Origin: an uncultured Alphaproteobacteria bacterium
GTDB lineage: Bacteria; Pseudomonadota; Alphaproteobacteria; SP197
Length of the DNA: 60,823 bases
Direction of reading: 5' to 3'
Assembly: GCA_938048755.1 (NCBI GenBank)
Contig: CALIUG010000218.1
Coordinates: forward strand, 1 to 60,823
In this document: piece after piece, positions 1 through 60,823 of the stretch
How the letters are laid out: each line of letters opens with the position of its first letter
Position numbering within the stretch: position 1 is the stretch's first letter
Made by a program: the position numbers and the translations under genes
The notes under the pieces: model-generated
Databases searched by the model: none
Told to the model about the DNA's origin: nothing
What the model saw: the letters and a program-made list of their open reading frames with translations, nothing else

Positions 1-139
1 GCTACAAACCACCCGCTCCCGAAGCCATCTTGCCCCGCCCTGCAGGTCTGCCCTACGCTACGCTCCGGTCAGCCCAGCAGGGCGACCATAACCGCCGGAC
101 TCTAACATAGAAGGTGGACCACCTCTGTGGGGCAGGCCA
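1..139 (+). mobile_element. Right end of IS3-family (IS407-like group) insertion sequence, truncated by the window edge
   Basis: Frame from 3 reads (G)YKPPAPEAILPRPAGLPYATLRSAQQGDHNRRTLT* (TAG 108-110), like IS3 OrfB C-termini. It is followed by an end reading TGGCCTGCCCCACAGAGGTGGTCCA on the minus strand (5'-TG at 139). K+ channel homology stops exactly here. Confidence 0.75.
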
Positions 140-797
140 GCACCTTGCCCAGATTGGTGATCGGTACGACCTCACCGTAGCCCACCGTGGCCATGGTGAC
201 GACGCTCCACCACATGGCTTCGGGAATGCTGCCGAACCCTTCGGGCTGGGCATGGCGTTCGGCGAGGTAGAGCGCGACGGAACCCAGATACCAGAGGACA
301 ACGGCGACCGAGACGGCCGTGGCGAGTTCCTTGCCGCTCTCCTTGACCGCTTCGAAGATGAGGTCGACGCCGGACATGTAGCTGGTCAGCTTGAAGATGC
401 GCACCACACGCAGGGTCCGCAGCCAGGTCGGTGGCGGTGCGCCCAACAGGATGAAGAGGAGCTCGGGCGCAAAGGCCAGCAGATCGACCAGAACAAGGCC
501 CCAGTTGTGGCGCAGGTAAAGCAGGTGGCCGCGAACACCGCGGTACTCCTCGACATGACCGGCCGCGAACAGGCGCGCGAAAAACTCCACGGCAAAGACC
601 GACAGGATGATGAAGGTCAGAAGTTCGAGCAGGAACGTGTCGTGAAACTTGTAGTCGGGATCCGATTCCAGCGTGAACATCAGCAGGCTGACCAGGATCA
701 CGGTCACGATCAGGCAGTTCGCGGCCGTCAAATTGCCGTGCTCGGGCTTGTAGGGACCTAGCTGCTGATAGGCGAAGGCGCGCAGGCGCTGGTACAT
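140..797 (-). pseudogene. Voltage-gated-type K+ channel / ion transporter, interrupted in S6 by the IS
   Basis: S4-like WLRTLRVVRIFKL and filter TMATVGYG. After ITNLGKVL the sequence switches to IS DNA (ACPTEVVHLLC*). Confidence 0.85.
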
Positions 798-932
798 CAG
801 GGATCATCCGAACGGTCAGGGCCGGAACTTGCGTTATGGCGCATGGCGTTGGCAAGTGCCGGGTGAAGAGGCAGGATAGAGGAACGGGCCGCAGGGTGAC
901 ACGATCCTGTGCCCGCAACCGGGATGGTAGGG

Positions 933-1154
933 ATGCCTGAATTTGTTGTCGAACACCGCGATGGCCGCGTCTTCCCCGTCGAGGCCGAGACTGCCGCAGA
1001 GGCGCTCACCCATGTCGCGCGCCAGCGTCGTTTGCATCCGGGCCACCTGCGTTCCATGCCCCGGCCGCGTGTCGAGCATGAATGGGGTATTCCCTTCTTC
1101 ATGATCCTGCTGACGGGCTTTACCCTGATGGGCGTGGTCCTGATCCTGATTTGA
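933..1154 (+). CDS. Small hypothetical protein with a C-terminal TM helix
   Basis: ATG at 933 after GGTAGGG. Hydrophobic C-terminus GIPFFMILLTGFTLMGVVLILI. Fills the intergenic gap. Confidence 0.55.
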   Translation: MPEFVVEHRDGRVFPVEAETAAEALTHVARQRRLHPGHLRSMPRPRVEHEWGIPFFMILLTGFTLMGVVLILI

Positions 1155-1233
1155 GCGCGGAGGATGCACCAGTCATGGACCCTGGCGTGTCCTTGGGTGA
1201 AAATGTCGCCACCATCAAACAAGAAGAACCACC

Positions 1234-2076
1234 ATGAGCACCAAGCAGCTTTCCCGTCTCAGCGCCGATGATGCAACCGACACCATGGTTGCCACCATGC
1301 GTCGGGACGGGGCGATGATCGTCGAGAACTTCGTTGATGAAGCCATTGTCGACCAGGTCCTGGCCGATCTGCGCGAGCCGTTCGATACCGTGGGCAGGTC
1401 CACCGAGAACGACTTCAACGGCTATACGACGTTGCGGGTCAATTCCGTGCTCGATATCTCCATGGCCTCGGGCGAGATCGTCGGGCATCGCCGCATGATG
1501 GATGTGCTCGACGCCCTGCTCCTGCCCAACTGCCCGAGTTATTCGATCGGCTCGACCACCGCGATCGAGATCTATCCAGGCGAGGCCGATCAGGTTCTGC
1601 ACCGCGACGACACGATCTATCCCATGCACATCCCCGGTGTGGAGTTCCAGGTTTCGGTGATGTGGGCGCTCAACGACTTCACGGAAGAAAACGGCGCCAC
1701 ACGTTCGGTTCTGGGAAGCCATTTGTGGGACCCGCCGCGTGAACCCGGCCCCGGCGACACCGTGGTGCAGGCACCCATGGCCAAGGGCTCGGCGCTGTTC
1801 TATCTGGGCTCGGTCTACCATGGCGGCGGCGCTAACCGTTCGGACGCGCCCCGTGCCGGCCTCATCAACACCTATTGCCTGGGCTGGCTGCGTCAGGAGG
1901 TGAACCACATTCTTTCGGTGCCGCGTGCCATTGCCGCGCAGCATCCCGAACACATCCAGCGCATGATGGGTTACGAAGCGGTCGGCGGCATGCTGGGGTT
2001 CTATCCCACCGACATCGGCCGGGTGCCGACCAAGGAACTGAAAGGCGGCCAGATGTGGGGCTGGCAGGGAGGATGA
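1234..2076 (+). CDS. PhyH-family Fe(II)/2OG dioxygenase (copy 1)
   Basis: [30 protein letters not shown] motifs. Confidence 0.9.
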
Positions 2077-2870
2077 CCATGGAACTGGCGTATTTTGACA
2101 GCGATGTTGCCCATGCCGATCTGATCGAGGCCCTGCGCAACACCGGATCTGCGGTCGTCACCAACGTGATGGACGAAGAAACCATCGATATCTGCGCCGC
2201 CGAGATGCGCCCGGAATTCGACCGCCATGGCCGCGACACCGAAAACGACTTCAACGGCTACAAGACCCTGCGCATTTCCAGCACGCTACGTTATGCGCCG
2301 ACCACGGCGAAGATGATCGCCCATCCGCTGGTGCTCGCCATGGCCGATGCGTTCCTCAAACCCCATTGCCTGAGCTACCGGATCGGGAGCAATACCGGCA
2401 TCGAAATTTACCCCGGCGAAGGTCATCAGGTGCTTCATACCGATGATTCGATCTACCCCCTGCGCATCCCCGGCATCCAGTTCCAGATCAACGTCATGTG
2501 GGCCATGTGTGACTTCACGGAAGCGAACGGTGCCACCCGTGTCGTGCTGGGCAGTCACCTGATCGACGACTATTTCGACGAGCAGCCCGATCCCGTGCAG
2601 GCGGTCATGCCCAAGGGGTCCCTCCTGTTCTATCTGGGTCCGGTGCTTCATGGCGGGGGTCAGAACAACACCGAGACGCCGCGCATGGGCCTGATCAACA
2701 CCTATGCCCTGGGCTGGTTGCGCCAGGAGGTGAACCAGTACCTTGCCGTCCCGCCCGAGCTCGCCGCGCAGTACGACGAAACCGTGCGCCGCCTGCTGGG
2801 CTACACCAAACACGGCAGCAGCCTGGGCCACAGCCGTGTCGCGGGCGATGTCTGGGTCTGGGACGAGTGA
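2073..2870 (+). CDS. PhyH-family dioxygenase (copy 2)
   Basis: [34 protein letters not shown] overlap with the copy 1 stop. The upstream extension in the ORF track is probably not real. Confidence 0.9.
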
Positions 2871-2880
2871 GTTCCCGCCC

Positions 2881-3618
2881 TTAATCCCCCTTGAACGTCG
2901 GGGTGCGTTTTTCGCGGAAGGCAGCCAGGCCTTCCTGAAGGTCGTTGCTGGCAAAGGTCGCTTCGACCAGGCGGCGGGCCCAGCCGGCGCCTTCCATGGG
3001 GCCCTTGGGCATGACCTCATCGGCCAGGGTCTTGAGCGCGGCAACGACCAGTGGTGCGTTTTCGGCGACCTTCTCCGCAAGTGCGCGGGTTTCGCTCATC
3101 AGGTCGGTATCGGGCACGACCTTGTTGAAGAAGCCCAGTTCATAGGCGCGCGCCGCGCTCATCTTCTCGCCGGTCATGAGCAGTTCCATGGCGGCCTTGT
3201 GGGGCATGCGCGAGACGAGCGAAGCGATGATGCCGCCGGTGAAGCCGATCTTGGCTTCGGGATAGCTGATCCAGGCGCTTTCTGCCGCCACCGCCATGTC
3301 GGCCATCTGCACCAGACACAGGCCACCGCCGACGGTGAGTCCGTTGACCGCGGCGATGACCGGCTTGGTGAGCTTGACGCCCACGCCGGGTGTGATTGCC
3401 CACATGTCGCCGCCGCCGTTGAGATCGGCACCGGCGGTAAAGGCCCTGCCTGCACCGGTCAGGATGGCGACCCGGTCGTCGCCAGCCTCGAAATCAATCC
3501 ATGCCTGGCGCAGGGCATCGCCGAGCTCATGGCTGAGCGCATTGAGCTTGTCGGGCCGGTTGAGCGTGATCGTGGCGATGTGGTTGCTGGATTCATAGAG
3601 TACGGTGTCGGATGCCAT
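2881..3618 (-). CDS. Enoyl-CoA hydratase/isomerase (crotonase) family protein
   Basis: LNRPDKLNAL, FTAGADL, AVNGLTVGGG, YPEAKIG, C-terminal EGLAAFREKR. Confidence 0.92.
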   Translation of the reverse strand: MASDTVLYESSNHIATITLNRPDKLNALSHELGDALRQAWIDFEAGDDRVAILTGAGRAFTAGADLNGGGDMWAITPGVGVKLTKPVIAAVNGLTVGGGLCLVQMADMAVAAESAWISYPEAKIGFTGGIIASLVSRMPHKAAMELLMTGEKMSAARAYELGFFNKVVPDTDLMSETRALAEKVAENAPLVVAALKTLADEVMPKGPMEGAGWARRLVEATFASNDLQEGLAAFREKRTPTFKGD

Positions 3619-3642
3619 GGTGTCATTCCCAACATGATTCGG

Positions 3643-3747
3643 GTGTCATCCCGGCCGACCAGAGGGAGAGCCGGGACCTCGAGAGGCAGGCGCTGAAGTC
3701 TCGAGGTCCCGGATCGGCGCGGCAGGGCCGCTTGTCTGGGATGACAC
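3643..3747 (+). repeat. REP-like palindrome, family A (GTGTCATCCCGG...GGGATGACAC)
   Basis: Terminal inverted repeat plus internal hairpins. Closely matches the reverse complement of 15800-15905. Confidence 0.85.
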
Positions 3748-3853
3748 GAGCTCAAGGGCAGGCCTTCTAGGGCCGAGCGTAATGCATGCTGGTTTGGGAT
3801 GCACGGCACAGCAAGCAGCGCTAGGATCGCATTTGGTTGTCAGGAGTTCTTGC

Positions 3854-4768
3854 ATGATGAAGCTGGCGCGGTTTGATGCCCGTTCGACGGACGGGGACGA
3901 GGTCGGCAGGGCGATCGACGAACACGGGTATGCTATCGTCGAGAACATAATCGATGGTGACGATCTCGCTGCCCTGCGGGCCGAGCTGGAACCTCATTTC
4001 GAAGGTCAGAAGACCGGCGAGACGAACTTTCTGGGTGCCCGGACCAAACGCTTCAACAACCTCTTCATGCGTGCGCCCACGACGCGCAAGATGGTGCTGC
4101 ATCCGGTCCTTCTGGGTGCCGCCGACCATATCCTGCTGCCCTGGTGCGCGCGGTATCACGTGACCTATACCGGCGTGATGCACCTGATGCCTGGTGAAAC
4201 TGCCCAGGCACTGCACCGCGACGCATTTTTCTATCCCATCCGCAATCCCGGCCCGGTGACCCAGCAGGGTTCGCTTTGGGCCGTGACCGATTTCACGGCC
4301 GAGAACGGCGCCACGCGCATCATTCCCGGCAGCCATCTTTGGGAGGAGGAGCGCCAGCCCCGGCCCGAGGAGGTTGTCGCCGCCGAGATGCCGGCGGGCT
4401 CGGCGATCATCTATGCCCACAACATCATCCACGGCGGCGGCGCCAATACGACCGATCAACCGCGCACCGCCGTGGCGCTCAACTTCTCGCTGGGCTGGCT
4501 GCGCCAGCAGGAAAACCAGTTCCTGACCCTGCCGGTCGAGAAGGCCCGGGAACTGCCCGAAGCCCTGCAACGCCTGATCGGCTATGATTTCGGCGCGCCG
4601 TTCATGGGCGCGGTGAACGGCCAGAACCCGCATGCCCTGCTGGAGGAACCCAGCGACGAGGTGGGTTACCGCAGCGACCCGGAGCTCGAAAAGGCCTATC
4701 GTGAACGTGTGAACTGGCTGAAGGTCGAGGCGGTGCCGCCGCCACCCGGCGTTCTGCCGACGGACTGA
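3854..4768 (+). CDS. PhyH-family dioxygenase (copy 3)
   Basis: RBS CAGGAG at 3841, LHRDA, DFTAENGAT, IHGGGAN, LGWLRQQEN. Confidence 0.9.
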   Translation: MMKLARFDARSTDGDEVGRAIDEHGYAIVENIIDGDDLAALRAELEPHFEGQKTGETNFLGARTKRFNNLFMRAPTTRKMVLHPVLLGAADHILLPWCARYHVTYTGVMHLMPGETAQALHRDAFFYPIRNPGPVTQQGSLWAVTDFTAENGATRIIPGSHLWEEERQPRPEEVVAAEMPAGSAIIYAHNIIHGGGANTTDQPRTAVALNFSLGWLRQQENQFLTLPVEKARELPEALQRLIGYDFGAPFMGAVNGQNPHALLEEPSDEVGYRSDPELEKAYRERVNWLKVEAVPPPPGVLPTD

Positions 4769-4779
4769 CGGAGGAATCC

Positions 4780-5709
4780 ATGCCCGATCTCAATACCTTC
4801 CCCAACACCGCAAGTGTCGAAGAGGTCACGGCTTCGATCCACGAAAAGAGCTATGCCATCATCCATGATGTTCTCGACACGTCGGAACTTGCCTGCGTGC
4901 GTGACGAGCTTGCGCCGCATTTTGCCGAGCGGGTCGGCGGTTCCGACGATTTCACCGGCCACAAGACGGTGCGCTTCGGGGCCCTGCTGGCGCGTGTGCC
5001 CAAGGTGCGCGAGATGGTCCTGCATCCCCTGATCCACGGTATCGCCCAGGCGCTGCTGGGGCCCTCCTGTTCGAACATCCGCCTGAACTACACCGGCGTG
5101 ATGCATTTGGAACCTGGCGAAAAGGCACAGACGCTGCATCGCGACAGCGGGTTCTATCCCATCCAGAATCCCTGCCCGCCGCTGCTGCTGGCCACCATGT
5201 GGGCTATCTCGGACTTCACGCAGGAGAACGGCGGCACGCGGATCATCCCCGGCAGCCACCTCTGGGATGACAAGCGCAAGCCCGAACCCGAAGAGATCAT
5301 TGCCACGGAAATGCCCGCCGGTTCCGTGCTGCTCTACATCGGCGCGTCGTTCCACGGTGGCGGCGCCAACAAGGCGGCTGCCCCGCGCACCGGCATTGCC
5401 CTCCATTACGCGCTGGCCTGGCTGCGCCAGGAGGAAAACCAGTATCTGGCCGTGCCTCAGGACCTCGCGCGCACCTTCTCGCCCGAACTCAAGGCGCTGA
5501 TGGGTTATGAGCTTTCGACCGTAAACAGCGGCTTTGTCGATCACCAGCATCCTCGCGATGTTCTCGACGGCGTGCCTCCGGAAGGCCCGCGCCCGATCGG
5601 CCCGGCTGAACTGATGGCTGCCGACAACGCAATCAACCGGTTGCATGTCGACCGCGCCGAAGCCGTCGGGCGTGCCCGCCACGATGTGGTGGCGCCGTTT
5701 GACCGGTAG
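4780..5709 (+). CDS. PhyH-family dioxygenase (copy 4)
   Basis: RBS GGAGG, LHRDS, DFTQENGGT, FHGGGAN, LAWLRQEEN. Confidence 0.9.
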   Translation: MPDLNTFPNTASVEEVTASIHEKSYAIIHDVLDTSELACVRDELAPHFAERVGGSDDFTGHKTVRFGALLARVPKVREMVLHPLIHGIAQALLGPSCSNIRLNYTGVMHLEPGEKAQTLHRDSGFYPIQNPCPPLLLATMWAISDFTQENGGTRIIPGSHLWDDKRKPEPEEIIATEMPAGSVLLYIGASFHGGGANKAAAPRTGIALHYALAWLRQEENQYLAVPQDLARTFSPELKALMGYELSTVNSGFVDHQHPRDVLDGVPPEGPRPIGPAELMAADNAINRLHVDRAEAVGRARHDVVAPFDR

Positions 5710-5763
5710 GGTGGGGTTGATTGTTTTGTTTGATTAGCCTCAGGCGCCGGCACTCGCTCCGCA

Positions 5764-6157
5764 TTTTCTTTTAGCCTCAAGCGCCGGCACTCGCTCCGCT
5801 CGTTTGGCTTCCGCCGCATGCGCGGCGCCGGTGCGGTCGCACCGGTCGGCGGCCGCTTCGCTCTCGCCGCCGAATGCCTGCTCACGGGCGGAGCAGGGTG
5901 TGTGTCGCAACCAACTCAACTGTGTCATCCCGGCCTTGAGCCGGGATCTCGGTCCGCACGTTGCCTTTGAAACCCGTCATGACGCGATCCCGGATCGCGC
6001 TCGCCCTGCTCGCTTGTCCGGGATGACACCCCTTTTGGGGATGGTGTGTAGGCGAGAGGTCCCGTCAGGGACCGAGGGGAGCGACCGCGACCCCGCCGCG
6101 CTAGCGGCGTAAGCCAAGTGAACGGAGTGAACGCCGGCGCCTGAGGCTAAAAGAAAA
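5764..6157. repeat. Composite REPIN/MITE-like element: TIR - left arm - family-A REP (5922-6029) - right arm - TIR
   Basis: TTTTCTTTTAGCCTCA(A/G)GCGCCGGC inverted at both ends. Same architecture at 22628-22999. An extra tandem copy of the end lies at ~5735-5762. Confidence 0.8.
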
Positions 6158-6206
6158 GGGCGGACGCGCTCGCCCGACCCCTGAGGGACTAAAAAACTGC
6201 GCCCCT

Positions 6207-7349
6207 CTACTGCTTCGAAAGTTCGCCGATCAGGGCGTTGGCAGCCTGGTTCAGGGCAGGTCCGGCGTTGAAGTCGTACTCGTTGATCGCAACGTAGACG
6301 CCGATGTCGTGTGCCGGAGCAAAGGCGAGGTAGACCAGCATGCCCTGGATGCCGCCCGCCTTCTGCAGGATCATGGGGTGCTCTTCGCCGGCGTTCATGA
6401 CGACCCAGCCCAGTCCCATGGCGTCCATGTGTCCGGACTCGTCCATGCCGAACACCGAATCGAGACCATTGCGCGGCAGGTAGGCCGCCTGATCGATCAG
6501 GCGCACTTCGGCCCCTTACTGGTCCTCGTCGTTCATGTGCCAGGCCATCCAGCGCAGCAGGTCGTTGGTCGTGGACTGCAGCGCGCCGGAACCCTCGACC
6601 ATCTCGCCTGAGGGGATCTAGGGCAGCGGTGAGCCGTCGATGAAATGACCCTGCATGGCGATGGCCTGCTGCTCGGGCGTCAGGTTGTACATCGTGTCGG
6701 TCATGCCGGCGGGCTCCAGCACACGTTCACGCACCAGATCAGCGAAGGGCTGGCCTGCGGCCGAGGCAAGGGCTGCACTCAGGACATCGAAGCCGAAGTT
6801 GGAATAGATGATCCTCGTGCCCGGCGCATACACCAGCGGATCGTTGTTGAGGTTCTCGATGAATGCTTCCTGCGTCATCGTAGCATGGGGATTGTCGGCT
6901 GGGCCGTGCGCATGTTCGATCTCGCGCGGCAGACCGGCGCTGTGGGTCACCAGATCGATCAGGCGAATCTCGCGCCCGTCCATGGTCGGCCAGTCGATAT
7001 CCCAGTCGAGATGCATGGAAACGGGATCGGTGAAGTTGACCGTGCCGTCTGCTACCAGGCTGGCCAGCACCTGGCCGGTAAAGACCTTGCTCACCGACCC
7101 GATGCGCATGGGCGTATCCCCGTTGGGCGGCGCGCCCGCACCGTCGGCATATTCACCGAAACCTTCGACGAAGGTCTCGCCGTCCTTGATCGCGCCGATG
7201 ATGAAGCCCGGCGTGCCCGACTGGAGATAGAGGATCTGGCCCATGAAACCCACGGTTTCTTCCAGAAACTTGCTTTCGTCGGCGCGCGGCGCCGTCGTCA
7301 TGCCCAGCATGACAAGAAGCACAGTGGCGGTGCGGATAAGGGATTTCAT
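6207..7349 (-). pseudogene. AmpH-like serine hydrolase (beta-lactamase/D,D-peptidase fold) with two in-frame stops
   Basis: SxxK (GSVSK), YSN, LQKAGG. TAG at 6618-6620 and TAA at 6516-6518 are in frame, and the sequence stays colinear with the paralog at 7346-8518 across both. Confidence 0.85.
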
Positions 7350-8518
7350 GAGCGTTCCTTCCTTGGGACTGATTGTTGGGCGCTGAGTTCGCCGATGAGC
7401 GCATTGACTGCGGCGTTGACGCCGACTGTGGCGTTGAAGTCGAAGGCGTTGATGGCGGCAAAGATGCCGATGTTCCGGCCCGGTGCGAAGGCGCCGTAGA
7501 CCAGCATGCCCTGACGTCCGCCGGCCTTCTGCAGAATGACCGGGTGGCCTTCTCTGGCATTCATGACCACCCAGCCCAGGGCCATGCCATCCATGAAGCC
7601 GGACTCGTCCATGCCGAAGACGACATCCATGCCGTCGCGGGTGAGGTAGGTCGCATGATCGAGCAGGCGCACCTCGTCCCCTGCGGGATCGTTCCGGTCC
7701 ATGTGCCAGGCGAACCAATTCAGCATGTCGTTGGTCGTGGTGTAGAGGCCGCTGGAACCCACGACGACGGATCCGGTGGGAACATGGGGCATGGGCGCGC
7801 CGTTGGGCGCATGGCCCTGCATGGCGATGGCTTCCCGTTCGGGTGTGAGTTCAAACGTGGTGTCGGTCATGCCGGCGGGTTCGAGGACATACTGCTTTAG
7901 CAGATCCTCGTAGGGCCGGCTTGCTGCACCGGCCAGCGCATGGGCTAGAAGGTCGAAGCCGAAGTTGGAATAGGAGATGCCGGTGCCCGGCTTGAACATC
8001 AGCGGATCGGCATCAAGGTTGTCCTGATAGGCCTGCAGGGTCTTGTAGAGGAAAGGATCCTCTGGCGGGCCCTGGGGATGTTCGATCTCGCGCGGTAATC
8101 CGCCGCTATGGGTGACCAGATCGATCAGGCGCAGTTCACGGCCGTCGATCTGGGGCCATGTGATGTCCCAGTCCAGATGCATGGAAACCGGATCGGTGAA
8201 GCCGACCGTGCCGTCTGCAACCATGGCGGCCAGCACCTGGCCGGTGAAGGCCTTGGTGATCGAGCCGATGCGCATGGGCGTGTCACCATCGGGCTCGGCT
8301 TCGCTGCCATCGGCGTATTCACCGTGACCGGCCACAAAGGTCTCGCCGTCCTTGACGACACCGATGATGAATCCGGGGGTTTGGGCCTGAAGGTAGATGA
8401 TCTGGGACATGAAGCCGACGGTCTCTTCGAGAAGATCCGTGTCGGCGCGCGCGGTCTGCGAACCGGTTGTGCCAAGAACCAGCAATGTGGCCAGGGAGGT
8501 GATCAGGCGGTGGAACAT
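7346..8518 (-). CDS. AmpH-like secreted serine hydrolase (beta-lactamase/PBP fold)
   Basis: Signal peptide, GSITK, YSNFG, LQKAGG. Confidence 0.9.
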   Translation of the reverse strand: MFHRLITSLATLLVLGTTGSQTARADTDLLEETVGFMSQIIYLQAQTPGFIIGVVKDGETFVAGHGEYADGSEAEPDGDTPMRIGSITKAFTGQVLAAMVADGTVGFTDPVSMHLDWDITWPQIDGRELRLIDLVTHSGGLPREIEHPQGPPEDPFLYKTLQAYQDNLDADPLMFKPGTGISYSNFGFDLLAHALAGAASRPYEDLLKQYVLEPAGMTDTTFELTPEREAIAMQGHAPNGAPMPHVPTGSVVVGSSGLYTTTNDMLNWFAWHMDRNDPAGDEVRLLDHATYLTRDGMDVVFGMDESGFMDGMALGWVVMNAREGHPVILQKAGGRQGMLVYGAFAPGRNIGIFAAINAFDFNATVGVNAAVNALIGELSAQQSVPRKERS

Positions 8519-8542
8519 GGTGAAATCCAGTATGCGTGTCGA

Positions 8543-10219
8543 TCAGAAGCGGAAGCCCAGGGTAAAGAGTGCGCGACCGCCTTCATCCTCGACCGCGCTG
8601 CTCTTGATGGTGGGGATGGCGACAAAGCCGTCAACAAAGATGCCGTGGTCCAGGAAGGCCCGCATGCCTGCCCCGGCTGACCCCAGCCGTGCCGAACAGA
8701 AGGTCGTGCCGATGGCATCGTTGTGGACATAACCGTAATCGGCAAAGCCATAGACCGTGGAGTGGCGTACCCAGGACTGGCCGAAGTCGACGACATGTTC
8801 CAGCTCCACGGCAGCACCAAAACCGGAATCGCCTGCCACACCAAACCCTGCGAAGGCACGGCCGAAGGTCGCATCGCCGACACTGAAACGCACCGCATCA
8901 GGCAGCGGATCCGGGGCAAGCTGTCCCGTGGCCTGGAAGGTTGCCGAGCAGCCTGGCGCGATGTCGGCATCGAGTTGCAGGCTGCCGCTTGCCAGACGGA
9001 AATCGGCCTCACCGCCGAAGCGGCCTGCCAGGGCGCGACTGCCCGAGGTTGCGCCCAGGCTCGAAAGGCCGTGTGAGCCCGCAAGGCTTGCTGCCAGTGA
9101 GAGCACGTCGAAATCCTGATCATAGGCCGCTTCCAGCGTGATCCAGCGCGTGCGGTCGATGGTCGCGGGTGTGCCCATCACGTCAACATCCGTATTCTGG
9201 GCATTGAAGGTCAGGGTGCCGTCGAGATTGTGATCGAGCCTGCGGATGAAGGGATATTGCAGCGAGGCGACGCCGGTCAGCGTGGTGATCTCGATGTCGA
9301 AGGCTTCGAGGTCGCCGCCCGGTTCGACCAGAACGCCGGTCAGGGCATAACCGGCAAACAACCCGTCGCTGCCCACGGGATAGTCCTGACCGAAGTTCAC
9401 CAGCCGGAACTCGCTGGGGTCGGCGGGATTGGTGACACCCACCAGGGTCGATTGTTCGAACAGGCCCAGCACATCCCCGGCAAAGGCAACACCGGTGAGC
9501 TGCAACGGTCCGGTTTCGCGTGAGCCAAGGTTGTCGAGCGTGACCTGGCCGCCAATCCCCATCGGTGCAAGGTCGAGCGTAAGCCGCCCCGCGCCGACCT
9601 CGCCGGGGATCTGCTCCAGCAGGGCATTGACCCGATAACCGCCCAGATCGGAAATCAGCAACAGATACCGTTCCATCAGAGAGACCCGCAGCGGAACCAT
9701 TGCAGCGATCTTGTCGGTGTAGGGTTCCAGGCGCTGGTAGAGATCGCCGACCTCTCCGTTGATGATGATTTCCTTGATGTAACCGGTAAACACCTCGATC
9801 TCGATGGTGCCGGTGCCAAGGTCGATCTTAGTGACGATGGCGCGGGCGTAGTAATCGGCCTCCCGATAGACGCTCTCGATGGCGGCCGTAATTTCGGCCA
9901 TGGCGTCGTTGTCGATCTCTCTGCCCAGATAGGGCTGCCAGATCGGTTCGAGTTCGCTCCGGGGAACCAGGTCATCGCCGGTCAGGTCGACCGCCTGGAG
10001 GACCACCGTGAGGCCCACGATCTCGGGCGTCACGGCATCCTCGACATCGACCGTGACGCCAAGGCTACCCTGTTTCTCGGGCGGATTGCGGTAACGTTCG
10101 ATGATCTGGTTCTGATCGACGATGACATCGTCGATCTGCCGACTCTGGGCTGTAGCCTGTGTGGTCAGTCCGCCCGCCAGCAACGCTGCAACGCAGGTTC
10201 CGGCAAGGCCGCGCATCAT
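8543..10219 (-). CDS. ShlB/FhaC/HecB-family (TpsB, Omp85) outer-membrane transporter
   Basis: Signal peptide, POTRA-like N-terminus (YREADYYARA), loop-6-like FSVGDATFGRAF, C-terminal LFTLGFRF. ATGA overlap with the M23 stop. Confidence 0.85.
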   Translation of the reverse strand: MMRGLAGTCVAALLAGGLTTQATAQSRQIDDVIVDQNQIIERYRNPPEKQGSLGVTVDVEDAVTPEIVGLTVVLQAVDLTGDDLVPRSELEPIWQPYLGREIDNDAMAEITAAIESVYREADYYARAIVTKIDLGTGTIEIEVFTGYIKEIIINGEVGDLYQRLEPYTDKIAAMVPLRVSLMERYLLLISDLGGYRVNALLEQIPGEVGAGRLTLDLAPMGIGGQVTLDNLGSRETGPLQLTGVAFAGDVLGLFEQSTLVGVTNPADPSEFRLVNFGQDYPVGSDGLFAGYALTGVLVEPGGDLEAFDIEITTLTGVASLQYPFIRRLDHNLDGTLTFNAQNTDVDVMGTPATIDRTRWITLEAAYDQDFDVLSLAASLAGSHGLSSLGATSGSRALAGRFGGEADFRLASGSLQLDADIAPGCSATFQATGQLAPDPLPDAVRFSVGDATFGRAFAGFGVAGDSGFGAAVELEHVVDFGQSWVRHSTVYGFADYGYVHNDAIGTTFCSARLGSAGAGMRAFLDHGIFVDGFVAIPTIKSSAVEDEGGRALFTLGFRF

Positions 10220-11429
10220 GGTGCGGTCCAATCAACCAGCCACTGGTCCATGACCAGAAGATTCCGGTAGGGAACGGGCGGCGTGACCATGTCCAGCGGC
10301 ACCGGCACTCCGGTCGCTTCGGCCAGATCGAAGGCTTCGGTACCTTCGCTGTTGATGGCGGTCAGCAGGAAACTTTCGAAAACATAGGGCAGTCCGTCGG
10401 CATTCAGAGCCGAGGGCCCGTCCATGACATGGAGATGCAGATGCGGCGCGATAGTGTTGCCGCTATTGCCGATCAGGCCCAGAACGTCACCCTTGGCCAC
10501 CTGATCACCTTCCTTCACGGCTACGCTGCCGGGCGCAAAGTGGGCATAGAGCACATAGACGCCTTCGCTGATCTTCAGCACCACGTGGTTGCCGTCGGCC
10601 TCCTGGAAGGCAAGGCCTTCGGGCGCTTCACCGGGCACCTGATCGTCAAAAATGTCGACGGCAGCGACGACCAGGCCATCAGCCACGGCCAGGGCCGGTT
10701 TGCCATAGATGACATAGTTCTCGGGCACGGAAAGGTCGCCGGTGACCAGACGGCCCGAGGCATCGACCTGTTCCCAGTCGATCGCGAACCGTTGCGCCAG
10801 CCGCAGGCGCCCGTTGATCGGCAGTAGGGCACGGATATGGCGAATGGCATCACAACAGCCATCGGCGGCGAGGTAGTTTTTTCCAATAAAGGGAGCGCCC
10901 AGAACCGGCACATCCAAGGGCACGACATCCATGGCGTGAACGGGAATCTCGAGGCCTTCGCCCATGCCCTCAAGATCGACCGTCAGGCGATGATGGCGCA
11001 GTGCAGTGCAGTGGGAGCCGGCTGGTCGGCGGGAACGGCAACATGCATGAACAGAACGCCGTACCTGCCGCCCTCCAGGCTGTCGCTGTTATTGCCACGG
11101 CGACCGTCACGTTCAAAGCGCCACATGATGGCATCGGGATCCAGGGTTGCCAGAACCGTGGTGCCGTCCTGCGCAAAGACCTCGACTTCCCGGAGCGTCG
11201 CCAGGCCGCTGGTGATGTTCGTGATGACCAGCTCATAAACCAGATGGTTGGCGCCATCAGCACCCGGTGTGAGGTGGATCGGTGCCAGGCTGTCAGCAAG
11301 CACCAGGGTGAAAACTGGATCATCCCCGTCTGCCCGTGGATGGCTTGCCACGCCCAGGATCAGCAGCCCTATTGCAAGGGCAAGGCCATGCCTGGTCAGC
11401 GAGGCGCGGCAAATCAGCAGCTTGATCAT
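10216..11429 (-). pseudogene. M23-family metallopeptidase, frameshifted at (GCAGT)x3 10998-11012
   Basis: N-terminal signal/TM from ATG 11429. C-terminal GNSGNTIAPHLHLH. Removing one 5-bp unit joins the two frames (...PTALRHHRLTVDLEGMGEG...). Confidence 0.8.
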
Positions 11430-11617
11430 GATTACGACCCAAGATTGCGGAAATTCTGCAGGTCGGTGTCCTGCAGTACTCCAGATGTGAATCAGCCCCT
11501 GCGGCAGAGCATGCCCCCGTTGCACGGGGGTTACCAGCCTAAGGGACCACAATAGGTTCAGGCGCCCAACATGGCGTTATCGGAGAAGGGTTGACGGGTT
11601 ATTGCGGAGCAGAGAAA

Positions 11618-12604
11618 TCAGCCGGATTTTCGCTGCCCCACGTCCTGGGGCAAGGCATCGACCATGGCGCGGATGTGTTCGATGGTGGTGCCACAGCATC
11701 CGCCGATGATCTGGACGCCTGCCTCGACGTAACCACGGCACGCATCGGCAAATTCGGCTGGCGTGGCGCTCGCGTCCACATGACCTTCCTTGCGATCCGG
11801 GCGCAGGGTTTCGGGATAAGCCATGACCGGGCCGTCCCAGTGTTTGAACAGGACTTCAAGGCCAGGCTCGGTCGCTTCGATGGTGCTGTGCATGATGCCG
11901 AAGACATCACCGCCGATGGCCTTGAGGCTGGCGATGATCTCGCCGAGGTCGAGTGCATCACCGGGCTGGTAGTCGTCTCCGATGTTATGGGGCTCTTCCC
12001 GGGCCGGGTCCCAGCCGATCACGCGTCCGTCGTCGGTGACGCTGCAACTCAGGCCGACCCAAACGGGCAGACCCGTGGCAACAGCGGCTTCCAGGCACAG
12101 GCTGGCGCGTTCGACATCGCGCATCATCTCCAGAATCAGGAGATCGGCGCCTGCCTCGGCCAGAACATCGGCCATCTCGCGTTGATTGGCGGCTTCCTGT
12201 TTGGGTGTGGGGAAAAACTCTGGGTCGGGACTGACGGTGCCTTCGATCCAGGCCGTCATGTTGGACATGGAGCCTGCCACGGCCACGGGCCGGCTGGCGG
12301 CAACATTGTCGCGCGCCTGACGCGCCAGTTCGACCGCGCGCGTGTTGATCGCCACGGTCTGATCTTCCAGGCCTGCGCCGGCCAGCACATGGCGGCAGGT
12401 CGCAAAGGTGTTGGCGGTGATCACATCGGCACCGGCGCGCGCATATTCCTCATGCACCAGACGTACGGTGTTGGGGTGGGTCATGTTGGCCAGCGCACAC
12501 CAGGCCTTGCCGCTCATCTCGCCGCCCAGACGGGCGATTTCGCTGCCTGTTGCGCCATCAAGCACAATGACGGCCCCCGACTCGAGCTTGTCCTGCAGAA
12601 TCAT
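11618..12604 (-). CDS. Homocysteine S-methyltransferase family protein
   Basis: VLDGATGSEI, AGADVITANTF, IIGGCCG. Start at ATG 12604. Confidence 0.88.
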   Translation of the reverse strand: MILQDKLESGAVIVLDGATGSEIARLGGEMSGKAWCALANMTHPNTVRLVHEEYARAGADVITANTFATCRHVLAGAGLEDQTVAINTRAVELARQARDNVAASRPVAVAGSMSNMTAWIEGTVSPDPEFFPTPKQEAANQREMADVLAEAGADLLILEMMRDVERASLCLEAAVATGLPVWVGLSCSVTDDGRVIGWDPAREEPHNIGDDYQPGDALDLGEIIASLKAIGGDVFGIMHSTIEATEPGLEVLFKHWDGPVMAYPETLRPDRKEGHVDASATPAEFADACRGYVEAGVQIIGGCCGTTIEHIRAMVDALPQDVGQRKSG

Positions 12605-12763
12605 GTCCCGGCTTCCCCAAAAAGCACTGCCCCGACCGGGCCTCTCCCCAAAAGAGGCCCCGACGCTCAAGATTATCACAGGCAAACGGTGATTGTGGAA
12701 GAAGTCTGTTCGGCTCGAAACTGCCGGGCTAAGGTTGTCACCGGACAGTAAGAGGTCTGCGCC

Positions 12764-13708
12764 ATGACGCTTCAGAAGGTAAGTCCCGATACATCACTCG
12801 ATGCAATGTCTGCCATCATCGAATCCGACGGCTGTCTGGTAATCGAGAAACTGGCGCCGGACCTGGTGGCGCACGCCAAGGCCGAGCTTGACGACCACAT
12901 CGAGTCAGCCCCCTTCGGCCCCGGCAATTTTGCTGGAGAGCATGCCAAGAATGTCGAAGGTCTGGTCGGCAAATCCCAAGCCGCCCATCAGCTGATCATC
13001 CATGACACCGTGATGGCGCTGTGCGACCGTATCCTGCTGCCAAACTGCGTGCGTTATCAGGTGAACTATACCGGTATCATGCATCTGGAACCCGGCACAA
13101 TAGCCCAGCACGTCCATCGCGACGGGGATATGTACCCGTTCCGTCACCCCTGCCCTCCGGCCATTCTGGCGACCATGTGGGCGGGAACCGATTTCACGAA
13201 GGCCAATGGCGGCACCCAGATTGTTCCCGGCAGCCATCTCTGGGAGCATGGCCGTCAGGCCCGCCCTGATGAGATCGAGTATGCCGAAATGCCGGCAGGT
13301 TCGATCCTGGTCTATCTGGGCGGCCTGATTCACGGCGGCGGCGCCAACATCTCCAACACCAAACGTACCGGCATTTCCGTGCAGTACAGCCTGGGCTGGT
13401 TGCGCCAGGAGGAAAACCTGCACTTTGCCGTGCCTCCGGAACTGGCGAAAACCCTGCCCGACCGGTTGGCACGTCTGGTGGGCTACGACTTCGGCGGACC
13501 GTTCTGTGGTTTCGTCCATGGCGATGACCCCCATCGCCTGATCGAGGACACACCCTTGAGCGAACGTTGCCACACCTATCCTGAACTCAACGAGCGTGCT
13601 GCCTCGCTGCAGCGTTTCCGTTGGGGTGACATCGAACCGGCGCCGACGCCGCCGGAATCCAAGGTTGCCGAAAAACTCCCCTACAATTCTGTCGCGGACA
13701 TGAACTAG
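12764..13708 (+). CDS. PhyH-family dioxygenase (copy 5)
   Basis: VHRDG, DFTKANGGT, IHGGGAN, LGWLRQEEN. Confidence 0.9.
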   Translation: MTLQKVSPDTSLDAMSAIIESDGCLVIEKLAPDLVAHAKAELDDHIESAPFGPGNFAGEHAKNVEGLVGKSQAAHQLIIHDTVMALCDRILLPNCVRYQVNYTGIMHLEPGTIAQHVHRDGDMYPFRHPCPPAILATMWAGTDFTKANGGTQIVPGSHLWEHGRQARPDEIEYAEMPAGSILVYLGGLIHGGGANISNTKRTGISVQYSLGWLRQEENLHFAVPPELAKTLPDRLARLVGYDFGGPFCGFVHGDDPHRLIEDTPLSERCHTYPELNERAASLQRFRWGDIEPAPTPPESKVAEKLPYNSVADMN

Positions 13709-13720
13709 GGAATAAGGCCG

Positions 13721-14668
13721 ATGCCTACGCTTAACCTGCACGCGCCCGATACCCCAGCCGATCAGCTGCACGCTTCGCTGATGGAACAGGGTTACCTCAT
13801 CATCGAGGAACTCGCAGTCGATCAGGCAGCGAAGGTGTCGGCGGAACTGGCGGAGGATATCGAAGCCGCACCCTTTGGCCATGACGCGTTCCTGGGGCCA
13901 CGCACCAAACGGCTGGGACGTGTCCTTGCTCGCTCTCCCGCAGCGCGGGAACTGGCGATCCACCCCACGGTCATGGCCCTGTGTGATGCCACGCTGCTTC
14001 CCAATGCCTGCAACTACCAGCTCAACTTCACCGGCATCATGCATCTCGAACCCGGTGCCAAGGCACAGGCCCTGCACCGGGATGGCCTGATCTATCCGTT
14101 TCGCCAACCCTGCCCGCCGATGATCATGCCGGCCATGTGGGCGCTTTCGGAATTCACGGCAGAGAATGGCGGCACGCAGATCGCTCCGGGCAGTCATGTC
14201 TGGGAACACGACCGCGCACCGTTTCCCGATGAAGTGGTGAATACGGCCATGCCTGCGGGATCCGTGCTGCTATATCTGGGCGGCACCTGGCATGGCGGCG
14301 GCGACAACCATTCCAGCACGGTGCGCACCGGCCTTGCCCTGCAATACAGCCTCTCCTGGCTGCGCCAGGAAGAAAACCAGTACCTTGCCAACCCGCCGGA
14401 AGTCGCCAGGGACTATCCCGAGCGGTTGCGCCGGCTTATCGGTTACGATTTTGGCGGGCCGTATCTTGGATTCCATAACGGCGATGATCCCCACCGCGTG
14501 TTCGAGCCCGATTATGACGGTCCACCCATGCGCTCGCGTCCCGAGCTTGATGCGCGATCGACCAACAATACGCTTTTGCGGGTTGGCGATGTCGAGGCCG
14601 TGCCGACACCCGACCGCAAAGGCGAGCGCGTTGCGGCCTTGTCGCGCCAGCCAAAGATCGAAACCTGA
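13721..14668 (+). CDS. PhyH-family dioxygenase (copy 6)
   Basis: LHRDG, EFTAENGGT, WHGGGDN, LSWLRQEEN. Confidence 0.9.
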   Translation: MPTLNLHAPDTPADQLHASLMEQGYLIIEELAVDQAAKVSAELAEDIEAAPFGHDAFLGPRTKRLGRVLARSPAARELAIHPTVMALCDATLLPNACNYQLNFTGIMHLEPGAKAQALHRDGLIYPFRQPCPPMIMPAMWALSEFTAENGGTQIAPGSHVWEHDRAPFPDEVVNTAMPAGSVLLYLGGTWHGGGDNHSSTVRTGLALQYSLSWLRQEENQYLANPPEVARDYPERLRRLIGYDFGGPYLGFHNGDDPHRVFEPDYDGPPMRSRPELDARSTNNTLLRVGDVEAVPTPDRKGERVAALSRQPKIET

Positions 14669-14684
14669 ACAGGGAGACAAAGCC

Positions 14685-15038
14685 ATGTCCGGCATCCGTT
14701 ACGTCAAACCCGCCGACCGTGTGTTCGAGCAGATCGGTGGGCCGCCCGGAAAGATCACCGTCGCGCGCGATGTCTCCAAGAACGAAAGCGAGACCTTCGG
14801 TGCCTCGGTCGGCACCTTCGAGAACTGCGAGATGGAATGGACCGTCCTTTATGACGAGTACATCTACATCCTCGAAGGCAAGCTGAACCTTGAAACCAAA
14901 GAGGGCACCTTCGACATGGAGCCCGGCGACGGAATCTGGCTGCCCAACGGAAGCTGGATGATCTACCGCGCCGAATACGCCAAGGCGGTGATCGTCGTGC
15001 ACCCGGTCAACTGGCGCGATATCCACGGTATCGCCTGA
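14685..15038 (+). CDS. EutQ-like cupin
   Basis: RBS GGGAGA, EWTVLYDEYIYILEG, PGDGIWLPNG. Confidence 0.8.
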   Translation: MSGIRYVKPADRVFEQIGGPPGKITVARDVSKNESETFGASVGTFENCEMEWTVLYDEYIYILEGKLNLETKEGTFDMEPGDGIWLPNGSWMIYRAEYAKAVIVVHPVNWRDIHGIA

Positions 15039-15061
15039 GCCAAGGACCGGCAGCGGCGTTC

Positions 15062-15682
15062 TTAGTACATCGTCTTTTTCATGCGTTCGGGATACTCGGC
15101 ATCATAGGCCGCACCGTCGAAGGGTTCAGGCGACAGGGCCTGGGCCATCTGGCCCGCTGTGGGCAGGCTTGCACGGTCGATGCGGGCATCGGGATCCCAC
15201 AGACGCGAGCGGGCAAGCGCCTTCTGGCACTGGAAGTAGATACGTTCGACCGTGACCACGATGACGCTGCTGGCGGCCTTGCCCTGCATGGCGAAATCCG
15301 CACACAGCTCCGGGTCGGTCGAGATCACGGCGCGCCCGTTGATGCGCATGGTCTCGCCAACGCCCGGAATGAGAAACAGCAGAGAGATGCGCGGGTCCAC
15401 AACCAGGTTCCTCAGGGTATCGAGCCGGTTGTTGCCGCGCCGGTCGGGCAGCATGACGGTCTTGCGGTCCACGACCCGCACGAACCCTGCGGGATCGCCA
15501 CGCGGTGAACAATCGAGGCCCCCGGGACCACAGCTTGCCACGGCACAGAAGGGCGAGGCCTCGATGAAGGCGCGATAGTGATCGCTGATGTGGTCAAGTT
15601 CCTTGATGAGTGAGGTCTTGACCGGCTCGCCATAGAGCGCTTCGAGTTCCGCGACTGACTCAATGGTGTGGGGTGCTGGCAT
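15062..15682 (-). CDS. Pyridoxamine 5'-phosphate oxidase-like FMN-binding protein
   Basis: DCSPRGDP, PDRRGNNRLDTLRN, YFQCQKAL. Confidence 0.85.
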   Translation of the reverse strand: MPAPHTIESVAELEALYGEPVKTSLIKELDHISDHYRAFIEASPFCAVASCGPGGLDCSPRGDPAGFVRVVDRKTVMLPDRRGNNRLDTLRNLVVDPRISLLFLIPGVGETMRINGRAVISTDPELCADFAMQGKAASSVIVVTVERIYFQCQKALARSRLWDPDARIDRASLPTAGQMAQALSPEPFDGAAYDAEYPERMKKTMY

Positions 15683-15799
15683 GGTGGTGGTCTCCGGTTC
15701 CGGTGCGGCGATGCTGGCGCATTAGTTACAGCGTGAGGGCGCGATGGACCAGAGGCACGGTGCCGGAGCACAGATGTGCGAATCTGACATCTCAGAAAT

Positions 15800-16067
15800 G
15801 TGTCACCCCGGACAAGCGGCTACAGCCGCGCCGATCCGGGGCCTCGAAAGGCGTGCGCCGAACGTTCGAGATCCCGGCTCTCCCGATGGTCGGCCGGGAT
15901 GACACTTTTTTGGGTGGTTGCTACAGGCACCCTGCACCGCTGGTGAGCAGGCAATCGGCGGCGAGAGCGCAGCGGCCGCCGACCGGTGCGGCCGCACCGG
16001 CGGGCCGGTCAGGCCCGGAAGCCAAACGAGCGGAGCGAGCGCCCGGCGCCTGAGGGAACAGACAAAA
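15800..16067 (-). repeat. Family-A REP (15800-15905) plus inverted left arm/TIR of the composite element
   Basis: 15915-16060 is the reverse complement of the arms at 5771-5913 and 22637-22780, and is near-identical to 60626-60767. Confidence 0.8.
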
Positions 16068-16102
16068 TCATTGGAGCGTGTCCACAGCCTGTGCGGTCGC
16101 GA

Positions 16103-16783
16103 CTATCGGGTCTGGCGTGCGGCCCGGGCGGCGGCTTCCAGGCCGGCGGGGCGGTCGGCAACCTTGAAACCGGCCAGGGCCAGAATGTCGATCAGCAGGC
16201 GGTCATCGAGCTCCTGCAGGCGATCGTCGGCCAGTCCGGAAAGCACCAGATCGGCGTGACCGTGCAGGCGCGCCCAGATCAACAGGCCGAGCTGTTCTGA
16301 ATCAAAGGTTCCGATGCTGGGACGGTTGAGTTCGCGGTTGGCTACAGCCAGGCGGATCAGCTCGGCGGGCCGATGCACCAGGATCTCGGCTGCCAGGCCC
16401 GAGGCCTGGTCACCACGGTTGCTGGCGTTATAGGCATAAAGTGAGCGATAGACCTCGCCCTGCTCGCGGGCGAACTGCAGGTAGTAACGGCAGCGGCGCG
16501 ACAGGCAGCCCGCCATGCTTTCTGGCACCAGGCTCGCCAGGCCTTCGGCCTCACGATCCTGTTCGACATGGGCCAGCATGATGCCCAGTTCAGCCAGATG
16601 ACGGCTGCGGATTTCTGCGCCGATGGCATCCACGCCGCCGGGGAAATAGCGATAGATCGCTCCCGGTGCGCATTCCAGCTGTTTGCAAAGCTTGCGCACG
16701 GTCCAGTCGGTCGAAACGCTGTCGCGGATCAACGCTTCGGCCGTTGTCACGATACGGTCAGCAGATAGTGCTGCACGTGCCAC
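16103..16783 (-). CDS. TetR/AcrR-family transcriptional regulator (WHG-like C-terminus)
   Basis: HTH TVRKLCKQLECAPGAIYRYF, C-terminal WARLHG. GTG 16783 follows GGGGGA. Confidence 0.8.
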   Translation of the reverse strand: MARAALSADRIVTTAEALIRDSVSTDWTVRKLCKQLECAPGAIYRYFPGGVDAIGAEIRSRHLAELGIMLAHVEQDREAEGLASLVPESMAGCLSRRCRYYLQFAREQGEVYRSLYAYNASNRGDQASGLAAEILVHRPAELIRLAVANRELNRPSIGTFDSEQLGLLIWARLHGHADLVLSGLADDRLQELDDRLLIDILALAGFKVADRPAGLEAAARAARQTR

Positions 16784-17040
16784 AGTGTTATCCCCCCAGA
16801 GCAGGCCCGCTTCCCGTTGAAACGCGTGTTCTGCCCTGACCAAATCATTCTGAAGCCGTTTCGCGGTACGTGTTCGCATGACACGCCTGAACAGGCCCCG
16901 ATCCCCTTGGCGCAGGCTTTTGAAGCCTGCTACCGTCCGGGCAATATACTAGTGAACCACGTTCACGGTGCAAGACGGTGTCCCAGGCGGCGCCTTCCCG
17001 ATGCACGCAACACCTTGATATCATGTGGAAAATCAGATTC

Positions 17041-17868
17041 ATGGAAGAAGGTGTCACGGTATCGGGGTTCATCCACCAGGCCATCCACAGGGCGCGCGGG
17101 CTGATTCGCCGAGTCGCGGCAATCCTCCTGGTTTGTGGTGCCGTGAGCTCCGGAAACGCCGATGAGACCGACAGGCTGGTGGTCTTTGCCGCGGCCAGCA
17201 CGGCCGAAGCGGTAACGGCCTTTGCCGCAGCCTTCACGGAAGAAACCGGTATCGAAGTGGTCGTTTCCACCGCATCGAGCGCCTCCCTGGCGCGCCAGAT
17301 CGACCATGGCGCGCCTGCCGATGTCTACCTCTCGGCCAACCCCGCCTGGGTCGGTTACCTCGGTGAACGGCATCTGCTGGTCCCTGGCCGCGCCATCATC
17401 GTGGCGGCCAACAGCCTGGTGGTCATCACGCCGGCCGGAGATGGGGTGGAACAAGGCACAGACTGGACGCGAACGCTGTTCAACGCCCTGGGAGAGGACG
17501 GCAGGCTCGCCCTGGGTGACCCTGCTCATGTCCCGGCAGGGGTTTACGCCCGGGAAGCATTGGAGGCAGCAGGCGTCTGGCAGGCGCTCGAACAACGCAC
17601 AGCCCGCACCGCCGACGTGCGCGGCGCACTCATTCTGGTCGCGCGCGGTGAGGCACCGGCAGGGCTGGTCTATGCCACCGATGCGCTGATCTCGTCCGAC
17701 GTCGCTGTTGTTGCAGCCGTGCCGGGTGACCTGCATGCGCCCATTGTCTATGTCGCGGCTGAAATCGCGGGCGGCAACCATGAAGCCGCGGCGTTGTTCC
17801 TCGCCATGCTGGCAGGGCCGCTGGGCACTGCAGCGTTCAGCGATGCCGGATTCTTGCCTGCGCCGTGA
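17041..17868 (+). CDS. modA: Molybdate ABC transporter substrate-binding protein
   Basis: VFAAAS, ASSASLARQI, GAPADVYLSAN, HVPAGVYA, DVRGAL, GLVYATDA. Start uncertain. Confidence 0.88.
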   Translation: MEEGVTVSGFIHQAIHRARGLIRRVAAILLVCGAVSSGNADETDRLVVFAAASTAEAVTAFAAAFTEETGIEVVVSTASSASLARQIDHGAPADVYLSANPAWVGYLGERHLLVPGRAIIVAANSLVVITPAGDGVEQGTDWTRTLFNALGEDGRLALGDPAHVPAGVYAREALEAAGVWQALEQRTARTADVRGALILVARGEAPAGLVYATDALISSDVAVVAAVPGDLHAPIVYVAAEIAGGNHEAAALFLAMLAGPLGTAAFSDAGFLPAP

Positions 17869-17880
17869 TCGCGTACCGGT

Positions 17881-18381
17881 TCAGCCTTCGACGATGAGCC
17901 GGCTGTCAGCGGTGATGGTCCCCAGAATCTCCAGGAAATCCTCGCGCGTGAAGGCGACGCAGCCTGCGGTGGGCCCCCAGTCCGGCCGAGCCAGATGCAG
18001 GAAGATCGCGCTGCCGGCACCAGGTACCGGGGGATCGTCGTTGTGGCCGACCACCACCACGAGATCATAGAGGTGATCGTCGCGCCACATTTCCTCATGA
18101 CTTGCGCCAAAGGGCAGTGTCACCGGGCGGTTGTAGTCGGCATGAGCCGGGTCATCGCACCAGCCGTCCTCGGGTCGGATGACTTCGACCGGCAGCGTGC
18201 AGGCCGGGGCCTCTTCGCGATCGGGACGGTAGAGCAGACGGCGCAGGGGCCATGTGCCCACAGGCGTGCCGCCATCGCCTTCGCGTTTGTCGGTGACGAT
18301 GCCGCCGGAACCAAGGACGCAGCGATAGCGTTGTTCGCCAAGCCGGCAGGTGCCATCTGCGCCGACCAGAAGGTCGCTCAC
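17881..18381 (-). CDS. YkuD-like L,D-transpeptidase family protein
   Basis: KREGDGGTP, GSAIFLH...PTAGCVA (His/Cys catalytic motif). Confidence 0.85.
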   Translation of the reverse strand: MSDLLVGADGTCRLGEQRYRCVLGSGGIVTDKREGDGGTPVGTWPLRRLLYRPDREEAPACTLPVEVIRPEDGWCDDPAHADYNRPVTLPFGASHEEMWRDDHLYDLVVVVGHNDDPPVPGAGSAIFLHLARPDWGPTAGCVAFTREDFLEILGTITADSRLIVEG

Positions 18382-20807
18382 GGCTGCTTGGCCTGACGCC
18401 GGTCGATGCCCCGATCCGAAAGCGCGCGGTCAAAGGCTTCCAATTGGGCCATGACGCGCCCGAAGACCGTGTCCTCGGGATAGTTGCCTTGCGCATCGGG
18501 TTCGCCCGCGGGCATGCCGGTGAGCAGTTCGATGGCATCGGCTGCCGTTGTCGCGCTCCAGATATGGAACTCTCCGGCTTTGACGGCTTCGACGACCTCG
18601 TCCTTCAGCACCAGATTGCGTTCGTTGCCGGCTGGCACGATGGCGCCCTGTTTGCCGGTCAGTCCGCGCTCCAGACAGGTACGGAAGAACCCTTCGATCT
18701 TGTGGTTGGCGCCGCCGATCACCTGAACCTCGCCGGTCTGGTTGAGCGAGCCCGTCATGGCGATGTCCTGGCGCATCGGCACGCCCGCCAGCGAGGAAAC
18801 GATGGCGCAGGTTTCGGCAAGCGAGGCGGAATCGCCCTCCACACCGCCATAGGATTGCTCGAAGGTGATCGAGCAGGAGAAGGAAAGCGGGAAGGAGCGC
18901 GCGAAGAGACCGTTGAGATAACCCTCAACAATCAGGGCGCCCTTCTGCTGGATCGGCCCGCCCATGGCGACACGCCGTTCGATGTTGACGATGCCATAGG
19001 CCCCGACATAGGTGCGCGCGGTGATGCGGCTGGGCAGGCCGAAGGAATGGTCGCCCATCTGCAGGACGACCAGTCCGTTGACCTGGCCTGTATCCTCACC
19101 ATCGGTGTCGATCAGAACGGAACCGTCGGTAATGCGCTGCAGGCTGCGTTCCTCGGCACGGCCGTTGCGGCGCCGGCGTTCGTTGATGGCGCGCGCAATG
19201 CACCCGGCAGTGATCGTGTCGCTGCCGGAAAGTTCGGCGGCCTCTGCCAGCAGGTCGGCGATGAGTTCAAAGCGAGAGGAGAGTTTCTCACGATCATCGG
19301 CCCAGCGTGCCGCATGGCCCAGCAACAGGTTGATCGCGCCGGCCTCCGCGACATGGCCCTGTTCGTTGGCCTGGCGCTGGATCAGGCGGGCGAACAGGGC
19401 AACGTCTTCATCGGTGGTCGGGACATAGGGGTCGATCTCGGCCTTGACCTTGAAATAGGAGCGGAAGTCCTGATCGGCCGAGAGCAGGCGGTAATACCAG
19501 GTTGGCGCACCGACCAGCACGACCTTGACGTCGAGCGGAATGGCCTTGGGCTTGGGTGTCCCGGTCAGGGGCACGCCGCCATAGCGGTGCAGTTCCTCGA
19601 TGCGGATTTCCTGATCGCGCAGTGCGCCTTTCAGAAAGTGCCAGGCGACCTGCTGGGCTGCAATGGCGTCGGCGCGCAGGACCAGGATGCCACCATTGGC
19701 CCGGTGCAGCGCACCACCCCGGATCATGGTGAAATCGGTGTGGAGCGAGCCTGAAACCGGCAGGTACTCGATCGCGCCAAAAAGGTTCTCGTAGGTCGGA
19801 TTGGGTTCCAGCACGACGTTGGGATGTTTGGTGTCCCCGTTATCGACGATCAGATTGACGGCGTAACGACGCGTCAGTTCCGATGGCCCCTGGGTCGCGG
19901 GTTTGGTGCCGCCCTGTCCCTGGGATTGCTGGTCGGCGTGATCGGCCGGTGCTTCACCCTGAAAGAGATGCAGGTTGTCGAGAATGTCGCTGCGCAACTC
20001 GACCAGCCAGCGGGTCAGGCCCTGGTGGCCGCCATAACTGGATTCCAGTTCGGCCAGCAGGGTCGCGGTGGTCTCATCGGCAATGGTGCGGTTCACCTCG
20101 CGCACACGCCGGGTGAGGTCCAGTTCCTCCCGCCTGGCGGTGGCGCGCATCTCGATCATGGCGGGATTGAGTGTTTCGACTGCTTCTTCCAGCTTCTTGC
20201 GGTCTTGCTCGGGCAGGGCAAGAAGTTCTTCCTGGCTGACCGGCTTGCCGTCCTCTCCCATCATGACCAGCGACAGGCCCTGAGGGCCCGACCAGACATC
20301 CAGGCCGTGGGCGCGGGCCATCTCGCGCAGCTTGCCATAGGAGGCATCAAGATTGGCCTTGGTTTCCTCCTGGGCCAGGCGAATCTGGTCGGCATAGGCG
20401 TCCGAGGTGAAGGCCTTGCGCAGGGCATCGGTCAGCGCGGGCAGGAGTTCAGCCATGTCGTCGCGGAAGGCGCGGCCCTTGCCGGCGGGCAGGCGCACCG
20501 GGCGCGGCTTGTGGGTGCGCCGGAAGTTGTTGAGATAGACCCAGTCATCGCTGGGCGGTTTGCCCGCGACATGGGCGGTCAGGTAGCCCCGCGTGGCGTC
20601 CATGCGCCCGGACCGGTCCTCGCCCAGAACGAAGGTGTTGTAACCCTCGTCATCCATGGACAGGGCAAAGTCGAGCGCTTCACGCGCCAGCGTGTGGGAG
20701 GACAGATCAAAGAGCCGAGCCTCTTCCAGACCTGCGGTTCCCGCATCGAACCGCCCCTCGAAATCGGGTTTGCCTACATCGTCATGGCCGAGTTTTCTGG
20801 CTGTCAT
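18378..20807 (-). CDS. Lon-like (LonB/YcbZ-type) AAA protease
   Basis: ALHRANGGILVL, EQSYGGVEGDSAS (catalytic Ser), GGANHKIEGFF (catalytic Lys). Confidence 0.88.
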   Translation of the reverse strand: MTARKLGHDDVGKPDFEGRFDAGTAGLEEARLFDLSSHTLAREALDFALSMDDEGYNTFVLGEDRSGRMDATRGYLTAHVAGKPPSDDWVYLNNFRRTHKPRPVRLPAGKGRAFRDDMAELLPALTDALRKAFTSDAYADQIRLAQEETKANLDASYGKLREMARAHGLDVWSGPQGLSLVMMGEDGKPVSQEELLALPEQDRKKLEEAVETLNPAMIEMRATARREELDLTRRVREVNRTIADETTATLLAELESSYGGHQGLTRWLVELRSDILDNLHLFQGEAPADHADQQSQGQGGTKPATQGPSELTRRYAVNLIVDNGDTKHPNVVLEPNPTYENLFGAIEYLPVSGSLHTDFTMIRGGALHRANGGILVLRADAIAAQQVAWHFLKGALRDQEIRIEELHRYGGVPLTGTPKPKAIPLDVKVVLVGAPTWYYRLLSADQDFRSYFKVKAEIDPYVPTTDEDVALFARLIQRQANEQGHVAEAGAINLLLGHAARWADDREKLSSRFELIADLLAEAAELSGSDTITAGCIARAINERRRRNGRAEERSLQRITDGSVLIDTDGEDTGQVNGLVVLQMGDHSFGLPSRITARTYVGAYGIVNIERRVAMGGPIQQKGALIVEGYLNGLFARSFPLSFSCSITFEQSYGGVEGDSASLAETCAIVSSLAGVPMRQDIAMTGSLNQTGEVQVIGGANHKIEGFFRTCLERGLTGKQGAIVPAGNERNLVLKDEVVEAVKAGEFHIWSATTAADAIELLTGMPAGEPDAQGNYPEDTVFGRVMAQLEAFDRALSDRGIDRRQAKQP

Positions 20808-20924
20808 CGTTACCTCGCATATGGGCCACCAGCCTACTGTCTGATCATCGACTGGGCCAGTGCCGCCATATCAACCCTGATGTGATGATGGCAACATACA
20901 CAGCAGGCAGGATTGCGTAGATTG

Positions 20925-21833
20925 ATGGCGATGTCTGAGAGATTTCTTGGATACGAGCGTGACGCGCTCGACCGGCAATACGACCTGATCGGCCAGCAGG
21001 GCGAGCGGTTCGATGTCTATTGCAGGCTCTATGAGAGCCTTTCCGACCATGCACGCACGGCGTTTCCCCACGCGGATCTTGATGTTGATTGCGGCGAGGG
21101 TCTGGTGATGGACCTGTTTCCGGCCGAACAGCCCGACGCGCCGATCCTGCTGTTTCTCCCCGGCGGTCTGACGGCAAACCGCAACCGGCGTGACGTCGCC
21201 TTTCTGGCCTCGGGCCTTGTGCCCCATGGTTGCGCCCTGGCGCTGGCCGACGGCTGCCAGCCCCAGAACGGCAACGTCATCCATGCCATCGACAACGCAC
21301 GCCGCGCGGTGCTCTGGCTGCGCGCCCATGCCGATCGCCTGAACGGTGATGCCGGACGCATTGTTGTCATGGGCCAGGGACTGGGTGTGGTCCCGGCCGC
21401 GCTGACCCTGACAGCGGACTGGTCCTATTATGATGAGGACGCGGCTCCTGAAGCACCTGTTGCCGGATTGGCCGGGATTTCGGGCATTTTTGATCTGGAG
21501 CCGGTGCACCGGTGTTTCCTCAACGGCATGGTCCAGCTGGATGCCGCCATGACCAAGACTTACGCGCCGCTGGTGCTGGCATCGTCCATCCCCAAACCGA
21601 GGCCGTCGGTCTGGCTGGCGGTCGGTGCACAGGAAACCGACGAATATCATCGTCAGATGCTGGCTTACGGCATGGCTGCGGAAGCATCCGAATGCACCGT
21701 GACGGCTTCTACGGAAACCGATCACAACCATTTTTCCCTGCTCGCCGAGTTGGGCGACCCATCAAGTGTGTTCACAAAACGGTTGATCGACTGGGTCCTA
21801 CACCCTGCAGTTGGCGAAAGCATCCCTATATAA
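20925..21833 (+). CDS. Alpha/beta hydrolase, arylformamidase-like, nucleophile motif degenerate
   Basis: PILLFLPGG, RIVVMGQGLG (no Ser), SGIFDLEP, HNHFS. Confidence 0.75.
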   Translation: MAMSERFLGYERDALDRQYDLIGQQGERFDVYCRLYESLSDHARTAFPHADLDVDCGEGLVMDLFPAEQPDAPILLFLPGGLTANRNRRDVAFLASGLVPHGCALALADGCQPQNGNVIHAIDNARRAVLWLRAHADRLNGDAGRIVVMGQGLGVVPAALTLTADWSYYDEDAAPEAPVAGLAGISGIFDLEPVHRCFLNGMVQLDAAMTKTYAPLVLASSIPKPRPSVWLAVGAQETDEYHRQMLAYGMAAEASECTVTASTETDHNHFSLLAELGDPSSVFTKRLIDWVLHPAVGESIPI

Positions 21834-21892
21834 GGCGGTGTGGACGGGGTGTGTTGCCCCATATGACTAGACAGCCAAACGGGGGTTCCCTG

Positions 21893-22579
21893 ATGTCCGG
21901 CCGAACGATTCTGATCGTCGATGATGACGAAGCACTGCGCCATTCCCTTGCCGAACAGCTTCATTTGCATGAGGAGTTCGATGTTGAGGAATGCGGCACG
22001 GGCACCGAAGCCCTGGAAATCAGCAAGGATGACCGTTTCGACCTGGTCCTGCTGGATGTCGGCCTGCCCGACATGGACGGGCGCGAACTGTGCCGCCTGA
22101 TGCGCCGGGCCGGTCAGAAGATGCCGATCATCATGCTGACGGCGGCCGATGGCGAGGCCGACACCATCCTGGGCCTGGAATCAGGCGCCAACGACTACGT
22201 GACCAAGCCGTTCCGCCTTGGCGTGTTGCTGGCACGGGTGCGTGCCCAGCTGCGCCAGCACGAACAGAGCGAGGATGCGGTCTTCAACATCGGCCCCTAT
22301 ACGTTCAAGCCTGCGGCGAAACTTCTGGTCCATGACGAAACCAGCCAGAAGGTGCGCCTGACCGAAAAGGAGGCTTCGATCCTGAAGTTCCTCTATCGGG
22401 CCGGAAACAAGGCCGTGGGCCGCGACGTCCTGCTCGATCAGGTCTGGGGCTACAACGCCGGCGTGGCGACCCATACCCTGGAAACCCACATCTACCGCCT
22501 GCGCCAGAAGATCGAGGATGACCCCTCCGACGCCCGCCTGCTGATTACCGAGCCCGGCGGGTACCGGTTGAATCCGTGA
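21893..22579 (+). CDS. cenR: OmpR-family response regulator CenR
   Basis: LAEQLHLHEEF, DVGLPDMDGRELC, QLRQHEQSEDAVF, RLTEKE, WGYNAGVATHTLETHIYRLRQKIE match the conserved alphaproteobacterial CenR as I recall it. Confidence 0.8.
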   Translation: MSGRTILIVDDDEALRHSLAEQLHLHEEFDVEECGTGTEALEISKDDRFDLVLLDVGLPDMDGRELCRLMRRAGQKMPIIMLTAADGEADTILGLESGANDYVTKPFRLGVLLARVRAQLRQHEQSEDAVFNIGPYTFKPAAKLLVHDETSQKVRLTEKEASILKFLYRAGNKAVGRDVLLDQVWGYNAGVATHTLETHIYRLRQKIEDDPSDARLLITEPGGYRLNP

Positions 22580-22627
22580 GAAGGTAGGCGGGTTTCCTGA
22601 TTTCGGGAGCCGGTGCGGGCTCGGTTT

Positions 22628-22999
22628 TTTATGTTTGTTCCCTCAAGCGCCGGGCGCGTGCTCCGCACGCTTGGCTTCCGCCGCATGCGCGGCGCCGGTG
22701 CGGTCGCACCGGTCGGCGGCCGCTGCGCTCTCGCCGCCGATTGCCTGCTCACCGCCGGTGCAGGGTGCCTGTAGCGACCATCTCAGATTTGTGTCACCCC
22801 GGCCTTGAGCCGGGGCCTCGACAGGCAGGCACTGCACTCTCTAGCTCCCGGATAACCGCGTTGCGGTTTCCGGGATGACACCCCTTGGGGTGGTTTGTAG
22901 GCGAGAGGCCCCATTTGGGGCCGAGGGGAGCGACTGCGACCCCGCCGCGATAGCGGCGTAAGCCAAACGAGCGGAGCGAGTGCCGGCGACTGAGGCTAA
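22628..22999. repeat. Composite REPIN/MITE-like element, second full copy (family-A REP at 22791-22881)
   Basis: Reverse complement of 22960-22999 matches 5771-5810 at 38/40 nt. Left and right arms match those of the 5764-6157 copy. Confidence 0.82.
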
Positions 23000-23892
23000 A
23001 CTATAGAATCCCCCAGCCGCCGTGCATCCTCCAGGGCCCAGGCCTCCTCTTCCTTGTTCCCGGTCTTGCGCGCGATGGCGAGCGAGATCAGGACGTTGTG
23101 CCAGGTGGCCAGGTGCAGGCGCTCTTCGTCGAACATCCGGCCGGTGATGCCTTCATAGGCTTCCGCGAAGATGGGAAAGAAGATTGGGATGAGCGCCAGG
23201 TGGCACATTTCCCCCTCGCGCCAGTCCCGTCGGGCCTCGGCCCAGTCGATCAGACCGGTCAGACGGCCCTCGAAATCGATCAGCAGGTTGGTCGTGTTGA
23301 TGTCGCCGTGACAGGGCACGGTGGCAGGGTCGTCGGGTAGGCTTTCGCCCGAGCGGGCGATCGCCTCGATCAGCTCTGGACCTGCGACATCGCTGGTCAC
23401 GCTTGCTATTTCTTCGAGGTCGCGCAGGTCGGATTTGGCCTGGGCATCCGGGAAGGACAGTTCCGCGCCAAGACCATGCAGGGCCGCCAGGGTTTCGGCC
23501 AGATCGTGGGCCAGACGCTCGCGTTCGGCCTGGGGCAGACCCTCGATCAGGTCATCGTCCAAAGGCGTGCCCGGCACTTTCTCCAGGCGCATCCAGGCAA
23601 CAAATCCGGCCTCGCCCGCAGCAGAAGCGGCGCCGAACCGGTCGGAATCGATCAGCTCGGGCATGCGGACCGGCAGGGTGACCTCTTCCAGCGCATTGAG
23701 GGTGTCGCATTCGGCCTGCCATTTCTCCAGGCCATTGCCGATGCCCGCCTCGCCGCGGATCAGCTTGAGCACCGTGTCATCGGCAAGATCATAGACGTCG
23801 CCCCACAGGCCCCGGCCCAGGCGGGTGATGTCGGAGAGTTCGGCGGTTGCGCCGCTGGCCTTGAGGGCCTGGATCAGTTCGGGCGTGTTCAT
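22996..23892 (-). CDS. Aminoglycoside phosphotransferase/choline kinase-like protein
   Basis: GRGLWGDVY, Brenner motif CHGDINTTNLL, GLIDWAEA. Start at ATG 23892. Confidence 0.82.
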   Translation of the reverse strand: MNTPELIQALKASGATAELSDITRLGRGLWGDVYDLADDTVLKLIRGEAGIGNGLEKWQAECDTLNALEEVTLPVRMPELIDSDRFGAASAAGEAGFVAWMRLEKVPGTPLDDDLIEGLPQAERERLAHDLAETLAALHGLGAELSFPDAQAKSDLRDLEEIASVTSDVAGPELIEAIARSGESLPDDPATVPCHGDINTTNLLIDFEGRLTGLIDWAEARRDWREGEMCHLALIPIFFPIFAEAYEGITGRMFDEERLHLATWHNVLISLAIARKTGNKEEEAWALEDARRLGDSIV

Positions 23893-25100
23893 GCAGCCAT
23901 CTTGTTGTTGAGGATCGCGCGGGCCATCACGACACCGGCGATGGTGGAAACAAAGGTGATCGCACCGAAGATCAGGCCGACTTCGTGCCAGCCGCCAAAG
24001 CCGATCAACCAGCCGGCCAGGATCGGTGTTGCAAAGATGCCCAGATTCCTTCCTGCCATCAGCGGGCCAAAGGCGGTCGGTCCCGCGCGATCGCCCCCCA
24101 GCAGCCTTCCGGGAACGGCAAACAGGCAGGTCGGCGCCGCACCTGAGACGATGCCGTAAAGCGTGATGGCAACCAGACCTGCCATGGCGCCCATATAGGG
24201 TGCTGCAATCCAGACCACGGCCTGGATCAGGGTTGCTCCGCCAAACAGCAGGCCAAGCGGCACGCCCTTGCGCAGCAGCCAGCCCGTGGAAAGGCCGCTC
24301 AGCAGAACGCCGACGACACACAGGGCATTGGCAGCCGCAGCGGTGTGGGCGCCAACACCGAAGGTGTCGACCATGTAATCGGGCAGCCAGGTCATGAAGG
24401 CGATGTACTGGCCGCCCCAGATGGCAAAGACGATGCCGGCAAACCACAGAAGGGTCTGTTCGCGCTGCGTCGTGGAGAATGCCGTGGCCCCGTCCGCCAG
24501 TCCGGCCAGAGCGTGGGAGACCGGCTTCCAGCGCAGCCACAGCCACACGCCGACCAGCGCGGTCAGGACAACCGAGACCCACCAGAGCGGTTGCCAGCCA
24601 TAGGTATGGAAGGTGAGGTATCCCACGCCCAGCGCCAGGATCTGGCCCACCGGCACCCAGATTGCGACAATGCCGGCAACGCTCGAAAGATCCTTTTCGA
24701 CCGCGCTGCGGTTGGCCAGCGCCGGCCCGGCAATGGCAAAGACGGCATAGGCAAAGCCCTCCAGCGCGCGCGCGGCAAGGTTGAGCCAGGCGATTTCCGG
24801 CAGGGCCAGGGTAATCAGGTTGCCGATCAAGAAAAACGCCAGTGAGCCGCCCATGATCACAACGGGATGGCGCGATGCCAGACGGCCCACGGCGACCGAG
24901 AGGACGAGGCCCGAAAGCGCATAGATCGAGACCAGAGCCCCTGCGGTGATCCGGTCATAGCCATAGGCATCGATCATCAGGGGCAGGGCCGGCGGCAGCT
25001 TCAGCATCTGGAAGGCGGCCAGCGAGGAAATCGCCAGCCCCAGCCAGATCCCGCCCCAGTCGCTTCTGCCGGAATCCATGTCCGGGGCGTTGAATGTCAT
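23889..25100 (-). CDS. MFS transporter
   Basis: About 12 hydrophobic segments, ARALEG motif. Confidence 0.85.
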   Translation of the reverse strand: MTFNAPDMDSGRSDWGGIWLGLAISSLAAFQMLKLPPALPLMIDAYGYDRITAGALVSIYALSGLVLSVAVGRLASRHPVVIMGGSLAFFLIGNLITLALPEIAWLNLAARALEGFAYAVFAIAGPALANRSAVEKDLSSVAGIVAIWVPVGQILALGVGYLTFHTYGWQPLWWVSVVLTALVGVWLWLRWKPVSHALAGLADGATAFSTTQREQTLLWFAGIVFAIWGGQYIAFMTWLPDYMVDTFGVGAHTAAAANALCVVGVLLSGLSTGWLLRKGVPLGLLFGGATLIQAVVWIAAPYMGAMAGLVAITLYGIVSGAAPTCLFAVPGRLLGGDRAGPTAFGPLMAGRNLGIFATPILAGWLIGFGGWHEVGLIFGAITFVSTIAGVVMARAILNNKMAA

Positions 25101-25109
25101 TGCTGCAGC

Positions 25110-25664
25110 CTAACCGGCGGTGATTTCGTCCAGGGTCACCAGGGCGTGGAAGGGGATGTTGGCGTTTTCATAGAGTTCCCTGCCGCCTTTCAGGCGGTCG
25201 ACCACAGTGATGACACCGGCGACCTCGCCGCCTTCGGCGCGCACGGCTTCAACCGCGGTCATGGTGGAACCGCCCGTGGTCATGGTGTCTTCCAGCAGGA
25301 TGACCTGGTCGCCTTCCTGCATCTGGCCTTCGATCTGGCGCTGGGTGCCCCGCGTCTTGGCCTTGTCGCGCACATAAAAGCCGCGCAGGGGCTTGTTGCC
25401 CGATGCGCTGGCCATGACGACGGCGGTGACCACGGGAATCGCCGCCGTGGCCATGCCGCCCACGGCGGTGACATCGGAATCGGTCAGATGTTCGGCCAGC
25501 ATCGCGCCGATCAGGGTGGCGCCCTGCGGGTGCATGGTGACGCGGCGCAGGTCGATATAGACGCTGGCGCGTTCGCCCGAAGCGAGTTCGAAATCGCCGC
25601 CGCTCAACAGGGCGTGTTCGCGGATCAGGGTCAGCAGCTGTTCCTTGGCCGATGGGGTGCTCAT
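25110..25664 (-). CDS. pyrE: Orotate phosphoribosyltransferase
   Basis: GDFELASGERASVYIDLR, VRDKAKTRG, ILLEDTMTTGGS. Confidence 0.9.
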   Translation of the reverse strand: MSTPSAKEQLLTLIREHALLSGGDFELASGERASVYIDLRRVTMHPQGATLIGAMLAEHLTDSDVTAVGGMATAAIPVVTAVVMASASGNKPLRGFYVRDKAKTRGTQRQIEGQMQEGDQVILLEDTMTTGGSTMTAVEAVRAEGGEVAGVITVVDRLKGGRELYENANIPFHALVTLDEITAG

Positions 25665-25801
25665 CACAATGTTCCGATTCTGGCTGTGCGCCTTGCGGTG
25701 CGGGTGGTCCCGGTTCACGGGAGGGTATACCCTGCAGCCATGGTTGGATGCGAGCGTGATTCTCGCCGGGACGTGGACATCATGGGACAAGAGCAAACGC
25801 C

Positions 25802-26632
25802 GTGACGGAAGCTGACGACTTTTTCGTCCGGTTCTGGGGTGTGCGTGGCAGCATTGTCTGCCCCGGCCCTGCGACCGTGCGATATGGCGGCAACACCTCC
25901 TGCCTGGAGGTGCGTTGTGGCCCGCATCTGTTGATCATGGATGCCGGCACGGGCCTGCGCGGGCTGGATCTCTCCCTGCCCGACGGGCCGCTCGACGCCG
26001 ACCTTTTCATGACCCATACCCATCTCGACCATGTCTGTGGCTGGCCCTATCTCAGCGTGCTCAACCATGCCGAAACGAAACTCACCGCCTGGTCGGGTCA
26101 TCTCAAGGCGCCCCATACCCTGGAAAGCGTGCTCGAACGGTTCCTGAAGGACCCGGTGACACCGGTGACCGAAACCTCGCTCAGGGCCGACATCACCTGG
26201 AAGGCCTTTCAGGTCGGTGACGTGCTGGAACCACGTGATGGCATCACGATCCGCACCACGCCGCTCAACCATCCCAACGGCGCCACCGGCTACAGGATCG
26301 AATATGGCGGCCGCTCGATCTGTTATGTCACCGATACCGAGCATGTCATCGGAGAGCCCGACCGGAACATCCTGGGCCTGATCGAGGGTGCAGACCTGAT
26401 GATCTACGATGCGACCTATACCGATGAGCAGTTCCCCAACTTCGTGACCTGGGGCCATTCGACCTGGGAGGAAGGTGTGCGCCTGTGTGACGCCGCCGGT
26501 GTGGAGACCTTTGTCGTGTTTCATCATGATCCCGGTCATGACGATGACCGCATGGACGCGATTGCTGCCGATCTGGAAGCGGTACGCCCCGGTTCGGTCG
26601 TCGCGCGTGAAGGCATGGTGTTGCGGCCGTGA
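25802..26632 (+). CDS. MBL-fold metallohydrolase (possible cyclic-nucleotide phosphodiesterase)
   Basis: FWGVRGSI, YGGNTSC, DAGTG, THTHLDH, LNHPNG, YVTDTEH, WGHST, FHHDP. Confidence 0.88.
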   Translation: MTEADDFFVRFWGVRGSIVCPGPATVRYGGNTSCLEVRCGPHLLIMDAGTGLRGLDLSLPDGPLDADLFMTHTHLDHVCGWPYLSVLNHAETKLTAWSGHLKAPHTLESVLERFLKDPVTPVTETSLRADITWKAFQVGDVLEPRDGITIRTTPLNHPNGATGYRIEYGGRSICYVTDTEHVIGEPDRNILGLIEGADLMIYDATYTDEQFPNFVTWGHSTWEEGVRLCDAAGVETFVVFHHDPGHDDDRMDAIAADLEAVRPGSVVAREGMVLRP

Positions 26633-27483
26633 GCGGATTGCGCACCAGCCTGCGCCGCATGGGCCTGGGACTTGCCACGGTCACAGGTATGGCCCGGCGC
26701 GGATTCTTCATTCCCTATCGTTATGCCGACACCCTGCCCGGCCCGGGCGCACGCACGCCCTATGAGGCCATCGAGCGGCTGTTTCACGATCATGCCGCTG
26801 TGTTTGCCGCGACCCTCTCAAAGGCCGGTGAGTTTGCCGGTGATCTCCAGGCCATCGGTGCGGATGACCCGGCGCCGGGGCCGCGCTGGAACCAGGACTG
26901 GTTTCCCCGCATGGATGCTGCGATTGCCTATTCCATGGTCCGGGCGGCGGAACCGTCCCGCATCGTCGAAGTGGGATCAGGCCACAGCACGCGCTTCATG
27001 GCGTGCGCCATCCGCGACGGCAGGTTGGTCACGCACCTGACGGCAATCGATCCGGCACCGCGTGCGGCCATCGACACGCTCGAGATCGATATCGTGCGCG
27101 AACCTGTGCACCGGGCCGATCCCTCGGTATTCGCCGCGCTGAAGCCGGGCGATATCCTGTTCATCGATTCCAGCCATATCGCCATGCCCGGTTCGGATGT
27201 CGATCTGCTTTTCAATCGCGTCCTGCCGGAACTGCCGGCCGGCGTGCTGGTCCATATTCACGACATCTTTCTGCCCGATGACTATCCCGCATCCTGGGAT
27301 TGGCGTGGCTACAACGAACAGCTCGCCGTTCTGCCGCTCCTGACTTCGGGTGCATGGCAGCCACTCTTCTCCAGCCGTTACATGGCAACCCGTCAGGCCG
27401 AGACACTGGCGGCAAGCCCGGTCGGCGGGCTGCCCATGCCGACCGGTGCCATGGAAACCAGCCTGTGGCTGCAGCGGCGATGA
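26629..27483 (+). CDS. Class I SAM-dependent methyltransferase (Methyltransf_24-like)
   Basis: IVEVGSGHST, LFIDSSH, VHIHDIFLP, YNEQ. GTGA overlap with the MBL gene. Confidence 0.82.
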   Translation: MSGLRTSLRRMGLGLATVTGMARRGFFIPYRYADTLPGPGARTPYEAIERLFHDHAAVFAATLSKAGEFAGDLQAIGADDPAPGPRWNQDWFPRMDAAIAYSMVRAAEPSRIVEVGSGHSTRFMACAIRDGRLVTHLTAIDPAPRAAIDTLEIDIVREPVHRADPSVFAALKPGDILFIDSSHIAMPGSDVDLLFNRVLPELPAGVLVHIHDIFLPDDYPASWDWRGYNEQLAVLPLLTSGAWQPLFSSRYMATRQAETLAASPVGGLPMPTGAMETSLWLQRR

Positions 27484-27568
27484 GAGATATCACGCCGCCG
27501 ACACGCGGTTATGACGCCGGGTTATCGCCAGGCGCGGTAGACAGGGCGCTCTGCAAAGGACGGCACGC

Positions 27569-28921
27569 GTGAATCTGGCCCGGCGAATCATGACCATGTT
27601 GCTGGGACCGCCTGTCGAGGGCGGCCTTCCCGATCGCGTGCAACGCCAGATCGAGCACGATCAGGCCGAAAGCGAAATCCTGATCGGCTGGGTCCAGATG
27701 GTCGGCATCGTGATGTTCGCGGCGCTCTACAGCGTCGCGCGCAAGACCTTCCCCGACGATGCCATGTTCGAACCGGTGCCCTGGGCGCTGGGTGCCTATT
27801 TCGGGTTCACGCTCCTGCGTCTGGGACTGGCCTATGCCCACCGGCTCCCGGCCTGGATGATCGTCATCTCCATCGTGGTCGACATGGTGGTGCTTCTGGT
27901 GACGATCTGGAGTTTTCACATCCAGTACATGCAGCCGCCGGGCTTTTCGCTCAAGGGCCCGACGATGCTCTATATCTTCGGGCTGATCGCCCTGCGCGCC
28001 CTGCGCTTCGATCCCCGTTATGTCGCCATGGCCGGTGCCGTGGCGGTGGTCGGCTGGCTGGTCATGCTGGCCAACGCCATCCTGATCGATTCTGAACCCA
28101 GCGCGATCACACAGGACTACATCCATTATCTCTCCTCCAGCGACATCCTGATCGGCGGGGAGATGGACAAGATTCTCTCCATCATCCTGGTGACGGCCGT
28201 GCTGGTGATCGCGCTGACTCGTGCGCGCAAACAGCTCATCCGGTCGGTGTCGGAAAGCCAGGCGGCAGAAGACCTCTCGCGTTTTTTCTCGCCCGAGATT
28301 GCCGAGAAGATCACCCACAGCCAGGACATCGTGAAGCCGGGCGAGGGCGTGCTGCGGGAAGCCGCCATCCTGTTCATCGACCTGCGCGGATTTACGGCAC
28401 TCTCCCAGCGTATCGGACCGAACCAGACCGTGGACATGCTCTCGCGTTATCAGCGCGTCGTGGTGCCCGCGGTGCAGGCCCATGGCGGGGCGATCGACAA
28501 GTTCATGGGCGACGGCGTCATGGCAACCTTCGGGGCCGCCAACGCCACCGACACCTTTGCTGCCGATGCGCTTGCCGCCGCGCTGGAAATCGATGCCAAG
28601 ATGACCGCTTGGAACGCGCGCCGCGCCGCGCGCGAACAGCGCCTGCTCGCCTGGGGCATGGGCCTTGCCACCGGCACGGTGGTGTTCGGCGCGGTGGGTG
28701 ACGAAACCCGGCTGGAATACACCGTCATCGGCGATGCCGTGAATCTGGCGGCCAAGCTGGAAAAACACTGCAAGACCCGCGGTGCCCGCCTGTCGGTCAC
28801 CAACGACGCCCTCATCCTGGCCCAGCGCCAGGGCTTTGCCGGTCACGACCTGACGATCGAGGAACTGGTCAGGGTCGAAGGCGTCGCGGTCGACATGGAT
28901 GTCGGCATCCTTCCGGCATAG
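27569..28921 (+). CDS. Membrane-bound class III adenylate/guanylate cyclase
   Basis: Multiple N-terminal TM helices, ILFIDLRGFT, IDKFMGDGVMA, YTVIGDAVNLAAK. Confidence 0.92.
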   Translation: MNLARRIMTMLLGPPVEGGLPDRVQRQIEHDQAESEILIGWVQMVGIVMFAALYSVARKTFPDDAMFEPVPWALGAYFGFTLLRLGLAYAHRLPAWMIVISIVVDMVVLLVTIWSFHIQYMQPPGFSLKGPTMLYIFGLIALRALRFDPRYVAMAGAVAVVGWLVMLANAILIDSEPSAITQDYIHYLSSSDILIGGEMDKILSIILVTAVLVIALTRARKQLIRSVSESQAAEDLSRFFSPEIAEKITHSQDIVKPGEGVLREAAILFIDLRGFTALSQRIGPNQTVDMLSRYQRVVVPAVQAHGGAIDKFMGDGVMATFGAANATDTFAADALAAALEIDAKMTAWNARRAAREQRLLAWGMGLATGTVVFGAVGDETRLEYTVIGDAVNLAAKLEKHCKTRGARLSVTNDALILAQRQGFAGHDLTIEELVRVEGVAVDMDVGILPA

Positions 28922-28930
28922 ACTTGCCCC

Positions 28931-29206
28931 ATGGATATCTGGCTGCTTCTTTCCATTGGCGGCATGCTTGCGGTCGTCGGCTTCAGCATCTGGCATGCGG
29001 TGCGTGACAGGAGCCCTTCTGAGGTTGTTGCAGGACTGGTCGGCGCGATCGGCATGGAATTGCTGGGCCTGGCCGCGATCATCTTTTTTGTCGGCGGCGC
29101 CCTTTTTGTGATTCTGCTCACCGGCGGTGGCCCTGCGGTTGGCCTGATCGCGGTCCCCATCATCGTGCTTGTTCTGGGCATCATCCTCTGGCGCCTCCGC
29201 CACTGA
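28931..29206 (+). CDS. Small hydrophobic membrane protein
   Basis: 91 aa, about three TM segments, 9 bp after the cyclase stop. Confidence 0.6.
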   Translation: MDIWLLLSIGGMLAVVGFSIWHAVRDRSPSEVVAGLVGAIGMELLGLAAIIFFVGGALFVILLTGGGPAVGLIAVPIIVLVLGIILWRLRH

Positions 29207-29269
29207 TCGCTTCCACGCGCCCGGCCCCCGCCGCTATGGTGGGGCCTGACAATCAAGGCGGAGAAGACC

Positions 29270-30076
29270 ATGCGACTCAAGGGCAAGGTGGCGCTGATCA
29301 CGGGCGGGAATTCAGGCATTGGGCGTGGCATCGTTGCGCGGTTCGTGGCCGAAGGGGCTGCCGTGGCGATCGTTGCGCGGAATGCTGAAAAAGGTCAGGC
29401 GGTGCTGGCGGAGGAACAGGCCAGGGGTGCGGATGCCGCGTTCTTTTCCTGCGACCTTTCGGTCGAGTCCGAGGTCAAGGCGATGGTTGCCGACGTCGTC
29501 GCGCGTTTCGGGAAGATCGACATTCTCATCAACAATGCCGGTGTGGGCGGCCGGCGTGCCGGGGTCGAAGACAGCGACCCGCCGGGCGTGCGCTGGGACA
29601 AGCTGCGCGGCCCCAATCTGGATGCGCCCTGGTTCGCCAGCGCCTATGCCATGCCCCACCTGATTGAAACCAAAGGCAGCATCGTATGCACCTCATCCAC
29701 CGCCACATGGCACGGCAACTGGGGCACCTATGGCATCGCCAAGGCCGGGGTCGAGGCGCTGGTGAGGAGCTTTGCTGCCGAAGGCGGACCCCATGGTGTG
29801 CGCTGCAACGGTGTCTCGCCGGGCTGGATCGCGACCGAACGCGATGCCGAAGCACCTCCATCGGGCGGTGGTGACTGGGCCCTTCCGCCTTCGGCCTTCA
29901 ACCGCATGGGAACCCCTGCAGAGATCGCGGCGGCCGTGCTTTTTCTGGCGAGCGACGAAGCCAGCTTCGTTACCGGCCAGACCCTGATTGTCGATGGCGG
30001 ACTGATGGTGCTCGATTATCCCTCCATGGACATGCTCAAGGACGCGGGTCCGGGCATGATGTCGGCGAACCGCTGA
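29270..30076 (+). CDS. SDR-family NAD(P)-dependent oxidoreductase
   Basis: TGGNSGIG, NNAG, YGIAK, RMGTPAEIA, GQTLIVDGG. Confidence 0.92.
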   Translation: MRLKGKVALITGGNSGIGRGIVARFVAEGAAVAIVARNAEKGQAVLAEEQARGADAAFFSCDLSVESEVKAMVADVVARFGKIDILINNAGVGGRRAGVEDSDPPGVRWDKLRGPNLDAPWFASAYAMPHLIETKGSIVCTSSTATWHGNWGTYGIAKAGVEALVRSFAAEGGPHGVRCNGVSPGWIATERDAEAPPSGGGDWALPPSAFNRMGTPAEIAAAVLFLASDEASFVTGQTLIVDGGLMVLDYPSMDMLKDAGPGMMSANR

Positions 30077-30158
30077 TGCCCAATCAGGTAGGACGGTGGC
30101 CGGTTCACGCCTTGGTGAATCGGCTTGCCAGACAGGCGCTGTGCGCCACAATGGCGGT

Positions 30159-30455
30159 ATGAACGACGCCACCATCATCTTTCTTGGTTGCCTTGCCGTG
30201 ATCGCCGTCAGCATCTGGATGGTGTTCTTCAAGGCGCGCATCCCGATTCCTGAGAACCTGCCGCGCGGCGTGACCCGCTTCACGCTGGAGGTGCTCAACG
30301 ACTGGCTGCGGTTGTTCGGCGGCCTGACCGGCTGTGTCGGCCTGCCCATGGCGCTTGCCCTGGCGCTCGCTGTGCTGTGGGGCGGCATGACCCCCTGGCA
30401 CTTCGTCGGCGCCATGCTGATGTTCGTGCTGATGATCGTGTGGCGGATGCGCTAG
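30159..30455 (+). CDS. Small hypothetical membrane protein
   Basis: 98 aa with three hydrophobic segments. Confidence 0.55.
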   Translation: MNDATIIFLGCLAVIAVSIWMVFFKARIPIPENLPRGVTRFTLEVLNDWLRLFGGLTGCVGLPMALALALAVLWGGMTPWHFVGAMLMFVLMIVWRMR

Positions 30456-30472
30456 GCGGCTCTGCCACTTTC

Positions 30473-30629
30473 CGTCGTCACCCGGCCTGACCGGGTGATC
30501 CATCCCTGAGTCTCACACCGCTCGCAGACAAGGCGTTCCATCTGCCCTCGTATTGCGCCCAGGGTTCATCCTTCTGCATGCGTGAAACGGCTACGGGATG
30601 GATGGCCCGATCAAGTGGGGCCAAGACGA
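30473..30629. repeat. REP-like palindrome, family B (GTCA..CCCGGCYTGACCGGG..ATCCA ... TGGATGGCCCGATCAAG..GGCCA.GAC)
   Basis: Between convergent genes. Similar ends at 60384-60533. Confidence 0.75.
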
Positions 30630-30651
30630 AAAGCAGGGCGTTGCTGTGCTG

Positions 30652-31827
30652 CTACTTGTACGGGTCAGCGGCGTCGCGCAGGCCGTCGCCCAGGAAGTTG
30701 AAGGCCAGCACGACGATGATCACCGGTACCACGGGCAGCATCAGCCAGGGGTAGAGGGCGACGACGTTGATGTTCTGGGCTTCGTTCAGCAGCACGCCCC
30801 AGCTGGTGATCGGCGGGCGCAGGCCCAGGCCCAGGAACGAGAGGGCGGTCTCGCCCAGGATCATGCTGGGGATCGAGAGCGTGGCCGAGGCGATCAGATG
30901 GCTGGTGAAGCTTGGCATCAGATGGCGGAAGATGACGCGCTTGGGTTTGGCGCCCATCAGCACGGCCGCGGTGGCGAAGTCTTCCTCGCGCAGGGCCAGC
31001 AGCTTGGAGCGCACGGCGCGCGCAAGCCCGGTCCAGTCGAACAGGCCCAGAATGATGGTGATGCCGAAATAGACCCAGATCGGACTCCAGGTCACCGGCA
31101 GGCTGGCCGAGAGCGCCATCCACAAGGGCAGTTCGGGGAAGCTGCGGATGATCTCGATCAGGCGCTGCACGGCAGAATCGATCCAGCCGCCGTAATAGCC
31201 CGAGAGACCGCCCAGAATGACCCCCAGCAGGAAGCTGATGGCGATGCCGATCAGGCCGACGGTGAGCGAAATCCGCGCGCCGTAGAGAATGCGCGAAAGC
31301 ATGTCGCGGCCCAGCCTGTCGGTCCCCAGAAGGAACAGCGTGCCGTCCTCTGCCGGGCAGATGATGTGGAAGCTACCTTCGATCATGCCCCAGAATTCGT
31401 AATCATCGCCCAGGCAGAAGAAGCGGATGGGCTGCACCTGCTCCTTGTTGGCCGTGTAGACGCGCTCCAGCGTTTCCATGTCCAGGCGGTAGTCGAAGCC
31501 ATAGACAAACGGGCGCACCAGCTCGCCCTCGTGGAAGATGCGCACCATCTGGGGCGGGGCATAAAGGAAGTCGGTGTTGCGTGAATGCAGGTTGTAGGGT
31601 GCCAGGATCTCCGAGATCAGGATCGATCCGAAGGTCATGATCAGCAGCACGCCCGACCAGACCGCAAGCTTGTGGCGGCGGAACTTCCACCACATCAGCG
31701 TCCACTGGTTGGCCAGATAGAACTTTTCCTGGGCCGGGGTCAGCACCTCGACCGCGTTGGCGTCCCAGGGCTCCTCGTTGACGTAACGCGGGATGTTGCC
31801 CGATGTGTTGGGTGTCGTGTCGGTCAT
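30652..31827 (-). CDS. Peptide/nickel ABC transporter permease (DppC/OppC-like)
   Basis: LLGTDRLGRDMLSR, EAA loop REEDFATAAVLMGA. Confidence 0.92.
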   Translation of the reverse strand: MTDTTPNTSGNIPRYVNEEPWDANAVEVLTPAQEKFYLANQWTLMWWKFRRHKLAVWSGVLLIMTFGSILISEILAPYNLHSRNTDFLYAPPQMVRIFHEGELVRPFVYGFDYRLDMETLERVYTANKEQVQPIRFFCLGDDYEFWGMIEGSFHIICPAEDGTLFLLGTDRLGRDMLSRILYGARISLTVGLIGIAISFLLGVILGGLSGYYGGWIDSAVQRLIEIIRSFPELPLWMALSASLPVTWSPIWVYFGITIILGLFDWTGLARAVRSKLLALREEDFATAAVLMGAKPKRVIFRHLMPSFTSHLIASATLSIPSMILGETALSFLGLGLRPPITSWGVLLNEAQNINVVALYPWLMLPVVPVIIVVLAFNFLGDGLRDAADPYK

Positions 31828-31828
31828 G

Positions 31829-32827
31829 TCAGTGCCCCGCTCCCCCGGCGAGCCGGATCCGGGGGTCGAGCACGGCCAGCAGCAGGTCGGAGATCAGCAC
31901 GCCGATCACGGTCAGGAAGGCCAGGCACATCAGGAACGAGCCGGCCAGGAACATGTCCTGGGTCTGGAGCGCGCGCAGCAGGATGGGGCCGGTGGTCGGC
32001 AGCGACAGCACGACCGAAACGATCACCGCGCCGGAAATCACCTGGGGCAGCAGGTTGCCGATATCGGCGATGAAGGGGTTGAGCGCCATGCGCAGCGGGT
32101 ACTTCACCAGCGCCTTGCCGGGCGAAAGGCCCTTGGCGCGTGCCGTCACGACATACTGCTTCTGGAGTTCATCCAGCAGGTTGGCGCGCAGACGCCGGAT
32201 CAGGCCCGCCGTGCCGGACGTGCCGATCACGACAACGGGAATCCACAGATGTTCCAGGATCGAGACGAACTTGCCCCAGGTCCAGGGCTGATCGACATAT
32301 TGCGGGTCCATCAGACCGCCGATCGATGTTCCGAACCAGACATTCGCCAGGAACAGCATGACCAGCGCGAGCAGGAAGTTGGGCGTGGCAAGGCCCAGGA
32401 ACCCCAGCAGGGTGAGCCCGTGATCGCCCCAGGAATACTGGTGGGTGGCCGAATAGACGCCGATCGGGAAGGCCACGATCCAGGTGAAGATGATCGTCGA
32501 ACCAGCCACGATGATGGTGAGGTAGAGGCTCTCGCCGATCACTTCGGCCACCGGCTTGTTGTATTCGAAGCTGATGCCCATGTTGCCTTGCAGCAGATCG
32601 CTCACCCAGATCAGGTATTGCTGCCAGACCGGCTTATCCAGGCCGAATTCCTCGGTCAGCACGGCAACCTGTTCCTTGCAGCTCGATTCCCCCTGGGCTT
32701 CACACTCGGCGATCATGGTCGAGAGGAAGTCGCCGGGCGGTAGCTGAATGATGATGAACGTGATCAGGCTGATGCCGATCAGCGTGGGCACCATCAGCAT
32801 GATGCGGTGTGCGAGATAACCGATCAT
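31829..32827 (-). CDS. Peptide/nickel ABC transporter permease (DppB/OppB-like)
   Basis: FGLDKPVWQQY, YVVTARAKGL, SGAVIV. Confidence 0.92.
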   Translation of the reverse strand: MIGYLAHRIMLMVPTLIGISLITFIIIQLPPGDFLSTMIAECEAQGESSCKEQVAVLTEEFGLDKPVWQQYLIWVSDLLQGNMGISFEYNKPVAEVIGESLYLTIIVAGSTIIFTWIVAFPIGVYSATHQYSWGDHGLTLLGFLGLATPNFLLALVMLFLANVWFGTSIGGLMDPQYVDQPWTWGKFVSILEHLWIPVVVIGTSGTAGLIRRLRANLLDELQKQYVVTARAKGLSPGKALVKYPLRMALNPFIADIGNLLPQVISGAVIVSVVLSLPTTGPILLRALQTQDMFLAGSFLMCLAFLTVIGVLISDLLLAVLDPRIRLAGGAGH

Positions 32828-33135
32828 GCCGCTTCTCCGGCGGCGAACAGAGGACATTCGAACGAAAGGCAGGAACGATTCTGGTGCCCGATCAAGGTCG
32901 GGACGTCAACGGCTACCCAGAGGACGTACTGTTGCCAGATCGGCTTCTCGAGGCGGTGTGCGACCTGGATGATTTCGATCTGTGCCGCGCAGTTCGATTC
33001 ACCGTGCGACTCGCATTCCGCAATCATTTTCTCAACCGGATCATCGCTGGCAAGCCTGATCGCAAACGCGATCAGGCTGACCCCGACCATGGTTGTTGCT
33101 GCGCGCGTCAGACGCTTTGCGATGGTTCGGATCAT
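32824..33135 (-). CDS. 103-aa stand-alone paralog of the DppB N-terminal domain
   Basis: MIAECESHGESNC...LEKPIWQQYVLWV vs permease MIAECEAQGESSC...LDKPVWQQYLIWV. ATGA overlaps at both ends. Confidence 0.7.
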   Translation of the reverse strand: MIRTIAKRLTRAATTMVGVSLIAFAIRLASDDPVEKMIAECESHGESNCAAQIEIIQVAHRLEKPIWQQYVLWVAVDVPTLIGHQNRSCLSFECPLFAAGEAA

Positions 33136-35036
33136 GGCCGCCCGTCCTCACCGTCGGTGTAGAAGAAGGTTTCGGGCTGGTACATGCCGAACTGCGCGCC
33201 GGGGTCCCAGTTGAAGATGCCATCGGCGGGGACGTTGTGCATGCGGTTGGTGACGACGACGGGCTGGAGCGTGCCAGCAACCAGGCCGATCGTGTAGACG
33301 CCCTCGGCATAGATCTCGAGAATCTCGTGCCAGATCTCGCTGCGGGCTTCCGGACTCTCGGCGCCGCGCCATTCTCCGTAGAGTTCCATCAGGTGCTTGG
33401 GCCCTTCCATGTCGACGGGTTCGCCTGATGCGCCGGAGGTCTCGTAATACTGGCCCCATTGCGGCCATTGCAGAAGCTGCTGGCTGGTCGGTGCATATTC
33501 GGCCGGGCTCATCTCGGAGGTCGGCAGGCCGTTCTCCGAGCCGAACGAGATCGCCATCACGGTTTCACCGGCAAAGATGCGGTTCCTCAGCACTTCGCGT
33601 TGCAGGGGTTTGGAGAAGACCTTGACGCCGGCTTCCAGCCAGGAATCGTGGATCAGCTCCAGAATGTCGGTTTCCTCGGGATCTTCGCCCGCGGTTTCCA
33701 CGATGATCTGCAGCGGGCGGCCGTCTGGCAGCAGGCGCAGGCCCTGACTGTCTCGTTCCGTCAGGCCCATCTCGTCGAGCAGACGGTTGGCTTCGTCAAG
33801 ATCAAAGGCGGCATAGGCGTCGCGGTAACCGGCTTCGTAAAGCGGTGAGGCTGGTAGCACCGTGTTCTGACCCTCGATGCCCAGGCCGTAATAGATCACC
33901 TGGTTGATCTCGTGGCGGTTGATCGCCAGCGACAGGGCGCGGCGGAAGCGGACGTCGCGCAGAACCTCGCGCCAGACCGGGTCGGAGACATTGAGGTTGG
34001 GGAACAGGGCAAGCTGGCTGCCGCGTGCGGTGCGCCACAGATTGACCGTGTAGTCGTTGTGCTCCTCGCCCTCCTTCAGGAAGGTGTAGTCGCTGAACGC
34101 CAGGCCGCGTGCCTGCAGGTCGGATTCGCCGGCCCAGGTCTTGAGCGGGATGAGCTTGGAATCGACCACGTTCATGAAGATCCGGTCGATATAGGGAAGC
34201 TGCTGACCCGCCGCATCGACCTTGTAGTAATAGGCATTGCGCTCGCCGATGAAACGCTGCGCCGGCGCCTCGGTCGTGATCGTCCAGGGCTGCAGCGTCG
34301 GCAGTTCGGGATTGTCGAACTTGTACATGTTGTCGACGGCGTTATGGAGCGAAGCCCAGCTTGTCTTGCCTTCCTCCTCGACCCACGCTTCGATCTGGGC
34401 CGTGTCGCCATGTTCGATGTGATACTGCTTCATGAAATGCGCAGGCCGGTAGATGAAGAGCGGCGCTGCGCTGGCCAGCACGGGCAGGAAGTCGGGATTG
34501 GGTGCGTGCCAGGTGTAACGCACCGTGGTCTCGTCGATGACCTCGAACACCGGTGGCTGGTCGTCGACCATCAGCAGGGTCGGCGGGCCCGCAGGGGCGA
34601 GTTCCTCGTTGTTGGCGACATCCTCCCACCAGTAGCGGAAGTCCTCGGAGGTGAACGGTTCGCCATCCGACCAGCGATGGCCCTCGCGAAGGTGGAAGGT
34701 GAAGATGCGGCCTTCCTCGACCTCATAGGATTCCAGGATGTCGGGAAGGATCTCCAGCTCGGTGTTGTAGGCCACCAGGCGGGCATAACCGAATACGACC
34801 AGCAGGCGGGTATCGCGGCTGCGGTTGATCAGCATGTTCCAGTTGCCGCCGTAGACACCGATTTCGCGGCCATCGTCCACGACATGGGGATTGTCGGGCA
34901 GGCGCTCGGCCATCGGCGGCATGATCACGGTATCGACCAGGGGCTGCCAATAGGGCACCTCGGTTGCCTGAGCAGCTGCCAGGTTCGGGGTTGCGCCGGC
35001 AATCAGGGCGGCTGCCAGGATCAGGCGTCGGATCAT
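33132..35036 (-). CDS. ABC transporter substrate-binding protein (family 5)
   Basis: Signal peptide [40 protein letters not shown]. Confidence 0.92.
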   Translation of the reverse strand: MIRRLILAAALIAGATPNLAAAQATEVPYWQPLVDTVIMPPMAERLPDNPHVVDDGREIGVYGGNWNMLINRSRDTRLLVVFGYARLVAYNTELEILPDILESYEVEEGRIFTFHLREGHRWSDGEPFTSEDFRYWWEDVANNEELAPAGPPTLLMVDDQPPVFEVIDETTVRYTWHAPNPDFLPVLASAAPLFIYRPAHFMKQYHIEHGDTAQIEAWVEEEGKTSWASLHNAVDNMYKFDNPELPTLQPWTITTEAPAQRFIGERNAYYYKVDAAGQQLPYIDRIFMNVVDSKLIPLKTWAGESDLQARGLAFSDYTFLKEGEEHNDYTVNLWRTARGSQLALFPNLNVSDPVWREVLRDVRFRRALSLAINRHEINQVIYYGLGIEGQNTVLPASPLYEAGYRDAYAAFDLDEANRLLDEMGLTERDSQGLRLLPDGRPLQIIVETAGEDPEETDILELIHDSWLEAGVKVFSKPLQREVLRNRIFAGETVMAISFGSENGLPTSEMSPAEYAPTSQQLLQWPQWGQYYETSGASGEPVDMEGPKHLMELYGEWRGAESPEARSEIWHEILEIYAEGVYTIGLVAGTLQPVVVTNRMHNVPADGIFNWDPGAQFGMYQPETFFYTDGEDGRP

Positions 35037-36913
35037 GCCGCGATCCCTTCCGGCTTTGCGCTGGCGCGCACGAAATGGCCGTTGCCCAGATCGATCATCT
35101 GCAGGGTCGAGCCCTCCGCAACCGTGAAAGGCTCGGGCCAAGCCGAGGGAATCGAGGCGCGGCCCGCCATCAGGGCGGTCAGGTCCAGCTTGCGGTCGGG
35201 GTTGGGCTCGGGCACGGCCGCCAGCAGGGCCTTGGTATAGGGGTGCACCGGATTCTTGAAGATGTCCTCGCGGCTGGCCTGTTCGACCAGACGTCCCGAA
35301 CACATCACGGCAATGCGGTCGGCCATGTAGTCGATGACCGCCAGGTTGTGCGAGATGAAGAGGTAGGTGAGTCCCAGTTCCTTCTGCAGGTCTTTCAGAA
35401 GGTTCAGGATCTGCGCCTGGATCGAGACATCCAGCGCACTGACCGGCTCGTCGCAGATCAGCAGTTCTGGCTCCAGCGCCAGGGCGCGGGCAATGCCGAT
35501 CCTCTGACGCTGCCCGCCGGAGAAGCTGTGGGGATAGCGGCGCAGATGGCGCACATCCAGGCCGACCAGACGCATCAGTTCCATGGCGCGCTCGGCGCGT
35601 TCGGCAGGGGTGCCGATCTTGTGGATCACCAGGGGCTCGGAAATGATGTCGAACACCGTCATGCGCGGGTTCAGCGATCCGAAGGGATCCTGGAAGATGA
35701 ACTGCACCTTGCGGCGGTAATCGAACAGCTTGTCGCCTTCCAGTGCGGCGATATCGACCGGTGTGCCCCGGTCGTTGAAGGTCACCGTGCCGGAATCGGG
35801 CGTCAGTGCCTTCATGATCATCTTGCTGGTCGTGGTCTTGCCGCAGCCTGACTCACCCACCAGACCCAGGCATTCGCCGCGGCGCACGTCAAAGCTGATG
35901 TCATCAACCGCCAGGTGCTGGGTTGATCCGCGCGCCAGCCAGCCCTTGTTGCGCACGCTGAAGGTCTTGGTCAGATGCTCGATGGTCAGCATCCGGTCAT
36001 CGGCGCCTTCGGGCCAGGCTTCGCGTTCCGGGCGTTTCAGGGCGGACCGGTCCTGCTTGATCTCGCGCAGCGGGATCAGGCGTTCGCCGGGTTTCATGTC
36101 GAACCGCGGCACCGCAGCCAAAAGACCCTTCAGATAGGGATGACGCGGATCACCGAAGATGTCCCGCAGACCGCCCTGCTCCATGACCTCGCCGTGGTAC
36201 ATCACGACCACGTCCTCGGCGACATTGGCCACCACGCCCAGATCATGGGTGATCATCAGCACGGCCATGCCCAGTTCGGCCTGCAGATCGGCAATCAGCT
36301 TCAGAATCTGCGCCTGGATCGTGACATCCAGCGCCGTGGTCGGCTCGTCGGCAATCAGCAGGCTGGGGCGGCAGACCAGCGCCATGGAGATCATGGCGCG
36401 CTGACGCAATCCGCCGGAGAGTTCAAAGGGATAGGCGCGCCAGGCCTTTTCCGGATCGGGGAACCCGACCAGGCGCAACATCTCGACCGTCAGTTCCTTG
36501 GCCTCGGGCTTGGAACAATTGCGATGGAGCAGAAGCGCCTCGCCCACCTGATCGCCCACGGTATGGAGCGGTGAAAGCGAGGTCATGGGTTCCTGGAAGA
36601 TGATCGAGATGCTGCCGCCACGGATCTGGCGCATCATCTTGCCGTCGGCGGGAAGCGCTACCAGATCGACCGGCGCGTCGTCGGGTTTTGCCGGGTCGTT
36701 GAACAGAACCTGGCCGCCCGTGATCTCGGCGTTCTGCGGCAGAATGCGCATCAGGGTCTGGGAAATGACGGTCTTGCCCGAACCGGATTCACCGACCAGG
36801 GCCAGCGTCCGGCCGGCAGGAATGGCAAAGCTGACGCCCTTGACGGCCTGCACTGCACCGTCGCCCACCAGGAACTGCACCCTGAGATCGCGGATATCGA
36901 CCAGCGGCGTCAT
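35033..36913 (-). CDS. Peptide ABC transporter ATP-binding protein, two fused NBDs (DppD/F-like)
   Basis: GESGSGKT / [16 protein letters not shown] / [11 protein letters not shown] motifs. Confidence 0.93.
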
Positions 36914-37473
36914 AGGTGATCGTCCGGCATGGTGCCCTGGCGCACGGCAAAGCCCATGGCGTCCAGATTGGCGAGCGTAACATCGTTCAGCGGCAATTCT
37001 CGGTCCTGGGCAGCCTCCATGGCAATCGCCACGACGGTATCAAATCCGTCGAGTGATGAATCCACCGTGATGGTGTTGCCCGTGCCCCGCAACTTCAGCT
37101 CCATCCAACTCTTCGACCCCGAAAGGTCCATACTGCCGCCATATCGATTCCGACGCATGGAATAGAAAGCAAGTTTCATTCCGGAAAGCTCTGACCAGCC
37201 TATGGTGCGCGCCAGCGGCCCCAGCGTTCTGATGCCGTTGGCCGAGATTTCAACACTGGTCATGTTTTTTACCAGCGTGCGCAAGCCGAAGACCGTAAAA
37301 ACCGCCCCGATAGCCAGAAGGATGTAGACCAAGACGCTGACAACCTCAATGAGGAGCAGCGGCGTGAAACAAATCAGCGCGCCCGCACCTGCACGGATGT
37401 AGTCACCCATCAGGACCTTTGTGTCATAGCGATGCAGGCTGGATTGATTCAAGACGGACTTCCGGCGGAACAA
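36910..37473 (-). CDS. Hypothetical membrane protein (two TM helices plus a soluble domain)
   Basis: Stop overlaps the ABC ATPase start. True start is probably downstream (~37446 or 37410). Confidence 0.7.
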   Translation of the reverse strand: MFRRKSVLNQSSLHRYDTKVLMGDYIRAGAGALICFTPLLLIEVVSVLVYILLAIGAVFTVFGLRTLVKNMTSVEISANGIRTLGPLARTIGWSELSGMKLAFYSMRRNRYGGSMDLSGSKSWMELKLRGTGNTITVDSSLDGFDTVVAIAMEAAQDRELPLNDVTLANLDAMGFAVRQGTMPDDHL

Positions 37474-38222
37474 AACACGTCGGACGCATCAAGCCACCGC
37501 GCCCGGGGATGATCGCGCACGAATGCGACAAATCTGTCAACAAAGGAACGCGTTTGGGCATCATGCACCCGATGATGGGTCATCATGCCGGTCGGTTCAC
37601 CGGCATCGGCCCCACCGCATCTGCGTGCCCGCAGGTGGTGGACGGCAGCCCTCAGGCACGGCGATTCGCCCGCAAACTCGCGCCCCGCCTTCCAGTTGAT
37701 AAGGTCGAGATGGACATTGGTCTGATGCAATCCCGACCGGATTGCCGTCTTGCGCGGCCCCAGGGTGGAAAGGCCCGTGAACCCCGCCTTGCCGAGCGCG
37801 ACCTCCACAGCCGGGTCGATTCGATTCCAGGGTGGCACCATGACCGGCAGGAATCGGGCGCCCAGGGTCGATTCCAGATGTGCCCTGCCGTTTGCCATCG
37901 CGTCAGCCAGGCCCGCAGACAGAGCCTCGTCACACAATTCCATCTTGCGCCGGTCGCCCTGTGTCCGGTCGGTGTGGCTGACACCATGCTGCAGGACGCG
38001 GCAGCCCGAATCGGCGGCCAGGGCGTCAGCAGATCGTGCCTCCAGCCAATCGGGCACCGTGGCCAGGGCCAGGGGAACGTCCAGTGCCTGACGCTGCGCC
38101 AGAAAACCATCCAGAAGGCCATCATCGGGCCCGGCATCGTCATCACGCCACCAGAACGTCGCGGGCTGGCTCTCGCTATCCCACTGGTCCAGTTCGTCGC
38201 TCAGGGTTTCCCAGTCAGACAT
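37449..38222 (-). CDS. Polysaccharide deacetylase-like (NodB/CE4-type) protein
   Basis: WWRDDDA, LQHGVSH, VPPWNRI, MTHH. Confidence 0.8.
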   Translation of the reverse strand: MSDWETLSDELDQWDSESQPATFWWRDDDAGPDDGLLDGFLAQRQALDVPLALATVPDWLEARSADALAADSGCRVLQHGVSHTDRTQGDRRKMELCDEALSAGLADAMANGRAHLESTLGARFLPVMVPPWNRIDPAVEVALGKAGFTGLSTLGPRKTAIRSGLHQTNVHLDLINWKAGREFAGESPCLRAAVHHLRARRCGGADAGEPTGMMTHHRVHDAQTRSFVDRFVAFVRDHPRARWLDASDVFCSAGSPS

Positions 38223-39369
38223 GGTCGATCCAGGTGCAAAGGCGTTCGGCACTGTACTGCGCACCATGAAGGTCAATCAGATCGCTTGAAAGCGGTGACA
38301 GGTCAAAGGCAGCGTCGACGGCCTGTGCCAGCGACCGGGGCGCAAGATCAACCTCATCAAGCACCATGACCGCGCCCATGGCGGCAAGCCTTCTGGCCCG
38401 TTCTGTCTGCTCGGTCTCACCCTCGCCGACATAGGGCACAATCACGGCCCGGGCGCGTGCGGCGATCAAATCGGTGATCGTGTTGTAGCCGCCCTGTGAA
38501 ACCGACACGGCGCAACGCGCCAGAAGGTCACGGAAATCGGCACGGTTGTTTTCAACGATGATGCCTGGCTCGGTGTCTCTGACGGTCGGCTCGCCGGGCA
38601 GGCGGGCATGGGGTTCGCCCGAAAGCAGTCGCCAGGTCCGGTTGGCTGCGTGTTCCGAGAGCGGGCGTGCCTGTTTCGCCGCTTCCAGCAGCGCCGTACC
38701 GGTCGTGCCGCTGCCTGCCGAAACGATGACCTCACCGTCACCATCGCCCGTCATGTCCTCGGGTAATGTCCAGTCGGCGGCAATATAGCCGGTATGGACC
38801 AGGCGCTGGCCCAGGGCGGCGGCGTGCGGAAAGGTCTCACCGAAGCCGACCAGGCGCGGATCGCCGTGCACCAGGATGTGGTCGTACCGTTCCTGCGCCA
38901 GCGCCAGCATCGTGTCGAACCGTTCGGGCTTCGACGGCTGCTGGAGGATATCGCGCACCGATGAGACCGTGACGGGCGGGCGCGCCAGATCATCGGCGCG
39001 GTCCAGAAGACCAAGCACTTCGTGGCGCAACTGGCGGCGGCCGAAGGGAAAGGTCTCGGTGACCAGAGCCGCAGGCTGCAGGGCCTCCAGCAAGTCGCTC
39101 AGGCGTGCCCGGCGTTCCGCCATCAGCGCCTCGCCGGAGGGAACACCCTGTTGATCCACAAGGCTGGAAAATCCTTCGTCGGCGGCGCGCAGGGCGGGTA
39201 GCTGAACCAGGCGCGCATCACCAAGGTCCAGGTTCGAAAGAGGAAAGCCGCCCGACGCCACCACGGCGTCCACGCCACGGGCTGCCAGCGCGCGGGCGAT
39301 CGCTGCGGTGCGGCGCAGATGGCCGCTGCCCAACAGGTGTTGCACCCAGAACAGAACGACAGGTCTCAT
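38215..39369 (-). CDS. GT-B glycosyltransferase (GT28 C-terminal-like)
   Basis: QHLLGSGHLRR, VSQGGYNT, ETEQTERA. Confidence 0.85.
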   Translation of the reverse strand: MRPVVLFWVQHLLGSGHLRRTAAIARALAARGVDAVVASGGFPLSNLDLGDARLVQLPALRAADEGFSSLVDQQGVPSGEALMAERRARLSDLLEALQPAALVTETFPFGRRQLRHEVLGLLDRADDLARPPVTVSSVRDILQQPSKPERFDTMLALAQERYDHILVHGDPRLVGFGETFPHAAALGQRLVHTGYIAADWTLPEDMTGDGDGEVIVSAGSGTTGTALLEAAKQARPLSEHAANRTWRLLSGEPHARLPGEPTVRDTEPGIIVENNRADFRDLLARCAVSVSQGGYNTITDLIAARARAVIVPYVGEGETEQTERARRLAAMGAVMVLDEVDLAPRSLAQAVDAAFDLSPLSSDLIDLHGAQYSAERLCTWIDHV

Positions 39370-39962
39370 GACGGCGGCCCCAACCGATGCACGGCCGGTT
39401 CGCCCAGAGACGGTGACCCGTCTTGCCGCAGTTCCAGCATCAGCGCGCCGTCACGGGGCAGTTTCAGGGGCGGTGGGCCCATCATGTCCCAACCGGTAGC
39501 GAGCGTCAGGGCCACGCGCATCACGCCGCGGTGGGTCACTACCAGCGTATCGGTTCCCGCCCGGGCAACATCGGTCAGAAACCGCGCCAGCCGTCCGGCC
39601 ACCTCGCGGGGGCTCTCGCCACCATCGGGGCGGAAATCGAGGCCCCGGGCCTCGTTGGCGGCCATCGTCGCGCCACCGCGGCTGCGCAGGGCAGGCAGAG
39701 TTTCCCCCGCCCAGCTTCCCCAATCCATCTCGATCAGGCGTGCGTCGCTGCGGCCATGGTCCAGACCCAGAAGCCTGGCGGTATCGCGGGTGCGTTGCAG
39801 GGGGCTGGTCACGACGTCCCAGGATTGCCAGTCCCTGGGTACCCGCCAGTCCGCGACCATGCGCCTGCCGGCTTCGGACAGGGGCGTGTCGGTGCGGCCT
39901 TGAATGCGGCCTGCCTCGTTCCAGGTCGTGGGCGCGTGGCGGATCATGGCAAGCCGGGTCAT
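39366..39962 (-). CDS. Histidine phosphatase family protein
   Basis: IRHAPT, TSPLQR, LIEMDWG, VTHRG. Confidence 0.88.
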   Translation of the reverse strand: MTRLAMIRHAPTTWNEAGRIQGRTDTPLSEAGRRMVADWRVPRDWQSWDVVTSPLQRTRDTARLLGLDHGRSDARLIEMDWGSWAGETLPALRSRGGATMAANEARGLDFRPDGGESPREVAGRLARFLTDVARAGTDTLVVTHRGVMRVALTLATGWDMMGPPPLKLPRDGALMLELRQDGSPSLGEPAVHRLGPPS

Positions 39963-41077
39963 CGGCTGTGCCTTGCCAGCGTGATCGCGCGATCCAGCGC
40001 CAGAGCGGCACTGGCCATGCTGTGGCGCACCGCGACATGATCGGCGGCTGCCGCACCCATGGCGGCGCGGCGCAGGGGGTCATCGATCAGGCGTTGCACG
40101 CCCGCAGCAAAGGCCCCTGGGTCACCTTCCTTCACCAACAGCGCGGTCTTGCCGTCCCGGGCAATCTCGGGAACGCCGCGCGCACGTCCGGCAACCAGGG
40201 GCAGGCCTGCTGCCTGGGCGCCCAGCAGGGCCATGCCATAGGCCTCGTTGATCGCGGGCCACAGGCAGAGGTCACAGCCGACCAGCATGCCCGGAAGGCT
40301 GCGCGGGCTGATCTGTCCGGCAAACCGGGCGCGCCCCTTCAGCAGGGCTTCCACCTCAGCCCGGCAGGGTCCGTCACCGATCACCAGCAGGTCCATGGCC
40401 TCAGGCGCGATGTGTTCCAGGGCCTCGGCCAGGACGCGATAGGACGCCATCTTGTCGCCATCGCGCATCATCGCGACGACCACGGCCAGGGGCCTGTCGG
40501 GTGACACGCCGAACCGTTCCGTCAGACGCCTGCGCGCGGGGCCGGGCTTCTGACGCTGATAAGGTGCAACATCGACAAAGGGGGTCAGGGGTACCAGGCG
40601 TTCACCTGGAATGCCGGCGCGTTTGAGACCGTCGGCATCTTCGGACGTCACGGGCATCAGTGCATCGGCGCGCGCCAGAGCTGCCAGGGAACGGGCATAA
40701 CCATCCGACCAGGCTCCCTTGCGCTGCTTGGGTGCGATCGAGGGTTCGGCCACCACATAGGGAAGCCCCAGGGCGTCGGCCAGGCGCGGACCCAGGTGAT
40801 CCGGCGCCTTGTGATAGAGATGATAGGTGAACCACAGGTCGGGCGGCGCATCGCACCAGCGCTGTTCCAGCCCCTGCGCCTGTTTCAGACCTTCTGCGGC
40901 AATCGCGCCCTGACGATCGCTGTCCCCGGCCTCGTCATAGGCCCGCAGGGTGGAAGCCAGCACGACCTCATGCCCCATGGATTCCAGGGTTTTCACGATC
41001 AGGCGCGCGACCGTGCGGTCGCCGGACGGCACACGATGGGTCGGGGCTTTCAGGGGCGCATAAAAGGCGATCCTCAT
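39959..41077 (-). CDS. GT4-family glycosyltransferase
   Basis: EAYGMALLGAQAAGLP, RGVPEI. Confidence 0.88.
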   Translation of the reverse strand: MRIAFYAPLKAPTHRVPSGDRTVARLIVKTLESMGHEVVLASTLRAYDEAGDSDRQGAIAAEGLKQAQGLEQRWCDAPPDLWFTYHLYHKAPDHLGPRLADALGLPYVVAEPSIAPKQRKGAWSDGYARSLAALARADALMPVTSEDADGLKRAGIPGERLVPLTPFVDVAPYQRQKPGPARRRLTERFGVSPDRPLAVVVAMMRDGDKMASYRVLAEALEHIAPEAMDLLVIGDGPCRAEVEALLKGRARFAGQISPRSLPGMLVGCDLCLWPAINEAYGMALLGAQAAGLPLVAGRARGVPEIARDGKTALLVKEGDPGAFAAGVQRLIDDPLRRAAMGAAAADHVAVRHSMASAALALDRAITLARHSR

Positions 41078-41122
41078 GGCACGGCGTTATCTGACCGGAT
41101 GTTCCAATACATAGTGGCAAGT

Positions 41123-42373
41123 CTAGTTCAGATCGTCCGATAACCCGAATCGCCGCGCCAGATCGTCGATGCCGCCGGTCATGGAAAACTTGGTGCGCAC
41201 GCGCACCTCTCCGGCCTTGCCCAGACGTTCGCGCAAATCAGGATCGGTGATGGCACGCTGCAGGCTTGCCGCCAGTGCCTTCGGGTCACCCGGAGCAGAG
41301 AGCAGGCCGTTGACGTCGTGGGCGATCAGTTCGGGCACGGCGGAAACCTCGGTCGCAACAACGGCAAGACCCTGGCTCTGGGCTTCCATCAAGACGTTGG
41401 GCAGGCCGTCGCGATCACCATCCCCGGCAATCTTGGAGGCCAGCACGAAGAGGTCGCTGGCGTGATAGGCCTGCAGCACTGCCGTCTGGGGTTGGGAGCC
41501 CAGCCACGTGATGCGCTCCGCGATTCCGGCTTTCCGTGCCTGCTCCTGCAGCGCATCACGCAACGCTCCGCCGCCGATATGGGTGAGATGCCAGTGCAGG
41601 TCGCCGGGCAACCGGGCCAGCGCGTCGATCAGGTCGTCATACCCCTTCTTGGGCACGGCGCGCCCGACCGAGACCAGGGCAACCGGGTTGGCAGGATCGC
41701 TGCCGTCGCGCTTCTCCTTCCTTTCCGGGGGTGGCGGCCAGCGTTTCAGATCAAGGCCGTGATAAACCAGAGAGACCCGGTCATCGGGTGCCAGTGCGGC
41801 CAGATGGCCACGGTTGCTTGCGGTGCAGGTGACCAGCCACTGGCAGTCGCCCAGCTTCTCGGAAAGTTCCCAGTCGGGCGAGGTATAGATGTCCTTGGCA
41901 TGGGCCGAGGCGCTCCAGGGCAGGCCCGTCATCATCGCGGCGTAACGGGTCACCGAAGACGGCGTGTGCAGGAAATGGGCGTGGAGCTGGCGCACATGGG
42001 GTGCGGTCTCGCAGGCCAGGACACAGGCCTGACCGAACCGGCGAATGCGGTTGGCGGTGCGGTCACGTTTGAGATCGCGCCACCACTGACGCCATGCCGC
42101 AGCGTAACCGGGCAGGCGCCGGGCCTGCCACCAGGCGCGCAGCACCCGCAGGGGCTCCTGATAGAGGTATTCGGGAAGATAGCTGACCGGTGCGGTGATC
42201 TCGTCATGGACGGGATGGGTTGTCCTGTCCGTGGGATGACGCAGCGAAACGATCCGGATCGGCAGGCCCCGGCGCTGCAGTGCCAGAATCTCCTGGGCAA
42301 TGAAGGTTTCCGAAAGACGCGGGTATCCCTTCAGAATGAACGCAACCGGTGCGTCGCCGTCTGGCGCTGTCAC
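41123..42373 (-). CDS. GT4-family glycosyltransferase
   Basis: YPRLSETFI, HAHF, KKGY, RDGLPNVLMEA. Confidence 0.9.
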   Translation of the reverse strand: MTAPDGDAPVAFILKGYPRLSETFIAQEILALQRRGLPIRIVSLRHPTDRTTHPVHDEITAPVSYLPEYLYQEPLRVLRAWWQARRLPGYAAAWRQWWRDLKRDRTANRIRRFGQACVLACETAPHVRQLHAHFLHTPSSVTRYAAMMTGLPWSASAHAKDIYTSPDWELSEKLGDCQWLVTCTASNRGHLAALAPDDRVSLVYHGLDLKRWPPPPERKEKRDGSDPANPVALVSVGRAVPKKGYDDLIDALARLPGDLHWHLTHIGGGALRDALQEQARKAGIAERITWLGSQPQTAVLQAYHASDLFVLASKIAGDGDRDGLPNVLMEAQSQGLAVVATEVSAVPELIAHDVNGLLSAPGDPKALAASLQRAITDPDLRERLGKAGEVRVRTKFSMTGGIDDLARRFGLSDDLN

Positions 42374-42388
42374 ACCCGCCTCTTGCCG

Positions 42389-43660
42389 TCAGCGGGCTGT
42401 CGTGCGGGTGCCGTTGTCGCCCGCCACGGTCAGCAGGTTCTGGCGTTTTTCCTGGCCCAGCTTCAGGGCGGTGCGTCCTTCGGCCAGATGCATGGCAACC
42501 AGCCGGTTGACGTTCTCAAGGCCGTCCAGCAGCCCGGGAACAACGACCTGGCTGGGCCGGCGTTGCTGCCTGAGCTGACGAATCGCAGTCGCCATGGCCT
42601 CGGGTTTCTCTGCCATGTCCTCGGTCAGCATGGAAACCAGGCCCAGTTCCTGGGCGCGACTGGCGCGGATCAGCTGTTCCATTCGCGGTACCTGGCGCGG
42701 CACGATCAGCGCGGGTTTGTCGAAGGAGAGAATTTCGCAGAACGTGTTGTAGCCGCCCATGGCGACGACGCCTGACGCACGCGCCATCAGGGTTTCCAGA
42801 TGGGCATTGAAAGTAATGGCCGTGACATGGTCCAGTCTGTCGACCCGATCCTGAAACGCAGTCTTGACCTCGGGCTGCATGAACGGGCCAAAGACGATCA
42901 GGGCCGGAATGGTCGGGGCGCGTTTGCACTCATAGGCATTGAGCATCCAGTCGACGAGCAGGTCGCCGTCGCCGCCGCCGCCTGTGGTGACCAGGACAAA
43001 GGGCTCCTCGATGCCGTCGGGCAGTCCGTCATCATGCAGGTTCTGCGGCACGGACCGTTCGAGATAGCCGGTATAGACCATCTTGCGGCGCACCGATTGC
43101 GGCACGTCGATCTCTTCGAGCGGATCGTGGATCTGCGGCAGGCCATAGACCCAGATGTCGTCATAAAGGTCGCGCAGGGCAGGCATTGCTTTCTTGCGCC
43201 GCCATTCGGCCTTCAGCAGGGCGGGATCGTCCATCACGTCGCGCAGACCCAGAATGATGCGGGTGCCGCGTTTCTTGAGCATTTCGATGGTTTCGCGCAT
43301 CTCGCCGCGCAGACCCAGCGGTTCCTTGTCGACCAGCAGAATGTCGGGATCGAAGATATCTGCGGTGTGTTTCATGATCGATTCACGCATCGCCATGGTC
43401 TGGTCGGTATCAAGCAGCAGGTTGAGCGAGGTGTATTCGCCGTTTCGCAGCTTGATGACGCCGGGAACCCGCACGAAATCAACGCGCGCGCGGAAATCGA
43501 AGCTGCCGATGATGGGTGAGCCCGAAAGGATCAGGACGGTCAGATCCTCGACCGATCCCACCATGGAATGCGCGATGGCTCTGCACCGTCGCAGATGTCC
43601 CAGTCCAAAGCTGTCGTGACTGTAAATCAGGACGCGCGGACGCGTTTTTTTGCTGGCCAT
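42389..43660 (-). CDS. GT-B glycosyltransferase, paralog of 38215-39369
   Basis: YSHDSFGLGHLRR, TGGGGDG, AMGGYNT, EQLIRA. Start at ATG 43660. Confidence 0.85.
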   Translation of the reverse strand: MASKKTRPRVLIYSHDSFGLGHLRRCRAIAHSMVGSVEDLTVLILSGSPIIGSFDFRARVDFVRVPGVIKLRNGEYTSLNLLLDTDQTMAMRESIMKHTADIFDPDILLVDKEPLGLRGEMRETIEMLKKRGTRIILGLRDVMDDPALLKAEWRRKKAMPALRDLYDDIWVYGLPQIHDPLEEIDVPQSVRRKMVYTGYLERSVPQNLHDDGLPDGIEEPFVLVTTGGGGDGDLLVDWMLNAYECKRAPTIPALIVFGPFMQPEVKTAFQDRVDRLDHVTAITFNAHLETLMARASGVVAMGGYNTFCEILSFDKPALIVPRQVPRMEQLIRASRAQELGLVSMLTEDMAEKPEAMATAIRQLRQQRRPSQVVVPGLLDGLENVNRLVAMHLAEGRTALKLGQEKRQNLLTVAGDNGTRTTAR

Positions 43661-43808
43661 GGCAGTCCCCGCCGCTTGCCCCTGGAGCAAACTATGACAC
43701 AGCGGGCCATTTCGCGAAAGCGGGGCCGAAAACTGCGCATTCCTCAAACCGTGTTCTTGGGCTAAGGTCGTCGTTCGTTGGGGGTTCTGGGAGTCGCTGT
43801 TCGTCCGC

Positions 43809-46523
43809 ATGGAACGCAGCATCTACAAGTTTATCTTTCGCTTTTCCAAGCGCGAGCAGGTGTTCATCCTTTTGTTCACCGTGCTTTCGCTGCCGTTTTA
43901 CTATGTCTCGCTCGATATCCCCAAACTGATCGTCAACAACGTGCTTTCCGATCAGGTGACCGAGGCTGATGCCTCCGTTGCGAACCTGGATCTGGGCATG
44001 GTTGCCGCAGCCGAAGACATCCGGTCCTTCTCGCTGTTCGGGTATGACATTCTCGATATGGAGCGCCTGACGCTGCTGGGCATCTATTGCGGGATGTTCC
44101 TGGGGCTGGTCCTGATCAACGGTGGCTTCAAGTATTTCATCAACGTCTACAAGGGTCTGCTGGGCGAACGCATGTTGCGCCGGCTGCGCTATCAGCTGTT
44201 CAGCCGCATCATGCGCTTTCCCCTGCCCCATTTCCGCCGGGTCAGTTCCGGTGAGCTGATCCCCATGGTGACCCAGGAGGTCGAACCCCTGGGCGGTTTC
44301 ATCGGGGATGCTCTGGCGCTGCCGTTTTACCAGGGCGGTCTGCTGATCACCGCGCTTATCTTCATCTTCATGCAGGACTTCTGGATGGGGCTTGCCTCAA
44401 TCTCGCTTTATCCCATGCAGGGGTGGCTGATCCCCAAGCTGCAGCGCAAGGTAAACCTGCTGGGCAAGGAGCGCGTGAAGGAAGTGCGCAAGGTCTCCGA
44501 GCGGATTGCCGAGACCGTGCAGTCGGCCGAAGAGATGCACGCCAACGGCATGGCGCGCTGGGAGCTGGCCGAATTCACCTCCCGCATGGGCCGGATCTTT
44601 GAGATTCGCTATGCGATCTACAACAAGAAGTTCTTCATCAAGTTCCTGAACAACTTCCTGGCCCAGCTCACACCGTTTTTCTTCTTTGCCATCGGCGGTT
44701 ACTTCGTCATTCAGGGTTCGCTTTCGCTGGGTGGTCTGGTTGCCGTGCTGGCCGCCTACAAGGATCTCCAGCCGCCCTGGAAGGAACTGCTCAACCACTA
44801 CCAGATCCGCGAGGACGCCAAGATCAAATACGATCAGGTCGTCGCCCAGTTCGCGCCCGCCGGCATGCGCGAAGAGGAGGTCGTCGTCGGCGAGGTGGCG
44901 CCCGAACCCTTCAACGGCGCGCTGACGACGAGCAATCTGCGTTATGACGAGGATGGCGAGGTCCTGATCGACGGCTTCAATGTCGAGATCGCGCCGGGCC
45001 AGCACATCGCTCTGGTCGGTGGGCCAACCAGTTCCAAGGACCGCGCGGTCATGCTGCTCGCGCACCTGCTCGATCCCGCCAGTGGCAAGTTGCGTTACGG
45101 TGATGCCGAAGCCCAGACCATGCCCGAGGTCGTGACGGGCACGCAGATCGGCTTTGTCGGACCAGCCACCTCGCTGTTCTCCGCATCCCTGATGGATAAC
45201 GTGATCTACGGTCTGCGCCAGGCGCCCAGGGCGCCGCGTGATGCCGGTGATGACAAGGCCAGGAAGGAAACGGAACGCCAGTTGTCCGAGGCAGCCAAGA
45301 CCGCCAACAGCGCCGATGATGCCTTCGCAGACTGGATCGATCTGGAGCGGGCAGGTGCGGCCAACCGCGAAGAACTGATCGAAGCGGTGCGCCATGCGCT
45401 TTCCGTCGCTGACATGGAAGACGACGTCTATCAGCTCGGTCTGCGCGGCAGGCTTGACCCTGAAACACGGCCCGAGGCCGCCAAACGTCTTCTGGAAGCG
45501 CGCAGCCTTCTGGAATCGCGCCTGAAGGAAGACAGCTACCGTGGTCTGGTCGAGCCGTTCGACCGGGATGCCTACAACACCAATGCCACGGTCGGTGAAA
45601 ATCTGCTGTTCGGCACGCCAGTGGGCGAGGATTTCGACCTCGATCGCCTGCCCGAGAACGAATATGTCATGAGCGTGCTGGCCAAGGTCGGACTGGTCGA
45701 CGACTTCCTCTCGATCGGTCACGAAGTCGCCCAGACCATGGTTGAACTGTTCGCCGACCTGCCGCCCGACCATGAGTATTTCGGCCAGTTCTCCTTCATC
45801 TCGCTTGATGATCTGCCGGAATTCCAGGCGCTGCTGCGCAAGGTTGAGCGCGACGGTCTGGAAGAGCTTGAAGAGAACGAGCGCCTCATGTTCATGGCGC
45901 TGCCGTTCAAGATGGCGCCTGCCCGGCACCGACTTGGCCTGATCGACAATTCGATGCAGGAGCGTCTGCTGGAGGCACGCCGCGCCTTTGCCGAGGACCT
46001 GCCCGAAGCGCTCAAGGGCTCGGTCGAGTTCTTTGATCACGATCTCTACAACACGGCTTCCTCGCTCCAGGACAACATCCTGTTCGGCAAGCTTGCCTAT
46101 GGCCGTGCCCAGGCCCAGACCAAGATCGGCGAACTGATTTCCGACGTGATCGAAAGCCTGGAGTTGCGCAGCACGGTGGTCGAGGTCGGCCTTGATTTTG
46201 AGGTCGGTATCGGCGGCGCAAGACTGTCCTCGGCACAGCGCCAGAAGACCGCCATTGCCCGTGCTGTTCTCAAACGCCCACAAATGATTGTTCTCAGTGA
46301 GGCAACAGCGGCATTGGATGGGTCGGCCCAGACCACCATATTGAAGAATATCCGGGAAGAGTTCTCTGGCCGTACCGTAATCTGGGCAATGCACCGTCCA
46401 AGCCAGGCCAAGGATTTTGATGAAGTTCTTGTCATGGCCGATGGCAAGATCGTCGAAAAGGGGACGTTCGACGACCTGATGGAGAATAAGGCGGTTCTCG
46501 CGGATCTGATTGGCGCGGAGTAA
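43809..46523 (+). CDS. ABC exporter-type TMD-NBD fusion (904 aa) with a large NBD insertion and degenerate ATPase motifs
   Basis: ABC TMD, Walker A region GGPTSSKD, signature LSSAQRQK, Walker B IVLSEAT, H-loop WAMH. Confidence 0.85.
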   Translation: MERSIYKFIFRFSKREQVFILLFTVLSLPFYYVSLDIPKLIVNNVLSDQVTEADASVANLDLGMVAAAEDIRSFSLFGYDILDMERLTLLGIYCGMFLGLVLINGGFKYFINVYKGLLGERMLRRLRYQLFSRIMRFPLPHFRRVSSGELIPMVTQEVEPLGGFIGDALALPFYQGGLLITALIFIFMQDFWMGLASISLYPMQGWLIPKLQRKVNLLGKERVKEVRKVSERIAETVQSAEEMHANGMARWELAEFTSRMGRIFEIRYAIYNKKFFIKFLNNFLAQLTPFFFFAIGGYFVIQGSLSLGGLVAVLAAYKDLQPPWKELLNHYQIREDAKIKYDQVVAQFAPAGMREEEVVVGEVAPEPFNGALTTSNLRYDEDGEVLIDGFNVEIAPGQHIALVGGPTSSKDRAVMLLAHLLDPASGKLRYGDAEAQTMPEVVTGTQIGFVGPATSLFSASLMDNVIYGLRQAPRAPRDAGDDKARKETERQLSEAAKTANSADDAFADWIDLERAGAANREELIEAVRHALSVADMEDDVYQLGLRGRLDPETRPEAAKRLLEARSLLESRLKEDSYRGLVEPFDRDAYNTNATVGENLLFGTPVGEDFDLDRLPENEYVMSVLAKVGLVDDFLSIGHEVAQTMVELFADLPPDHEYFGQFSFISLDDLPEFQALLRKVERDGLEELEENERLMFMALPFKMAPARHRLGLIDNSMQERLLEARRAFAEDLPEALKGSVEFFDHDLYNTASSLQDNILFGKLAYGRAQAQTKIGELISDVIESLELRSTVVEVGLDFEVGIGGARLSSAQRQKTAIARAVLKRPQMIVLSEATAALDGSAQTTILKNIREEFSGRTVIWAMHRPSQAKDFDEVLVMADGKIVEKGTFDDLMENKAVLADLIGAE

Positions 46524-46547
46524 CACGATGACTACGGAGGCACGGCC

Positions 46548-47000
46548 ATGAGCCTGCAACAAGATGTCGAACTGATGCGCAACATTCCCCTGTTCGCCAA
46601 GATCGAACCCAGCAAGCTGAAGCTGCTGGCGTTCACGGCCGAACGGCTGACCTTTGGCCAGGGCGATCTTGTCTGCAAACAGGGCGATGAAGGTGATTCG
46701 GCCTACATCATCATCGACGGCGAGGCCGACGTCATCGTCGACACCGCCAACGGCGAGGTCACGGTCGCAACGCTGAAGAAGAACGACTTTCTGGGCGAAA
46801 CCGCCATTCTCTGTGACGTGCCGCGTACCGCCACGGTCAAGGCAAGGAGCGATCTTGAGACCCTGATGATTTCCAAGGATCTCTTTTTCCAGCTGGTCGG
46901 CCAGTTCCCGTCCATGTCGATCGAGATCATGCGTGAGCTCGCACGTCGCGTGGAGCGCACCACCGTGCAACTGCGCGAAGCGGTCTCCCAGCAGGCATGA
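46548..47000 (+). CDS. Stand-alone cyclic-nucleotide-binding domain protein
   Basis: QGDEGDSAYII, FLGETAILCDVPRTATV. No HTH. Confidence 0.9.
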   Translation: MSLQQDVELMRNIPLFAKIEPSKLKLLAFTAERLTFGQGDLVCKQGDEGDSAYIIIDGEADVIVDTANGEVTVATLKKNDFLGETAILCDVPRTATVKARSDLETLMISKDLFFQLVGQFPSMSIEIMRELARRVERTTVQLREAVSQQA

Positions 47001-47485
47001 GCCGTCTCGACAGCGTCATCCGCAGGCTGGAGGCCCAGCGTGCCTGTCTGGGCCGTGCTTGCGATCTGATTGCCGATCTTGACGGGCCCGTCCTGGAACT
47101 GGGGCTGGGTAACGGGCGCACTTATGATCACCTGCGTGAGATCCTGCCATCGCGCGCGATCTACTGCTTCGACCGCCAGATTGCCGCGCACCCCGACTGC
47201 ATTCCCGATGACGATCACATGTTTCTGGGTGACCTCAGCGAAACCCTGCCCATGGCCGTGGATCGCCTGGGCCGGAGTGCTGTTCTTGCCCATGTCGATA
47301 TCGGTTCGGGTGATGAAGAGGCCAGCCGCGCCCTGGGTGTCTGGCTGGCCGATGAACTTCCCGCGCTTCTTGCGCCAGGCGCATTGGTGGTGAGCGATCA
47401 GCCGGTGCCGCACGCTGCATGGCAGACCCTGGAGCTGCCCGCCGGCGTGGCTTCGGGACGGTATTTCATGCAGCGGGTTGCCTGA
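46997..47485 (+). CDS. Small class I SAM-dependent methyltransferase-like protein
   Basis: VLELGLGNGRTYDHLR. ATGA overlap with the cNMP gene. Confidence 0.8.
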   Translation: MSRLDSVIRRLEAQRACLGRACDLIADLDGPVLELGLGNGRTYDHLREILPSRAIYCFDRQIAAHPDCIPDDDHMFLGDLSETLPMAVDRLGRSAVLAHVDIGSGDEEASRALGVWLADELPALLAPGALVVSDQPVPHAAWQTLELPAGVASGRYFMQRVA

Positions 47486-47533
47486 TCCCCACTGCCATCA
47501 AAATGCTGTACAATCGGACGTGCTTTGTCAGAG

Positions 47534-47549
47534 TGTGACCACTGTCATA
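47534..47549. promoter_or_regulatory. Possible CRP/Fnr-family palindrome TGTGA-N6-TCATA
   Basis: One mismatch to the CRP consensus, upstream of the Hpt gene. Confidence 0.35.
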
Positions 47550-47603
47550 CCCTGGTCGGCAATGGATGCAGCATCGTGCTGACTGGGATCATGGGATTGA
47601 AAC

Positions 47604-47993
47604 ATGGCCGGTAACGACCGTCCCTCAGGAACCATCATGCCACGGGTTGACCGTGCGGTGCTCGATTCTCTTATCGAGATCATCGGGCAGGAAAGTGTGC
47701 GTGCGTTTCTGGCAGAGTTTCAGGACCTTGCCGCGCAGCAGCGTTTCGCCATTCAGGCAGCCCATGAAGCCGGCGACCTCGAAGCACTCTATCGCGAGGC
47801 GCACAATCTTGTGTCGACTGCCGGTAACCTGGGCATCAAACGCACGTCCGATCTGGCCGATCAGGTCCAGCGCGCGGCGCGCACCCACGATACCAACGCC
47901 CTCGACAAGGCCGTCGAGAGCCTGCTCGTGGAGCTTGATGCCGTGGTCGATGACCTGCCGGGCCTCGTCAAGGCGGCATCGCAGGTCGCCTGA
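47604..47993 (+). CDS. Stand-alone Hpt (histidine phosphotransfer) domain protein
   Basis: REAHNLVSTAGNLG helix with conserved His. Alternative start 47637. Confidence 0.75.
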   Translation: MAGNDRPSGTIMPRVDRAVLDSLIEIIGQESVRAFLAEFQDLAAQQRFAIQAAHEAGDLEALYREAHNLVSTAGNLGIKRTSDLADQVQRAARTHDTNALDKAVESLLVELDAVVDDLPGLVKAASQVA

Positions 47994-48006
47994 TTGGCGA
48001 CCGCCG

Positions 48007-48948
48007 TCAACCGACCTTCTTCTCGACCGCATCCCAGAACAGGGATTCCAGTTTCACGCCGTCATACCGGTTGATTTCCTGCAGGCCGGTGGGTGAAGTC
48101 ACGTTGATCTCGGTCAGCCGGTCGCCGATCACGTCGATGCCGACCAGGATCATGCCGCGCCTGGAAAGCTCCGGTCCGATGGTTGCGCAGATCTCGCGTT
48201 CGCGCGCGGTCAGGGTCGATGCCACGGGTCGCCCGCCGACATGCATGTTGGAGCGGGATTCACCGGCTGCGGGGATGCGGTTGATGGCGCCGACCGGCTT
48301 GCCGTCGATCAGGATGATGCGTTTGTCGCCTTCGCGCACCTCCGGCACATACTTCTGGACGATCACCGGTTCGCGATACATCTGGGTGAACATCTCCAGC
48401 AACGCACCCAGGTTCTCGTCGCCGGGTGACAGATGAAAGACACCGGCACCGCCATTGCCGTAGAGCGGCTTGACGATGATGTCTTCGTATTGCTCGCGGA
48501 AATCCCGAATCGCTTCGGCCGAAGAGGCGATCATGGTCGGCGGCATGACGCCTTCAAACTTCGTGACGAAGATTTTCTCGGGCGCATTGCGCACCTCAAA
48601 GGGATCGTTCACCACCAGCGTCTTGGGGTGGATCTTCTCGAGCATATGGGTGGCCGTGATGTAGGACATGTCGAACGGCGGGTCCTGACGCATCAGGATG
48701 ACGTCCATCTCCGCAAGGTCCATCAGCGCCACGTTGCCCAGAGTGACATGGTCCCCGTGGTTACGCCGCAGATGCATCGGCCGGGCATAGGCCTGGACCT
48801 TGCCTTCGCGGAACACTAGGTCGCGCGGCAGATAGAAATAGACCACATGGCCGCGTTCCTGGGCCTCAAGCGCCAGGACAAAGGTCGTGTCGGCATCGAT
48901 GTCGATGGCTTCGACGGGGTCCATCTGGACGGCAACGGAAAGCGTCAT
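48007..48948 (-). CDS. gshB: Glutathione synthetase
   Basis: [38 protein letters not shown]. Confidence 0.96.
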
Positions 48949-49110
48949 GGCAGGAACTCTCGGGCTACGGAACCATCTGCTTAGAACAGATCATCTCTGC
49001 AGGGAACCACACGCTGGTGTCCGGCGGTCGCAGCAACGGGCTACGATCATGACAACCCGACCGCACCGATGCATGCTGGCACCCGGCCGAAACCGGGTTT
49101 GGAGAAACCG

Positions 49111-49467
49111 ATGTTCGAAATTCGACGCGTGAGCGGCGGCGCAGCAGGACGCAGTGCGGGATCGTCCTGCAACGGCTTTGCCTGGGCGGTGGCCACATCG
49201 CCGGACGACGTGCCCGACATCCATCAGCAAACCGTCAATGCGCTTGCCATGATCGACGACATTCTTGGCGAGCTCGATACCGACAAGACCCGGCTGGTCA
49301 ATGCCACGGTCTATCTGGCCCGGATGCACGACAAGGCCGAGATGGACCGGGCCTGGACGGCATGGATCGGTGATGATCCCGCTCACTGGCCCCAGCGCGC
49401 CTGTGTCGAATCCGGCCTTGCCGGCTACAACCTTGTCGAGATCGTCGTGATCGCTGCCTGTCCCTAG
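49111..49467 (+). CDS. RidA/YoaB-like (Rid family) protein
   Basis: LVNATVYL, AWTAW, PQRACV, VEIVVIAA. Confidence 0.82.
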   Translation: MFEIRRVSGGAAGRSAGSSCNGFAWAVATSPDDVPDIHQQTVNALAMIDDILGELDTDKTRLVNATVYLARMHDKAEMDRAWTAWIGDDPAHWPQRACVESGLAGYNLVEIVVIAACP

Positions 49468-49478
49468 AGCAGCGGGGA

Positions 49479-50063
49479 TCAGGCGCTCTTGATCCGCACG
49501 TGACTGATCACTTCCTTGACGCCTGAAATGGTGCGCGCGTGGTCGATGACCCGGTCGAGTTCGGCCTGGTCTTGGGCAATGCCGGTCAGATAGACGATGC
49601 CGCTTACGGTCTCGACATTGTAGTTGATCGAGCTCACCTCGCCGTCGAACAGTAGGTCCGCGCGCAGTTCGTTGGAGATTCTGACATCGGTCAGGTAGCT
49701 CTCGATTCCGCCGGTATCGGTCACCTGGATCTCGTTGATGACCTCTTTGACCCCTGTGGCCTGCCATGCAAGGCGCACCGCATCGACCCGGTCATCAGGC
49801 TCGGGCACCTTGCCGGTCAGCAGGACGCGGCCCTCGGTTACATCGATCGAGACATCCTGGAACAGACTCTCGTCATAGCTGAACAGGGCTTCGTTGATTT
49901 CGACCTTGATCGTGAAATCGTCCACCACGGTGCCGACGGAACGTTCTTCGGCAACAGCAACACCGCCGGTCGCGGCAGCACCAATGGCCATGCCCACACA
50001 TCCGCTCAAGACCGGGGCGGCGAGGGTAAACGCAGCGATCATGGCGAGGTTCCGGAACATCAT
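49479..50063 (-). CDS. Dual-BON-domain lipoprotein (DolP/YraP-like)
   Basis: Lipobox VLSGC, two BON repeats (GRVLLTG, GIVYLTG). Confidence 0.88.
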   Translation of the reverse strand: MMFRNLAMIAAFTLAAPVLSGCVGMAIGAAATGGVAVAEERSVGTVVDDFTIKVEINEALFSYDESLFQDVSIDVTEGRVLLTGKVPEPDDRVDAVRLAWQATGVKEVINEIQVTDTGGIESYLTDVRISNELRADLLFDGEVSSINYNVETVSGIVYLTGIAQDQAELDRVIDHARTISGVKEVISHVRIKSA

Positions 50064-50182
50064 GGGTCGGTTCTCCAGCGGCAGATTCACACATTATATA
50101 GGGGATCGCCGACCAATAAGCACAAGAAATATGGCGAAATTAGAGCAGATCATGACCGCAGCGAATCCTCTGCGACCCGCTC

Positions 50183-50539
50183 TCAAGGTCGCCAGACATC
50201 GCGGGCATGACGGGGCCAGCGCCAGGGCGCAACGTCGACCCGGTCAAACCGCCGTTCCAGAGGCTGCAGATCGGGATGTCGGGTCAGATAGAGTTCCAGG
50301 GTGCGTGCGATGCGGTCCCATTGGCGCACGCTGATCACCTCGTCATCGGGGATGGCGCGCGCCTTGACCTCGACCGCGGCAACCACACTACCGCGGCGCA
50401 CGATCAGATCGATCTCGCCGCTGGCTAGCCTGCAACGGTGTTCCAGCACGCGATATCCCTTCAGCATGAGGGTCAGTCTGGCCAGAAATTCTGCACGCCG
50501 GCCCCAGGATTCGGCTTTCTGTCGTGATGCGCGTGTCAT
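50183..50539 (-). CDS. yraN: YraN (UPF0102) family protein
   Basis: GRRAE, GEIDLI, VEVKAR, RFDRV. Confidence 0.88.
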   Translation of the reverse strand: MTRASRQKAESWGRRAEFLARLTLMLKGYRVLEHRCRLASGEIDLIVRRGSVVAAVEVKARAIPDDEVISVRQWDRIARTLELYLTRHPDLQPLERRFDRVDVAPWRWPRHARDVWRP

Positions 50540-50626
50540 CACCCTTCTCAATTCTGCCAACTTGGTCGATCATAGATGCAGTCAGCAACGCAGAATACCA
50601 ACGCGACAACGCGGAGATCGACGACC

Positions 50627-52045
50627 ATGGGTTCAACCCAAAGCAGCCTCAACAGGCTTCCGATACATCTGGCTCTGGCCGCAATGCTTGCTGCGGGCCT
50701 TGTCCTGTCGGGGTGCAAAACGACCAAGCCCGAAACCATCGAGACTGCCGAACCCGCTGAAGAAGGCGAGACCCTGGTGATTGCCACCGACGAGGTCATC
50801 GATCCTGCGTTCACCGAAGATCCCGATGCGTTCGTTGTGGATCCCGTCACGGGCATCAACGAACCGGCCTATGGCGATGATGCCACGGGATCGGTCCGCC
50901 GCATTGCCCTGCTGCTCCCGCTCAGCGGCACCCATAGCGGCCTGGGCCATGATCTGCTGGACGCCGCCACCCTCGCCCTGTTCGACATTGGCAATGCCAA
51001 CATCGAACTGGTGGTCGCCGATACCATGGGCACGGCCGACGGCGCCGCCCAGGCTGCCGGTCAGGTTCTTGCTGCCCAGCCGGACCTCATCGTGGGTCCC
51101 CTCTTCTCCCATGCTGTCACGGCCGCGGCACCGATTGCCCAGCAGGCCAGCATCAACATGATCGCCCTTTCTTCCGACCTCGAGGTCGCCCAGCCCGGCG
51201 TGTTTGTCCTGGGCATTGCGCCTGAGGATCAGATTGACCGGGTTGTTGCCTATGCTTCCAGCCAGGGCCGCCTGCGGTTCGCCGCACTGGCGCCCCAGAC
51301 CCGTTTTGGCCAGCGTATGGTGCAGGCCATGGAGGCGTCGGTGGCCCGCTATGGCGGCGTCATGGTGACTCGCGCCTTCTACAATCCAGACGGCCTGGCA
51401 CTGGATGAGACCGTGCGTGAGTTGACCCAGTATCCCCTCAGCCAGGGGGATCTGGAAAACCAGATTGCCGAACTGCGTGCCCGGGGTGACGAGGTCTCGA
51501 TGGCTGCCGTGGCCCGCCTGGAAGGTGATGAGGGGGTCGGTGCCATGGCCTTCGATGCCCTGCTGATCCCCGATTCTGGAGCGAAGCTGGGCCAGCTCTC
51601 GGCCTATCTTGGTTATTATGATGTTCTGTCGCCGAGCGTTCGGTTGCTGGGCCTGGCCAGCTGGAACGACCCGACGCTGGCGCGCGAGCAGGTCATGCAG
51701 GGGGCGTGGTTTGCCACCGCACCCGACAACAACCGCAGCTGGTTCGGCAACCGGTTTGCAGGCGCATATGATACTGAAGCGTCGCGTCTGGCGACCCTTG
51801 CCTATGATGCCATGGCGTTGGCCGCAGCGCTGACCGGCAGCGGTTCGGGTGGTGACTTCAGCGAACGGGCGATCACCGACTGGCGTGGTTTCCAGGGCGT
51901 CGACGGTCTCTTCCGTTTCCACGATGACGGCACGCCCGAACGCGGCCTGGTCGTCATGGAGATCACCGCGGACGGCCTTGATGTCGCAAGTCCGGCACCG
52001 AGCGTGTTCGAGCCCCCGGCGGTCTCCATGCTTGTGGCGCAGTAG
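50627..52045 (+). CDS. Penicillin-binding protein activator LpoA/LppC-like lipoprotein
   Basis: Lipobox VLSGC, IALLLPLSG, IVGPLFS, LAYDA, FQGVDGLFRF. Confidence 0.85.
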   Translation: MGSTQSSLNRLPIHLALAAMLAAGLVLSGCKTTKPETIETAEPAEEGETLVIATDEVIDPAFTEDPDAFVVDPVTGINEPAYGDDATGSVRRIALLLPLSGTHSGLGHDLLDAATLALFDIGNANIELVVADTMGTADGAAQAAGQVLAAQPDLIVGPLFSHAVTAAAPIAQQASINMIALSSDLEVAQPGVFVLGIAPEDQIDRVVAYASSQGRLRFAALAPQTRFGQRMVQAMEASVARYGGVMVTRAFYNPDGLALDETVRELTQYPLSQGDLENQIAELRARGDEVSMAAVARLEGDEGVGAMAFDALLIPDSGAKLGQLSAYLGYYDVLSPSVRLLGLASWNDPTLAREQVMQGAWFATAPDNNRSWFGNRFAGAYDTEASRLATLAYDAMALAAALTGSGSGGDFSERAITDWRGFQGVDGLFRFHDDGTPERGLVVMEITADGLDVASPAPSVFEPPAVSMLVAQ

Positions 52046-52048
52046 CCG

Positions 52049-53212
52049 TCAGTCTGTCAGGCGATCGAGAATGCCGTTGAGCACCTGACGGCCCTGTGTG
52101 GTCGCACGGACACCGTCGGCATCGTGCACCAGCAGACCGGACTCGACCAGCATGGAAAGCGTTGCTGGGTCGACGGCTTTGTCCCAGCCTGATCCGGAAG
52201 CGCGCTGCAGGTCTGCGTGGCTCAGACCGTCGCACAGTCGCAGGCCCATCATGAGCACTTCGATCAAACGGTCCCGGCCCGTGATGGTTTCGATCGCGGC
52301 CGTTGCGTGGCCGTTCCTGGCGACGGCATCAAGCCAGGTTTCCGGCGCCTTTTCCTGGCGCCGTGCAATGCTGATGCCGTCCGCTTCGTTCAGACGTCCG
52401 TGGGCACCGGGGCCTATGCCGATCCATTCGCCTGAACGCCAATAGGTGATGTTGTGGTGGCTCTCGTGCCCCGGTCTGGCGTGGTTGGAAACTTCATAGG
52501 CAGGCAGTCCGGCTGCTTCCGTCATGGACTGGGTTGCCTCGTACATTGCAGCCTGGCTGTCCTCATCGGGCAGGTCCAGCGCGCCCCGCCGGGCCAGCGT
52601 ATGGAACTGGGTGCCGGGCTCGATGGTGAGCTGATAGAGCGACAGGTGATCGGTGCCTACGTCCAGTGCTTCTTCCAGTTCGTTGCGCCATGTCTGTGGC
52701 GTCTGGCCCATGCGGGCATAGATGAGATCAAAGGACATGCGATCAAAGGTGCGCCGCGCCAGAGCGATGGCGGCACGCGCCTCGGCCGCATCATGCCGCC
52801 TTCCCAGTGCCTGCAGCGAAGCATCGTCCAGCGCCTGGACACCCAGGGAAACACGGTTCACCCCTGCCGCGCGATAGCCCGTGAACCGCCCGGCTTCGAC
52901 GCTGCCGGGGTTGGCTTCCAGCGTGATCTCGACGTCCCCGGAAATCGGCCAGTGCGCCGCGATGGAGTCCAGCACCGCACCCACGGTCTCGGGCGCCATC
53001 AGGGACGGCGTGCCACCGCCAAAGAAAATGCTGGTGACTGTGCGCCCAGGTGCCAGTTCAGCCATGTACGCGGTCTCGGTGACCAGGGCATCGGCCCAGG
53101 CCGTCTCATCGATGGCCTCGCGTACATGGCTGTTGAAATCGCAATAGGGGCATTTCGACTGGCAGAACGGCCAGTGCACATAAATGCCAAAGCCGGGGTT
53201 GTCGGCGTCCAT
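52049..53212 (-). CDS. hemW: Radical SAM heme chaperone HemW
   Basis: YVHWPFCQSKCPYCDFNS, FFGGGTPS, YEVSN. Confidence 0.93.
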   Translation of the reverse strand: MDADNPGFGIYVHWPFCQSKCPYCDFNSHVREAIDETAWADALVTETAYMAELAPGRTVTSIFFGGGTPSLMAPETVGAVLDSIAAHWPISGDVEITLEANPGSVEAGRFTGYRAAGVNRVSLGVQALDDASLQALGRRHDAAEARAAIALARRTFDRMSFDLIYARMGQTPQTWRNELEEALDVGTDHLSLYQLTIEPGTQFHTLARRGALDLPDEDSQAAMYEATQSMTEAAGLPAYEVSNHARPGHESHHNITYWRSGEWIGIGPGAHGRLNEADGISIARRQEKAPETWLDAVARNGHATAAIETITGRDRLIEVLMMGLRLCDGLSHADLQRASGSGWDKAVDPATLSMLVESGLLVHDADGVRATTQGRQVLNGILDRLTD

Positions 53213-53820
53213 CAGTGGAAGTCCGCCGCCCCGATCAGCTTGGCAAAGGCGCGGGCACGATGGTTGAAGGTTTTCTTTTCGGCCATCTCCATCTCGCCAA
53301 ACGTGCGGGTGTCGCCATCGGGCACAAAGATGGGATCGTAGCCAAAGCCGTGCTCGCCGCGCGGCGGAAACTCCAGTGTGCCGTCGACACGTCCTTCAAA
53401 GCTGCGTACCGAGCCGTCGGGCCAGGCCAGCGCCAGGACACAGAAGAAGCTGGCGGTCCGATCGGGGTTGTCGCCCAGTTCCTTTTCGACCCGTGCCATG
53501 GCGGCCGCGAAGTCCTTGGAAGGCCCGCCCCAGCGTGCCGAATAGATGCCGGGTTCGCCGTTCAGCCCCCAGACCGAAAGGCCGGAATCATCGGAAAGGG
53601 CGGGCAGGCCCGAACCCTCGACGGCTGCGACGGCCTTCAGGACGGCATTGGCCTCGAACGTGTCACCGGTTTCTTCCGGCTCGGGCAGGTTAAGCGATGC
53701 AGCACCGATCACCTCGATCCCGAACGGCTCCAGCAGGTCGTCGATCTCGACCACCTTGCCGGCATTGTGGCTGGCGATCACCAGGCGCGGCGGCAGGTCC
53801 AGACGTTCGCCCGCCATCAC
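53212..53820 (-). CDS. rdgB: dITP/XTP pyrophosphatase
   Basis: ASHNAGK, DDSGL, GFGYDP, NHRARA. Confidence 0.93.
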
Positions 53821-54539
53821 GCCTTCTCCAGGGCCGCCTTCTGGTGAACGACCAGTTCGGCGATGCCGGCACTGGCCAGATCCATCAGCCGGTCGAGTTC
53901 GGCACGGCCGAAGACCGCGCCTTCGGCGGTGGCCTGGACCTCGACGATGTTGCCGGCGCCGGTCATGACGAAGTTGGAGTCGGCACCGGCGTTGGAATCC
54001 TCGGCGTAGTCCAGATCGGCAACCGGCGTGCCGTCAAAGATGCCACAGGAAATCGCCGCGACATGATCCTCGATAGGGGACTGCTTCAGCGCGCCCTGAT
54101 CCATCAGGCCCTTGATCGCAATGGCAAGCGCCACGAAACCGCCGGTGATCGCCGCCGTGCGGGTGCCGCCATCGGCCTGGATGACATCACAATCGACCTT
54201 GATCTGGCGCTCGCCAAGGGCTTCCAGATTCGTGACGGCACGCAGGCTGCGTCCGATCAGGCGCTGGATTTCCTGGGTCCGACCGGACTGCTTGCCCCGC
54301 GCGGCCTCACGGTCCGTGCGGGTGTTGGTGGCGCGCGGCAGCATGCCGTATTCGGCCGTGACCCAGCCGCGGCCCTTGTTGCGCATCCATGGCGGCACGC
54401 GCTCTTCGACCGAAGCGGTGCACAGAACATGGGTTTCGCCGAAACGCGCCATGCAGGATCCCTCGGCATGTTTGGCAAAGCCGGGCTCCAGATCGATCGT
54501 GCGCAGCTGTTCGGGCGTGCGGCCGGAAGGTCGTGACAT
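53817..54539 (-). CDS. rph: Ribonuclease PH
   Basis: [34 protein letters not shown]. Confidence 0.96.
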
Positions 54540-54609
54540 CGGATGTTCCTGTCAGGTTGTGTGGCGCGGAACCTAGAGGTCTTGGTCAGGAATGGGAACC
54601 GTCCTGACG

Positions 54610-54637
54610 TTGACCTTGGGCATGGCACCGCCTACAT
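54610..54637 (+). promoter_or_regulatory. Possible RpoH-type promoter of hrcA-grpE (TTG-N18-CCTACAT)
   Basis: Resembles the alphaproteobacterial RpoH consensus. No CIRCE seen. Confidence 0.4.
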
Positions 54638-54701
54638 GCTGTGAGACCCTGCTGGTCGCAGGAATCAACACAGCAAACCGGCCGTTTTTCGGCTTGAGGC
54701 C

Positions 54702-55745
54702 ATGATTCAGGAACTCAACGACCGCTCACGCGAGATTTTCCGCATCCTGGTGGACGAATTTGTCGAAACCGGGGAGCCCATTGGTTCGCGCACGATTTCC
54801 CAGCGCTATCCGGGTGGGTTGTCGCCGGCTTCCGTGCGCAATGTCATGGCCGATCTGGAAGATGCCGGGCTGATCAGCGCGCCCCACACCAGTGCCGGAC
54901 GTCTGCCGACCGATCTGGGCATTCGCCTGTTCGTCGATGCCCTGCTTCAGGTCGGTGAGATTTCCTCGGAAGAACGCGCCGCCATCGAAGGTGCGTGCGA
55001 GGACACCGGCAGGTCCTATGACGATGTTCTCCAGGCTGCGACCGGGTTGCTTTCGGGCCTTTCGCACCATGCCGGGGTCGTGGTTGCGCCCAAGCAGGAA
55101 ACCCCGTTCCGCCATGTCGAGTTTGTCTCCCTCGCGCCGGACCGGGTGCTGGTCATCGTGGTGCTGGAGAACGGCGCGGTCGAGAACCGCATCATCGAAC
55201 TGCCCGGCGGTATTCCGCCTGCGGCACTGACTCGTGCGGGCAACTATCTCAGTGCCCGCCTGGCTGGGCGCACGCTCGATGACGCCAAGACCCAGATCAC
55301 CACGGAACTCAGACGTCACGAGGCAGAGCTCGATGCGCTCTCCCAACGCGTGGTCGAGGCGGGCCTTGCCACCTGGTCGGGCAGCAACGGTGCCGAGGAA
55401 CGCGCCACCCTGATCGTGCGCGGCCAGGCCAACCTGCTTGATGATGTGCGCGCCGTGGCCGATCTCGAACGCATCCGCGAACTGTTCGACAAACTCGATG
55501 AGGCGCACCATATGATGCGTCTGCTGGACCTGACGCACAGTGCCGACGGGGTCAGCATCTTTATCGGCGCGGCCAACGAGCTCTTTCAGCTTTCGGGCTG
55601 TTCGACCATCGTGGCGCCGGTCTCCGACCAGGGCGGCCGCTTCATCGGTGCCCTGGGCGTGATCGGACCCACGCGCATGAACTACGCCAGAATCATTCCC
55701 ATGGTCGATTACACGGCCAAGGTGGTAGGTCGCCTGATCGGCTGA
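54702..55745 (+). CDS. hrcA: Heat-inducible transcription repressor
   Basis: SPASVRNVMADLE, PHTSAGRLPT, GVIGPTRMNY. Confidence 0.96.
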   Translation: MIQELNDRSREIFRILVDEFVETGEPIGSRTISQRYPGGLSPASVRNVMADLEDAGLISAPHTSAGRLPTDLGIRLFVDALLQVGEISSEERAAIEGACEDTGRSYDDVLQAATGLLSGLSHHAGVVVAPKQETPFRHVEFVSLAPDRVLVIVVLENGAVENRIIELPGGIPPAALTRAGNYLSARLAGRTLDDAKTQITTELRRHEAELDALSQRVVEAGLATWSGSNGAEERATLIVRGQANLLDDVRAVADLERIRELFDKLDEAHHMMRLLDLTHSADGVSIFIGAANELFQLSGCSTIVAPVSDQGGRFIGALGVIGPTRMNYARIIPMVDYTAKVVGRLIG

Positions 55746-55785
55746 TCCGGACCAGGAAACAGGAAGACGTTGAGTTGAGGAAGTC

Positions 55786-56451
55786 ATGAACGACGAAACA
55801 AGAAAACCGGCCGAGCAGGAAGTCCCCGAACCGGCCAACGACGATGCCCGGCGGGCAGGTGATGAAACCATTCTGGAGGTCGGCGGTGCCGATGATCTGG
55901 CTGCCGCCGATGCCGCTGCCGATATGGCTTCCGCGCAGGATGACGATGCCGACGATGGCGAGAGCGATGAGGTCGAACACGACCGCGAGGCCGAGCTGGA
56001 AGCCCAGGTGTCCGACCTGACCGACCGCCTGCTGCGCACCGCCGCGGAAATGGAAAACGTGCGCAAGCGCGCCCAGAAGGACCGCGAGGATGCCTCCAAG
56101 TTCGCGACCTCCAAGTTTGCCGAGGACATGCTGGCCGTGGCCGACAATCTGGCCCGTGCCCTGGAAGCCGTGACCGACGAAGTGCGCGCCAACGAAGCCG
56201 CCAAGGGCGTAATCGAGGGGGTCGACCTCACCATGAAGGAACTGGGCGGCGCCCTGGAACGCCATGGCATCGTGCAGATCGATGCCGCCGGTGCAAAGTT
56301 CGACCCCAACCTGCATCAGGCCATGTTCGAAACCGAAACGCTGGACTTCGAGCCAGGCACTGTCATGCAGGTCCTGAGAAGCGGCTACACCATCCACGGC
56401 CGCCTCCTGCGCCCCGCCATGGTCGGCGTCGCAAAGGCCCCGGCGGCGTAA
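55786..56451 (+). CDS. grpE: Nucleotide exchange factor GrpE
   Basis: AEMENVRKR, FDPNLHQA, GYTIHGRLLRPAMVGV. Confidence 0.96.
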   Translation: MNDETRKPAEQEVPEPANDDARRAGDETILEVGGADDLAAADAAADMASAQDDDADDGESDEVEHDREAELEAQVSDLTDRLLRTAAEMENVRKRAQKDREDASKFATSKFAEDMLAVADNLARALEAVTDEVRANEAAKGVIEGVDLTMKELGGALERHGIVQIDAAGAKFDPNLHQAMFETETLDFEPGTVMQVLRSGYTIHGRLLRPAMVGVAKAPAA

Positions 56452-56475
56452 ACGTCGCCTCCAAAAAACAGGTGT

Positions 56476-56505
56476 GCCATCCTCCAACTTGATCGGAGGA
56501 TCCAT
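56476..56505. repeat. Half family-B REP / hairpin between convergent genes (possible terminator)
   Basis: ATCCTCC-aacttgatc-GGAGGAT stem resembles the family-B left end. Confidence 0.45.
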
Positions 56506-56555
56506 GCGCCGTCGTCACAGCATCAACAGATCCTGATGATTCCTGGGATGTCCGC

Positions 56556-57188
56556 TCAGACGCGGATGCCCAGAAGGTTGGCAAGCGCGGTGCGGCCCCT
56601 GGCCGTCGCCACGACCACGGGGCGGTCGTCCATCGTGAGCCAGCCAAGGCCCATCAGGTGTTGCAGCAGGGCCTTGCCCGTCCTGCCGCCCAGATGGCCC
56701 GGCTCCGGGTTGCTGGACCGGCAGGTCCTGGACGTGCTTCCCGCCGCAATCCCCTGTTGAAGCCCGATGGTGGCCAGCAGCCGCGCACCGCGATCGGTCA
56801 GTACCAGGGTGGTGCCGCTGTTTTCCAGGTGTCCACGCACCACCATGGCGCGGGTGATGGCATCGCCCAGGTCTCCACCCAGATGCTGACCGCACAGAAT
56901 GCCCGCCATCTCGTTGGGCCTGGCTGCCATGCGCAGGGGTTTCAACGCTCCGGCTATGGCAGCATCGGCCAGCCGGTGGTGGTGCCTGCCATCATGGATC
57001 TCGGTGATGATCACCTCGGCGTCGCGCAGGCGGGCCAGGTGATGCCGCAGGCTCCGGGGCTGGTTACCGGTCTTGGCGGCAAGGTCACGGGTTGTCAGCA
57101 TGGCCTTGTCGGAAAGCCCGGCCAGGATCGCCAGACGCACCGGGTGTTCCAGCAGCTTCTGGATGGTCTCGAGATCGGGTCGCGCCAT
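56556..57188 (-). CDS. ArsR/SmtB-family regulator with C-terminal extension (YdfF-like)
   Basis: HPVRLAIL, wHTH, C-terminal CGQHLGGDLG and HLGGRTG. Confidence 0.72.
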   Translation of the reverse strand: MARPDLETIQKLLEHPVRLAILAGLSDKAMLTTRDLAAKTGNQPRSLRHHLARLRDAEVIITEIHDGRHHHRLADAAIAGALKPLRMAARPNEMAGILCGQHLGGDLGDAITRAMVVRGHLENSGTTLVLTDRGARLLATIGLQQGIAAGSTSRTCRSSNPEPGHLGGRTGKALLQHLMGLGWLTMDDRPVVVATARGRTALANLLGIRV

Positions 57189-57208
57189 GGCCGGATCGCC
57201 GCCCCGGT

Positions 57209-58588
57209 TCAGGCCGCCGTGACCGGCAGGGTGGCGCGCGCGACGAGACCGCCGCCGTTGCGTTCCAGCAGGGCGATGTCGCCGCCATGGGCACGCAGGA
57301 TGCTGCGGGCCACGGCAAGGCCAAGTCCGGTGCCGCCGGTCGCGCGGTTGCGCGAGGGTTCGCCGCGCATGAACGGTCGGAACATGGCCTCGCGCTGATC
57401 CTCGGGAATGCCGGGGCCGCGATCAGCAATCTCGATCGTGACGGTATCGCCGGTCTGGCCGAGGCGCACTTCAGCCGAGCCGCCGTAACGCACGGCATTC
57501 TGGATCAGGTTGGCCAGTGCACGGCGCAGGGCGACCGGCCGGCAGGTGATGTTGAGTTTTTCCGGTCCTTCGAAGGACGCGGCCTCACCGGCATCGGAGA
57601 GATCGTCGACCTGGCTCTGCAACAGGGCCGAGAGGTCAACCTTCTGGCGTTCCTCCCGTGCGGCCTCGCCGCGTGCGGCGTCCAGCGCCTCCTTGAGCAT
57701 GACTTCCATGTCGGCCATGTCGGCAAAGGCCTTTTCGCGCTGGGCGTCGTCGTCGATGTCTTCGGCGCGCAGCCGAAGGCGCGTGATGATGGTGCGCAGG
57801 TCGTGGGAGAGGGCAGCCAGCATCAGGCTGCGGTCATCGATCACCAGCCGCAACTGCGCCTGCATTGCGTTGAAAGCGGTCACGGCCCGCCGCACCTCGC
57901 GCGAACCTTTTTCGGGCAGGGGTGGGGCATCAAGATCGACGCTCAGGCGGTCGGCGGCCACGGCCAGGTCACGCAGCGGGCGGGTCAGCCGGTGCGCCAG
58001 AACCAGCGCCACCAACGTCACGATCAGCACGACAAAACCCAGGCGCACCATGGCGGTGACCCCAGGCAGGGTGGCGGTCGGTCGGGCCGGTGCCACGGCC
58101 ACGACCCAGCCGCCATCCTCGACCGGCATGCCGACCATCAGGGTATAAAATCCCGGCCGCCAATGACCCTTTTCAACCGGCGCGGGATCGGCCTCGGGGT
58201 CGAACCTGCCCGGCGTACCGGCCAGGGCATGGATCAGCAGGTCGTCCAACATGGCTTCCGGCGCGGCGTCCCGCGCCTTTTCCTCGATTTCGTCTCCATG
58301 GCGCCAGGGATCGACCGGCGGCAGGGGCCGTTCGGTGGCAAGCCAGACGCGGAAGTCACGCTCGTGATAACTCGCCAGGGCATCGTCGCGGTCCTGCGGG
58401 TCCAAAGCGGCCAGCGCTTCGGCCATGCTGGTCGTGCGTTCGACGACGGCACGGGCAAAGCTGTGCTGTGCAGCCAGTTCGCGGTCGTGGCTGGCGACCA
58501 GGATGCCGCTGCCGATTACCACGGCCAGCACCGAAACGATGAGCAGCGTGAAGGCCGCGGTCGTACCCCAGCCGTGTCGCCGCATCAT
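57209..58588 (-). CDS. Sensor histidine kinase (HAMP-HisKA-HATPase)
   Basis: LSHDLRT, NLIQNAVRYG, DRGPGI, GTGLGL. Confidence 0.93.
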   Translation of the reverse strand: MMRRHGWGTTAAFTLLIVSVLAVVIGSGILVASHDRELAAQHSFARAVVERTTSMAEALAALDPQDRDDALASYHERDFRVWLATERPLPPVDPWRHGDEIEEKARDAAPEAMLDDLLIHALAGTPGRFDPEADPAPVEKGHWRPGFYTLMVGMPVEDGGWVVAVAPARPTATLPGVTAMVRLGFVVLIVTLVALVLAHRLTRPLRDLAVAADRLSVDLDAPPLPEKGSREVRRAVTAFNAMQAQLRLVIDDRSLMLAALSHDLRTIITRLRLRAEDIDDDAQREKAFADMADMEVMLKEALDAARGEAAREERQKVDLSALLQSQVDDLSDAGEAASFEGPEKLNITCRPVALRRALANLIQNAVRYGGSAEVRLGQTGDTVTIEIADRGPGIPEDQREAMFRPFMRGEPSRNRATGGTGLGLAVARSILRAHGGDIALLERNGGGLVARATLPVTAA

Positions 58589-58601
58589 GACGGGACCACG
58601 T

Positions 58602-59315
58602 TCATGCGCGCGTCACGTCGGGGGTGAACTGGTAGCCCCCGCCGCGCACGGTCTTGATGATTTCGGGATTTTTCGGATCGACCTCGATCTTGCGGCGCAG
58701 GCGCGAAAGCTGGACATCGACACTGCGGTCGAACGGCTGGGCCATGCGCCCCTTGGTATAGGTGAGCAACTGATCGCGATCGAGCACGCGCCGGGGATGT
58801 TCCAGAAACGCGATCAGCAGGTCGTACTCTCCCGCCGTCAGGGTGATCAGCGTGCCTTCGGGATCGAACAGTTCGCGCCTGGCAGTGTCGATCTTCCAGC
58901 CGCCGAAGGCATACCGTGCGTCGTTGCCGTCTTCGGCCGGCTGGCCCGAGACGCGGCGCAGCACGGCACGGATGCGCGCCAGCAGTTCGCGCGGGTTGAA
59001 CGGCTTGGTGACGTAGTCATCGGCACCCAGCTCCAGGCCCACGATGCGGTCGGTGTCTTCGGCCAGGGCCGTCAGCATGATGACCGGCACGGTGGAGATC
59101 TGGCGCAGCTTGCGGCAGATCTCGAAGCCGTCATCCCCGGGCAGCATCAGATCCAGCACCACCAGGTCGATATCGCGGTCGCGCACTTCGCGCAGCGCAC
59201 GTTCGCCATCGGGCGCAGTGATGCAGGCCAGGCTGTGCTTCTCCAGGAAGCGGGCCAGCAGCTCGCGAATCTCGGGGTCGTCATCAACGACAAGAATGGT
59301 TGGCACGGTGTTCAT
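58602..59315 (-). CDS. OmpR/CpxR-family response regulator
   Basis: VVDDD, LDLMLP, KPF, DRSVDVQLSRLR, KTVRGGGY. Start at ATG 59315. Confidence 0.93.
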   Translation of the reverse strand: MNTVPTILVVDDDPEIRELLARFLEKHSLACITAPDGERALREVRDRDIDLVVLDLMLPGDDGFEICRKLRQISTVPVIMLTALAEDTDRIVGLELGADDYVTKPFNPRELLARIRAVLRRVSGQPAEDGNDARYAFGGWKIDTARRELFDPEGTLITLTAGEYDLLIAFLEHPRRVLDRDQLLTYTKGRMAQPFDRSVDVQLSRLRRKIEVDPKNPEIIKTVRGGGYQFTPDVTRA

Positions 59316-59359
59316 GCCCTCCAGATAGCGGTTTCGGGGCCCCGGCACAGGGGAAGTTT

Positions 59360-59413
59360 GTAACGCTGTGTAACAGAGACGTTCAAACGCCGGTTTTCGT
59401 TACACAACGTTAC
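59360..59413. promoter_or_regulatory. Two oppositely oriented GTAAC-N5-GTAAC direct-repeat boxes (CpxR-like)
   Basis: 59360-59374 GTAACgctgtGTAAC and 59399-59413 GTTACacaacGTTAC, between the divergent RR and Spy-like genes. Confidence 0.65.
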
Positions 59414-59530
59414 CCGATGACACCTTTTGCGCAACGCACGCGACACAGAGGCCCGCCATCTTGTTTGCATGCAGAGAGCGGGTGAAGCGCTCAACAACAA
59501 CCCGACCTGCATAGGGACCAAACAGAGAGG

Positions 59531-59992
59531 ATGAAGACAATGAAACGTACCAATGCAGTTTACCTGGCCGGGGTTGTTGCTGTCGGCCTGACCGGTGCGG
59601 CCCTGGCGGCCAACAGCGGTGACGGTCACGAGGGTGGCATGTTCGGGAGCCATTGCGACGGCGACCGGGCCATGAAGATGGAAATGATGACCCTCTATGT
59701 CTAGAACCAGCTCGACCTCACCGACGCGCAGCTTCCGGCCTGGAACAACACCGTCGGTGTGCTCGAGGACGCTGCCCAGCAGCGTGCGGCCATGTGCGAT
59801 GCGCTGGCCGAGATGGGCCAGCCCGAAAACGTGATCGAGGCGCTGGACCGTGCCGAACAGCACATGGAGACCGGCCTTGCCACCGTCAGCGAACTCAAGG
59901 GCGCGGTCGGTGATCTCTACGAAGTTCTCGACAACGAACAGCGCGCCACGCTGGACGAGATGATGAAGAACTTCCGCCACATGCGTGGGTAA
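59531..59992 (+). pseudogene. Spy/CpxP-like periplasmic helical protein with an in-frame TAG (59702-59704)
   Basis: Signal peptide, then YV*NQLDLTDAQ (LTxxQ motif), C-terminal LDNEQRATL. The frame is continuous across the stop. Confidence 0.7.
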
Positions 59993-60010
59993 CCCCAAGC
60001 CCCATGCATC

Positions 60011-60364
60011 GCTTTGCCCGCTCCCGGCTCTTTTTTCAGCCCCTGGTAGTCGGGGGCGGGTGAAGCACTTCTTTCTGATGGCCGGCCCTCAGGCGCCGGG
60101 CGGGATGGTTTCCATCCCGAAGCCTGAAACGAGATTCGGGTGCCATGCACCCAACACGTTCGGTACCGGCTTTGATCCGGTGTTCTTTCCAGCCCCTGGT
60201 GCGCTGGGTCGAGGTCGGTACCGTCATGAATGCGCGGGATTCCCCCCAATTGATTCCGCGTATGGTTCCACCCGCCTTTGGTCCTTTTTAGCCCCTGGTG
60301 ACCGGAGGTGGGCGGAGCACCCTCCTTAAAGCGCACCGGGCCCATGACCCCCGTCATGGGCCCG
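60011..60364 (+). ncRNA. Candidate structured ncRNA or 3'-UTR element: array of at least 7 hairpins, three with a conserved AGCCCCUGGU apex
   Basis: Mismatch-free stems of 19, 23 and 13 bp with 4, 7 and 3 G-U pairs, differing in sequence but sharing loops. No expression evidence. Confidence 0.5.
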
Positions 60365-60383
60365 ATGTGTTTTTAAAACCAAC

Positions 60384-60533
60384 CGTCATCGCCCGGCTTG
60401 ACCGGGCGACCCATACCGGTGAACGCAAATCACGCGCTACTGGATGGTTCGGCGTCAACTGTGCACACACAACCCGTCGACGTTGCTTTCCCGGCCTCAG
60501 GCATGGGTGGCCCCATCAAGTGGGGCCATGACG
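60384..60533. repeat. REP-like palindrome, family B
   Basis: CGTCATCGCCCGGCTTGACCGGGCGACCCA...GGGTGGCCCCATCAAGTGGGGCCATGACG. Confidence 0.75.
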
Positions 60534-60625
60534 AAAAATGGATGTGGCGGTGCCCTACGGTCAGTGCAGGAGAGGTTTTCACGCAGAGACGCAGGGATGT
60601 TCGAACCACACCACCCGTTCGTCCA

Positions 60626-60767
60626 GCACCCTGCACCGCTGGTGAGCAGGCAATCGGCGGCGAGAGCGAAGCGGCCGCCGACCGGTGCGACCGCACCGGC
60701 GGGCCGGTCAGGCCCGGAAGCCGAGTGAGCGGAGCGAACGCCCGGCGCTTGAGGGAACAAACATAAA
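60626..60767 (-). repeat. Left arm/TIR of the composite element, inverted
   Basis: Near-identical to 15915-16067. Its terminal 29 nt are the reverse complement of 22628-22656. Confidence 0.8.
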
Positions 60768-60823
60768 CAGCGGAGCGATTTCCCCGGTTACTGGTCCCGG
60801 AAGCGCCCGGTCACCAACCCGCT

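Follow-up and report, generated by a model that had tools for sequence, protein, structure and literature searches.

Type Vb transporters of the FhaC, CdiB and ShlB kind, the TpsB proteins, are taught as being dedicated to cargo that carries a TPS domain. E. coli AmpH and the Yersinia protein in structure 3ozh are DD-carboxypeptidase/endopeptidase enzymes with a class C beta-lactamase fold, and E. coli ampH is not known to share an operon with the gene for an outer-membrane barrel. In the type Vd patatin-Omp85 proteins PlpD and FplA, an Omp85 barrel with POTRA domains is fused to a patatin lipase, and whether that hydrolase is exported or stays periplasmic is a matter of debate (PMC11116518; PMC4104836). 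A further group of alphaproteobacterial TpsB-family barrels without TpsA is associated with the signalling proteins FecR and CHASE2. The locus described here lies in a 60,823-nt stretch of DNA (the window, meaning the whole stretch analysed) from a metagenome-assembled genome (MAG; 92.7% complete, 301 contigs). Like the type Vb transporters, its barrel protein combines POTRA_2 and ShlB domains with a predicted H1 helix, two POTRA domains and 16 strands; unlike them, it is accompanied by globular hydrolases of 380-550 aa and by no TpsA or TPS domain, either adjacent or genome-wide. With the type Vd proteins it shares an Omp85 barrel with POTRA domains associated with a hydrolase, but no fusion is involved here: each S12 or M23 hydrolase is a protein of its own and has its own signal peptide. 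The adjacency of hydrolases in place of the usual giant cargo suggests an undescribed role in export or docking. A literature search for a link between TpsB and AmpH or serine hydrolases found nothing relevant, and no paper describing the module.

The locus and its TpsB protein

All four genes lie on the minus strand in the order M23 > TpsB > AmpH-like > AmpH-like. The open reading frames and the Pfam/NCBIfam matches bear out this order and the domain families as given in the sequence-only reading, and the ATGA overlaps that it listed are present at 10216-10219 and 7346-7349; its 24-bp gap is the spacer between TpsB and the first AmpH-type gene, AmpH1 (8519-8542, minus strand). Directly after the second, AmpH2, a consensus scan marks a terminator-like GC-rich hairpin followed by a T-run (6158-6176, minus strand). 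Together the genes make up a single transcription unit, which runs on this strand from about 11429 to about 6150. The same reading had called this a coupled four-gene operon, and its order, overlaps and spacing hold, but two of the four genes are broken, M23 by a frameshift and AmpH2 by two nonsense codons, so that only TpsB and AmpH1 are intact in this copy.

The TpsB-like Omp85 protein (8543-10219, minus strand; 558 aa) begins with a signal peptide and matches POTRA_2 at 34.1 bits (cut-off 24) and ShlB at 44.4 bits (cut-off 22.7) in Pfam. In its AF2 model (pLDDT 85.6, pTM 0.80) a helix extends as far as residue 42, and there are two beta-alpha-alpha-beta-beta units along with 16 long strands; the predicted fold is that of a full TpsB, in which an H1 helix and two POTRA domains accompany a 16-strand barrel. 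The top Foldseek match is CdiB (6wim; E 6e-32, TM 0.71), followed by FhaC, over about 545 columns. The FxDxG barrel motif of type Vb transporters is kept as FADYG, and its Asp is invariant. The tip of loop L6 reads GRAF and differs from the VRGY/F of known transporters; aligned to VRGF of CdiB, its Ala and Phe are conserved, while the Arg is replaced by Gln or Trp in several clade members. This TpsB is the sole ShlB-family gene in its genome.

AmpH1 (7346-8518, minus strand; 390 aa) is an AmpH-type S12 serine hydrolase with a Sec signal peptide. It passes the NCBIfam AmpH equivalog with 310 bits (cut-off 266) over profile positions 11-379 of 380, scores 171 bits against Beta-lactamase PF00144 in Pfam, and has 3ozh, a Yersinia beta-lactamase/D-Ala carboxypeptidase, as its closest solved structure (E 1e-47). 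Like E. coli AmpH and 3ozh, to which it aligns end to end, it has the SxxK and YxN motifs (SITK and YSN), and it is collinear with AmpH of the E. coli type and adds no domain to it. Unlike E. coli AmpH, it has KAG rather than KTG as the third motif; AmpH proteins of two other loci (L005 and L014) have KSG, and Lys and Gly are invariant. SITK, YSN and KAG are conserved in TpsB-linked orthologs elsewhere.

Hydrolase neighbours across the TpsB clade

The TpsB clade is alphaproteobacterial and very small: clustering at 50% identity gives about 16-18 clusters in a set of 1.84 billion representatives. It was defined by the tree together with the gap in profile scores: 16 full-length clusters scored 505-745 bits, after which scores fell to 370 bits or below. 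A bit-score cut-off by itself was rejected as a definition, since homologs at about 250 bits include both TpsA-linked (L073) and CHASE2-linked (L072) proteins. In the tree, the TpsB-like proteins that have S12 neighbours all group in a single clade (support 100/100), to which the window's TpsB belongs, and TpsA-linked and FecR/CHASE2-linked homologs fall outside it. Two of the latter, L050 and L072, are about 31% identical to the window's TpsB, and their partners are signalling proteins rather than hydrolases. Clade members with named hosts come mostly from marine or soil heterotrophs.

PF00144/S12 hydrolase genes with Sec signals adjoin TpsB in 14 of the 18 informative lineages. They lie upstream, downstream or divergently, in one to four copies, and belong to different subfamilies: AmpH-type proteins of about 390 aa, proteins of 400-440 aa, and proteins of 540 aa with DUF3471, with four S12 classes overall. 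The other partners are M23, in the window's subclade, and an alpha/beta hydrolase; all hydrolase partners carry N-terminal signal peptides. The sequence-only reading had spoken of three peptidoglycan-hydrolase-like proteins; family-level evidence supports this for the AmpH-type partners only. PF00144 also includes esterases and enzymes with other substrates, and the S12 partners of 400-550 aa and the alpha/beta hydrolase have no assigned substrate. Lack of conservation of the neighbourhood would have spoken against that reading, and the link of TpsB to hydrolase genes is conserved. What is conserved is the TpsB-S12 pair and not the three-family M23-TpsB-AmpH unit: an M23 ortholog stands upstream of TpsB in three lineages of the window's subclade only (L046 and L057 among them). 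The conserved core is thus TpsB with one or more S12 hydrolases, often with a dedicated regulator. A 320-aa protein encoded divergently from TpsB in Thalassobaculum-type loci was considered as cargo and rejected, since it has no signal peptide and its N-terminus is HTH-like; it is more likely a regulator.

Is the adjacency a matter of chance, or of merely inherited synteny between a barrel and hydrolases that are functionally unlinked? PF00144 genes are fairly common (5-19 per genome), and four clade members (L011, L056, L057 and L071) have no S12 gene nearby. Against this, about 1% adjacency would be expected for the four nearest genes, compared with the 14 of 18 lineages observed, and the arrangements and S12 subfamilies vary between loci with unrelated flanking genes. 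We regard either possibility as extremely improbable. Because arrangements, subfamilies and flanks differ in this way, the pairing has persisted despite rearrangement and despite transfer across three orders. We conclude that this TpsB subfamily is very probably coupled functionally with hydrolases.

Export, docking and other readings of the pairing

One way to account for the pore would be ordinary two-partner secretion, in which the hydrolases are bystanders and a TpsA is encoded elsewhere or within the 7% of the MAG that is unassembled. The absence of a TpsA from the window, noted at first reading, was confirmed and extends to the genome: the TPS domain PF05860 has no match in the window or in the MAG at its stated completeness, and the same search returned three matches in a TpsA-bearing Azospirillum genome as positive control. 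A purpose-built TPS HMM found nothing at E<=10 and recovered the control loci. A distant TpsA, which the reading had named as an explanation that would undo its proposal, thus did not turn up in the 92.7% of the genome covered. Nor were TPS domains found in Amorphus coralli, two Chachezhania species, Thalassobaculum and one further MAG, which brings the TPS-free clade-bearing genomes to six with the window's included; three of them are cultured isolates (A. coralli and the two Chachezhania), and the only ShlB-family genes in these genomes are those of this clade. The incompleteness of the MAG leaves some room for a missing TpsA, and two other clade-bearing genomes, G067 and G068, do encode TPS-domain proteins. 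These two, however, carry extra ShlB-family genes, one of which shares a contig with a TpsA, and all TpsA-linked homologs are outside the clade. Ordinary two-partner secretion is therefore very unlikely.

We propose instead that this TpsB subfamily may have taken on hydrolases exported by Sec, most of them S12/PF00144 enzymes, in place of the usual TpsA. The hydrolases would reach the periplasm by Sec, the POTRA domains would recognise them without a TPS domain, and the enzymes would pass through or onto the barrel to work on the cell surface or beyond it. There they might scavenge D-amino-acid peptides or wall fragments, or attack the walls of neighbours. From the many varied adjoining hydrolases and the common tpsB-then-partner order we infer a resemblance to transporter-cargo loci. 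TPS-independent export of hydrolases by this TpsB variant is, as judged from gene context and sequence, the likeliest reading, with in our view a little under an even chance of being correct. We hold slightly more tentatively the broader statement that a TpsB-type pore recognises and exports globular S12/M23 hydrolases having neither TPS domain nor beta-helix, which would make a new type V branch. Several observations count against export. The partners are globular alpha/beta enzymes and lack the beta-helix folding to which TpsA export is attributed. Inspection by eye saw no N- or C-terminal export tag shared among the partner classes, and AmpH1, as noted, has no extra domain. The L6 Arg that varies in the clade is important in FhaC. 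Four clade members lack an adjacent S12 gene, and no barrel-hydrolase fusion was found among seven long relatives, which carry only extra POTRA or AMIN domains. PlpD was once believed to export its lipase domain, and this domain stays in the periplasm (PMC11116518).

The PlpD case also serves as precedent for a second reading, in which the outer-membrane barrel is a docking or control platform whose POTRA domains bind the periplasmic hydrolases and position or regulate them, for example in local wall or envelope remodelling, with nothing exported. AmpH and M23 enzymes normally act on peptidoglycan in the periplasm. The pairing of relatives just outside the clade with FecR/CHASE2 proteins, which are not cargo, the lack of an export signal on the partners by eye, and the variable L6 Arg point the same way. 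However, the variety of the partners (four S12 classes, M23 and an alpha/beta hydrolase) and their one to four copies fit cargo better than a single complex, and the plug helix and full transporter anatomy are retained in the predicted structure. The module is also dispensable and patchy, being found in less than 1% of sampled class members, which would be unusual for core envelope upkeep. Docking is the main rival to export, and we consider it rather unlikely.

The barrel could also be an uptake channel: peptides or wall fragments would enter the periplasm through it and be broken down there by the hydrolases encoded next to it. That the partners have signal peptides and are degradative enzymes, and that the named hosts are mostly heterotrophs as described above, is in keeping with uptake. 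We know of no Omp85 or TpsB protein that imports solutes; no inner-membrane peptide transporter and no other uptake or recycling gene is conserved around the module in the loci examined, and the predicted pore has a plug helix. Uptake thus seems improbable.

Whichever of export and docking applies, the clade has kept the whole transporter anatomy and is tied to ordinary-looking exported hydrolases in TpsA-free genomes, and client choice by an Omp85 protein can be tested directly in non-pathogenic bacteria available in culture, among them Amorphus coralli and Chachezhania. If export is true, type V secretion would be widened by a route that places wall-active or peptide-degrading enzymes outside the cell, using an Omp85 translocator not tied to TpsA-type cargo. 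If docking is true, PlpD would be joined by a second example in which an Omp85 protein serves as scaffold for a hydrolase in the periplasm.

Probable decay of the module in this lineage

The copy in the window is very probably decaying. The M23 pseudogene has two parts in different frames, which break between 10965 and 10983. Its N-terminal part (10983-11429, minus strand) contains the signal peptide and an N-domain without a Pfam match, and the frameshift brings it to a stop at TGA 10983-10985. The shift maps to a run of three CACTG copies (10999-11013, minus strand), a 5-bp duplication. At this site the related locus L046 (81%-related) reads PTALRHRLTVDLEG, with two CACTG copies and an uninterrupted M23 frame, whereas an independent public assembly, L045 (99.6% identical to the window), has the same three copies and the same frameshift. 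The N-terminal part is 89% identical to L046 and 45% identical to the intact 377-aa ortholog in L057; the M23 frame is open in L046 and L057 and shifted in the window and L045. The C-terminal catalytic part (10216-10965, minus strand), whose stop overlaps the TpsB start, matches Peptidase_M23 with 54 bits in Pfam, and its YAHF and PHLHLH motifs align to zoocin A and lysostaphin-type enzymes. For HxxxD, the first zinc-ligand motif, the best candidate is RFAID (RYAID in L057), with Arg in place of the expected His, and the Pfam alignment starts only at profile position 12. Compared with L046, dN/dS is 0.14 for the M23 catalytic part and 0.19 for TpsB, and selection therefore acted until recently.

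AmpH2 (6207-7349, minus strand), the second AmpH-type gene, has a start that overlaps the AmpH1 stop and is 66% identical to AmpH1. It matches the AmpH equivalog as two pieces only, because of in-frame stop codons, which are TAG at 6618-6620 and TAA at 6516-6518 in this one assembly. Recoding of stop codons was considered and rejected, since coding-like sequence in the same frame flanks all three stop codons, TAA, TAG and TGA, with equal frequency (6.5-7.7%), and no suppressor tRNA was found; the two different stop codons within AmpH2 also disfavour it. In the annotation of this genome the two pseudogenes should be flagged, and the operon should be left out of any count of functional systems. 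Relatives of the same genus have only remnants or differently broken copies of the module, and the AmpH2 remnant in one of them (G021) has His and Val codons at the two stop positions.

Gene cluster and its broken members

The cluster comprises four genes on the minus strand (11429 to 6207), which Pfam assigns, in order, to an M23 peptidase, a 558-aa POTRA_2 + ShlB protein (TpsB, 8543-10219) and two PF00144 proteins of beta-lactamase fold (MEROPS S12), AmpH1 (7346-8518) and AmpH2 (6207-7349). The sequence-only reading was exactly right on its two ATGA overlaps (10216-10219, 7346-7349) and on the 24-bp spacer. Its M23 > TpsB > AmpH-like > AmpH-like arrangement holds in outline, for order and families, but the M23 gene and AmpH2 are broken. 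AmpH1 scores 310 bits against a cut-off of 266, above the curated AmpH equivalog threshold (NCBIfam), and the best match of AmpH1 among solved structures is 3ozh, an AmpH-like protein from Yersinia. A terminator-like hairpin is found 3' of AmpH2, the last gene of the cluster.

The signal peptide and N-domain of the M23 protein (10983-11429, minus strand) are closed by a stop codon, and the catalytic part (10216-10965, minus strand) is in a different frame; the break is located at a (CACTG)x3 run (10999-11013). In the locus L046, where TpsB shares 81% identity with that of the window, two CACTG copies occupy this site and the frame stays open as PTALRHRLTVDLEG, which indicates a 5-bp tandem duplication in the window gene. 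Three copies are also present in an independent public assembly (99.6% identical). AmpH2 is a single frame interrupted by TAG (6618-6620) and TAA (6516-6518). Stop-codon recoding is unlikely, since TAA, TAG, and TGA occur equally often within coding-like frames genome-wide; neither a suppressor tRNA nor a genome-wide TAG bias was found in this metagenome-assembled genome (MAG). Of the cluster, only TpsB and AmpH1 could still be functional in this genome. Beyond the window, two further PF00144 genes of the MAG carry an in-frame TAG within conserved sequence (C285:2854-3840, minus strand; C268:8532-9464, plus strand), one of them just before the YSN motif, so that 3 of 17 PF00144 copies look broken, AmpH2 included.

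On both sides of the hydrolase module are paralogous PhyH-type 2-oxoglutarate dioxygenase genes, arranged as tandem pairs (3782-5709 and 12764-14668); genes for an enoyl-CoA hydratase (2881-3618) and a homocysteine S-methyltransferase (11618-12685) also lie beside it.

A small TpsB clade and the search for TpsA

The AF2 model of TpsB (pLDDT 85.6, pTM 0.80) has a helix at its N terminus, followed by two POTRA units and 16 strands. In Foldseek searches the closest structures are CdiB (E 6e-32, TM 0.71) and FhaC, with BamA and TamA ranking behind. The barrel motif FADYG retains the invariant Asp, and the L6 tip reads GRAF, aligned to VRGF of CdiB; some clade members have Gln or Trp in place of the Arg.

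The absence of a TpsA partner, previously noted for the window, was borne out genome-wide. The Pfam TPS model gave zero matches in the MAG (301 contigs, 92.7% complete), in which the window TpsB is the sole ShlB-family gene. Applied to an Azospirillum genome in which the TpsB homolog adjoins a 3131-aa TpsA, the same model gave three matches, and the search is therefore sensitive. A custom HMM trained on eight TPS domains from Alphaproteobacteria picked up control loci left out of its training set and found nothing at E<=10 in six-frame ORFs of the window's genome; a hidden TpsA is a minor alternative. TPS domains are likewise absent from the genomes of Amorphus coralli, both Chachezhania species, a Thalassobaculum MAG, and one further MAG, whose ShlB-family genes all belong to the clade. 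Two other genomes encode TPS proteins plus extra ShlB-family genes, one of which shares a contig with TpsA. In C. antarctica, the second TpsB locus is immediately followed by a 1035-aa RTX-repeat (HemolysinCabind) protein (L076, 11490-14597, minus strand) with no TPS domain match in the genome search.

A search of 5.8 billion clustered proteins found only 34 homologs of the window TpsB. Against 1.84 billion representatives, a profile picked out 16 full-length clusters at 505-745 bits, below which scores fall to <=370 bits, the general TpsB continuum (3,337 proteins at E<=1e-30). In a maximum-likelihood tree all hydrolase-linked homologs form one clade (19 rows, support 100/100), with TpsA-linked and FecR/CHASE2-linked homologs outside. 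Those members that have a name belong to the Hyphomicrobiales (Amorphus coralli, Azorhizobium and Rhizobiales MAGs), the Rhodobacterales (C. sediminis, C. antarctica), and the Rhodospirillales (Thalassobaculum, a Rhodospirillaceae MAG); sampling 400 genomes evenly across the class added only one more clade-bearing genome. Two homologs about 31% identical represent a TpsB-FecR-CHASE2 type of module, one adjoining a FecR-domain protein and a CHASE2 histidine kinase (L050, 3861-9289), the other a CHASE2 adenylate cyclase (L072, 3267-7165). A second, lone clade TpsB of C. sediminis (L011, contig23, 6544-14732) resides on a 15.6-kb plasmid-like contig carrying ParA/RepB partition genes and a Mutator-family transposase, which hints at mobility of the module.

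Hydrolase partners and possible roles of the barrel

A PF00144 gene is located beside TpsB in 14 of the 18 lineages with both flanks judgeable. Each genome has 5-19 PF00144 genes, so adjacency by chance would be about 1%, and coincidence is a minor explanation; four clade members (L011, L056, L057, L071) have no S12 gene near TpsB. The partners, one to four per locus, are placed upstream, downstream, or divergent and fall into an AmpH-type (~390 aa), a 400-440-aa class, and a 540-aa class with DUF3471; one locus (L015) has an additional alpha/beta hydrolase with a TAP-like C-terminus. Every partner starts with a signal peptide, and the outer flanking genes are unrelated between loci. Of the M23-TpsB-serine hydrolase neighbourhood, the conserved part is TpsB with PF00144. 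An M23 ortholog immediately precedes TpsB in the window, L046, and L057 (in L057, TpsB is 48% and the M23 C-terminal part 66% identical to the window), and this link is therefore confined to the window's subclade. Several clade loci carry a putative dedicated regulator, either a Trans_reg_C protein (one with an AAA domain) or an HTH-like 320-aa protein. The latter (minus strand; L002 8043-9020, L004 1056-2027, L009 8577-9536, L071 about 6875-7810) has an HTH-like N-terminus; in Thalassobaculum-type loci it is conserved, divergent from TpsB, without a Pfam match, and probably a dedicated regulator.

These comparisons show a conserved, transferable pairing of a TpsB subfamily with exported hydrolases, TpsA being absent. 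In reviews, TpsB proteins figure as translocases whose partners are haemagglutinin-like TPS-domain proteins (PMC4104836, PMC5422565); our literature search found no paper linking TpsB to S12 or AmpH-type enzymes, and such a partner appears undescribed. The reading we tentatively prefer is that the barrel exports the hydrolases, or displays them at the surface, independently of TPS, because full transporter anatomy is kept and the neighbours vary in a cargo-like way. The main rival, a periplasmic docking or control role of TpsB, seems rather unlikely to us; it draws on PlpD, an Omp85 protein long believed to export its lipase domain, which remains in the periplasm (PMC11116518), and on the signalling proteins that partner the nearest relatives outside the clade. 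Uptake through the barrel is a minor alternative to export or display.

Decay of the module in the genus

Window-type TpsB was found in 0 of 22 same-genus and 0 of 10 same-family genomes. One same-genus genome (G021) carries a 5'-truncated, frameshifted AmpH1/AmpH2 chimera without the SxxK region (L044, C235 5224-6040), suggesting that recombination between the tandem AmpH paralogs caused a deletion. In another (G018) the syntenic position retains a 410-bp fragment (L043, C1 7909-8318), adjoining homologs of the genes at 12.7-17 kb in the window. In L046 the M23 gene is intact and TpsB is cut by TAA after FADYG, with ~66 residues lost. In the comparison of the window with L046, TpsB gives a dN/dS of 0.19 and the M23 catalytic part one of 0.14, which argues for purifying selection until recently, the differing lesions being independent and late.

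Follow-up and report, generated by a model that had tools for sequence, protein, structure and literature searches.

The window, that is, the whole 60,823-nucleotide stretch of alphaproteobacterial DNA analysed here, carries on its minus strand an operon of 12 translationally coupled genes (43660→30652), in which adjacent genes overlap by 4 nt or are separated by no more than 45 nt in the ORF list. The operon begins with GTb1 (42389-43660), encoding a GT-B glycosyltransferase with a Glyco_tran_28_C match in Pfam, and continues with two GT4 glycosyltransferase genes, GT4a (41123-42373; Pfam) and GT4b (39959-41077; Pfam, NCBIfam and PDB), a histidine phosphatase gene (39366-39962; His_Phos_1 in Pfam, synteny), the second GT-B gene GTb2 (38215-39369; Glyco_tran_28_C in Pfam), a gene for a deacetylase-like protein of the CE4/DUF2334 type (37449-38222) and a gene for a small membrane protein (36910-37473). 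The distal genes encode an importer of the Opp/Dpp type, comprising a GsiA/YejF-like ATPase with a fused double NBD (35033-36913; Pfam, NCBIfam), a family-5 SBP (SBP_bac_5) of about 630 aa (33132-35036; Pfam, PDB) and two BPD_transp_1 permeases (31829-32857 and 30652-31827; Pfam). The lineage-specific 103-aa ORF between the SBP and permease genes (32824-33135) was matched in one relative only; elsewhere the SBP and permease genes abut, and the ORF is outside the conserved set.

An ABC/CNB/methyltransferase operon on the plus strand diverges from the 12-gene operon. It encodes an atypical ABC exporter of 904 aa (43809-46523; ABC_membrane and partial ABC_tran in Pfam), the CNB protein, which is a stand-alone cNMP-binding domain (46548-47000; cNMP_binding in Pfam), and the SAM methyltransferase MT17 (46997-47485; Methyltransf_17 in Pfam, PDB 3IHT). 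The divergent intergenic region (43661-43808) has a family-conserved motif near 43690-43702, AACTATGACACAG; a CRP/Clr box was not found in the region. Convergent on the 12-gene operon are plus-strand genes for an MBL-fold hydrolase (25802-26632; Lactamase_B_2 in Pfam, HxHxDH motif, NCBIfam, synteny), the methyltransferase MT24 (26629-27483; Methyltransf_24 in Pfam) and a membrane-anchored class III cyclase (27569-28921; Guanylate_cyc in Pfam, alignment, hydropathy). Every gene class that an earlier note on this DNA had listed was thereby recovered in its place by ORF, Pfam and NCBIfam analysis. An SDR gene (29270-30076) lies outside the conserved gene set; the SDR and a response regulator are neighbours of the locus and not components. 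Priming or lipid-carrier enzymes, polymerases and outer-membrane export genes were not detected by Pfam within the locus.

GTb1 is a single-copy gene, found in 70 of the 201 class-level genomes, and shares 50% identity with the S. meliloti gene at the coordinates of RedA; GT4a shares 55% with the SM11 gene that bears the published SMb21265 primer sites. The nearest solved relatives of GT4b in the PDB are MshA, PimB' and BshA, together with maltose-1-phosphate synthase, and GTb2 is a paralogue of GTb1 (28% identity). The histidine phosphatase gene overlaps its neighbour on each side by 4 nt and shares stop/start codons with GT4b. It is an accessory part of the locus, missing by synteny in Rhizobiaceae, in genome G057 and in some Burkholderiales loci. 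The deacetylase-like protein of the window has no Pfam match of its own and was assigned by motifs and by the matches of its orthologues (DUF2334 in 12/33, Polysacc_deac_1 in 5/33), the Shinella one being labelled 'polysaccharide deacetylase family protein' by NCBI PGAP. Its family has an invariant DD...HxxxH...H pattern and the motifs WWRDDD, HGxxH, PPWNR and HH. The locus was shown to combine four cytoplasmic GT-B enzymes of the Leloir type with a metal-dependent CE4/DUF2334 deacetylase and with SAM methyltransferases, two to three in number.

The AF2 model of the small membrane protein (pLDDT 87.8) predicts a transmembrane hairpin and, after it, a PH-like domain; the top fold matches are PH domains, at E >= 0.026 only, and bPH_6 was matched by 4 of 29 orthologues. 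The true start of the gene is probably near 37416. For the SBP, the nearest solved relative is 5IPW, which has no described function. Next come SPH1118, which binds pectin oligosaccharides (E 7e-68), and an alpha-galactoside-binding protein (E 3e-24), with similarity over the full length in both cases. As judged from sequence, the SBP belongs to the oligosaccharide-binding branch of family 5.

The ABC protein has a type IV exporter fold of the MsbA/PglK type (AF2 model, fold search), with an insertion of about 300 aa that internal-repeat analysis identified as a triplicated Q-loop/helical segment. Its top NCBIfam match is MsbA, and glucan-exporter models were also matched, all with scores far below the family cut-offs. 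The NBD is non-canonical, as the Walker B Asp is present in 4/82 and the Walker A Ser/Thr in 6/82 sequences; with neither residue, the protein may not pump at all. The CNB gene starts 24 nt 3' of the ABC gene. In the phosphate-binding cassette, where G-E...R-T-A contacts cNMP, Gly is kept in 82 of 83 CNB orthologues, and Arg and Ala in all 83. The two genes lie side by side in nearly all alphaproteobacterial loci, travel together where the locus is rearranged, and are fused in at least three relatives (L090, L044 and, by ORF analysis, L067), showing that the CNB protein serves the ABC protein as a dedicated partner. The exporter is an unusual one, probably regulated by cAMP. MT17, whose gene overlaps the CNB gene by 4 nt, is kept at the Rhizobium and Shinella loci despite their rearrangement.

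The MBL and MT24 genes overlap by 4 nt and are translationally coupled. The phylogenetic profile of MT24 is nested in that of GTb1 (46/47 genomes; Fisher P = 2e-26), even when the genes are unlinked. The earlier note had cast the MBL protein in the role of phosphodiesterase in a signalling triad; this role was not supported, given its 40.9 bits against the NCBIfam cNMP-phosphodiesterase model (cut-off, 400 bits), its coupling to a methyltransferase, and a distribution that follows the GT genes and not the cyclase. The cyclase gene lies on the plus strand, beneath a larger minus-strand ORF that has no family match and the wrong GC3 pattern. The protein has at least four hydrophobic segments and, by alignment, Lys/Thr specificity residues typical of adenylate cyclases. 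Of the 30 other alphaproteobacterial genomes, 8 have an orthologue in the corresponding position (47-87% identity), as has the Tistlia locus L077, and a cyclase also lies inside the cluster in Rhizobium 3841. With the genome of the window included, a PF00211 gene lies within 20 kb of the locus in 10 of 31 genomes, compared with 3.5 expected (Poisson P = 0.003); in G018, the sole cyclase of the genome sits there. Of the 9 Burkholderiales loci that could be tested, 4 have a cyclase gene that diverges from GTb1. The cyclase/MBL block co-occurs with the GT block elsewhere, the opposite of the outcome that the earlier note had named as a refutation. Collectively, the CNB-ABC fusions, the cassette residues, the cyclase enrichment and the MT24 co-occurrence lead to the conclusion that the cyclic-nucleotide link of the locus holds.

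Conservation of the neighbourhood across Alphaproteobacteria, proposed in the earlier note as a check, was borne out by synteny. The gene order is the same in 30 genomes, each from a different alphaproteobacterial family, and is kept in most of 80 named loci. The arrangement is present in Burkholderiales without the ABC/CNB pair, which was not found within 10 kb of those loci. This arrangement is far beyond chance; among related lineages, part of the conservation reflects inheritance and not independent selection.

The locus is orthologous, in a widespread 'ancestral' layout, to smb21252–smb21271 on S. meliloti pSymB, named 'PPP' (phazolicin-protecting polysaccharide) by Travin et al. 2023 (PMC10128002). 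On pSymB of S. meliloti SM11, the primers published for SMb21252 and SMb21265 land on the orthologues of GT4b and GT4a, and the gene order and the Data Set S1 coordinates of PMC10128002 agree. Like the window, the PPP cluster unites in one locus orthologues of the four GTs (GT4b, SMb21252; GTb1, RedA/SMb21264; GT4a, RedB/SMb21265; GTb2, SMb21266), the deacetylase (SMb21253), the MBL protein (encoded next to SMb21253), four importer genes, the atypical ABC protein (SMb21269) and the CNB protein, with a class III cyclase within the cluster. The histidine phosphatase, the PH-domain membrane protein, MT17 and MT24 are found in the window but not in PPP, and a nucleotide-sugar dehydrogenase, a PF14099 lyase, DUF3095 and an FkbM-type methyltransferase in PPP but not in the window, where all biosynthetic and importer genes form a single operon. 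In S. meliloti Tn-seq under phazolicin, an antibiotic peptide, mutants with insertions in the deacetylase gene, the ABC gene or one of the four GT genes were strongly depleted, and two GT mutants had an 8-fold lower MIC (PMC10128002). The S. meliloti orthologues act genetically as an envelope barrier against this cationic peptide; importer, MBL and CNB genes are not listed in the part of the affected-gene table that was analysed. PPP genes are also induced during Myxococcus attack (PMC10315480). The earlier statement that no characterised pathway has this composition is outdated, PPP having been named in 2023, although PPP is known from phenotype only.

The locus is a further member of this named system, with an atypical exporter; its deeply conserved gene set would make and export a sugar compound, and probably retrieve it, with cyclic nucleotides in control. 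We put at about 0.55 the probability that, as a PPP orthologue, it directs cytoplasmic glycan synthesis, cAMP-licensed export, envelope protection and recapture by the importer. The enzymes would assemble a defined glycan in the cytoplasm, partly de-N-acetylated and methylated, more likely a short oligosaccharide, perhaps with priming on a phosphorylated acceptor from which the histidine phosphatase would then remove the phosphate. The MBL hydrolase/MT24 pair would tailor the glycan rather than degrade cNMP. The ABC protein would move it across the inner membrane when licensed by cAMP on its CNB partner, the cAMP being supplied by the adjacent membrane-bound adenylate cyclase on a cue from the envelope or the environment. 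The product would form a protective barrier in the periplasm or envelope, and the co-transcribed importer would recapture the product or its fragments. Since the product has been isolated from no organism, we infer the size, composition and location of the glycan.

The product may instead be a glycolipid or lipid-linked oligosaccharide, made by the GT28-like enzymes on a membrane lipid, for example diacylglycerol, phosphatidylglycerol or a polyprenol. The MsbA/PglK-like ABC protein would then be a flippase, and a cationic, de-N-acetylated GlcN headgroup would alter surface charge and permeability. We regard this as rather unlikely. The fold and top match of the ABC protein speak for it, as do the Pfam matches of both GT-B paralogues, confined to the GT28 C-terminal domain common to MurG and lipid glycosyltransferases, the weak matches of the GT4 enzymes to PimB' and GlcNAc-phosphatidylglycerol synthase, and the membrane-anchored PH-domain protein of the operon; the barrier phenotype (PMC10128002) also fits. 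However, every family match is far under its cut-off, hydropathy predicted no membrane segment in any of the GTs, an oligosaccharide-type periplasmic binding-protein importer is hard to square with a lipid-anchored product, and the histidine phosphatase better suits a soluble phospho-acceptor. It is unlikely, too, that the cyclic-nucleotide genes are only loosely connected to the locus, in which case the CNB protein would not gate the ABC protein and any control by cAMP would run through transcription or some unrelated target. The fusions, the adjacent and co-moving genes and the cyclase enrichment argue against it, as does the 150-aa CNB protein, in which Pfam found no HTH or other output domain. 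Such a loose link would nevertheless suit the many alphaproteobacterial loci with no nearby cyclase by synteny, the up to 38 cyclase genes per alphaproteobacterial genome, the Burkholderiales locus where the cyclase beside a cNMP-gated ion channel forms a self-contained module, and the finding that the S. meliloti cyclase with a phenotype is cyaA, which is unlinked to PPP (PMC10128002).

A salvage or catabolic locus, in which an imported environmental or cell-wall oligosaccharide is processed in the cytoplasm by the deacetylase and by GT-B enzymes acting as transglycosylases or phosphorylases, is very unlikely. The four Leloir-type GTs are accompanied by no glycoside hydrolase or kinase, the exporter-fold ABC protein is the invariant partner in Alphaproteobacteria, G057 keeps the GT, deacetylase, ABC and CNB genes with the importer absent, and the S. 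meliloti phenotype comes from the GTs and the ABC gene, the importer genes not being listed in the part of the affected-gene table that was analysed. This reading draws on the co-transcription of importer and enzymes, as read from ORF spacing, on SBP relatives that bind chitin, pectin and alpha-galactoside oligosaccharides, on a CE4-type deacetylase typical of chitooligosaccharide use, and on the polysaccharide lyase added beside the importer in S. meliloti. The small glycoside osmolyte or sugar-phosphate solute that the earlier note had derived from a GT and phosphatase pair is highly improbable. GT4b does adjoin the phosphatase with overlapping stop and start codons, and its solved relatives MshA, BshA and maltose-1-phosphate synthase use small phosphorylated or acidic acceptors. 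The phosphatase, however, is dispensed with in Rhizobiaceae and G057, no known solute pathway calls for as much as four GTs together with a deacetylase, methyltransferases and an exporter, and the known phenotype is an envelope barrier and not osmotolerance (PMC10128002). Of the earlier interpretation, a system that builds and transports a glycan and is linked to cyclic-nucleotide signalling is supported, with CNB-ABC fusions in some relatives; the osmolyte and the MBL phosphodiesterase are not supported.

Among known systems, NdvA/ChvA with NdvB, for cyclic beta-1,2-glucan in Rhizobiaceae, resembles our proposal in that a cytoplasmic glycan passes to the periplasm through an MsbA-like half-transporter and serves envelope and host-interaction functions, and the ABC protein matches glucan-exporter models. 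NdvB is one giant GT84 synthase, whereas the window encodes four separate GT-B enzymes, an ABC protein whose non-canonical NBD carries the triplicated Q-loop segment, a CNB partner and a co-transcribed importer; scores against the glucan-exporter family are far under the cut-offs. Cyanobacterial systems (TIGR03896 'bacteriocin-type transport-associated protein', NHLP-type and HepA) likewise couple a CNB protein genetically to a type IV exporter, and their models were matched below threshold in NCBIfam by the CNB and ABC proteins of the window. Their cargo is a presumed peptide or, for HepA, heterocyst envelope polysaccharide; unlike in the window, the CNB protein is two-domain and the NBDs are canonical. 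The mechanism of these systems is not known to have been characterised either. The importer resembles the Opp/Dpp (cluster C) systems of Sphingomonas SPH1118 and the rhizobial alpha-galactoside binder AgpA in its SBP, and YejABEF and GsiABCD in the fused double NBD (YejF, GsiA); unlike the Opp/Dpp oligosaccharide importers, it is encoded in a biosynthetic and not a catabolic operon.

The window takes in the entire 60.8-kb contig of a metagenome-assembled alphaproteobacterium (4.16 Mb). The organism is known solely as a metagenome-assembled genome, and its nearest named relatives are MAGs labelled 'Rhodospirillaceae/Alphaproteobacteria bacterium'. Transcription units were defined by ORF listing together with codon-position GC and family scans (Pfam and NCBIfam). 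The first unit runs on the minus strand from 43660 to 30652 and encodes a GT-B glycosyltransferase (GTb1, 42389–43660), two GT4 enzymes (GT4a, 41123–42373; GT4b, 39959–41077), a histidine phosphatase (HisP, 39366–39962), a second GT-B enzyme (GTb2, 38215–39369), a deacetylase-like protein (37449–38222), a small membrane protein (36910–37473) and, within 30652–36913, a double-NBD ATPase, a family-5 binding protein, a 103-aa ORF and two permeases; in the ORF listing its junctions are 4-nt overlaps or gaps of at most 45 nt. Divergent from it, on the plus strand, are a 904-aa ABC exporter-like protein (43809–46523), 24 nt further a 150-aa cyclic-nucleotide-binding (CNB) protein (46548–47000) and, overlapping by 4 nt, a Methyltransf_17 protein (MT17, 46997–47485). 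The third unit, also on the plus strand and converging on the importer, consists of an MBL hydrolase (25802–26632), a Methyltransf_24 protein (MT24, 26629–27483) overlapping it by 4 nt and, 85 nt further on, a class III cyclase anchored in the membrane (27569–28921). Since ORFs, codon-position GC and family scans place all of these genes in three units, the gene list of the earlier note, drawn up from the sequence alone, is correct.

GTb1 is single-copy, at 50–94% identity, in 39 of the 61 relatives compared, both close and distant, and is present in 70 of 201 genomes sampled evenly over the class. A pattern scan of named genomes retrieved more than 595 loci, with carriers including Azospirillum, Dongia, Inquilinus, Sneathiella, Tistlia, Stellaceae, Kiloniellaceae and many Burkholderiales MAGs. 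The locus was found in about one third of the sampled alphaproteobacterial families (Azospirillum, Rhizobium, Sinorhizobium and marine lineages included) as well as in Burkholderiales. All window proteins were mapped onto 33–40 kb around GTb1 from 30 genomes, mostly of different alphaproteobacterial families. The conserved neighbourhood on which the proposal of a system depended was borne out: with few exceptions the order MBL, MT24, (cyclase), importer, membrane protein, deacetylase, GTb2, HisP, GT4b, GT4a and GTb1 was retained, with ABC, CNB and MT17 diverging from it. One genome (G057) has lost the importer, HisP and the membrane protein, and there the deacetylase gene is abutted directly by MBL-MT24. 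Among 80 named loci, those of Burkholderiales too have the GT block and importer, and in these the ABC/CNB/MT17 unit is absent within 10 kb.

A tblastn search placed orthologues of SMb21252, RedA, RedB and SMb21266 of the Sinorhizobium meliloti phazolicin-protecting polysaccharide (PPP) cluster at one locus on pSymB of strain SM11, with 41, 50, 55 and 37% identity, respectively; orthologues of the deacetylase SMb21253 and the ABC exporter SMb21269 (30% and 37% identity) occupy the same relative positions. The published SMb21252 and SMb21265 primers (PMC10128002) match the GT4b and GT4a orthologues of SM11 pSymB exactly, and gene spacing and coordinates in Data Set S1 of that paper agree with the SM11 map. 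SMb21252 thus corresponds to GT4b, RedA to GTb1, RedB to GT4a and SMb21266 to GTb2; SMb21253 is the deacetylase, with the MBL gene and then a DUF3095 gene after it; SMb21269 is the ABC protein, followed by the CNB protein; and SMb21271 is an FkbM-type methyltransferase. The importer is encoded by the four genes that follow the polysaccharide lyase SMb21259, and a cyclase gene follows the nucleotide-sugar dehydrogenase SMb21256. Unlike the S. meliloti cluster, the window contains neither a counterpart of SMb21256 nor one of SMb21259, and genes of these two types appear to be Rhizobiaceae-specific additions. The window locus is very probably orthologous to the PPP cluster.

Nine genes between smb21252 and smb21271 are required for phazolicin tolerance, and their presumed product was provisionally named PPP (mBio 2023, PMC10128002). 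In that work, insertions in the GTs, deacetylase, dehydrogenase, lyase, ABC gene and SMb21271 were depleted about 16- to 40-fold under phazolicin; the unlinked adenylate cyclase gene cyaA was depleted too, and the MIC was 8-fold lower in two GT mutants (PMC10128002). Transporters aside, the locus is the strongest determinant of S. meliloti tolerance to a ribosome-targeting peptide antibiotic. Myxococcus predation induces seven of the nine PPP genes (PMC10315480), and pRL110056, the nucleotide-sugar dehydrogenase of the Rhizobium leguminosarum 3841 cluster, is a hit in nodule and root-colonisation screens (bioRxiv 10.1101/2020.05.07.082560; PMC11103875); pRL110056 has no counterpart within the window. 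Our main reading, to which we assign a probability of roughly 0.55, is that the locus is a PPP-type envelope-glycan system. The locus has the widespread layout of this system, for which there is a name and a phenotype but no chemistry; its product, once identified, would be a new glycan of the envelope or periplasm in proteobacterial cell biology.

GTb1 and GTb2 are 28%-identical paralogues that match the GT28 C-terminal domain only; searching PDB sequences with a GTb1 profile gave no match, and no solved structure was detectable by sequence for either protein. GT4a and GT4b are nearest to MshA, PimB' and BshA, over the donor-binding half only. The deacetylase-like protein keeps the NodB-type Asp-Asp, His-x3-His and later His residues, and its orthologues reach DUF2334 and Polysacc_deac_1. 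The small membrane protein combines a transmembrane hairpin with a PH-like domain, its fold matches being weak (E ≥ 0.026).

The ABC protein consists of a six-helix exporter transmembrane domain (ABC_membrane match) followed by an NBD. Its AF2 model is confident (pLDDT 81.6) and is a type IV exporter, with P-glycoprotein, TmrAB, TM287/288 and PCAT1 as the best fold matches. It shares domain layout and fold with canonical type IV exporters, that is, MsbA/NdvA-like ATP-driven pumps, whereas its family lacks their intact set of motifs (Walker A GxxGxGK[ST], Q-loop Gln, LSGGQ, Walker B hhhhDE and H-loop His). Among 82 family members, the Walker B Asp is present in 4 (mostly Asn or Ser instead) and the Walker A Ser/Thr in 6 (mostly Asp or Glu instead); the Walker A Lys (57/82), catalytic Glu (56/82) and H-loop His (42/82) are partly kept. 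The first Q-loop Gln position is mostly Gly, and the signature reads L[ST]xAQ. About 300 extra residues between Walker A and the signature are accounted for by three tandem copies of the stretch from the Q-loop to a '[DE]N[IL]x[FY]G' motif; residues 561–602 align with 720–760 at 48% identity (E = 3e-9), and between copies one and three the match has E = 0.001. An NBD of this conserved, non-canonical kind, in which the Q-loop segment is triplicated, appears to have been undescribed before.

The CNB protein is a single cNMP_binding domain and nothing more (PF00027, 73.9 bits). In 83 orthologues, the residues of the phosphate-binding cassette (cNMP-contacting G-E...R-T-A) are retained (Gly 82/83, Glu 75/83, Arg 83/83, Ala 83/83); the cassette is intact by this alignment, and a cNMP ligand is predicted. 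The CNB gene lies directly 3' of the ABC gene in essentially all alphaproteobacterial loci with enough sequence, and the pair remains joined in rearranged loci. Both are encoded as one polypeptide in three loci: L090 (ABC_membrane-ABC_tran-cNMP_binding, 1034 aa), L067 (1186 aa) and L044:15858-19208 of a Rhodospirillaceae MAG, where a C-terminal GGDEF domain is added (1117 aa); L103 is probably a fourth fusion. Because the genes are fused in three loci, which is classic fusion evidence, the two proteins are taken as physical and functional partners, and the CNB protein probably acts on the ABC protein. The GGDEF domain of the L044 fusion hints at cAMP/c-di-GMP cross-talk at this exporter. A literature search retrieved no paper identifying the PPP product or discussing the CNB-ABC pairing, and the evidence from genome comparison that a cyclic nucleotide controls the exporter directly appears to be new. 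To our knowledge, no case of post-translational control of a bacterial ABC exporter by a cyclic nucleotide has been described; a testable case is offered by the CNB-ABC pair, which some species encode as a fusion, together with the conserved non-canonical NBD.

The cyclase matches PF00211 with 53 bits against a cut-off of 21.9 bits. Alignment of nine orthologues showed that the metal-binding Asp residues (FIDLRGF, GDG), the Lys of DKFxGDG and the Thr of EYTVIGD are conserved; from established knowledge of class III cyclases, we take the Lys/Thr pair to be adenine-specific. The linkage of the cyclase/MBL block to the GT block, on which the earlier note had based a cyclic-nucleotide-controlled pathway, recurs elsewhere: orthologues of the window cyclase (47–87% identity) sit in the same slot between MT24 and permease in G018, G025, G033, G095, G104, G141, G189, G222 and Tistlia. 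A PF00211 gene lies within 20 kb of GTb1 in at least 10 of 31 carrier genomes, the window's own included, against 3.5 expected (P = 0.003), and in G018 the cyclase gene at the locus is the only one of the genome. The rearranged clusters of R. johnstonii 3841 and S. meliloti contain cyclases of other architectures, and a cyclase diverges from GTb1 in four of nine Burkholderiales loci with enough upstream sequence. The cyclic nucleotide is moderately likely to be cAMP rather than cGMP.

In the proposed mechanism, GT-B enzymes in the cytoplasm would build a defined glycan, for which a short oligosaccharide is favoured, and the glycan would then be de-N-acetylated and methylated. In the first step the acceptor may be phosphorylated, with HisP removing the phosphate afterwards. 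The atypical ABC protein would export the glycan under the control of cAMP bound to its CNB partner; the adjacent membrane cyclase, with its Lys/Thr specificity pair typical of adenylate cyclases, would be the source of cAMP; and the oligosaccharide-type importer would recapture the product or its fragments. A more specific joint reading is considered unlikely, at about one chance in four by our estimate. It takes the ABC protein, with its systematically lost Mg/ATP-hydrolysis residues, not as an ordinary ATP-driven pump but as a mechanistically new kind of glycan valve or exporter licensed by cAMP, the triplicated Q-loop/helical segment as the docking platform of the CNB protein, and the locus as a regulated 'make, export, recapture' cycle for a defined, partly de-N-acetylated and methylated oligosaccharide. 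If this is true, a large share of Alpha- and Betaproteobacteria would have the permeability of their envelope conditioned by such an oligosaccharide.

Four rival explanations bear on this mechanism: an osmolyte, a glycolipid with a flippase, salvage or catabolism, and a loose or transcriptional cyclic-nucleotide link. For an osmolyte, the comparison set was compatible-solute pathways that pair a GT with a dedicated phosphatase (GpgS/GpgP, SPS/SPP and OtsAB, for example). The 4-nt overlap of GT4b and HisP in the window resembles such a pair, but HisP, intact here, is missing from the Rhizobiaceae and G057 versions and from some Burkholderiales, and matches to solute-synthase models fall far below cut-off; HisP is dispensable in evolution. 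A mycothiol- or bacillithiol-type pathway was rejected: MshA scored 64 bits against a cut-off of 462 and BshA 59 against 274, the deacetylase is CE4/DUF2334-like and not PIG-L (LmbE), the locus encodes no Cys ligase, and adjacency to gshB is unconserved. Polysaccharide-pathway parts were also sought, namely a polyprenyl-phosphate priming transferase, a flippase/polymerase, an ABC-2 permease and PCP/OPX (outer-membrane) export proteins; no Wzx/Wzy or Wzm/Wzt/KpsMT-type part was found among the products of 21.5–52 kb or in the conserved set of 30 genomes. Between a glycolipid, which the exporter-like ABC protein would flip, and a soluble product, the odds are about even.

The importer's binding protein (about 630 aa, with an SBP_bac_5 match) falls far below the cut-offs of peptide, nickel and glutathione SBP models, and its closest solved relatives are 5IPW (an undescribed structural-genomics protein), the pectin-oligosaccharide binder SPH1118 and an alpha-galactoside binder rather than peptide binders. 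It is thus predicted to lie outside the peptide-binding equivalogs and to be of oligosaccharide type, and uptake of the locus product by this importer is proposed tentatively, at somewhat less than even odds. A looser cyclic-nucleotide link would act through transcription or an unrelated target. No CRP (TGTGA-N6-TCACA) or Clr (HGTYHCNNNNGRWACW) box was found in the GTb1/ABC intergenic region of any of 67 loci; CRP-type transcriptional control at the GTb1/ABC promoter is therefore unsupported. A motif AACTATG(A/G)CACAG at 43690–43702 in this intergenic region is conserved in position among genomes of the same family (L014, L016, L020 and L035) and could be an operator or promoter element.

Near-full-length MT24 orthologues occur in 47 of 201 genomes, 46 of which also have GTb1 (Fisher P = 2e-26, by a test that ignores phylogeny). 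The pairing persists in several genomes with the two genes on separate contigs or hundreds of kb apart, and this support is therefore independent of synteny. The MBL gene travels with MT24 and adjoins the deacetylase gene in S. meliloti; membership of MBL and MT24 in a PPP-type locus appears to have been undescribed before. The suggestion that the MBL protein is the phosphodiesterase of a cyclic-nucleotide triad is not supported: NF041851 reached only 40.9 bits where the cut-off is 400, models of RNase Z scored equally or better, and its PDB relatives are RNase Z and ElaC only. The MBL gene is also coupled to MT24, and both are found in cyclase-free loci.

Further candidates were rejected as parts of the system. 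The OmpR-type response regulator (21890–22579) is single-copy in 98 of 201 genomes, 41 of these without the GT locus, and is often far from the locus or unlinked; it is a housekeeping-type gene and is treated as a syntenic neighbour. The SDR gene (29270–30076) has the same position in just one other genome. The polysaccharide lyase PF14099 and DUF3095, as general parts, are unlinked outside Rhizobiaceae; PF14099 occurs in 2 of 31 carrier genomes and, in the window's own genome, on another contig. DUF3095 proteins lie inside the Rhizobiaceae clusters of R. johnstonii 3841 pRL11 (L115) and S. meliloti SM11 (L116:4313-5524). They occur in 8 of 31 genomes among other carriers, unlinked and never adjacent; the window's own genome has one on contig C2.

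Promoter and terminator scans gave sites no more numerous than in shuffled sequence. The 103-aa ORF (32824–33135) separates the binding-protein gene from the permease gene, in a gap of 275 nt that most relatives lack; a match was found in one relative only, and the ORF is a lineage-specific insertion or partial duplication. A small hydrophobic ORF (30161–30455) lies within the 575-nt gap from the SDR to the last permease gene. Two long overlapping minus-strand ORFs occupy 22996–25100; the 528-aa ORF of this region is probably a shorter gene than listed, because the APH-family match spans its downstream part only, and the MFS transporter gene (23889–25100) adjoins the response regulator in relatives too. 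The window's own genome (G000, 4.2 Mb) encodes 12 class III cyclase domains, and related carriers 1 to 38. In the Burkholderiales loci L049:5536-9285 and L070:7536-9808, a class III cyclase replaces the ABC/CNB pair upstream of GTb1; the L049 cyclase carries a fused 2Fe-2S ferredoxin domain and has a cNMP-gated ion channel and a PP-loop protein as neighbours, and the L070 cyclase adjoins an ATP-grasp-like gene. Ten Escherichia plasmids (Escherichia sp., cattle faeces; hits H83 and H84) carry a 'glycosyl transferase family 28' gene with 35% identity to GTb1.

Follow-up and report, generated by a model that had tools for sequence, protein, structure and literature searches.

An alphaproteobacterial exporter-fold ABC protein with a non-canonical ATP site, an enlarged nucleotide-binding domain and a cyclic-nucleotide-binding partner

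A 60,823-nucleotide contig from an uncultured Alphaproteobacteria bacterium, here termed the window, encodes a 904-aa ABC protein of the type IV (ABCB-like) exporter fold whose ATP site departs from consensus, whose nucleotide-binding domain (NBD) contains two further copies of its own Q-loop/helical-subdomain segment, and whose partner, a cyclic-nucleotide-binding (CNB) domain, is obligate, being encoded directly downstream or fused to the C-terminus. The protein represents a large, usually single-copy alphaproteobacterial family that is undescribed so far, with a literature search for the ABC/CNB family finding no paper on it. With the chances leaning slightly in its favour, we read the protein as a homodimeric, cNMP-controlled translocator that still binds nucleotide, in a family for which ATP hydrolysis is not the conserved driver. 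The features of the ABC gene and its partner, all on the + strand, are as follows.

43809..46523, + strand: degenerate ABC exporter-fold half-transporter, 904 aa, six-TM domain and split NBD (Pfam, profile searches, AF2, Foldseek)
45018..45041, + strand: Walker A variant GGPTSSKD, residues 404-411 (direct translation)
45114..45212, + strand: repeat copy 1, comprising a strand, the Q-loop position (Gln to Pro) and DNVIYG, residues 436-468 (hhalign)
45225..46058, + strand: NBD insert, residues ~473-750, separating the Q-loop from the true helical subdomain (model matches, insert model)
45531..45614, + strand: repeat copy 2, residues 575-602, ...VEPFD..YNTNATVGENLLFG (hhalign)
46005..46088, + strand: repeat copy 3, residues 733-760, ...VEFFD..YNTASSLQDNILFG, running into the genuine helical subdomain (hhalign)
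46224..46301, + strand: signature LSSAQ (806-810) and Walker B IVLSE, with E831 kept (direct translation)
46392..46394, + strand: H-loop His862
46548..47000, + strand: stand-alone cNMP-binding protein, 150 aa, without a DNA-binding domain (Pfam PF00027, E 1e-20)

Pfam places ABC_membrane (PF00664) at residues 89-314 (E 6.5e-20) and splits ABC_tran (PF00005) over two stretches (E 2.9e-10); curated exporter models also match in two pieces (residues ~96-472 and ~750-900), and both NBD halves were aligned in a PDB profile search. The AF2 model (pLDDT 82.5) has six long helices, and its Foldseek matches include ABCB1, TmrAB and TM287/288. Scores against the named NCBIfam exporter models all lie below cut-off: MsbA (201.9 bits, cut-off 602), NHLM (189.4, cut-off 853), HepA (173.8, cut-off 725) and NdvA (131.7, cut-off 733). 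Members of the family occur in 93 of the 301 Alphaproteobacteria sampled (~1/3), including Azospirillum, Rhizobium and Sinorhizobium.

The initial annotation had read the Walker A motif as GGPTSSKD, the signature as LSSAQ and the Walker B as an LSE lacking Asp, readings borne out by direct translation, and had called all ATPase motifs degenerate. The latter applies to Walker A, Walker B and the Q-loop, but the protein retains K410, E831 and H862, as well as Ser and Gln of the signature and ALD of the D-loop. Compared with GxxGxGK[ST], the window Walker A has Ser for the Gly before K410 and Asp for the Ser/Thr after it. Within a subfamily alignment of 120 members the consensus is GxxGSGK[E/D], the residue after the Lys is E/D in 103 (86%), and GGPTSSKD, the clade's most degenerate Walker A, is found in just two. 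In Walker B (MIVLSE, for hhhhD) Ser replaces an Asp that is present in 0/120 subfamily members, and the Q-loop Gln, Pro in the window protein (VGPAT), is found in 39/120. Relative to LSGGQ, the signature has both Gly substituted; LSSAQ-type variants are found in active as well as inactive ATP sites. This non-canonical pattern proved, on checking the motifs among orthologues, to be common to more than 100 full-length proteins. Retention of the Walker A Lys (113/120), Glu (114/120) and H-loop His (112/120) stands at 93-95%, and together with the signature Ser and Gln these residues are conserved at 93-100%. Such retention argues that bound nucleotide persists, and suggests that proteins of the window subfamily still bind it; the clear purifying selection on the three residues also makes a working, though unusual, ATPase possible. 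The best-conserved part of the subfamily is the transmembrane domain (TMD; 0.82), and the motifs of the coupling region are invariant.

Beyond the subfamily the picture is looser. Among 130 representatives sampled across the deep family none has a canonical ATP site; 38 keep the Walker A Lys, 28 the catalytic Glu and 8 the H-loop His, with Lys and Glu occurring together in 19. Three deep members carry K-[ST] and D-E, and are missing only the His. When the tree was built with the ATP-site columns left out, the Lys changed state at least 20 times, the Glu at least 21, the Walker B Asp at least 25 and the His at least seven, and mean conservation is 0.60 in the TMD versus 0.35 from the signature to the end. 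These comparisons support relaxed constraint on the family's ATP site. As most deep members are without Lys, Glu or His, hydrolysis cannot be a conserved requirement of the family, and we infer that it is not the conserved driving principle.

The several hundred extra residues that had been noted as splitting the NBD amount to an insert of ~280-300 residues, as indicated by the two-piece model matches and by the PDB profile search, in which profile positions 461 and 783 align to P-glycoprotein residues only 24 apart. What the initial annotation overlooked is the origin of the insert, which repeats the Q-loop/helical-subdomain segment of the same NBD twice more. By hhalign, copy 1 matches copy 3 with a probability of 84% (E 8e-6), and copy 2 matches copy 3 with a probability of 96.4% (E 1e-9). 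The strand/Q-loop/'xNLLFG' segment is therefore present three times, giving two extra helical-subdomain-like units. Predicted separately, as had been proposed, the insert gave a model of pLDDT 86.6 that resembles many ABC NBDs in the stretch from Q-loop to signature; within it, residues 586-730 can be superposed, weakly (Z 4-5.2), on the helical subdomains of ABC proteins. Conservation of the insert across the subfamily equals that of the rest of the NBD, and one homologue contains a fourth tandem copy of the repeat.

The CNB gene starts 24 nt past the ABC stop, and encodes, as initially annotated, a stand-alone cNMP-binding protein, whose sole Pfam domain spans residues 35-118. Its phosphate-binding cassette, FLGETAILCDVPRTATV, is intact, with the GE and PRTA elements at least 95% conserved among 80 CNB orthologues. 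The CRP/FNR helix-turn-helix is absent from the 150-aa protein, the CRP/FtrB models falling far below cut-off with matches to the N-terminal part only, and there is a weak match to TIGR03896. Functional coupling of the two proteins, also proposed initially, is supported by gene order and by fusion. Across 80 related loci, the basis of most neighbourhood counts (further context coming from genome searches and a plasmid collection), the CNB gene lies directly downstream of the ABC gene in 79. In-frame ABC-CNB fusions occur in distant members (40 of 131 representatives), the CNB domain being C-terminal, for example cNMP_binding at residues 930-1015 of a 1052-aa member (Pfam), and the fused and unfused states have been exchanged at least 10 times on the deep family tree. 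No association signal was found in the deep family between CNB fusion and ATP-site decay. Constant pairing or fusion with a cyclic-nucleotide sensor indicates that the ABC protein is probably under second-messenger control. Distant ABC-CNB pairs are also found in unrelated contexts, with neither glycosyltransferases nor an importer nearby, so the cargo is not inferable family-wide.

In the window the pair is divergent from a 12-gene minus-strand operon containing four glycosyltransferases, a histidine phosphatase, two proteins with no match and an Opp-like importer. The neighbouring features, with their frequencies among the 80 loci, are listed below.

27569..28921, + strand: membrane-anchored class III adenylate/guanylate cyclase, by the importer end of the cluster (orthologue positions)
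30652..36913, - strand: Opp/Dpp-type ABC importer, with a fused double ATPase, a 723-aa SBP_bac_5 protein and two permeases, in the same operon as the glycosyltransferases
36910..38276, - strand: two conserved ORFs of 275 aa and 187 aa, no family match (64/80 and 60/80)
38215..39369, - strand: second GT28-C-like glycosyltransferase, redA paralogue (75/80)
39366..39962, - strand: histidine-phosphatase superfamily protein (64/80)
39959..41077, - strand: second GT4 glycosyltransferase (68/80)
41123..42373, - strand: GT4 glycosyltransferase, Rhizobium etli redB orthologue (74/80; 52.6% identity to redB)
42389..43822, - strand: GT28-C-like glycosyltransferase, R. etli redA orthologue (76/80; 51.5% identity to redA)
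46997..47485, + strand: small SAM-methyltransferase-like protein, Methyltransf_17 (Pfam E 5e-54; downstream in 53/80)

The true start of the redA orthologue is probably an internal Met near 43660, leaving a divergent promoter gap of ~150 bp, and the start of the methyltransferase-like gene overlaps the CNB stop (ATGA). OppDF is present in 63/80 loci at 60-87% identity, and the importer gene set is the same as that of the R. etli and S. meliloti opt genes (the latter read by tblastn). For the product of the glycosyltransferase operon, NCBIfam gave only sub-threshold MshA/BshA/EpsE-like matches; literature searches on COG4671 found no papers, and those on redA/redB nothing relevant. The genome has 12 cyclase genes, one of which falls within the window. 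Full-length orthologues of this cyclase (49-77% identity) occupy the same position in 7 of 20 relatives, its best paralogue in its own genome is only 33% identical, and Rhizobium clusters have another cyclase, cyaAa, directly upstream.

In the cNMP-controlled translocator that we favour, the ABC protein would act as a homodimer, and the cluster's membrane cyclase would produce cAMP or cGMP for the small CNB protein, which, once loaded, would dock on the enlarged NBD. The docked protein could then control NBD closure and with it the switching of the membrane domain between inward- and outward-facing states, so that a second messenger would gate the translocation of a compound made or used by the Red glycosyltransferase/Opt pathway. 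Nucleotide bound by subfamily proteins would have a structural or licensing role, or be turned over slowly. Against this, purifying selection on K410, E831 and H862 is what would be expected if ATP were still used; the CNB-type domain of the cyanobacterial exporter HetC bound ppGpp, not cAMP (PMC10986499); a cyclase neighbour is found in just ~1/3 of the relatives examined; and the insert is matched only weakly at the structural level (Z ~5).

A bolder form, which we regard as less likely than not, is that hydrolysis has been abandoned as the power stroke, and that cyclic nucleotide, acting through a CNB subunit docked on the tripled helical subdomain, opens and closes the exporter-type membrane domain. 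If so, the protein would be a former pump turned into a translocator or channel that a second messenger gates, with its own membrane cyclase as the supplier. In Alphaproteobacteria, both free-living and symbiotic, it may then couple signalling to the traffic of envelope glycans or peptides. Alternating access driven by ATP is textbook knowledge for ABC exporters, and to our knowledge degenerate ATP sites are found almost only in heterodimers that retain one good site. With every member non-consensus, the coupling subdomain tripled and the CNB domain obligatory, the family would be a natural experiment on an NBD without selection for hydrolysis, and would offer a direct cAMP/cGMP route to membrane transport in bacteria. 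Genetically tractable hosts of the family exist.

The strongest competitor, which we put at a little below that bolder form, is a true ATP-driven exporter of the operon's glycoconjugate with a rewired Mg2+ site, in which the Walker A Asp/Glu replaces the carboxylate of the Walker B Asp, and the CNB protein modulates the rate. The near-complete retention of the Lys, Glu, His and signature Ser and Gln in the subfamily is in keeping with this, as is the coincidence there of E/D in Walker A with a Walker B that is non-Asp in 100% of members. Deep members with a Walker A Ser/Thr have the Walker B Asp in 19 cases versus 12 without (all Asn), compared with 12 versus 35 (Asn or Ser/Ala/Cys) for those with a Walker A Asp/Glu; independent pairs were opposite in the two traits by 5.8 versus 0.9, and the three deep members lacking only the His also fit. 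However, the covariation is not significant in a relatedness-aware pair test (median p 0.125), four subfamily members with Ser/Thr are also without the Walker B Asp, the window protein itself has Ser for the Gly before the Lys and no Q-loop Gln, and Lys, Glu or His has been lost from most of the deep family.

It is rather improbable that no translocation takes place, the protein being instead a membrane-anchored, SUR-like signalling subunit that passes a cNMP signal to the Opp-like importer or the RedA-type glycosyltransferases. Degeneracy of the ATP site throughout the family and, within the subfamily, tight co-conservation with the glycosyltransferases and with the importer (ATPase identity of 60-87% between loci) are compatible with such a subunit, and agree with the SUR/CFTR comparison drawn in the initial annotation; a CFTR/SUR-like channel or receptor role is an analogy only. 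By contrast, the TMD is the most conserved part in both subfamily and deep family, and the coupling-region motifs are invariant, which fits a working conformational machine, and the distant ABC-CNB pairs lacking importer and glycosyltransferases indicate that the pair can act alone.

An ordinary heterodimeric exporter subunit with a canonical partner encoded elsewhere would account for degenerate sites as in TM287/288 and TmrAB, both among the Foldseek matches, but has very little probability. The search for such a partner, which the initial annotation had proposed, found none in the organism's own genome or the 80 loci, and the candidate was rejected: no second ABC gene adjoins this one in the window or those loci, the best of the genome's other half-transporters share 21-24% identity with it in the TMD and have no insert, nearly all of the 93 positive genomes are single-copy, and heterodimers retain one consensus site, of which there is none in the 130 representatives. 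A decaying gene or annotation artefact, hinted at by the extreme Walker A of the window copy, is ruled out by conservation and has next to no probability, since the pattern is shared by more than 100 full-length orthologues at 51-91% identity, the 904-codon frame is intact, insert and remaining NBD are equally conserved and the AF2 model is confident.

As in MsbA, Sav1866, NdvA/ChvA and the PCAT1 core, a six-helix ABC_membrane domain is followed by one NBD in a single gene with no partner, and the best sequence and structure matches of the window protein are homodimeric type IV half-transporters; it is distinct from these in its non-canonical Walker A, Walker B and Q-loop, its ~280-residue insert and its obligate CNB partner. 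An exporter fold tolerating non-consensus ATP-site residues is shared with TM287/288, TmrAB, BmrCD, MsRv1273c/72c and CFTR/SUR, which keep one consensus site, whereas in a window homodimer both sites would be non-consensus, and identical. CFTR gating is controlled by cAMP through PKA; here the CNB protein would regulate by binding directly instead of through phosphorylation, and the architecture differs from the ABCC type. SbmA/BacA has an exporter-type membrane domain with no NBD and works without ATP hydrolysis, while the window family has retained its NBD, in enlarged and conserved form. Ties between an ABC exporter and a CNB-type domain are known from the cNMP-associated NHLM/PCAT bacteriocin exporters (TIGR03896 context) and from HetC of Nostoc PCC 7120, which needs its CNB-type domain in vivo (PMC10986499). 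HetC differs in that its CNB domain is N-terminal, that it carries a C39 peptidase and that a catalytic ATPase residue is essential. Pfam found neither of these two domains in the 904-aa protein, which has a degenerate ATP site and a triplicated helical subdomain, and whose CNB domain is separate, or C-terminal in fused relatives.

The window cluster is orthologous to the opt-red cluster of R. etli, with an Opp-like importer, redA/redB-type glycosyltransferases and the ABC and CNB genes co-located in both. This cluster is reportedly important for Rhizobium symbiosis and stress resistance, and published work on it, as far as could be found, concerns the importer and red genes and not the ABC and CNB genes; the opt-red genes of R. 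etli are reportedly those of Vos et al. 2007, Environ Microbiol 9:1665 (listed among the references of PMC6331556). Two uncharacterised genes, ABC and CNB, are added to opt-red. The annotated order on pA of R. etli CIAT 652 is cyaAa, four oligopeptide ABC genes, redA, redB, a glycosyltransferase, a 'multidrug ABC' and a 'transcriptional regulator', of which the 'multidrug ABC' is 36.6% identical to the window ABC protein, and the 'transcriptional regulator' is a CNB protein 52% identical to that of the window. The third R. etli glycosyltransferase is 38% identical to the redA paralogue. The window cluster differs from that of R. etli in its extra GT4, its phosphatase, the two genes with no match, and the divergent orientation of the ABC/CNB pair.

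The ABC protein, a 904-residue half-transporter, has a type IV exporter fold, yet judged by its motifs it does not qualify as a competent ABC ATPase. As a feature it is genuine, conserved and unusual, and a literature search found no paper describing the family. The relevant elements of the locus are as follows, with CNB denoting the stand-alone cNMP-binding protein.

27569-28921, plus strand: membrane-anchored class III adenylate/guanylate cyclase, just past the importer
33132-36913, minus strand: Opp-like importer; its double ATPase is fused (626 aa) and its SBP_bac_5 protein is unusually long (723 aa)
36910-38276, minus strand: a pair of ORFs coupled by overlap (187 and 275 aa), unmatched in Pfam and NCBIfam and set between the importer ATPase and the glycosyltransferases
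43809-46523, plus strand: ABC protein (ORF translation)
45018-45041, plus strand: Walker A, GGPTSSKD (direct translation)
46224-46301, plus strand: signature LSSAQ, then MIVLSE (direct translation)
46548-47000, plus strand: CNB protein, 150 aa (Pfam cNMP_binding, E 1e-20)
46997-47485, plus strand: Methyltransf_17 gene (Pfam), in an ATGA overlap with the end of the CNB gene

Pfam places ABC_membrane at residues 89-314 of the ABC protein and finds ABC_tran in split form. The NCBIfam exporter models MsbA, NHLM, HepA and NdvA align as two pieces (~96-472 and ~750-900) and score far under their curated cut-offs; every curated exporter equivalog failed as an identity for the protein, and a PCAT/HetC-type assignment was also rejected. 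The initial annotation had read the Walker A as GGPTSSKD, the signature as LSSAQ and the Walker B as lacking its Asp, all of which direct translation bears out. It had also described a nucleotide-binding domain (NBD) split by several hundred extra residues, and a PDB profile search puts these at ~280-300, because profile positions 461 and 783 map only 24 residues apart in P-glycoprotein. Pro occupies the Gln position of the Q-loop. The statement that all ATPase motifs are degenerate needs correcting, since the Walker A Lys (K410), catalytic Glu (E831), H-loop His (H862), signature Ser and Gln, and D-loop are retained.

A decaying gene can be ruled out: alphaproteobacterial genomes and MAGs hold over 100 full-length orthologues (880-980 aa, 51-91% identity), which make up a conserved family. 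Matches (E <= 1e-100) occur in 93 of 301 genomes of the evenly sampled class, nearly always in single copy, and all 23 positives of a phylum-wide sample are likewise Alphaproteobacteria. Named carriers include Azospirillum, Thalassobaculum, Nisaea, Inquilinus and Sneathiella, with members of ~37% identity on chromids or plasmids of Rhizobium, Sinorhizobium, Ensifer and Ruegeria.

Among the 120 close orthologues forming the window protein's subfamily, the ATP site reads as a conserved non-canonical site and not as noise. The Walker A is GxxGSGK[E/D], with Lys in 113/120 and Arg in 7/120, followed by E/D in 103 sequences and by Ser/Thr in only four; the window's own version, found in 2/120, is the most degenerate within its clade. 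The Walker B Asp is absent from all 120 (Ser 97, Ala 13, Asn 9, Cys 1) and only 39 have the Q-loop Gln; the signature is LSxAQ, and the catalytic Glu (114/120) and H-loop His (112/120) are kept. The best-conserved region is the membrane domain (0.82), and the insert (0.63-0.72) is level with the remaining NBD.

More distant sequences indicate that the family preserves something other than hydrolysis. Searching 1.84 billion representatives with a profile yielded 150 members (all E < 1e-190), and the 130 full-length ones were analysed as the deep family. None has a canonical ATP site. The Walker A position holds Lys in 38 and Arg in 46, and the Walker B position Asp in 42 and Asn in 60; the catalytic Glu remains in 28 and the H-loop His in eight, with Lys and Glu together in 19 (14.6%) and all three in four. 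Conservation is higher in the transmembrane domain (TMD; 0.60) than from the signature to the end (0.35), and the hallmarks of the deep family are EVEPLGGFIGD (coupling helix 1/TM3), KFFIKFLNN and the xNLLFG repeat in three copies. In a tree whose alignment left out the ATP-site columns, the minimum numbers of state changes were 20 for Lys, 21 for Glu, 25 for the Walker B Asp and seven for His. This pattern shows relaxed constraint on hydrolysis, and by these counts and changes the window protein's subfamily is the least-decayed branch, one that probably still binds nucleotide.

Internal triplication accounts for the insert: three segments (residues 436-468, 575-602 and 733-760) have in common a strand, a Q-loop-like turn and an ‘xNLLFG’ helix, and in profile-profile comparison copy 2 matches copy 3 with a probability of 96.4% (E 1e-9) and copy 1 matches copy 3 with 84% (E 8e-6). 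Only copy 1 occupies the Q-loop Gln site, and copy 3 alone leads into the real signature motif. AlphaFold2 models were confident for the NBD and insert (pLDDT 82.5 for the full length, ~90 for the NBD region, 86.6 for the insert alone). The full model matches ABCB1, TmrAB and TM287/288. A structure search with the insert against representatives lays residues 586-730 over the helical subdomain between Q-loop and signature in many ABC NBDs, among them MRP1, CFTR, PCAT1, MsbA and TmrAB. Each single match is weak (Z 4-5.2, ~70 aligned residues, rmsd 2.5-3 Å), but most of the 50 matches listed for the insert fall on the same part of the same fold, in agreement with the sequence repeats. A homologue, P0016, has a fourth tandem copy (alignment columns 690-740) with ~50 residues duplicated exactly, and the repeat region is therefore still expanding in some lineages.

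The coupling of the ABC protein to an adjacent stand-alone cNMP-binding protein, also proposed initially, is supported. The CNB ORF begins 24 nt after the ABC stop, and its gene lies directly downstream of the ABC gene in 79 of 80 related loci. In distant members the CNB domain is fused in frame at the ABC C-terminus (at residues 930-1015 of one 1052-aa protein, by Pfam); such fusions occur in 40 of 131 representatives, with at least 10 switches between fused and unfused forms on the tree, which is strong Rosetta-stone evidence that the two proteins are physical partners. Within the phosphate-binding cassette, FxGExAILCDVPRTATV, the GE and PRTA positions show conservation of at least 95%, which is compatible with genuine cyclic-nucleotide binding, although the ligand is best regarded as putative because in the exporter HetC the CNB-type domain bound ppGpp, not cAMP (PMC10986499). 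Neither Pfam nor NCBIfam detects a DNA-binding domain in the CNB protein, so its annotation as a ‘transcriptional regulator’ in R. etli is unlikely to be right. The Methyltransf_17 gene, translationally coupled to the CNB gene, is present in 53 of the 80 loci and absent from the rhizobial clusters.

A canonical heterodimer partner, whose search had been advised, was found neither in the organism's own genome (92.7% complete), which holds no paralogue of this architecture, nor as an adjacent ABC exporter gene in the window or its relatives, and a role as a heterodimer subunit was rejected. Other half-transporters of the genome are 21-24% identical in the TMD.

The ABC-CNB-methyltransferase genes are transcribed divergently from a long minus-strand operon encoding, in this order, a GT28-like glycosyltransferase, two GT4 enzymes, a histidine phosphatase, a second GT28-like enzyme, the two proteins without family match, the fused OppD/F ATPase, SBP_bac_5 and two permeases. 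All are co-conserved with ABC-CNB (glycosyltransferases in 68-76 of 80 loci, phosphatase 64, no-match proteins 60-64, OppDF ATPase 63), and the importer ATPase is the best-conserved gene of the cluster (60-87% identity). On plasmid pA of R. etli CIAT 652, the annotation lists cyaAa, four oligopeptide ABC genes, redA, redB and a glycosyltransferase, and after these a ‘multidrug ABC transporter’ (36.6% identity to the ABC protein) and the CNB protein. The window's GT28a, GT1b and GT28b are orthologues of redA, redB and the third glycosyltransferase, and the same order recurs on a S. meliloti megaplasmid, which confirms correspondence to the R. etli opt-red genes (Opp-like importer and Red glycosyltransferases). 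Distant ABC-CNB pairs lie in unrelated contexts, beside BipA/EamA or HemD/HemY genes; this makes the pair the core unit, and its link to the glycosyltransferases and importer a subfamily trait. A new point is the conserved cyclase neighbour: of 20 relatives sampled, 7 have a full-length orthologue at this place, with 49-77% identity where the best paralogue within the window's own genome reaches 33%. Rhizobium clusters carry a different cyclase, cyaAa, directly upstream at the other end.

Around the observed fold, triplication, non-canonical site, obligate CNB partner, lack of a second subunit and cluster context, we infer a mechanism in which the ABC protein would act as a homodimer. The CNB protein, loaded with cNMP supplied by the cluster's cyclase, may dock on the enlarged NBD and so control NBD closure, and thereby the state of the membrane domain, with nucleotide in the window subfamily probably still at the non-consensus sites. 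For the SUR/CFTR-like logic suggested earlier, the likeness stops at analogy. The Red glycosyltransferase/Opt pathway would make or consume the cargo, whether that is moved in or out. The main rival explanation, that the ABC protein is a rewired but still working ATPase, would draw on the tendency across the deep family of an acidic Walker A residue to accompany a non-acidic Walker B position; this association, however, is not significant in a relatedness-aware test.

In two genomes the ABC gene appears as two ORFs (G260:C23:22449-25138 and G051:C15:62660-65236), broken near residues 466-508, at the insert start; the break is a frameshift or else a natural division between domains. In contrast to the single copy elsewhere, some genomes of one family (G417, G459 and G479) carry two or three paralogous copies, most of them as long as the fused form (1008-1080 aa). 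At 43660-43822 of the window, the redA-like glycosyltransferase taken at its longest reading frame shares 14 nt with the start of the oppositely oriented ABC gene; the true start of the glycosyltransferase is probably near 43660, because homology begins only at ~residue 55 (MASKK...), and this would leave a divergent promoter region of ~150 bp.

Follow-up and report, generated by a model that had tools for sequence, protein, structure and literature searches.

The locus considered here raises the question of whether the G-U-rich hairpins crowded behind a gene of the LTXXQ (CpxP/Spy) family form a structured RNA and, if they do, what such an RNA might be for. All coordinates refer to the window, i.e., the whole stretch of DNA that was analysed, 60,823 nucleotides from an uncultured alphaproteobacterium. 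We consider it very probable that the segment 59981-60374 is a plus-strand RNA structure kept by selection, and we give about an even chance to the function that we favor for it, namely that of a regulatory RNA borne by the 3' UTR of the LTXXQ mRNA, with C-rich loops that pair with G-rich mRNA sites. The features on which the following argument draws are collected in Table 1.

Table 1. Features of the hairpin array and of its gene neighborhood (window coordinates)
Feature	Position	Strand	Description
HAMP histidine kinase	57209-58588	-	Divergent from the LTXXQ gene
OmpR-type response regulator	58602-59348	-	Divergent from the LTXXQ gene
Candidate regulator boxes	59360-59413		GTAAC-N5-GTAAC (59360-74); inverted GTTAC-N5-GTTAC (59399-413); inverted repeat I5
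LTXXQ (CpxP/Spy-family) periplasmic protein gene	59531-59992	+	Pfam PF07813, E = 2.7e-14
H0	59981-60009	+	9-bp B-type hairpin; 5' arm is the gene's last codons ATGCGTGGG; loop holds the stop codon and CCCCAAG
U1	60011-60066	+	A-type unit; 19-bp stem (60011-29/60048-66) with 4 G-U; apex CUUUUUUCAGCCCCUGGU; covariance model R1, 65 bits
Variable linker	60067-60160	+	Two small hairpins, ~60101-17 and 60138-52 (RNAfold)
U2	60161-60223	+	A-type unit; 23-bp stem (60161-83/60201-23) with 7 G-U; apex UCUUUCCAGCCCCUGGU
H4	60230-60263	+	B-type hairpin (60230-63 in RNAfold); 12-bp stem; loop CCCCCCAAUU
U3	60265-60320	+	A-type unit; 13-bp inner stem (60271-83/60300-12) with 3 G-U; 5-bp outer stem; apex CUUUUUAGCCCCUGGU; covariance model R1, 64.2 bits
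Linker CACCCUCCUUAAA	60318-60330	+	Between U3 and the terminator; anti-Shine-Dalgarno-like
Intrinsic terminator	60337-60374	+	12-bp stem (9 GC; hairpin 60337-64 in RNAfold); loop CCCC; TTTTT at 60370-74; terminator scan

The sequence from 59300 to 60823 was read and the three long stems were re-paired by hand, which returned each of them with the arms and G-U counts first described, and the smaller hairpins named in the earlier note recur in the RNAfold structure. Inward of each long stem there is a pyrimidine bulge of 4-6 nt (CTTTTT, TCTTT and CTTT), followed by YYAG-CCC-CTGG and a single unpaired T. The bulge and the CCC apex are thus common to all three stems, as had been claimed, but the 4-bp mini-stem described along with them is present in this clade and absent in distant homologs. 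The YYAG/CUGG mini-stem finds no support as a helix under conservation; in the close clade its changes are all one-sided, and it is broken in the loci L031, L038 and L039 and in the genome G021. For the plus strand of 59993-60385, RNAfold gives a free energy of -204.7 kcal/mol (z = -9.55), which none of 100 shuffles equalled; the minus strand reaches -172 kcal/mol (z = -2.46), and the plus-strand specificity that had been read from the G-U pairs is therefore real. The same bias is seen in relatives; of 11 homologs, 10 fold more stably on the plus strand, with a margin of 11-41 kcal/mol over the minus strand, and in most of them the plus strand carries about twice as many G-U pairs. Two other statements of the earlier note have to be amended. 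The structure does not begin 19 nt after the stop codon; it begins earlier, at H0, which holds the stop codon inside its loop. Neither are the stems unrelated in sequence, as U1 and U3 go back to a duplication and have since diverged, being 78% identical over 36 nt (repeat family D1) and having a CCCGC...CCGG / CGG..GG.GGG frame in common, U2 being the most diverged unit.

Across homologs, the hairpins could be assigned to two types. Type A has a long stem and an apex of 12-18 nt that holds GCCCCUGG, usually after U-rich sequence, and type B, to which H0 belongs, has a stem of 9-12 bp and a loop with CCCC(CC)AA(G/U). The covariance model R2, which was built from H0 and U1, also matches H4 and U3 (60230-60320 in this genome, G000, with E = 3.5e-7), and likewise in G003 and G021; moreover, the gene end ATGCGTGGG recurs as a copy, ATGCGCGGG, in the 5' arm of H4. 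Both observations indicate that a B+A module, with the last codons of the gene included, was duplicated in tandem as the array grew. The hairpin order in L039 is B-A-B-A'-B-A, the distant loci L031 and L038 have only H0-A-x-B-A, and U2 is restricted to the clade of G000, G003, L024 and L028. The H0 of the second genus, g2, lies 7 nt past the true stop codon and still has ATGCGCGGGTGA. The attributes of an intrinsic terminator, a GC-rich stem-loop with a run of U behind it on the gene's own strand, belong to the last hairpin of the array alone, and this hairpin is kept in G003, L024, L028 and G018; the last A unit of L031, corresponding to the U3 hairpin, is itself followed by UUUUU. The linker CACCCUCCUUAAA that precedes the terminator is specific to one clade, being kept in G003, L024, L028 and L037 and not in G021 or L039, and its sequence would allow a role as an anti-Shine-Dalgarno-like element.

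Homologs of the array could be found, and their stems covary, with approximately 95-97% of the alignment cells paired as compared to 39-57% in controls with slid pairing. For H0 and U1 (9 sequences), 95.0% of the cells are paired (44-51% in the slid controls), six pairs show double changes, and the covariation score is 0.290 as against 0.218 upon shuffling, with 0 of 500 shuffles as high. Within this region the U1 helix (helix 2 of alignment A6) has four pairs with double changes and 95% of its cells paired, and the 3' arm of H0 varies in the 9 sequences with its pairs kept (GC/GU and UA/UG/CG). H4 and U3 (9 sequences) behave similarly, with 95.1% of the cells paired (39-57% slid) and a score of 0.339 against 0.255 (0 of 500 as high), and in the H4 helix (helix 1 of A7) 100% of the cells are paired and three pairs show double changes. 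Four doubly compensated pairs are present in U2 among 5 ortholog sequences, and the linker hairpin at 60138-52 reads GGGUG/CACCC here and GGACG/CGUCC in L024. When A units are pooled (17 distinct rows), 96.2% of the cells are paired over 17 pairs (40-55% slid), and 97.7% in the 13-bp stem, with double changes at 8 of 13 stem pairs and a score of 0.440 against 0.224 (0 of 500 as high), though the pooled alignment was fitted to the model and leans towards structure; fitting of this kind concerns alignments A5 and A12. Throughout, the shuffle control ignores phylogeny; the slid controls keep it and are equally clear.

The loops are conserved differently from the stems. Most stem columns vary, but of the 17 distinct A units 16 have GCCCCUGG unchanged, and GCCCCUGG and CCCCAA stay in exposed loops. 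From base-pair probabilities, most runs of at least four C lie in loops or linkers, with unpaired probabilities mostly of 0.67-1.0 and a few, in linker sequence, of 0.43-0.6 (mean about 0.3); the C-run in the loop of H0 reaches 0.99 and the loop of H4 0.98. The exceptions, in which a C-run is buried in a stem arm, are one in the 3' arm of H0 in most loci and up to three in G021, L031 and L039. Each homologous RNA thus exposes 4-6 tracts of C4-C7, the loops reading GCCCCUGG, CCCCCCAA, CCCCAAG and CCCC, and none of the conserved loops of the array contains GGA. Several stable hairpins with exposed apical runs of at least four C, the features by which the C-rich-loop class of sRNAs is recognized, are therefore present. 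We note that the invariance of the 8 nt of GCCCCUGG across two genera exceeds what a generic C-tract seed needs, and it could equally mark a protein site.

Most homologs were identified by searching for homologous proteins and then inspecting the contigs that encode them, the scans with the LTXXQ protein giving two loci among public genome contigs and one among metagenome contigs. The array lies behind the LTXXQ gene in G003 (86% DNA identity) and G021, in G030 and G027, which are two species of a second genus, and on metagenome contigs whose LTXXQ proteins are 90, 73, 59, 57 and 52% identical. All loci carrying the array have in common the layout of histidine kinase and response regulator, LTXXQ gene, array and PEP-mutase family gene, the last being on the minus strand and convergent with the plus-strand LTXXQ gene. 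Carriers comprise 5 genomes from 2 genera of one marine alphaproteobacterial family, and 2 more of the 33 genomes of this family, which make up the whole order in the genome set examined, have remnants. None of the 400 genomes sampled across the class has the array outside the family, and the named relatives are marine metagenome-assembled genomes labelled Rhodospirillaceae or Alphaproteobacteria. The two-component system and most of the LTXXQ gene are gone from G007, where hrcA-grpE has taken their place, only the last 29 codons are left and the apex is mutated to GAGCCATTGATGA; in G018, which has lost half of the 5' arm, U3 and the terminator are all that remains beside the PEP-mutase gene. 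Decay of the array where the gene and the two-component system are lost fits an element that depends on the transcription of the gene.

The LTXXQ protein has a signal-peptide-like N-terminus. In this genome its gene carries at 59702-59704 an in-frame TAG (GTCTAGAAC), the codon being GAA (GTCGAAGAC) in three relatives, and the mRNA may consequently be poorly expressed here. The neighboring regulator and kinase score best with OmpR/EnvZ models and then with CpxR/CpxA among others, all of these scores being below the curated cut-offs. Every homologous locus keeps both candidate regulator boxes, even where protein identity is as low as 52%, and the boxes resemble the CpxR site, GTAAA-N4-8-GTAAA (PMC5063474); judging by this likeness, they may bind the response regulator. 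A sigma-70-like promoter was not found in 59300-60823, and promoter use is hence deduced from gene order.

Based on these observations, we propose that 59981-60374 would be the structured 3' part of the LTXXQ mRNA in a Cpx-like arrangement with an OmpR-type two-component system. The RNA would be assembled from a module consisting of a B hairpin with the CCCCAA loop and a long A hairpin in which a U-rich bulge comes before the GCCCCUGG apex, and the first copy of this module would overlap the stop codon; tandem duplication, in which the gene end was copied along, likely supplied further modules, and the intrinsic terminator with its CCCC loop would close the RNA. It would be made whenever the LTXXQ promoter fires, presumably under envelope stress, and could possibly be trimmed at U-rich linkers. 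The sequence 3' of U1 is U-rich in this genome (tail CACUUCUUUCUGAU, linker ACUUCUUUCUGAU) and includes U6-7 in G003 and L024. The 4-6 exposed C-tracts would then lower the translation of other mRNAs by pairing with G-rich stretches close to their ribosome-binding regions. This last step, the pairing in trans of C loops with G tracts, is modeled by analogy on C-rich-loop sRNAs derived from 3' UTRs, and we put it at slightly below an even chance. Caulobacter AbnZ, Xanthomonas sX13 and the Rhodobacter CcsR RNAs act in this manner.

Target evidence was sought in a crude set of 456 start sites. GGGG is common in the Shine-Dalgarno zone of this set, and the loop complements CCAGGGG, CAGGGGC, TTGGGG and CTTGGGG are not enriched there, with zone fractions of 0.33-0.42 as against 0.6 for GGAGG and a baseline of about 0.4. 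A list of complementary sites near putative starts was too noisy to be used. Pairing of the C loops in cis with their own mRNA was also considered and rejected, there being no conserved GGGG in the 5' UTR or coding sequence of 6 homologs.

It is unusual for a trans-acting sRNA to have perfect stems as long as 19-23 bp, and RNase III would accept them as substrates. Such long stems, together with the 8-nt invariance, would also suit a scaffold or sponge. On this view, induction of the LTXXQ mRNA would titrate or recruit an RNA-binding protein, whose sites are the repeated GCCCCUGG and CCCCAA loops. This explanation, which we regard as improbable though worth weighing, could account for the presentation of eight invariant loop nucleotides on hairpins 4-6 times per RNA, for the alternation of two distinct loop motifs in a fixed order and for the failure to find an enriched complementary mRNA motif in the crude set of start sites, and there is a parallel in the binding of the Rhodobacter CcsR precursor by the protein CcaF1 (PMC8034643). 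However, no candidate protein co-occurs with the array besides the periplasmic LTXXQ protein and the two-component system, the loops do not have the GGA of CsrA/RsmE sites, and base pairing has been demonstrated more than once as the mode of action of C-tract loops (PMC11724286, PMC3771888), as it would be in the regulatory RNA that we favor.

A purely local role is likewise unlikely. It would have the hairpins shield the LTXXQ mRNA from 3' exonucleases and insulate the convergent genes, with U1 as a leaky terminator and no function in trans. The position of the array between the convergent LTXXQ and PEP-mutase genes, the terminator at its end and its decay upon gene loss all accord with such a role, as does the U6-7 after U1 in G003 and L024, a sequence that would make U1 a leaky terminator. 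Stability and termination need stems, yet it is the loops that are best conserved while the stems drift; the modules, furthermore, were duplicated and then kept, and genus g2 retains H0 though the overlap with the stop codon is gone. These features argue against a purely cis-acting element.

A further variant, to which we assign a low probability, goes beyond one more C-loop sRNA and sees in the array a multivalent RNA device, coupled to translation, whose loops are read by a dedicated partner. It would have arisen in a marine alphaproteobacterial lineage without descent from CpxQ, in the place that CpxQ holds within a Cpx-like envelope-stress module. As H0 encloses the stop codon, terminating ribosomes would have to melt it, and this could couple downstream folding, processing or release to the translation of LTXXQ. 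The two alternating, invariant 8-nt loop motifs would then be read by one protein or one conserved RNA and not by generic G tracts.

The weakest alternative, that of a DNA-level feature such as REP/BIME- or MITE-type palindromic repeats or a recombination site, is very improbable and already largely refuted since, in spite of dispersed repeats just downstream and a 22-nt piece inside the array with other copies in the genome, the units are found nowhere else in the genome and are syntenic and single-locus in all carriers, their many G-U pairs would become C-A mismatches on the other strand, folding is asymmetric, and blastn found no match in plasmid and phage collections. Dispersal in high copy, which the earlier note had named as the outcome that would undo its proposal, was looked for in the own genome by motif scan, covariance model search and blastn-short, and the units match only this array, with the limit that the assembly has 301 contigs and may have collapsed copies. 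The motif TTYYAGCCCCTGG has 5 occurrences in the 4.16-Mb assembly, of which 3 are the units and the other 2 are without stem, and the apical motif with a T-rich flank occurs only at the 3 units. The unit model R1 matches nowhere in the genome outside the array, and blastn-short found no second copy of any part of the array except the linker piece at 60084-60107, of which there are about 5 copies elsewhere. The 420 bp past the terminator (60376-60795) are a mosaic of dispersed repeats, including an element of about 150 nt with more than 40 copies. REP/MITE elements thus adjoin the array and do not lie within it, and the many dispersed copies per genome by which such elements are defined are not seen for the units. 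A coding reading was also rejected, as the ORFs over the array, of 114 amino acids on the plus strand and 146 on the minus strand, are broken by indels of 1, 2 and 4 nt between G000 and G003.

The regulatory RNA that we favor must next be set beside known families. All Rfam 15 families were compared with 59000-60823 by cmscan at E <= 10, and only chance-level matches came back, to snoRNA and miRNA models of unrelated families at 16-19 bits; the earlier note had not recognized the loop sequence either. The likeness to multi-site sRNAs that had been suggested holds in part. Conserved loops on diverging stems are of the cuckoo type, while the comparison with CsrB-type sponges is the weaker one, the repeated GGA/ANGGA of CsrB/RsmZ loops being absent here. 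Cuckoo RNAs consist of modular adjacent hairpins with one conserved C-rich loop motif and with stems dominated by compensatory changes (PMC4615179). The Rhodobacter CcsR1-4 are four homologous two-hairpin RNAs in the stress-induced ccaF1 3' UTR, with a precursor of about 400 nt (PMC8034643; PMC4615179), from which RNase E frees them by cuts beside U residues (PMC8034643). The array resembles this system as a 3' UTR array of similar length with U-rich linkers, and the U-rich linker after U1 looks, by analogy, like the U-adjacent RNase E sites of CcsR. The 2-4 adjacent hairpins with a shared loop motif and variable, compensated stems that characterize cuckoo/CcsR are found here as well. However, the cuckoo/CcsR loop CCUCCUCCC is not, the loops being GCCCCUGG and CCCCAA; the linkage to DUF1127 (CIN1 locus) is replaced by an LTXXQ (PF07813) host gene; and, unlike in CcsR and cuckoo RNAs, two hairpin types alternate and the stems are much longer (13-23 bp).

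The mRNA of an envelope efflux pump gives rise, at its 3' end, to AbnZ of Caulobacter crescentus, which has three stable hairpins (PMC11724286), and its C-rich loops pair with G tracts in the tamAB 5' UTR in an Hfq-independent manner (PMC11724286). Both RNAs are very GC-rich, with stable hairpins and homopolymeric C loops. In AbnZ, two loops have runs of 7 and 16 C with no other conserved context around them, and the host operon is acrAB-nodT, whereas the array has C4-C6 tracts in invariant 8-nt motifs repeated 4-6 times, and no sequence homology between AbnZ and the array was detected. The sX13 RNA of Xanthomonas, in which three hairpins with CCCC/CCCCC apical loops repress mRNAs with GGGG near their start sites, is also Hfq-independent (PMC3771888), and the Listeria LhrC is reported to be an sRNA with C-rich loops that is present in multiple copies and is induced through a two-component system of envelope stress (PMC4132741). 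These two and the 6C RNA of actinobacteria are free-standing sRNA genes of about 100 nt and of other sequence, in contrast to the 3' UTR array of about 390 nt described here. From these comparisons, the array would be a new RNA family; it is restricted to one marine alphaproteobacterial family and falls in none of the families named.

CpxQ is a short Hfq-dependent sRNA that RNase E releases. It is made from the cpxP 3' UTR (PMC4817254) and, like the array, belongs to the 3' UTR of a CpxP-family gene divergent from a two-component system with GTAAx-N5-GTAAx boxes. Unlike the array, CpxQ is without hairpins bearing C loops, and the cmscan of 59000-60823 gave no similarity to it, although Rfam 15 may not include a CpxQ model. 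Any relation between the two RNAs would be one of position and convergence only.

The mechanism class is already known from other bacteria, and the practical reach of the finding is modest given that the only carriers of the family are marine Rhodospirillaceae-like bacteria that are uncultured or have been little studied. If the array is transcribed, it would nevertheless be a new RNA family with unusually clean comparative support. The array also makes visible how such RNAs grow, as a two-hairpin module was duplicated in tandem with the last codons of the gene, after which the loops were kept and the stems drifted. Given transcription, CpxP-family genes in two distant proteobacterial classes would each have gained a regulatory RNA in their 3' UTR, and this would amount to a convergent wiring in which a protein arm and an RNA arm are combined in one envelope-stress transcript.

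The divergent regulator and LTXXQ genes are separated by a direct repeat of GTAAC and its inverted counterpart, lying 24 nt apart, and both boxes are kept across all homologous loci. Both are similar to the CpxR box, and the top-scoring models for the adjacent regulator are those of OmpR/EnvZ, with scores under the cut-offs of these models. The LTXXQ gene itself carries an in-frame TAG, reading GTCTAGAAC in the window vs GTCGAAGAC in the relative G003 and the close-clade loci L024 and L028, which amounts to three differences inside four bases. The stop may mean that the gene has recently become a pseudogene, or it may reflect an assembly error. The array 3' of it is intact.

Coordinates of the array-associated features in the window and in homologous loci
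Feature	Location	Positions
GTAAC-N5-GTAAC and inverted GTTAC-N5-GTTAC	Window, between divergent regulator and LTXXQ genes	59360-59413
In-frame TAG	Window, LTXXQ gene	59702-59704
Short repeat GGCCGGCCCTCAGGCGCCGGGCGG (17-22 nt)	Window, U1-U2 linker	60084-60107
Dispersed-repeat mosaic	Window, terminator to convergent PEP-mutase gene	60376-60795
Element of ~150 nt	Window	60626-60778
Inverted partner of GGCCGGCCCTCAGGCGCCGGGCGG	Window, repeat mosaic	60739-60755
Array remnant	L048 (genome G007, same genus)	1480-1800
Array remnant	L003 (genome G018, same genus)	1480-1600
U1-U2 fusion	L029 (Logan contig of SRR30352471), contig end	1143-1210
Array with U2 deleted	L037 (metagenome contig)	813-1178

The mosaic that follows the terminator includes a ~30-nt piece with about 8 copies, a ~40-nt piece with about 18 and the ~150-nt element, present in >40 copies at 88-98% identity. 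The mosaic looks MITE- or REP-like, and it is missing in L028, L031 and L032, homologous loci that are more distantly related. The short repeat within the U1-U2 linker recurs on other contigs about five times, exactly or almost exactly, and has its inverted partner 636 nt downstream.

Altered copies of the array are seen on two contigs. In L029, the 5' arm and apex of U1 are fused to the 3' arm of U2; the two apices concerned are identical over 23 nt, and the junction represents either a deletion variant that arose by recombination between them or an assembly chimera. L037, whose LTXXQ protein is 86% identical, carries C-to-T changes in its loops (H4 loop UUUUUUCCAAA, U3 apex GCCCCUGUU); either this copy is decaying or the contig is poorly assembled. 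Remnants are also found in two genomes of the same genus. In G007, hrcA-grpE takes the place of the two-component system, the LTXXQ gene is reduced to its final 29 codons and H0, U1 and H4 are decayed. G018 has lost all but the terminator and a damaged U3, which adjoin the PEP-mutase gene.

In the second genus (L043 of G030 and L044 of G027), the 60 nt that follow the end of the LTXXQ gene hold the first hairpin 7 nt past the true stop codon. A repeat of the gene end, ATGCGCGGGTGA, is part of this hairpin, which is retained although uncoupled from the stop codon.
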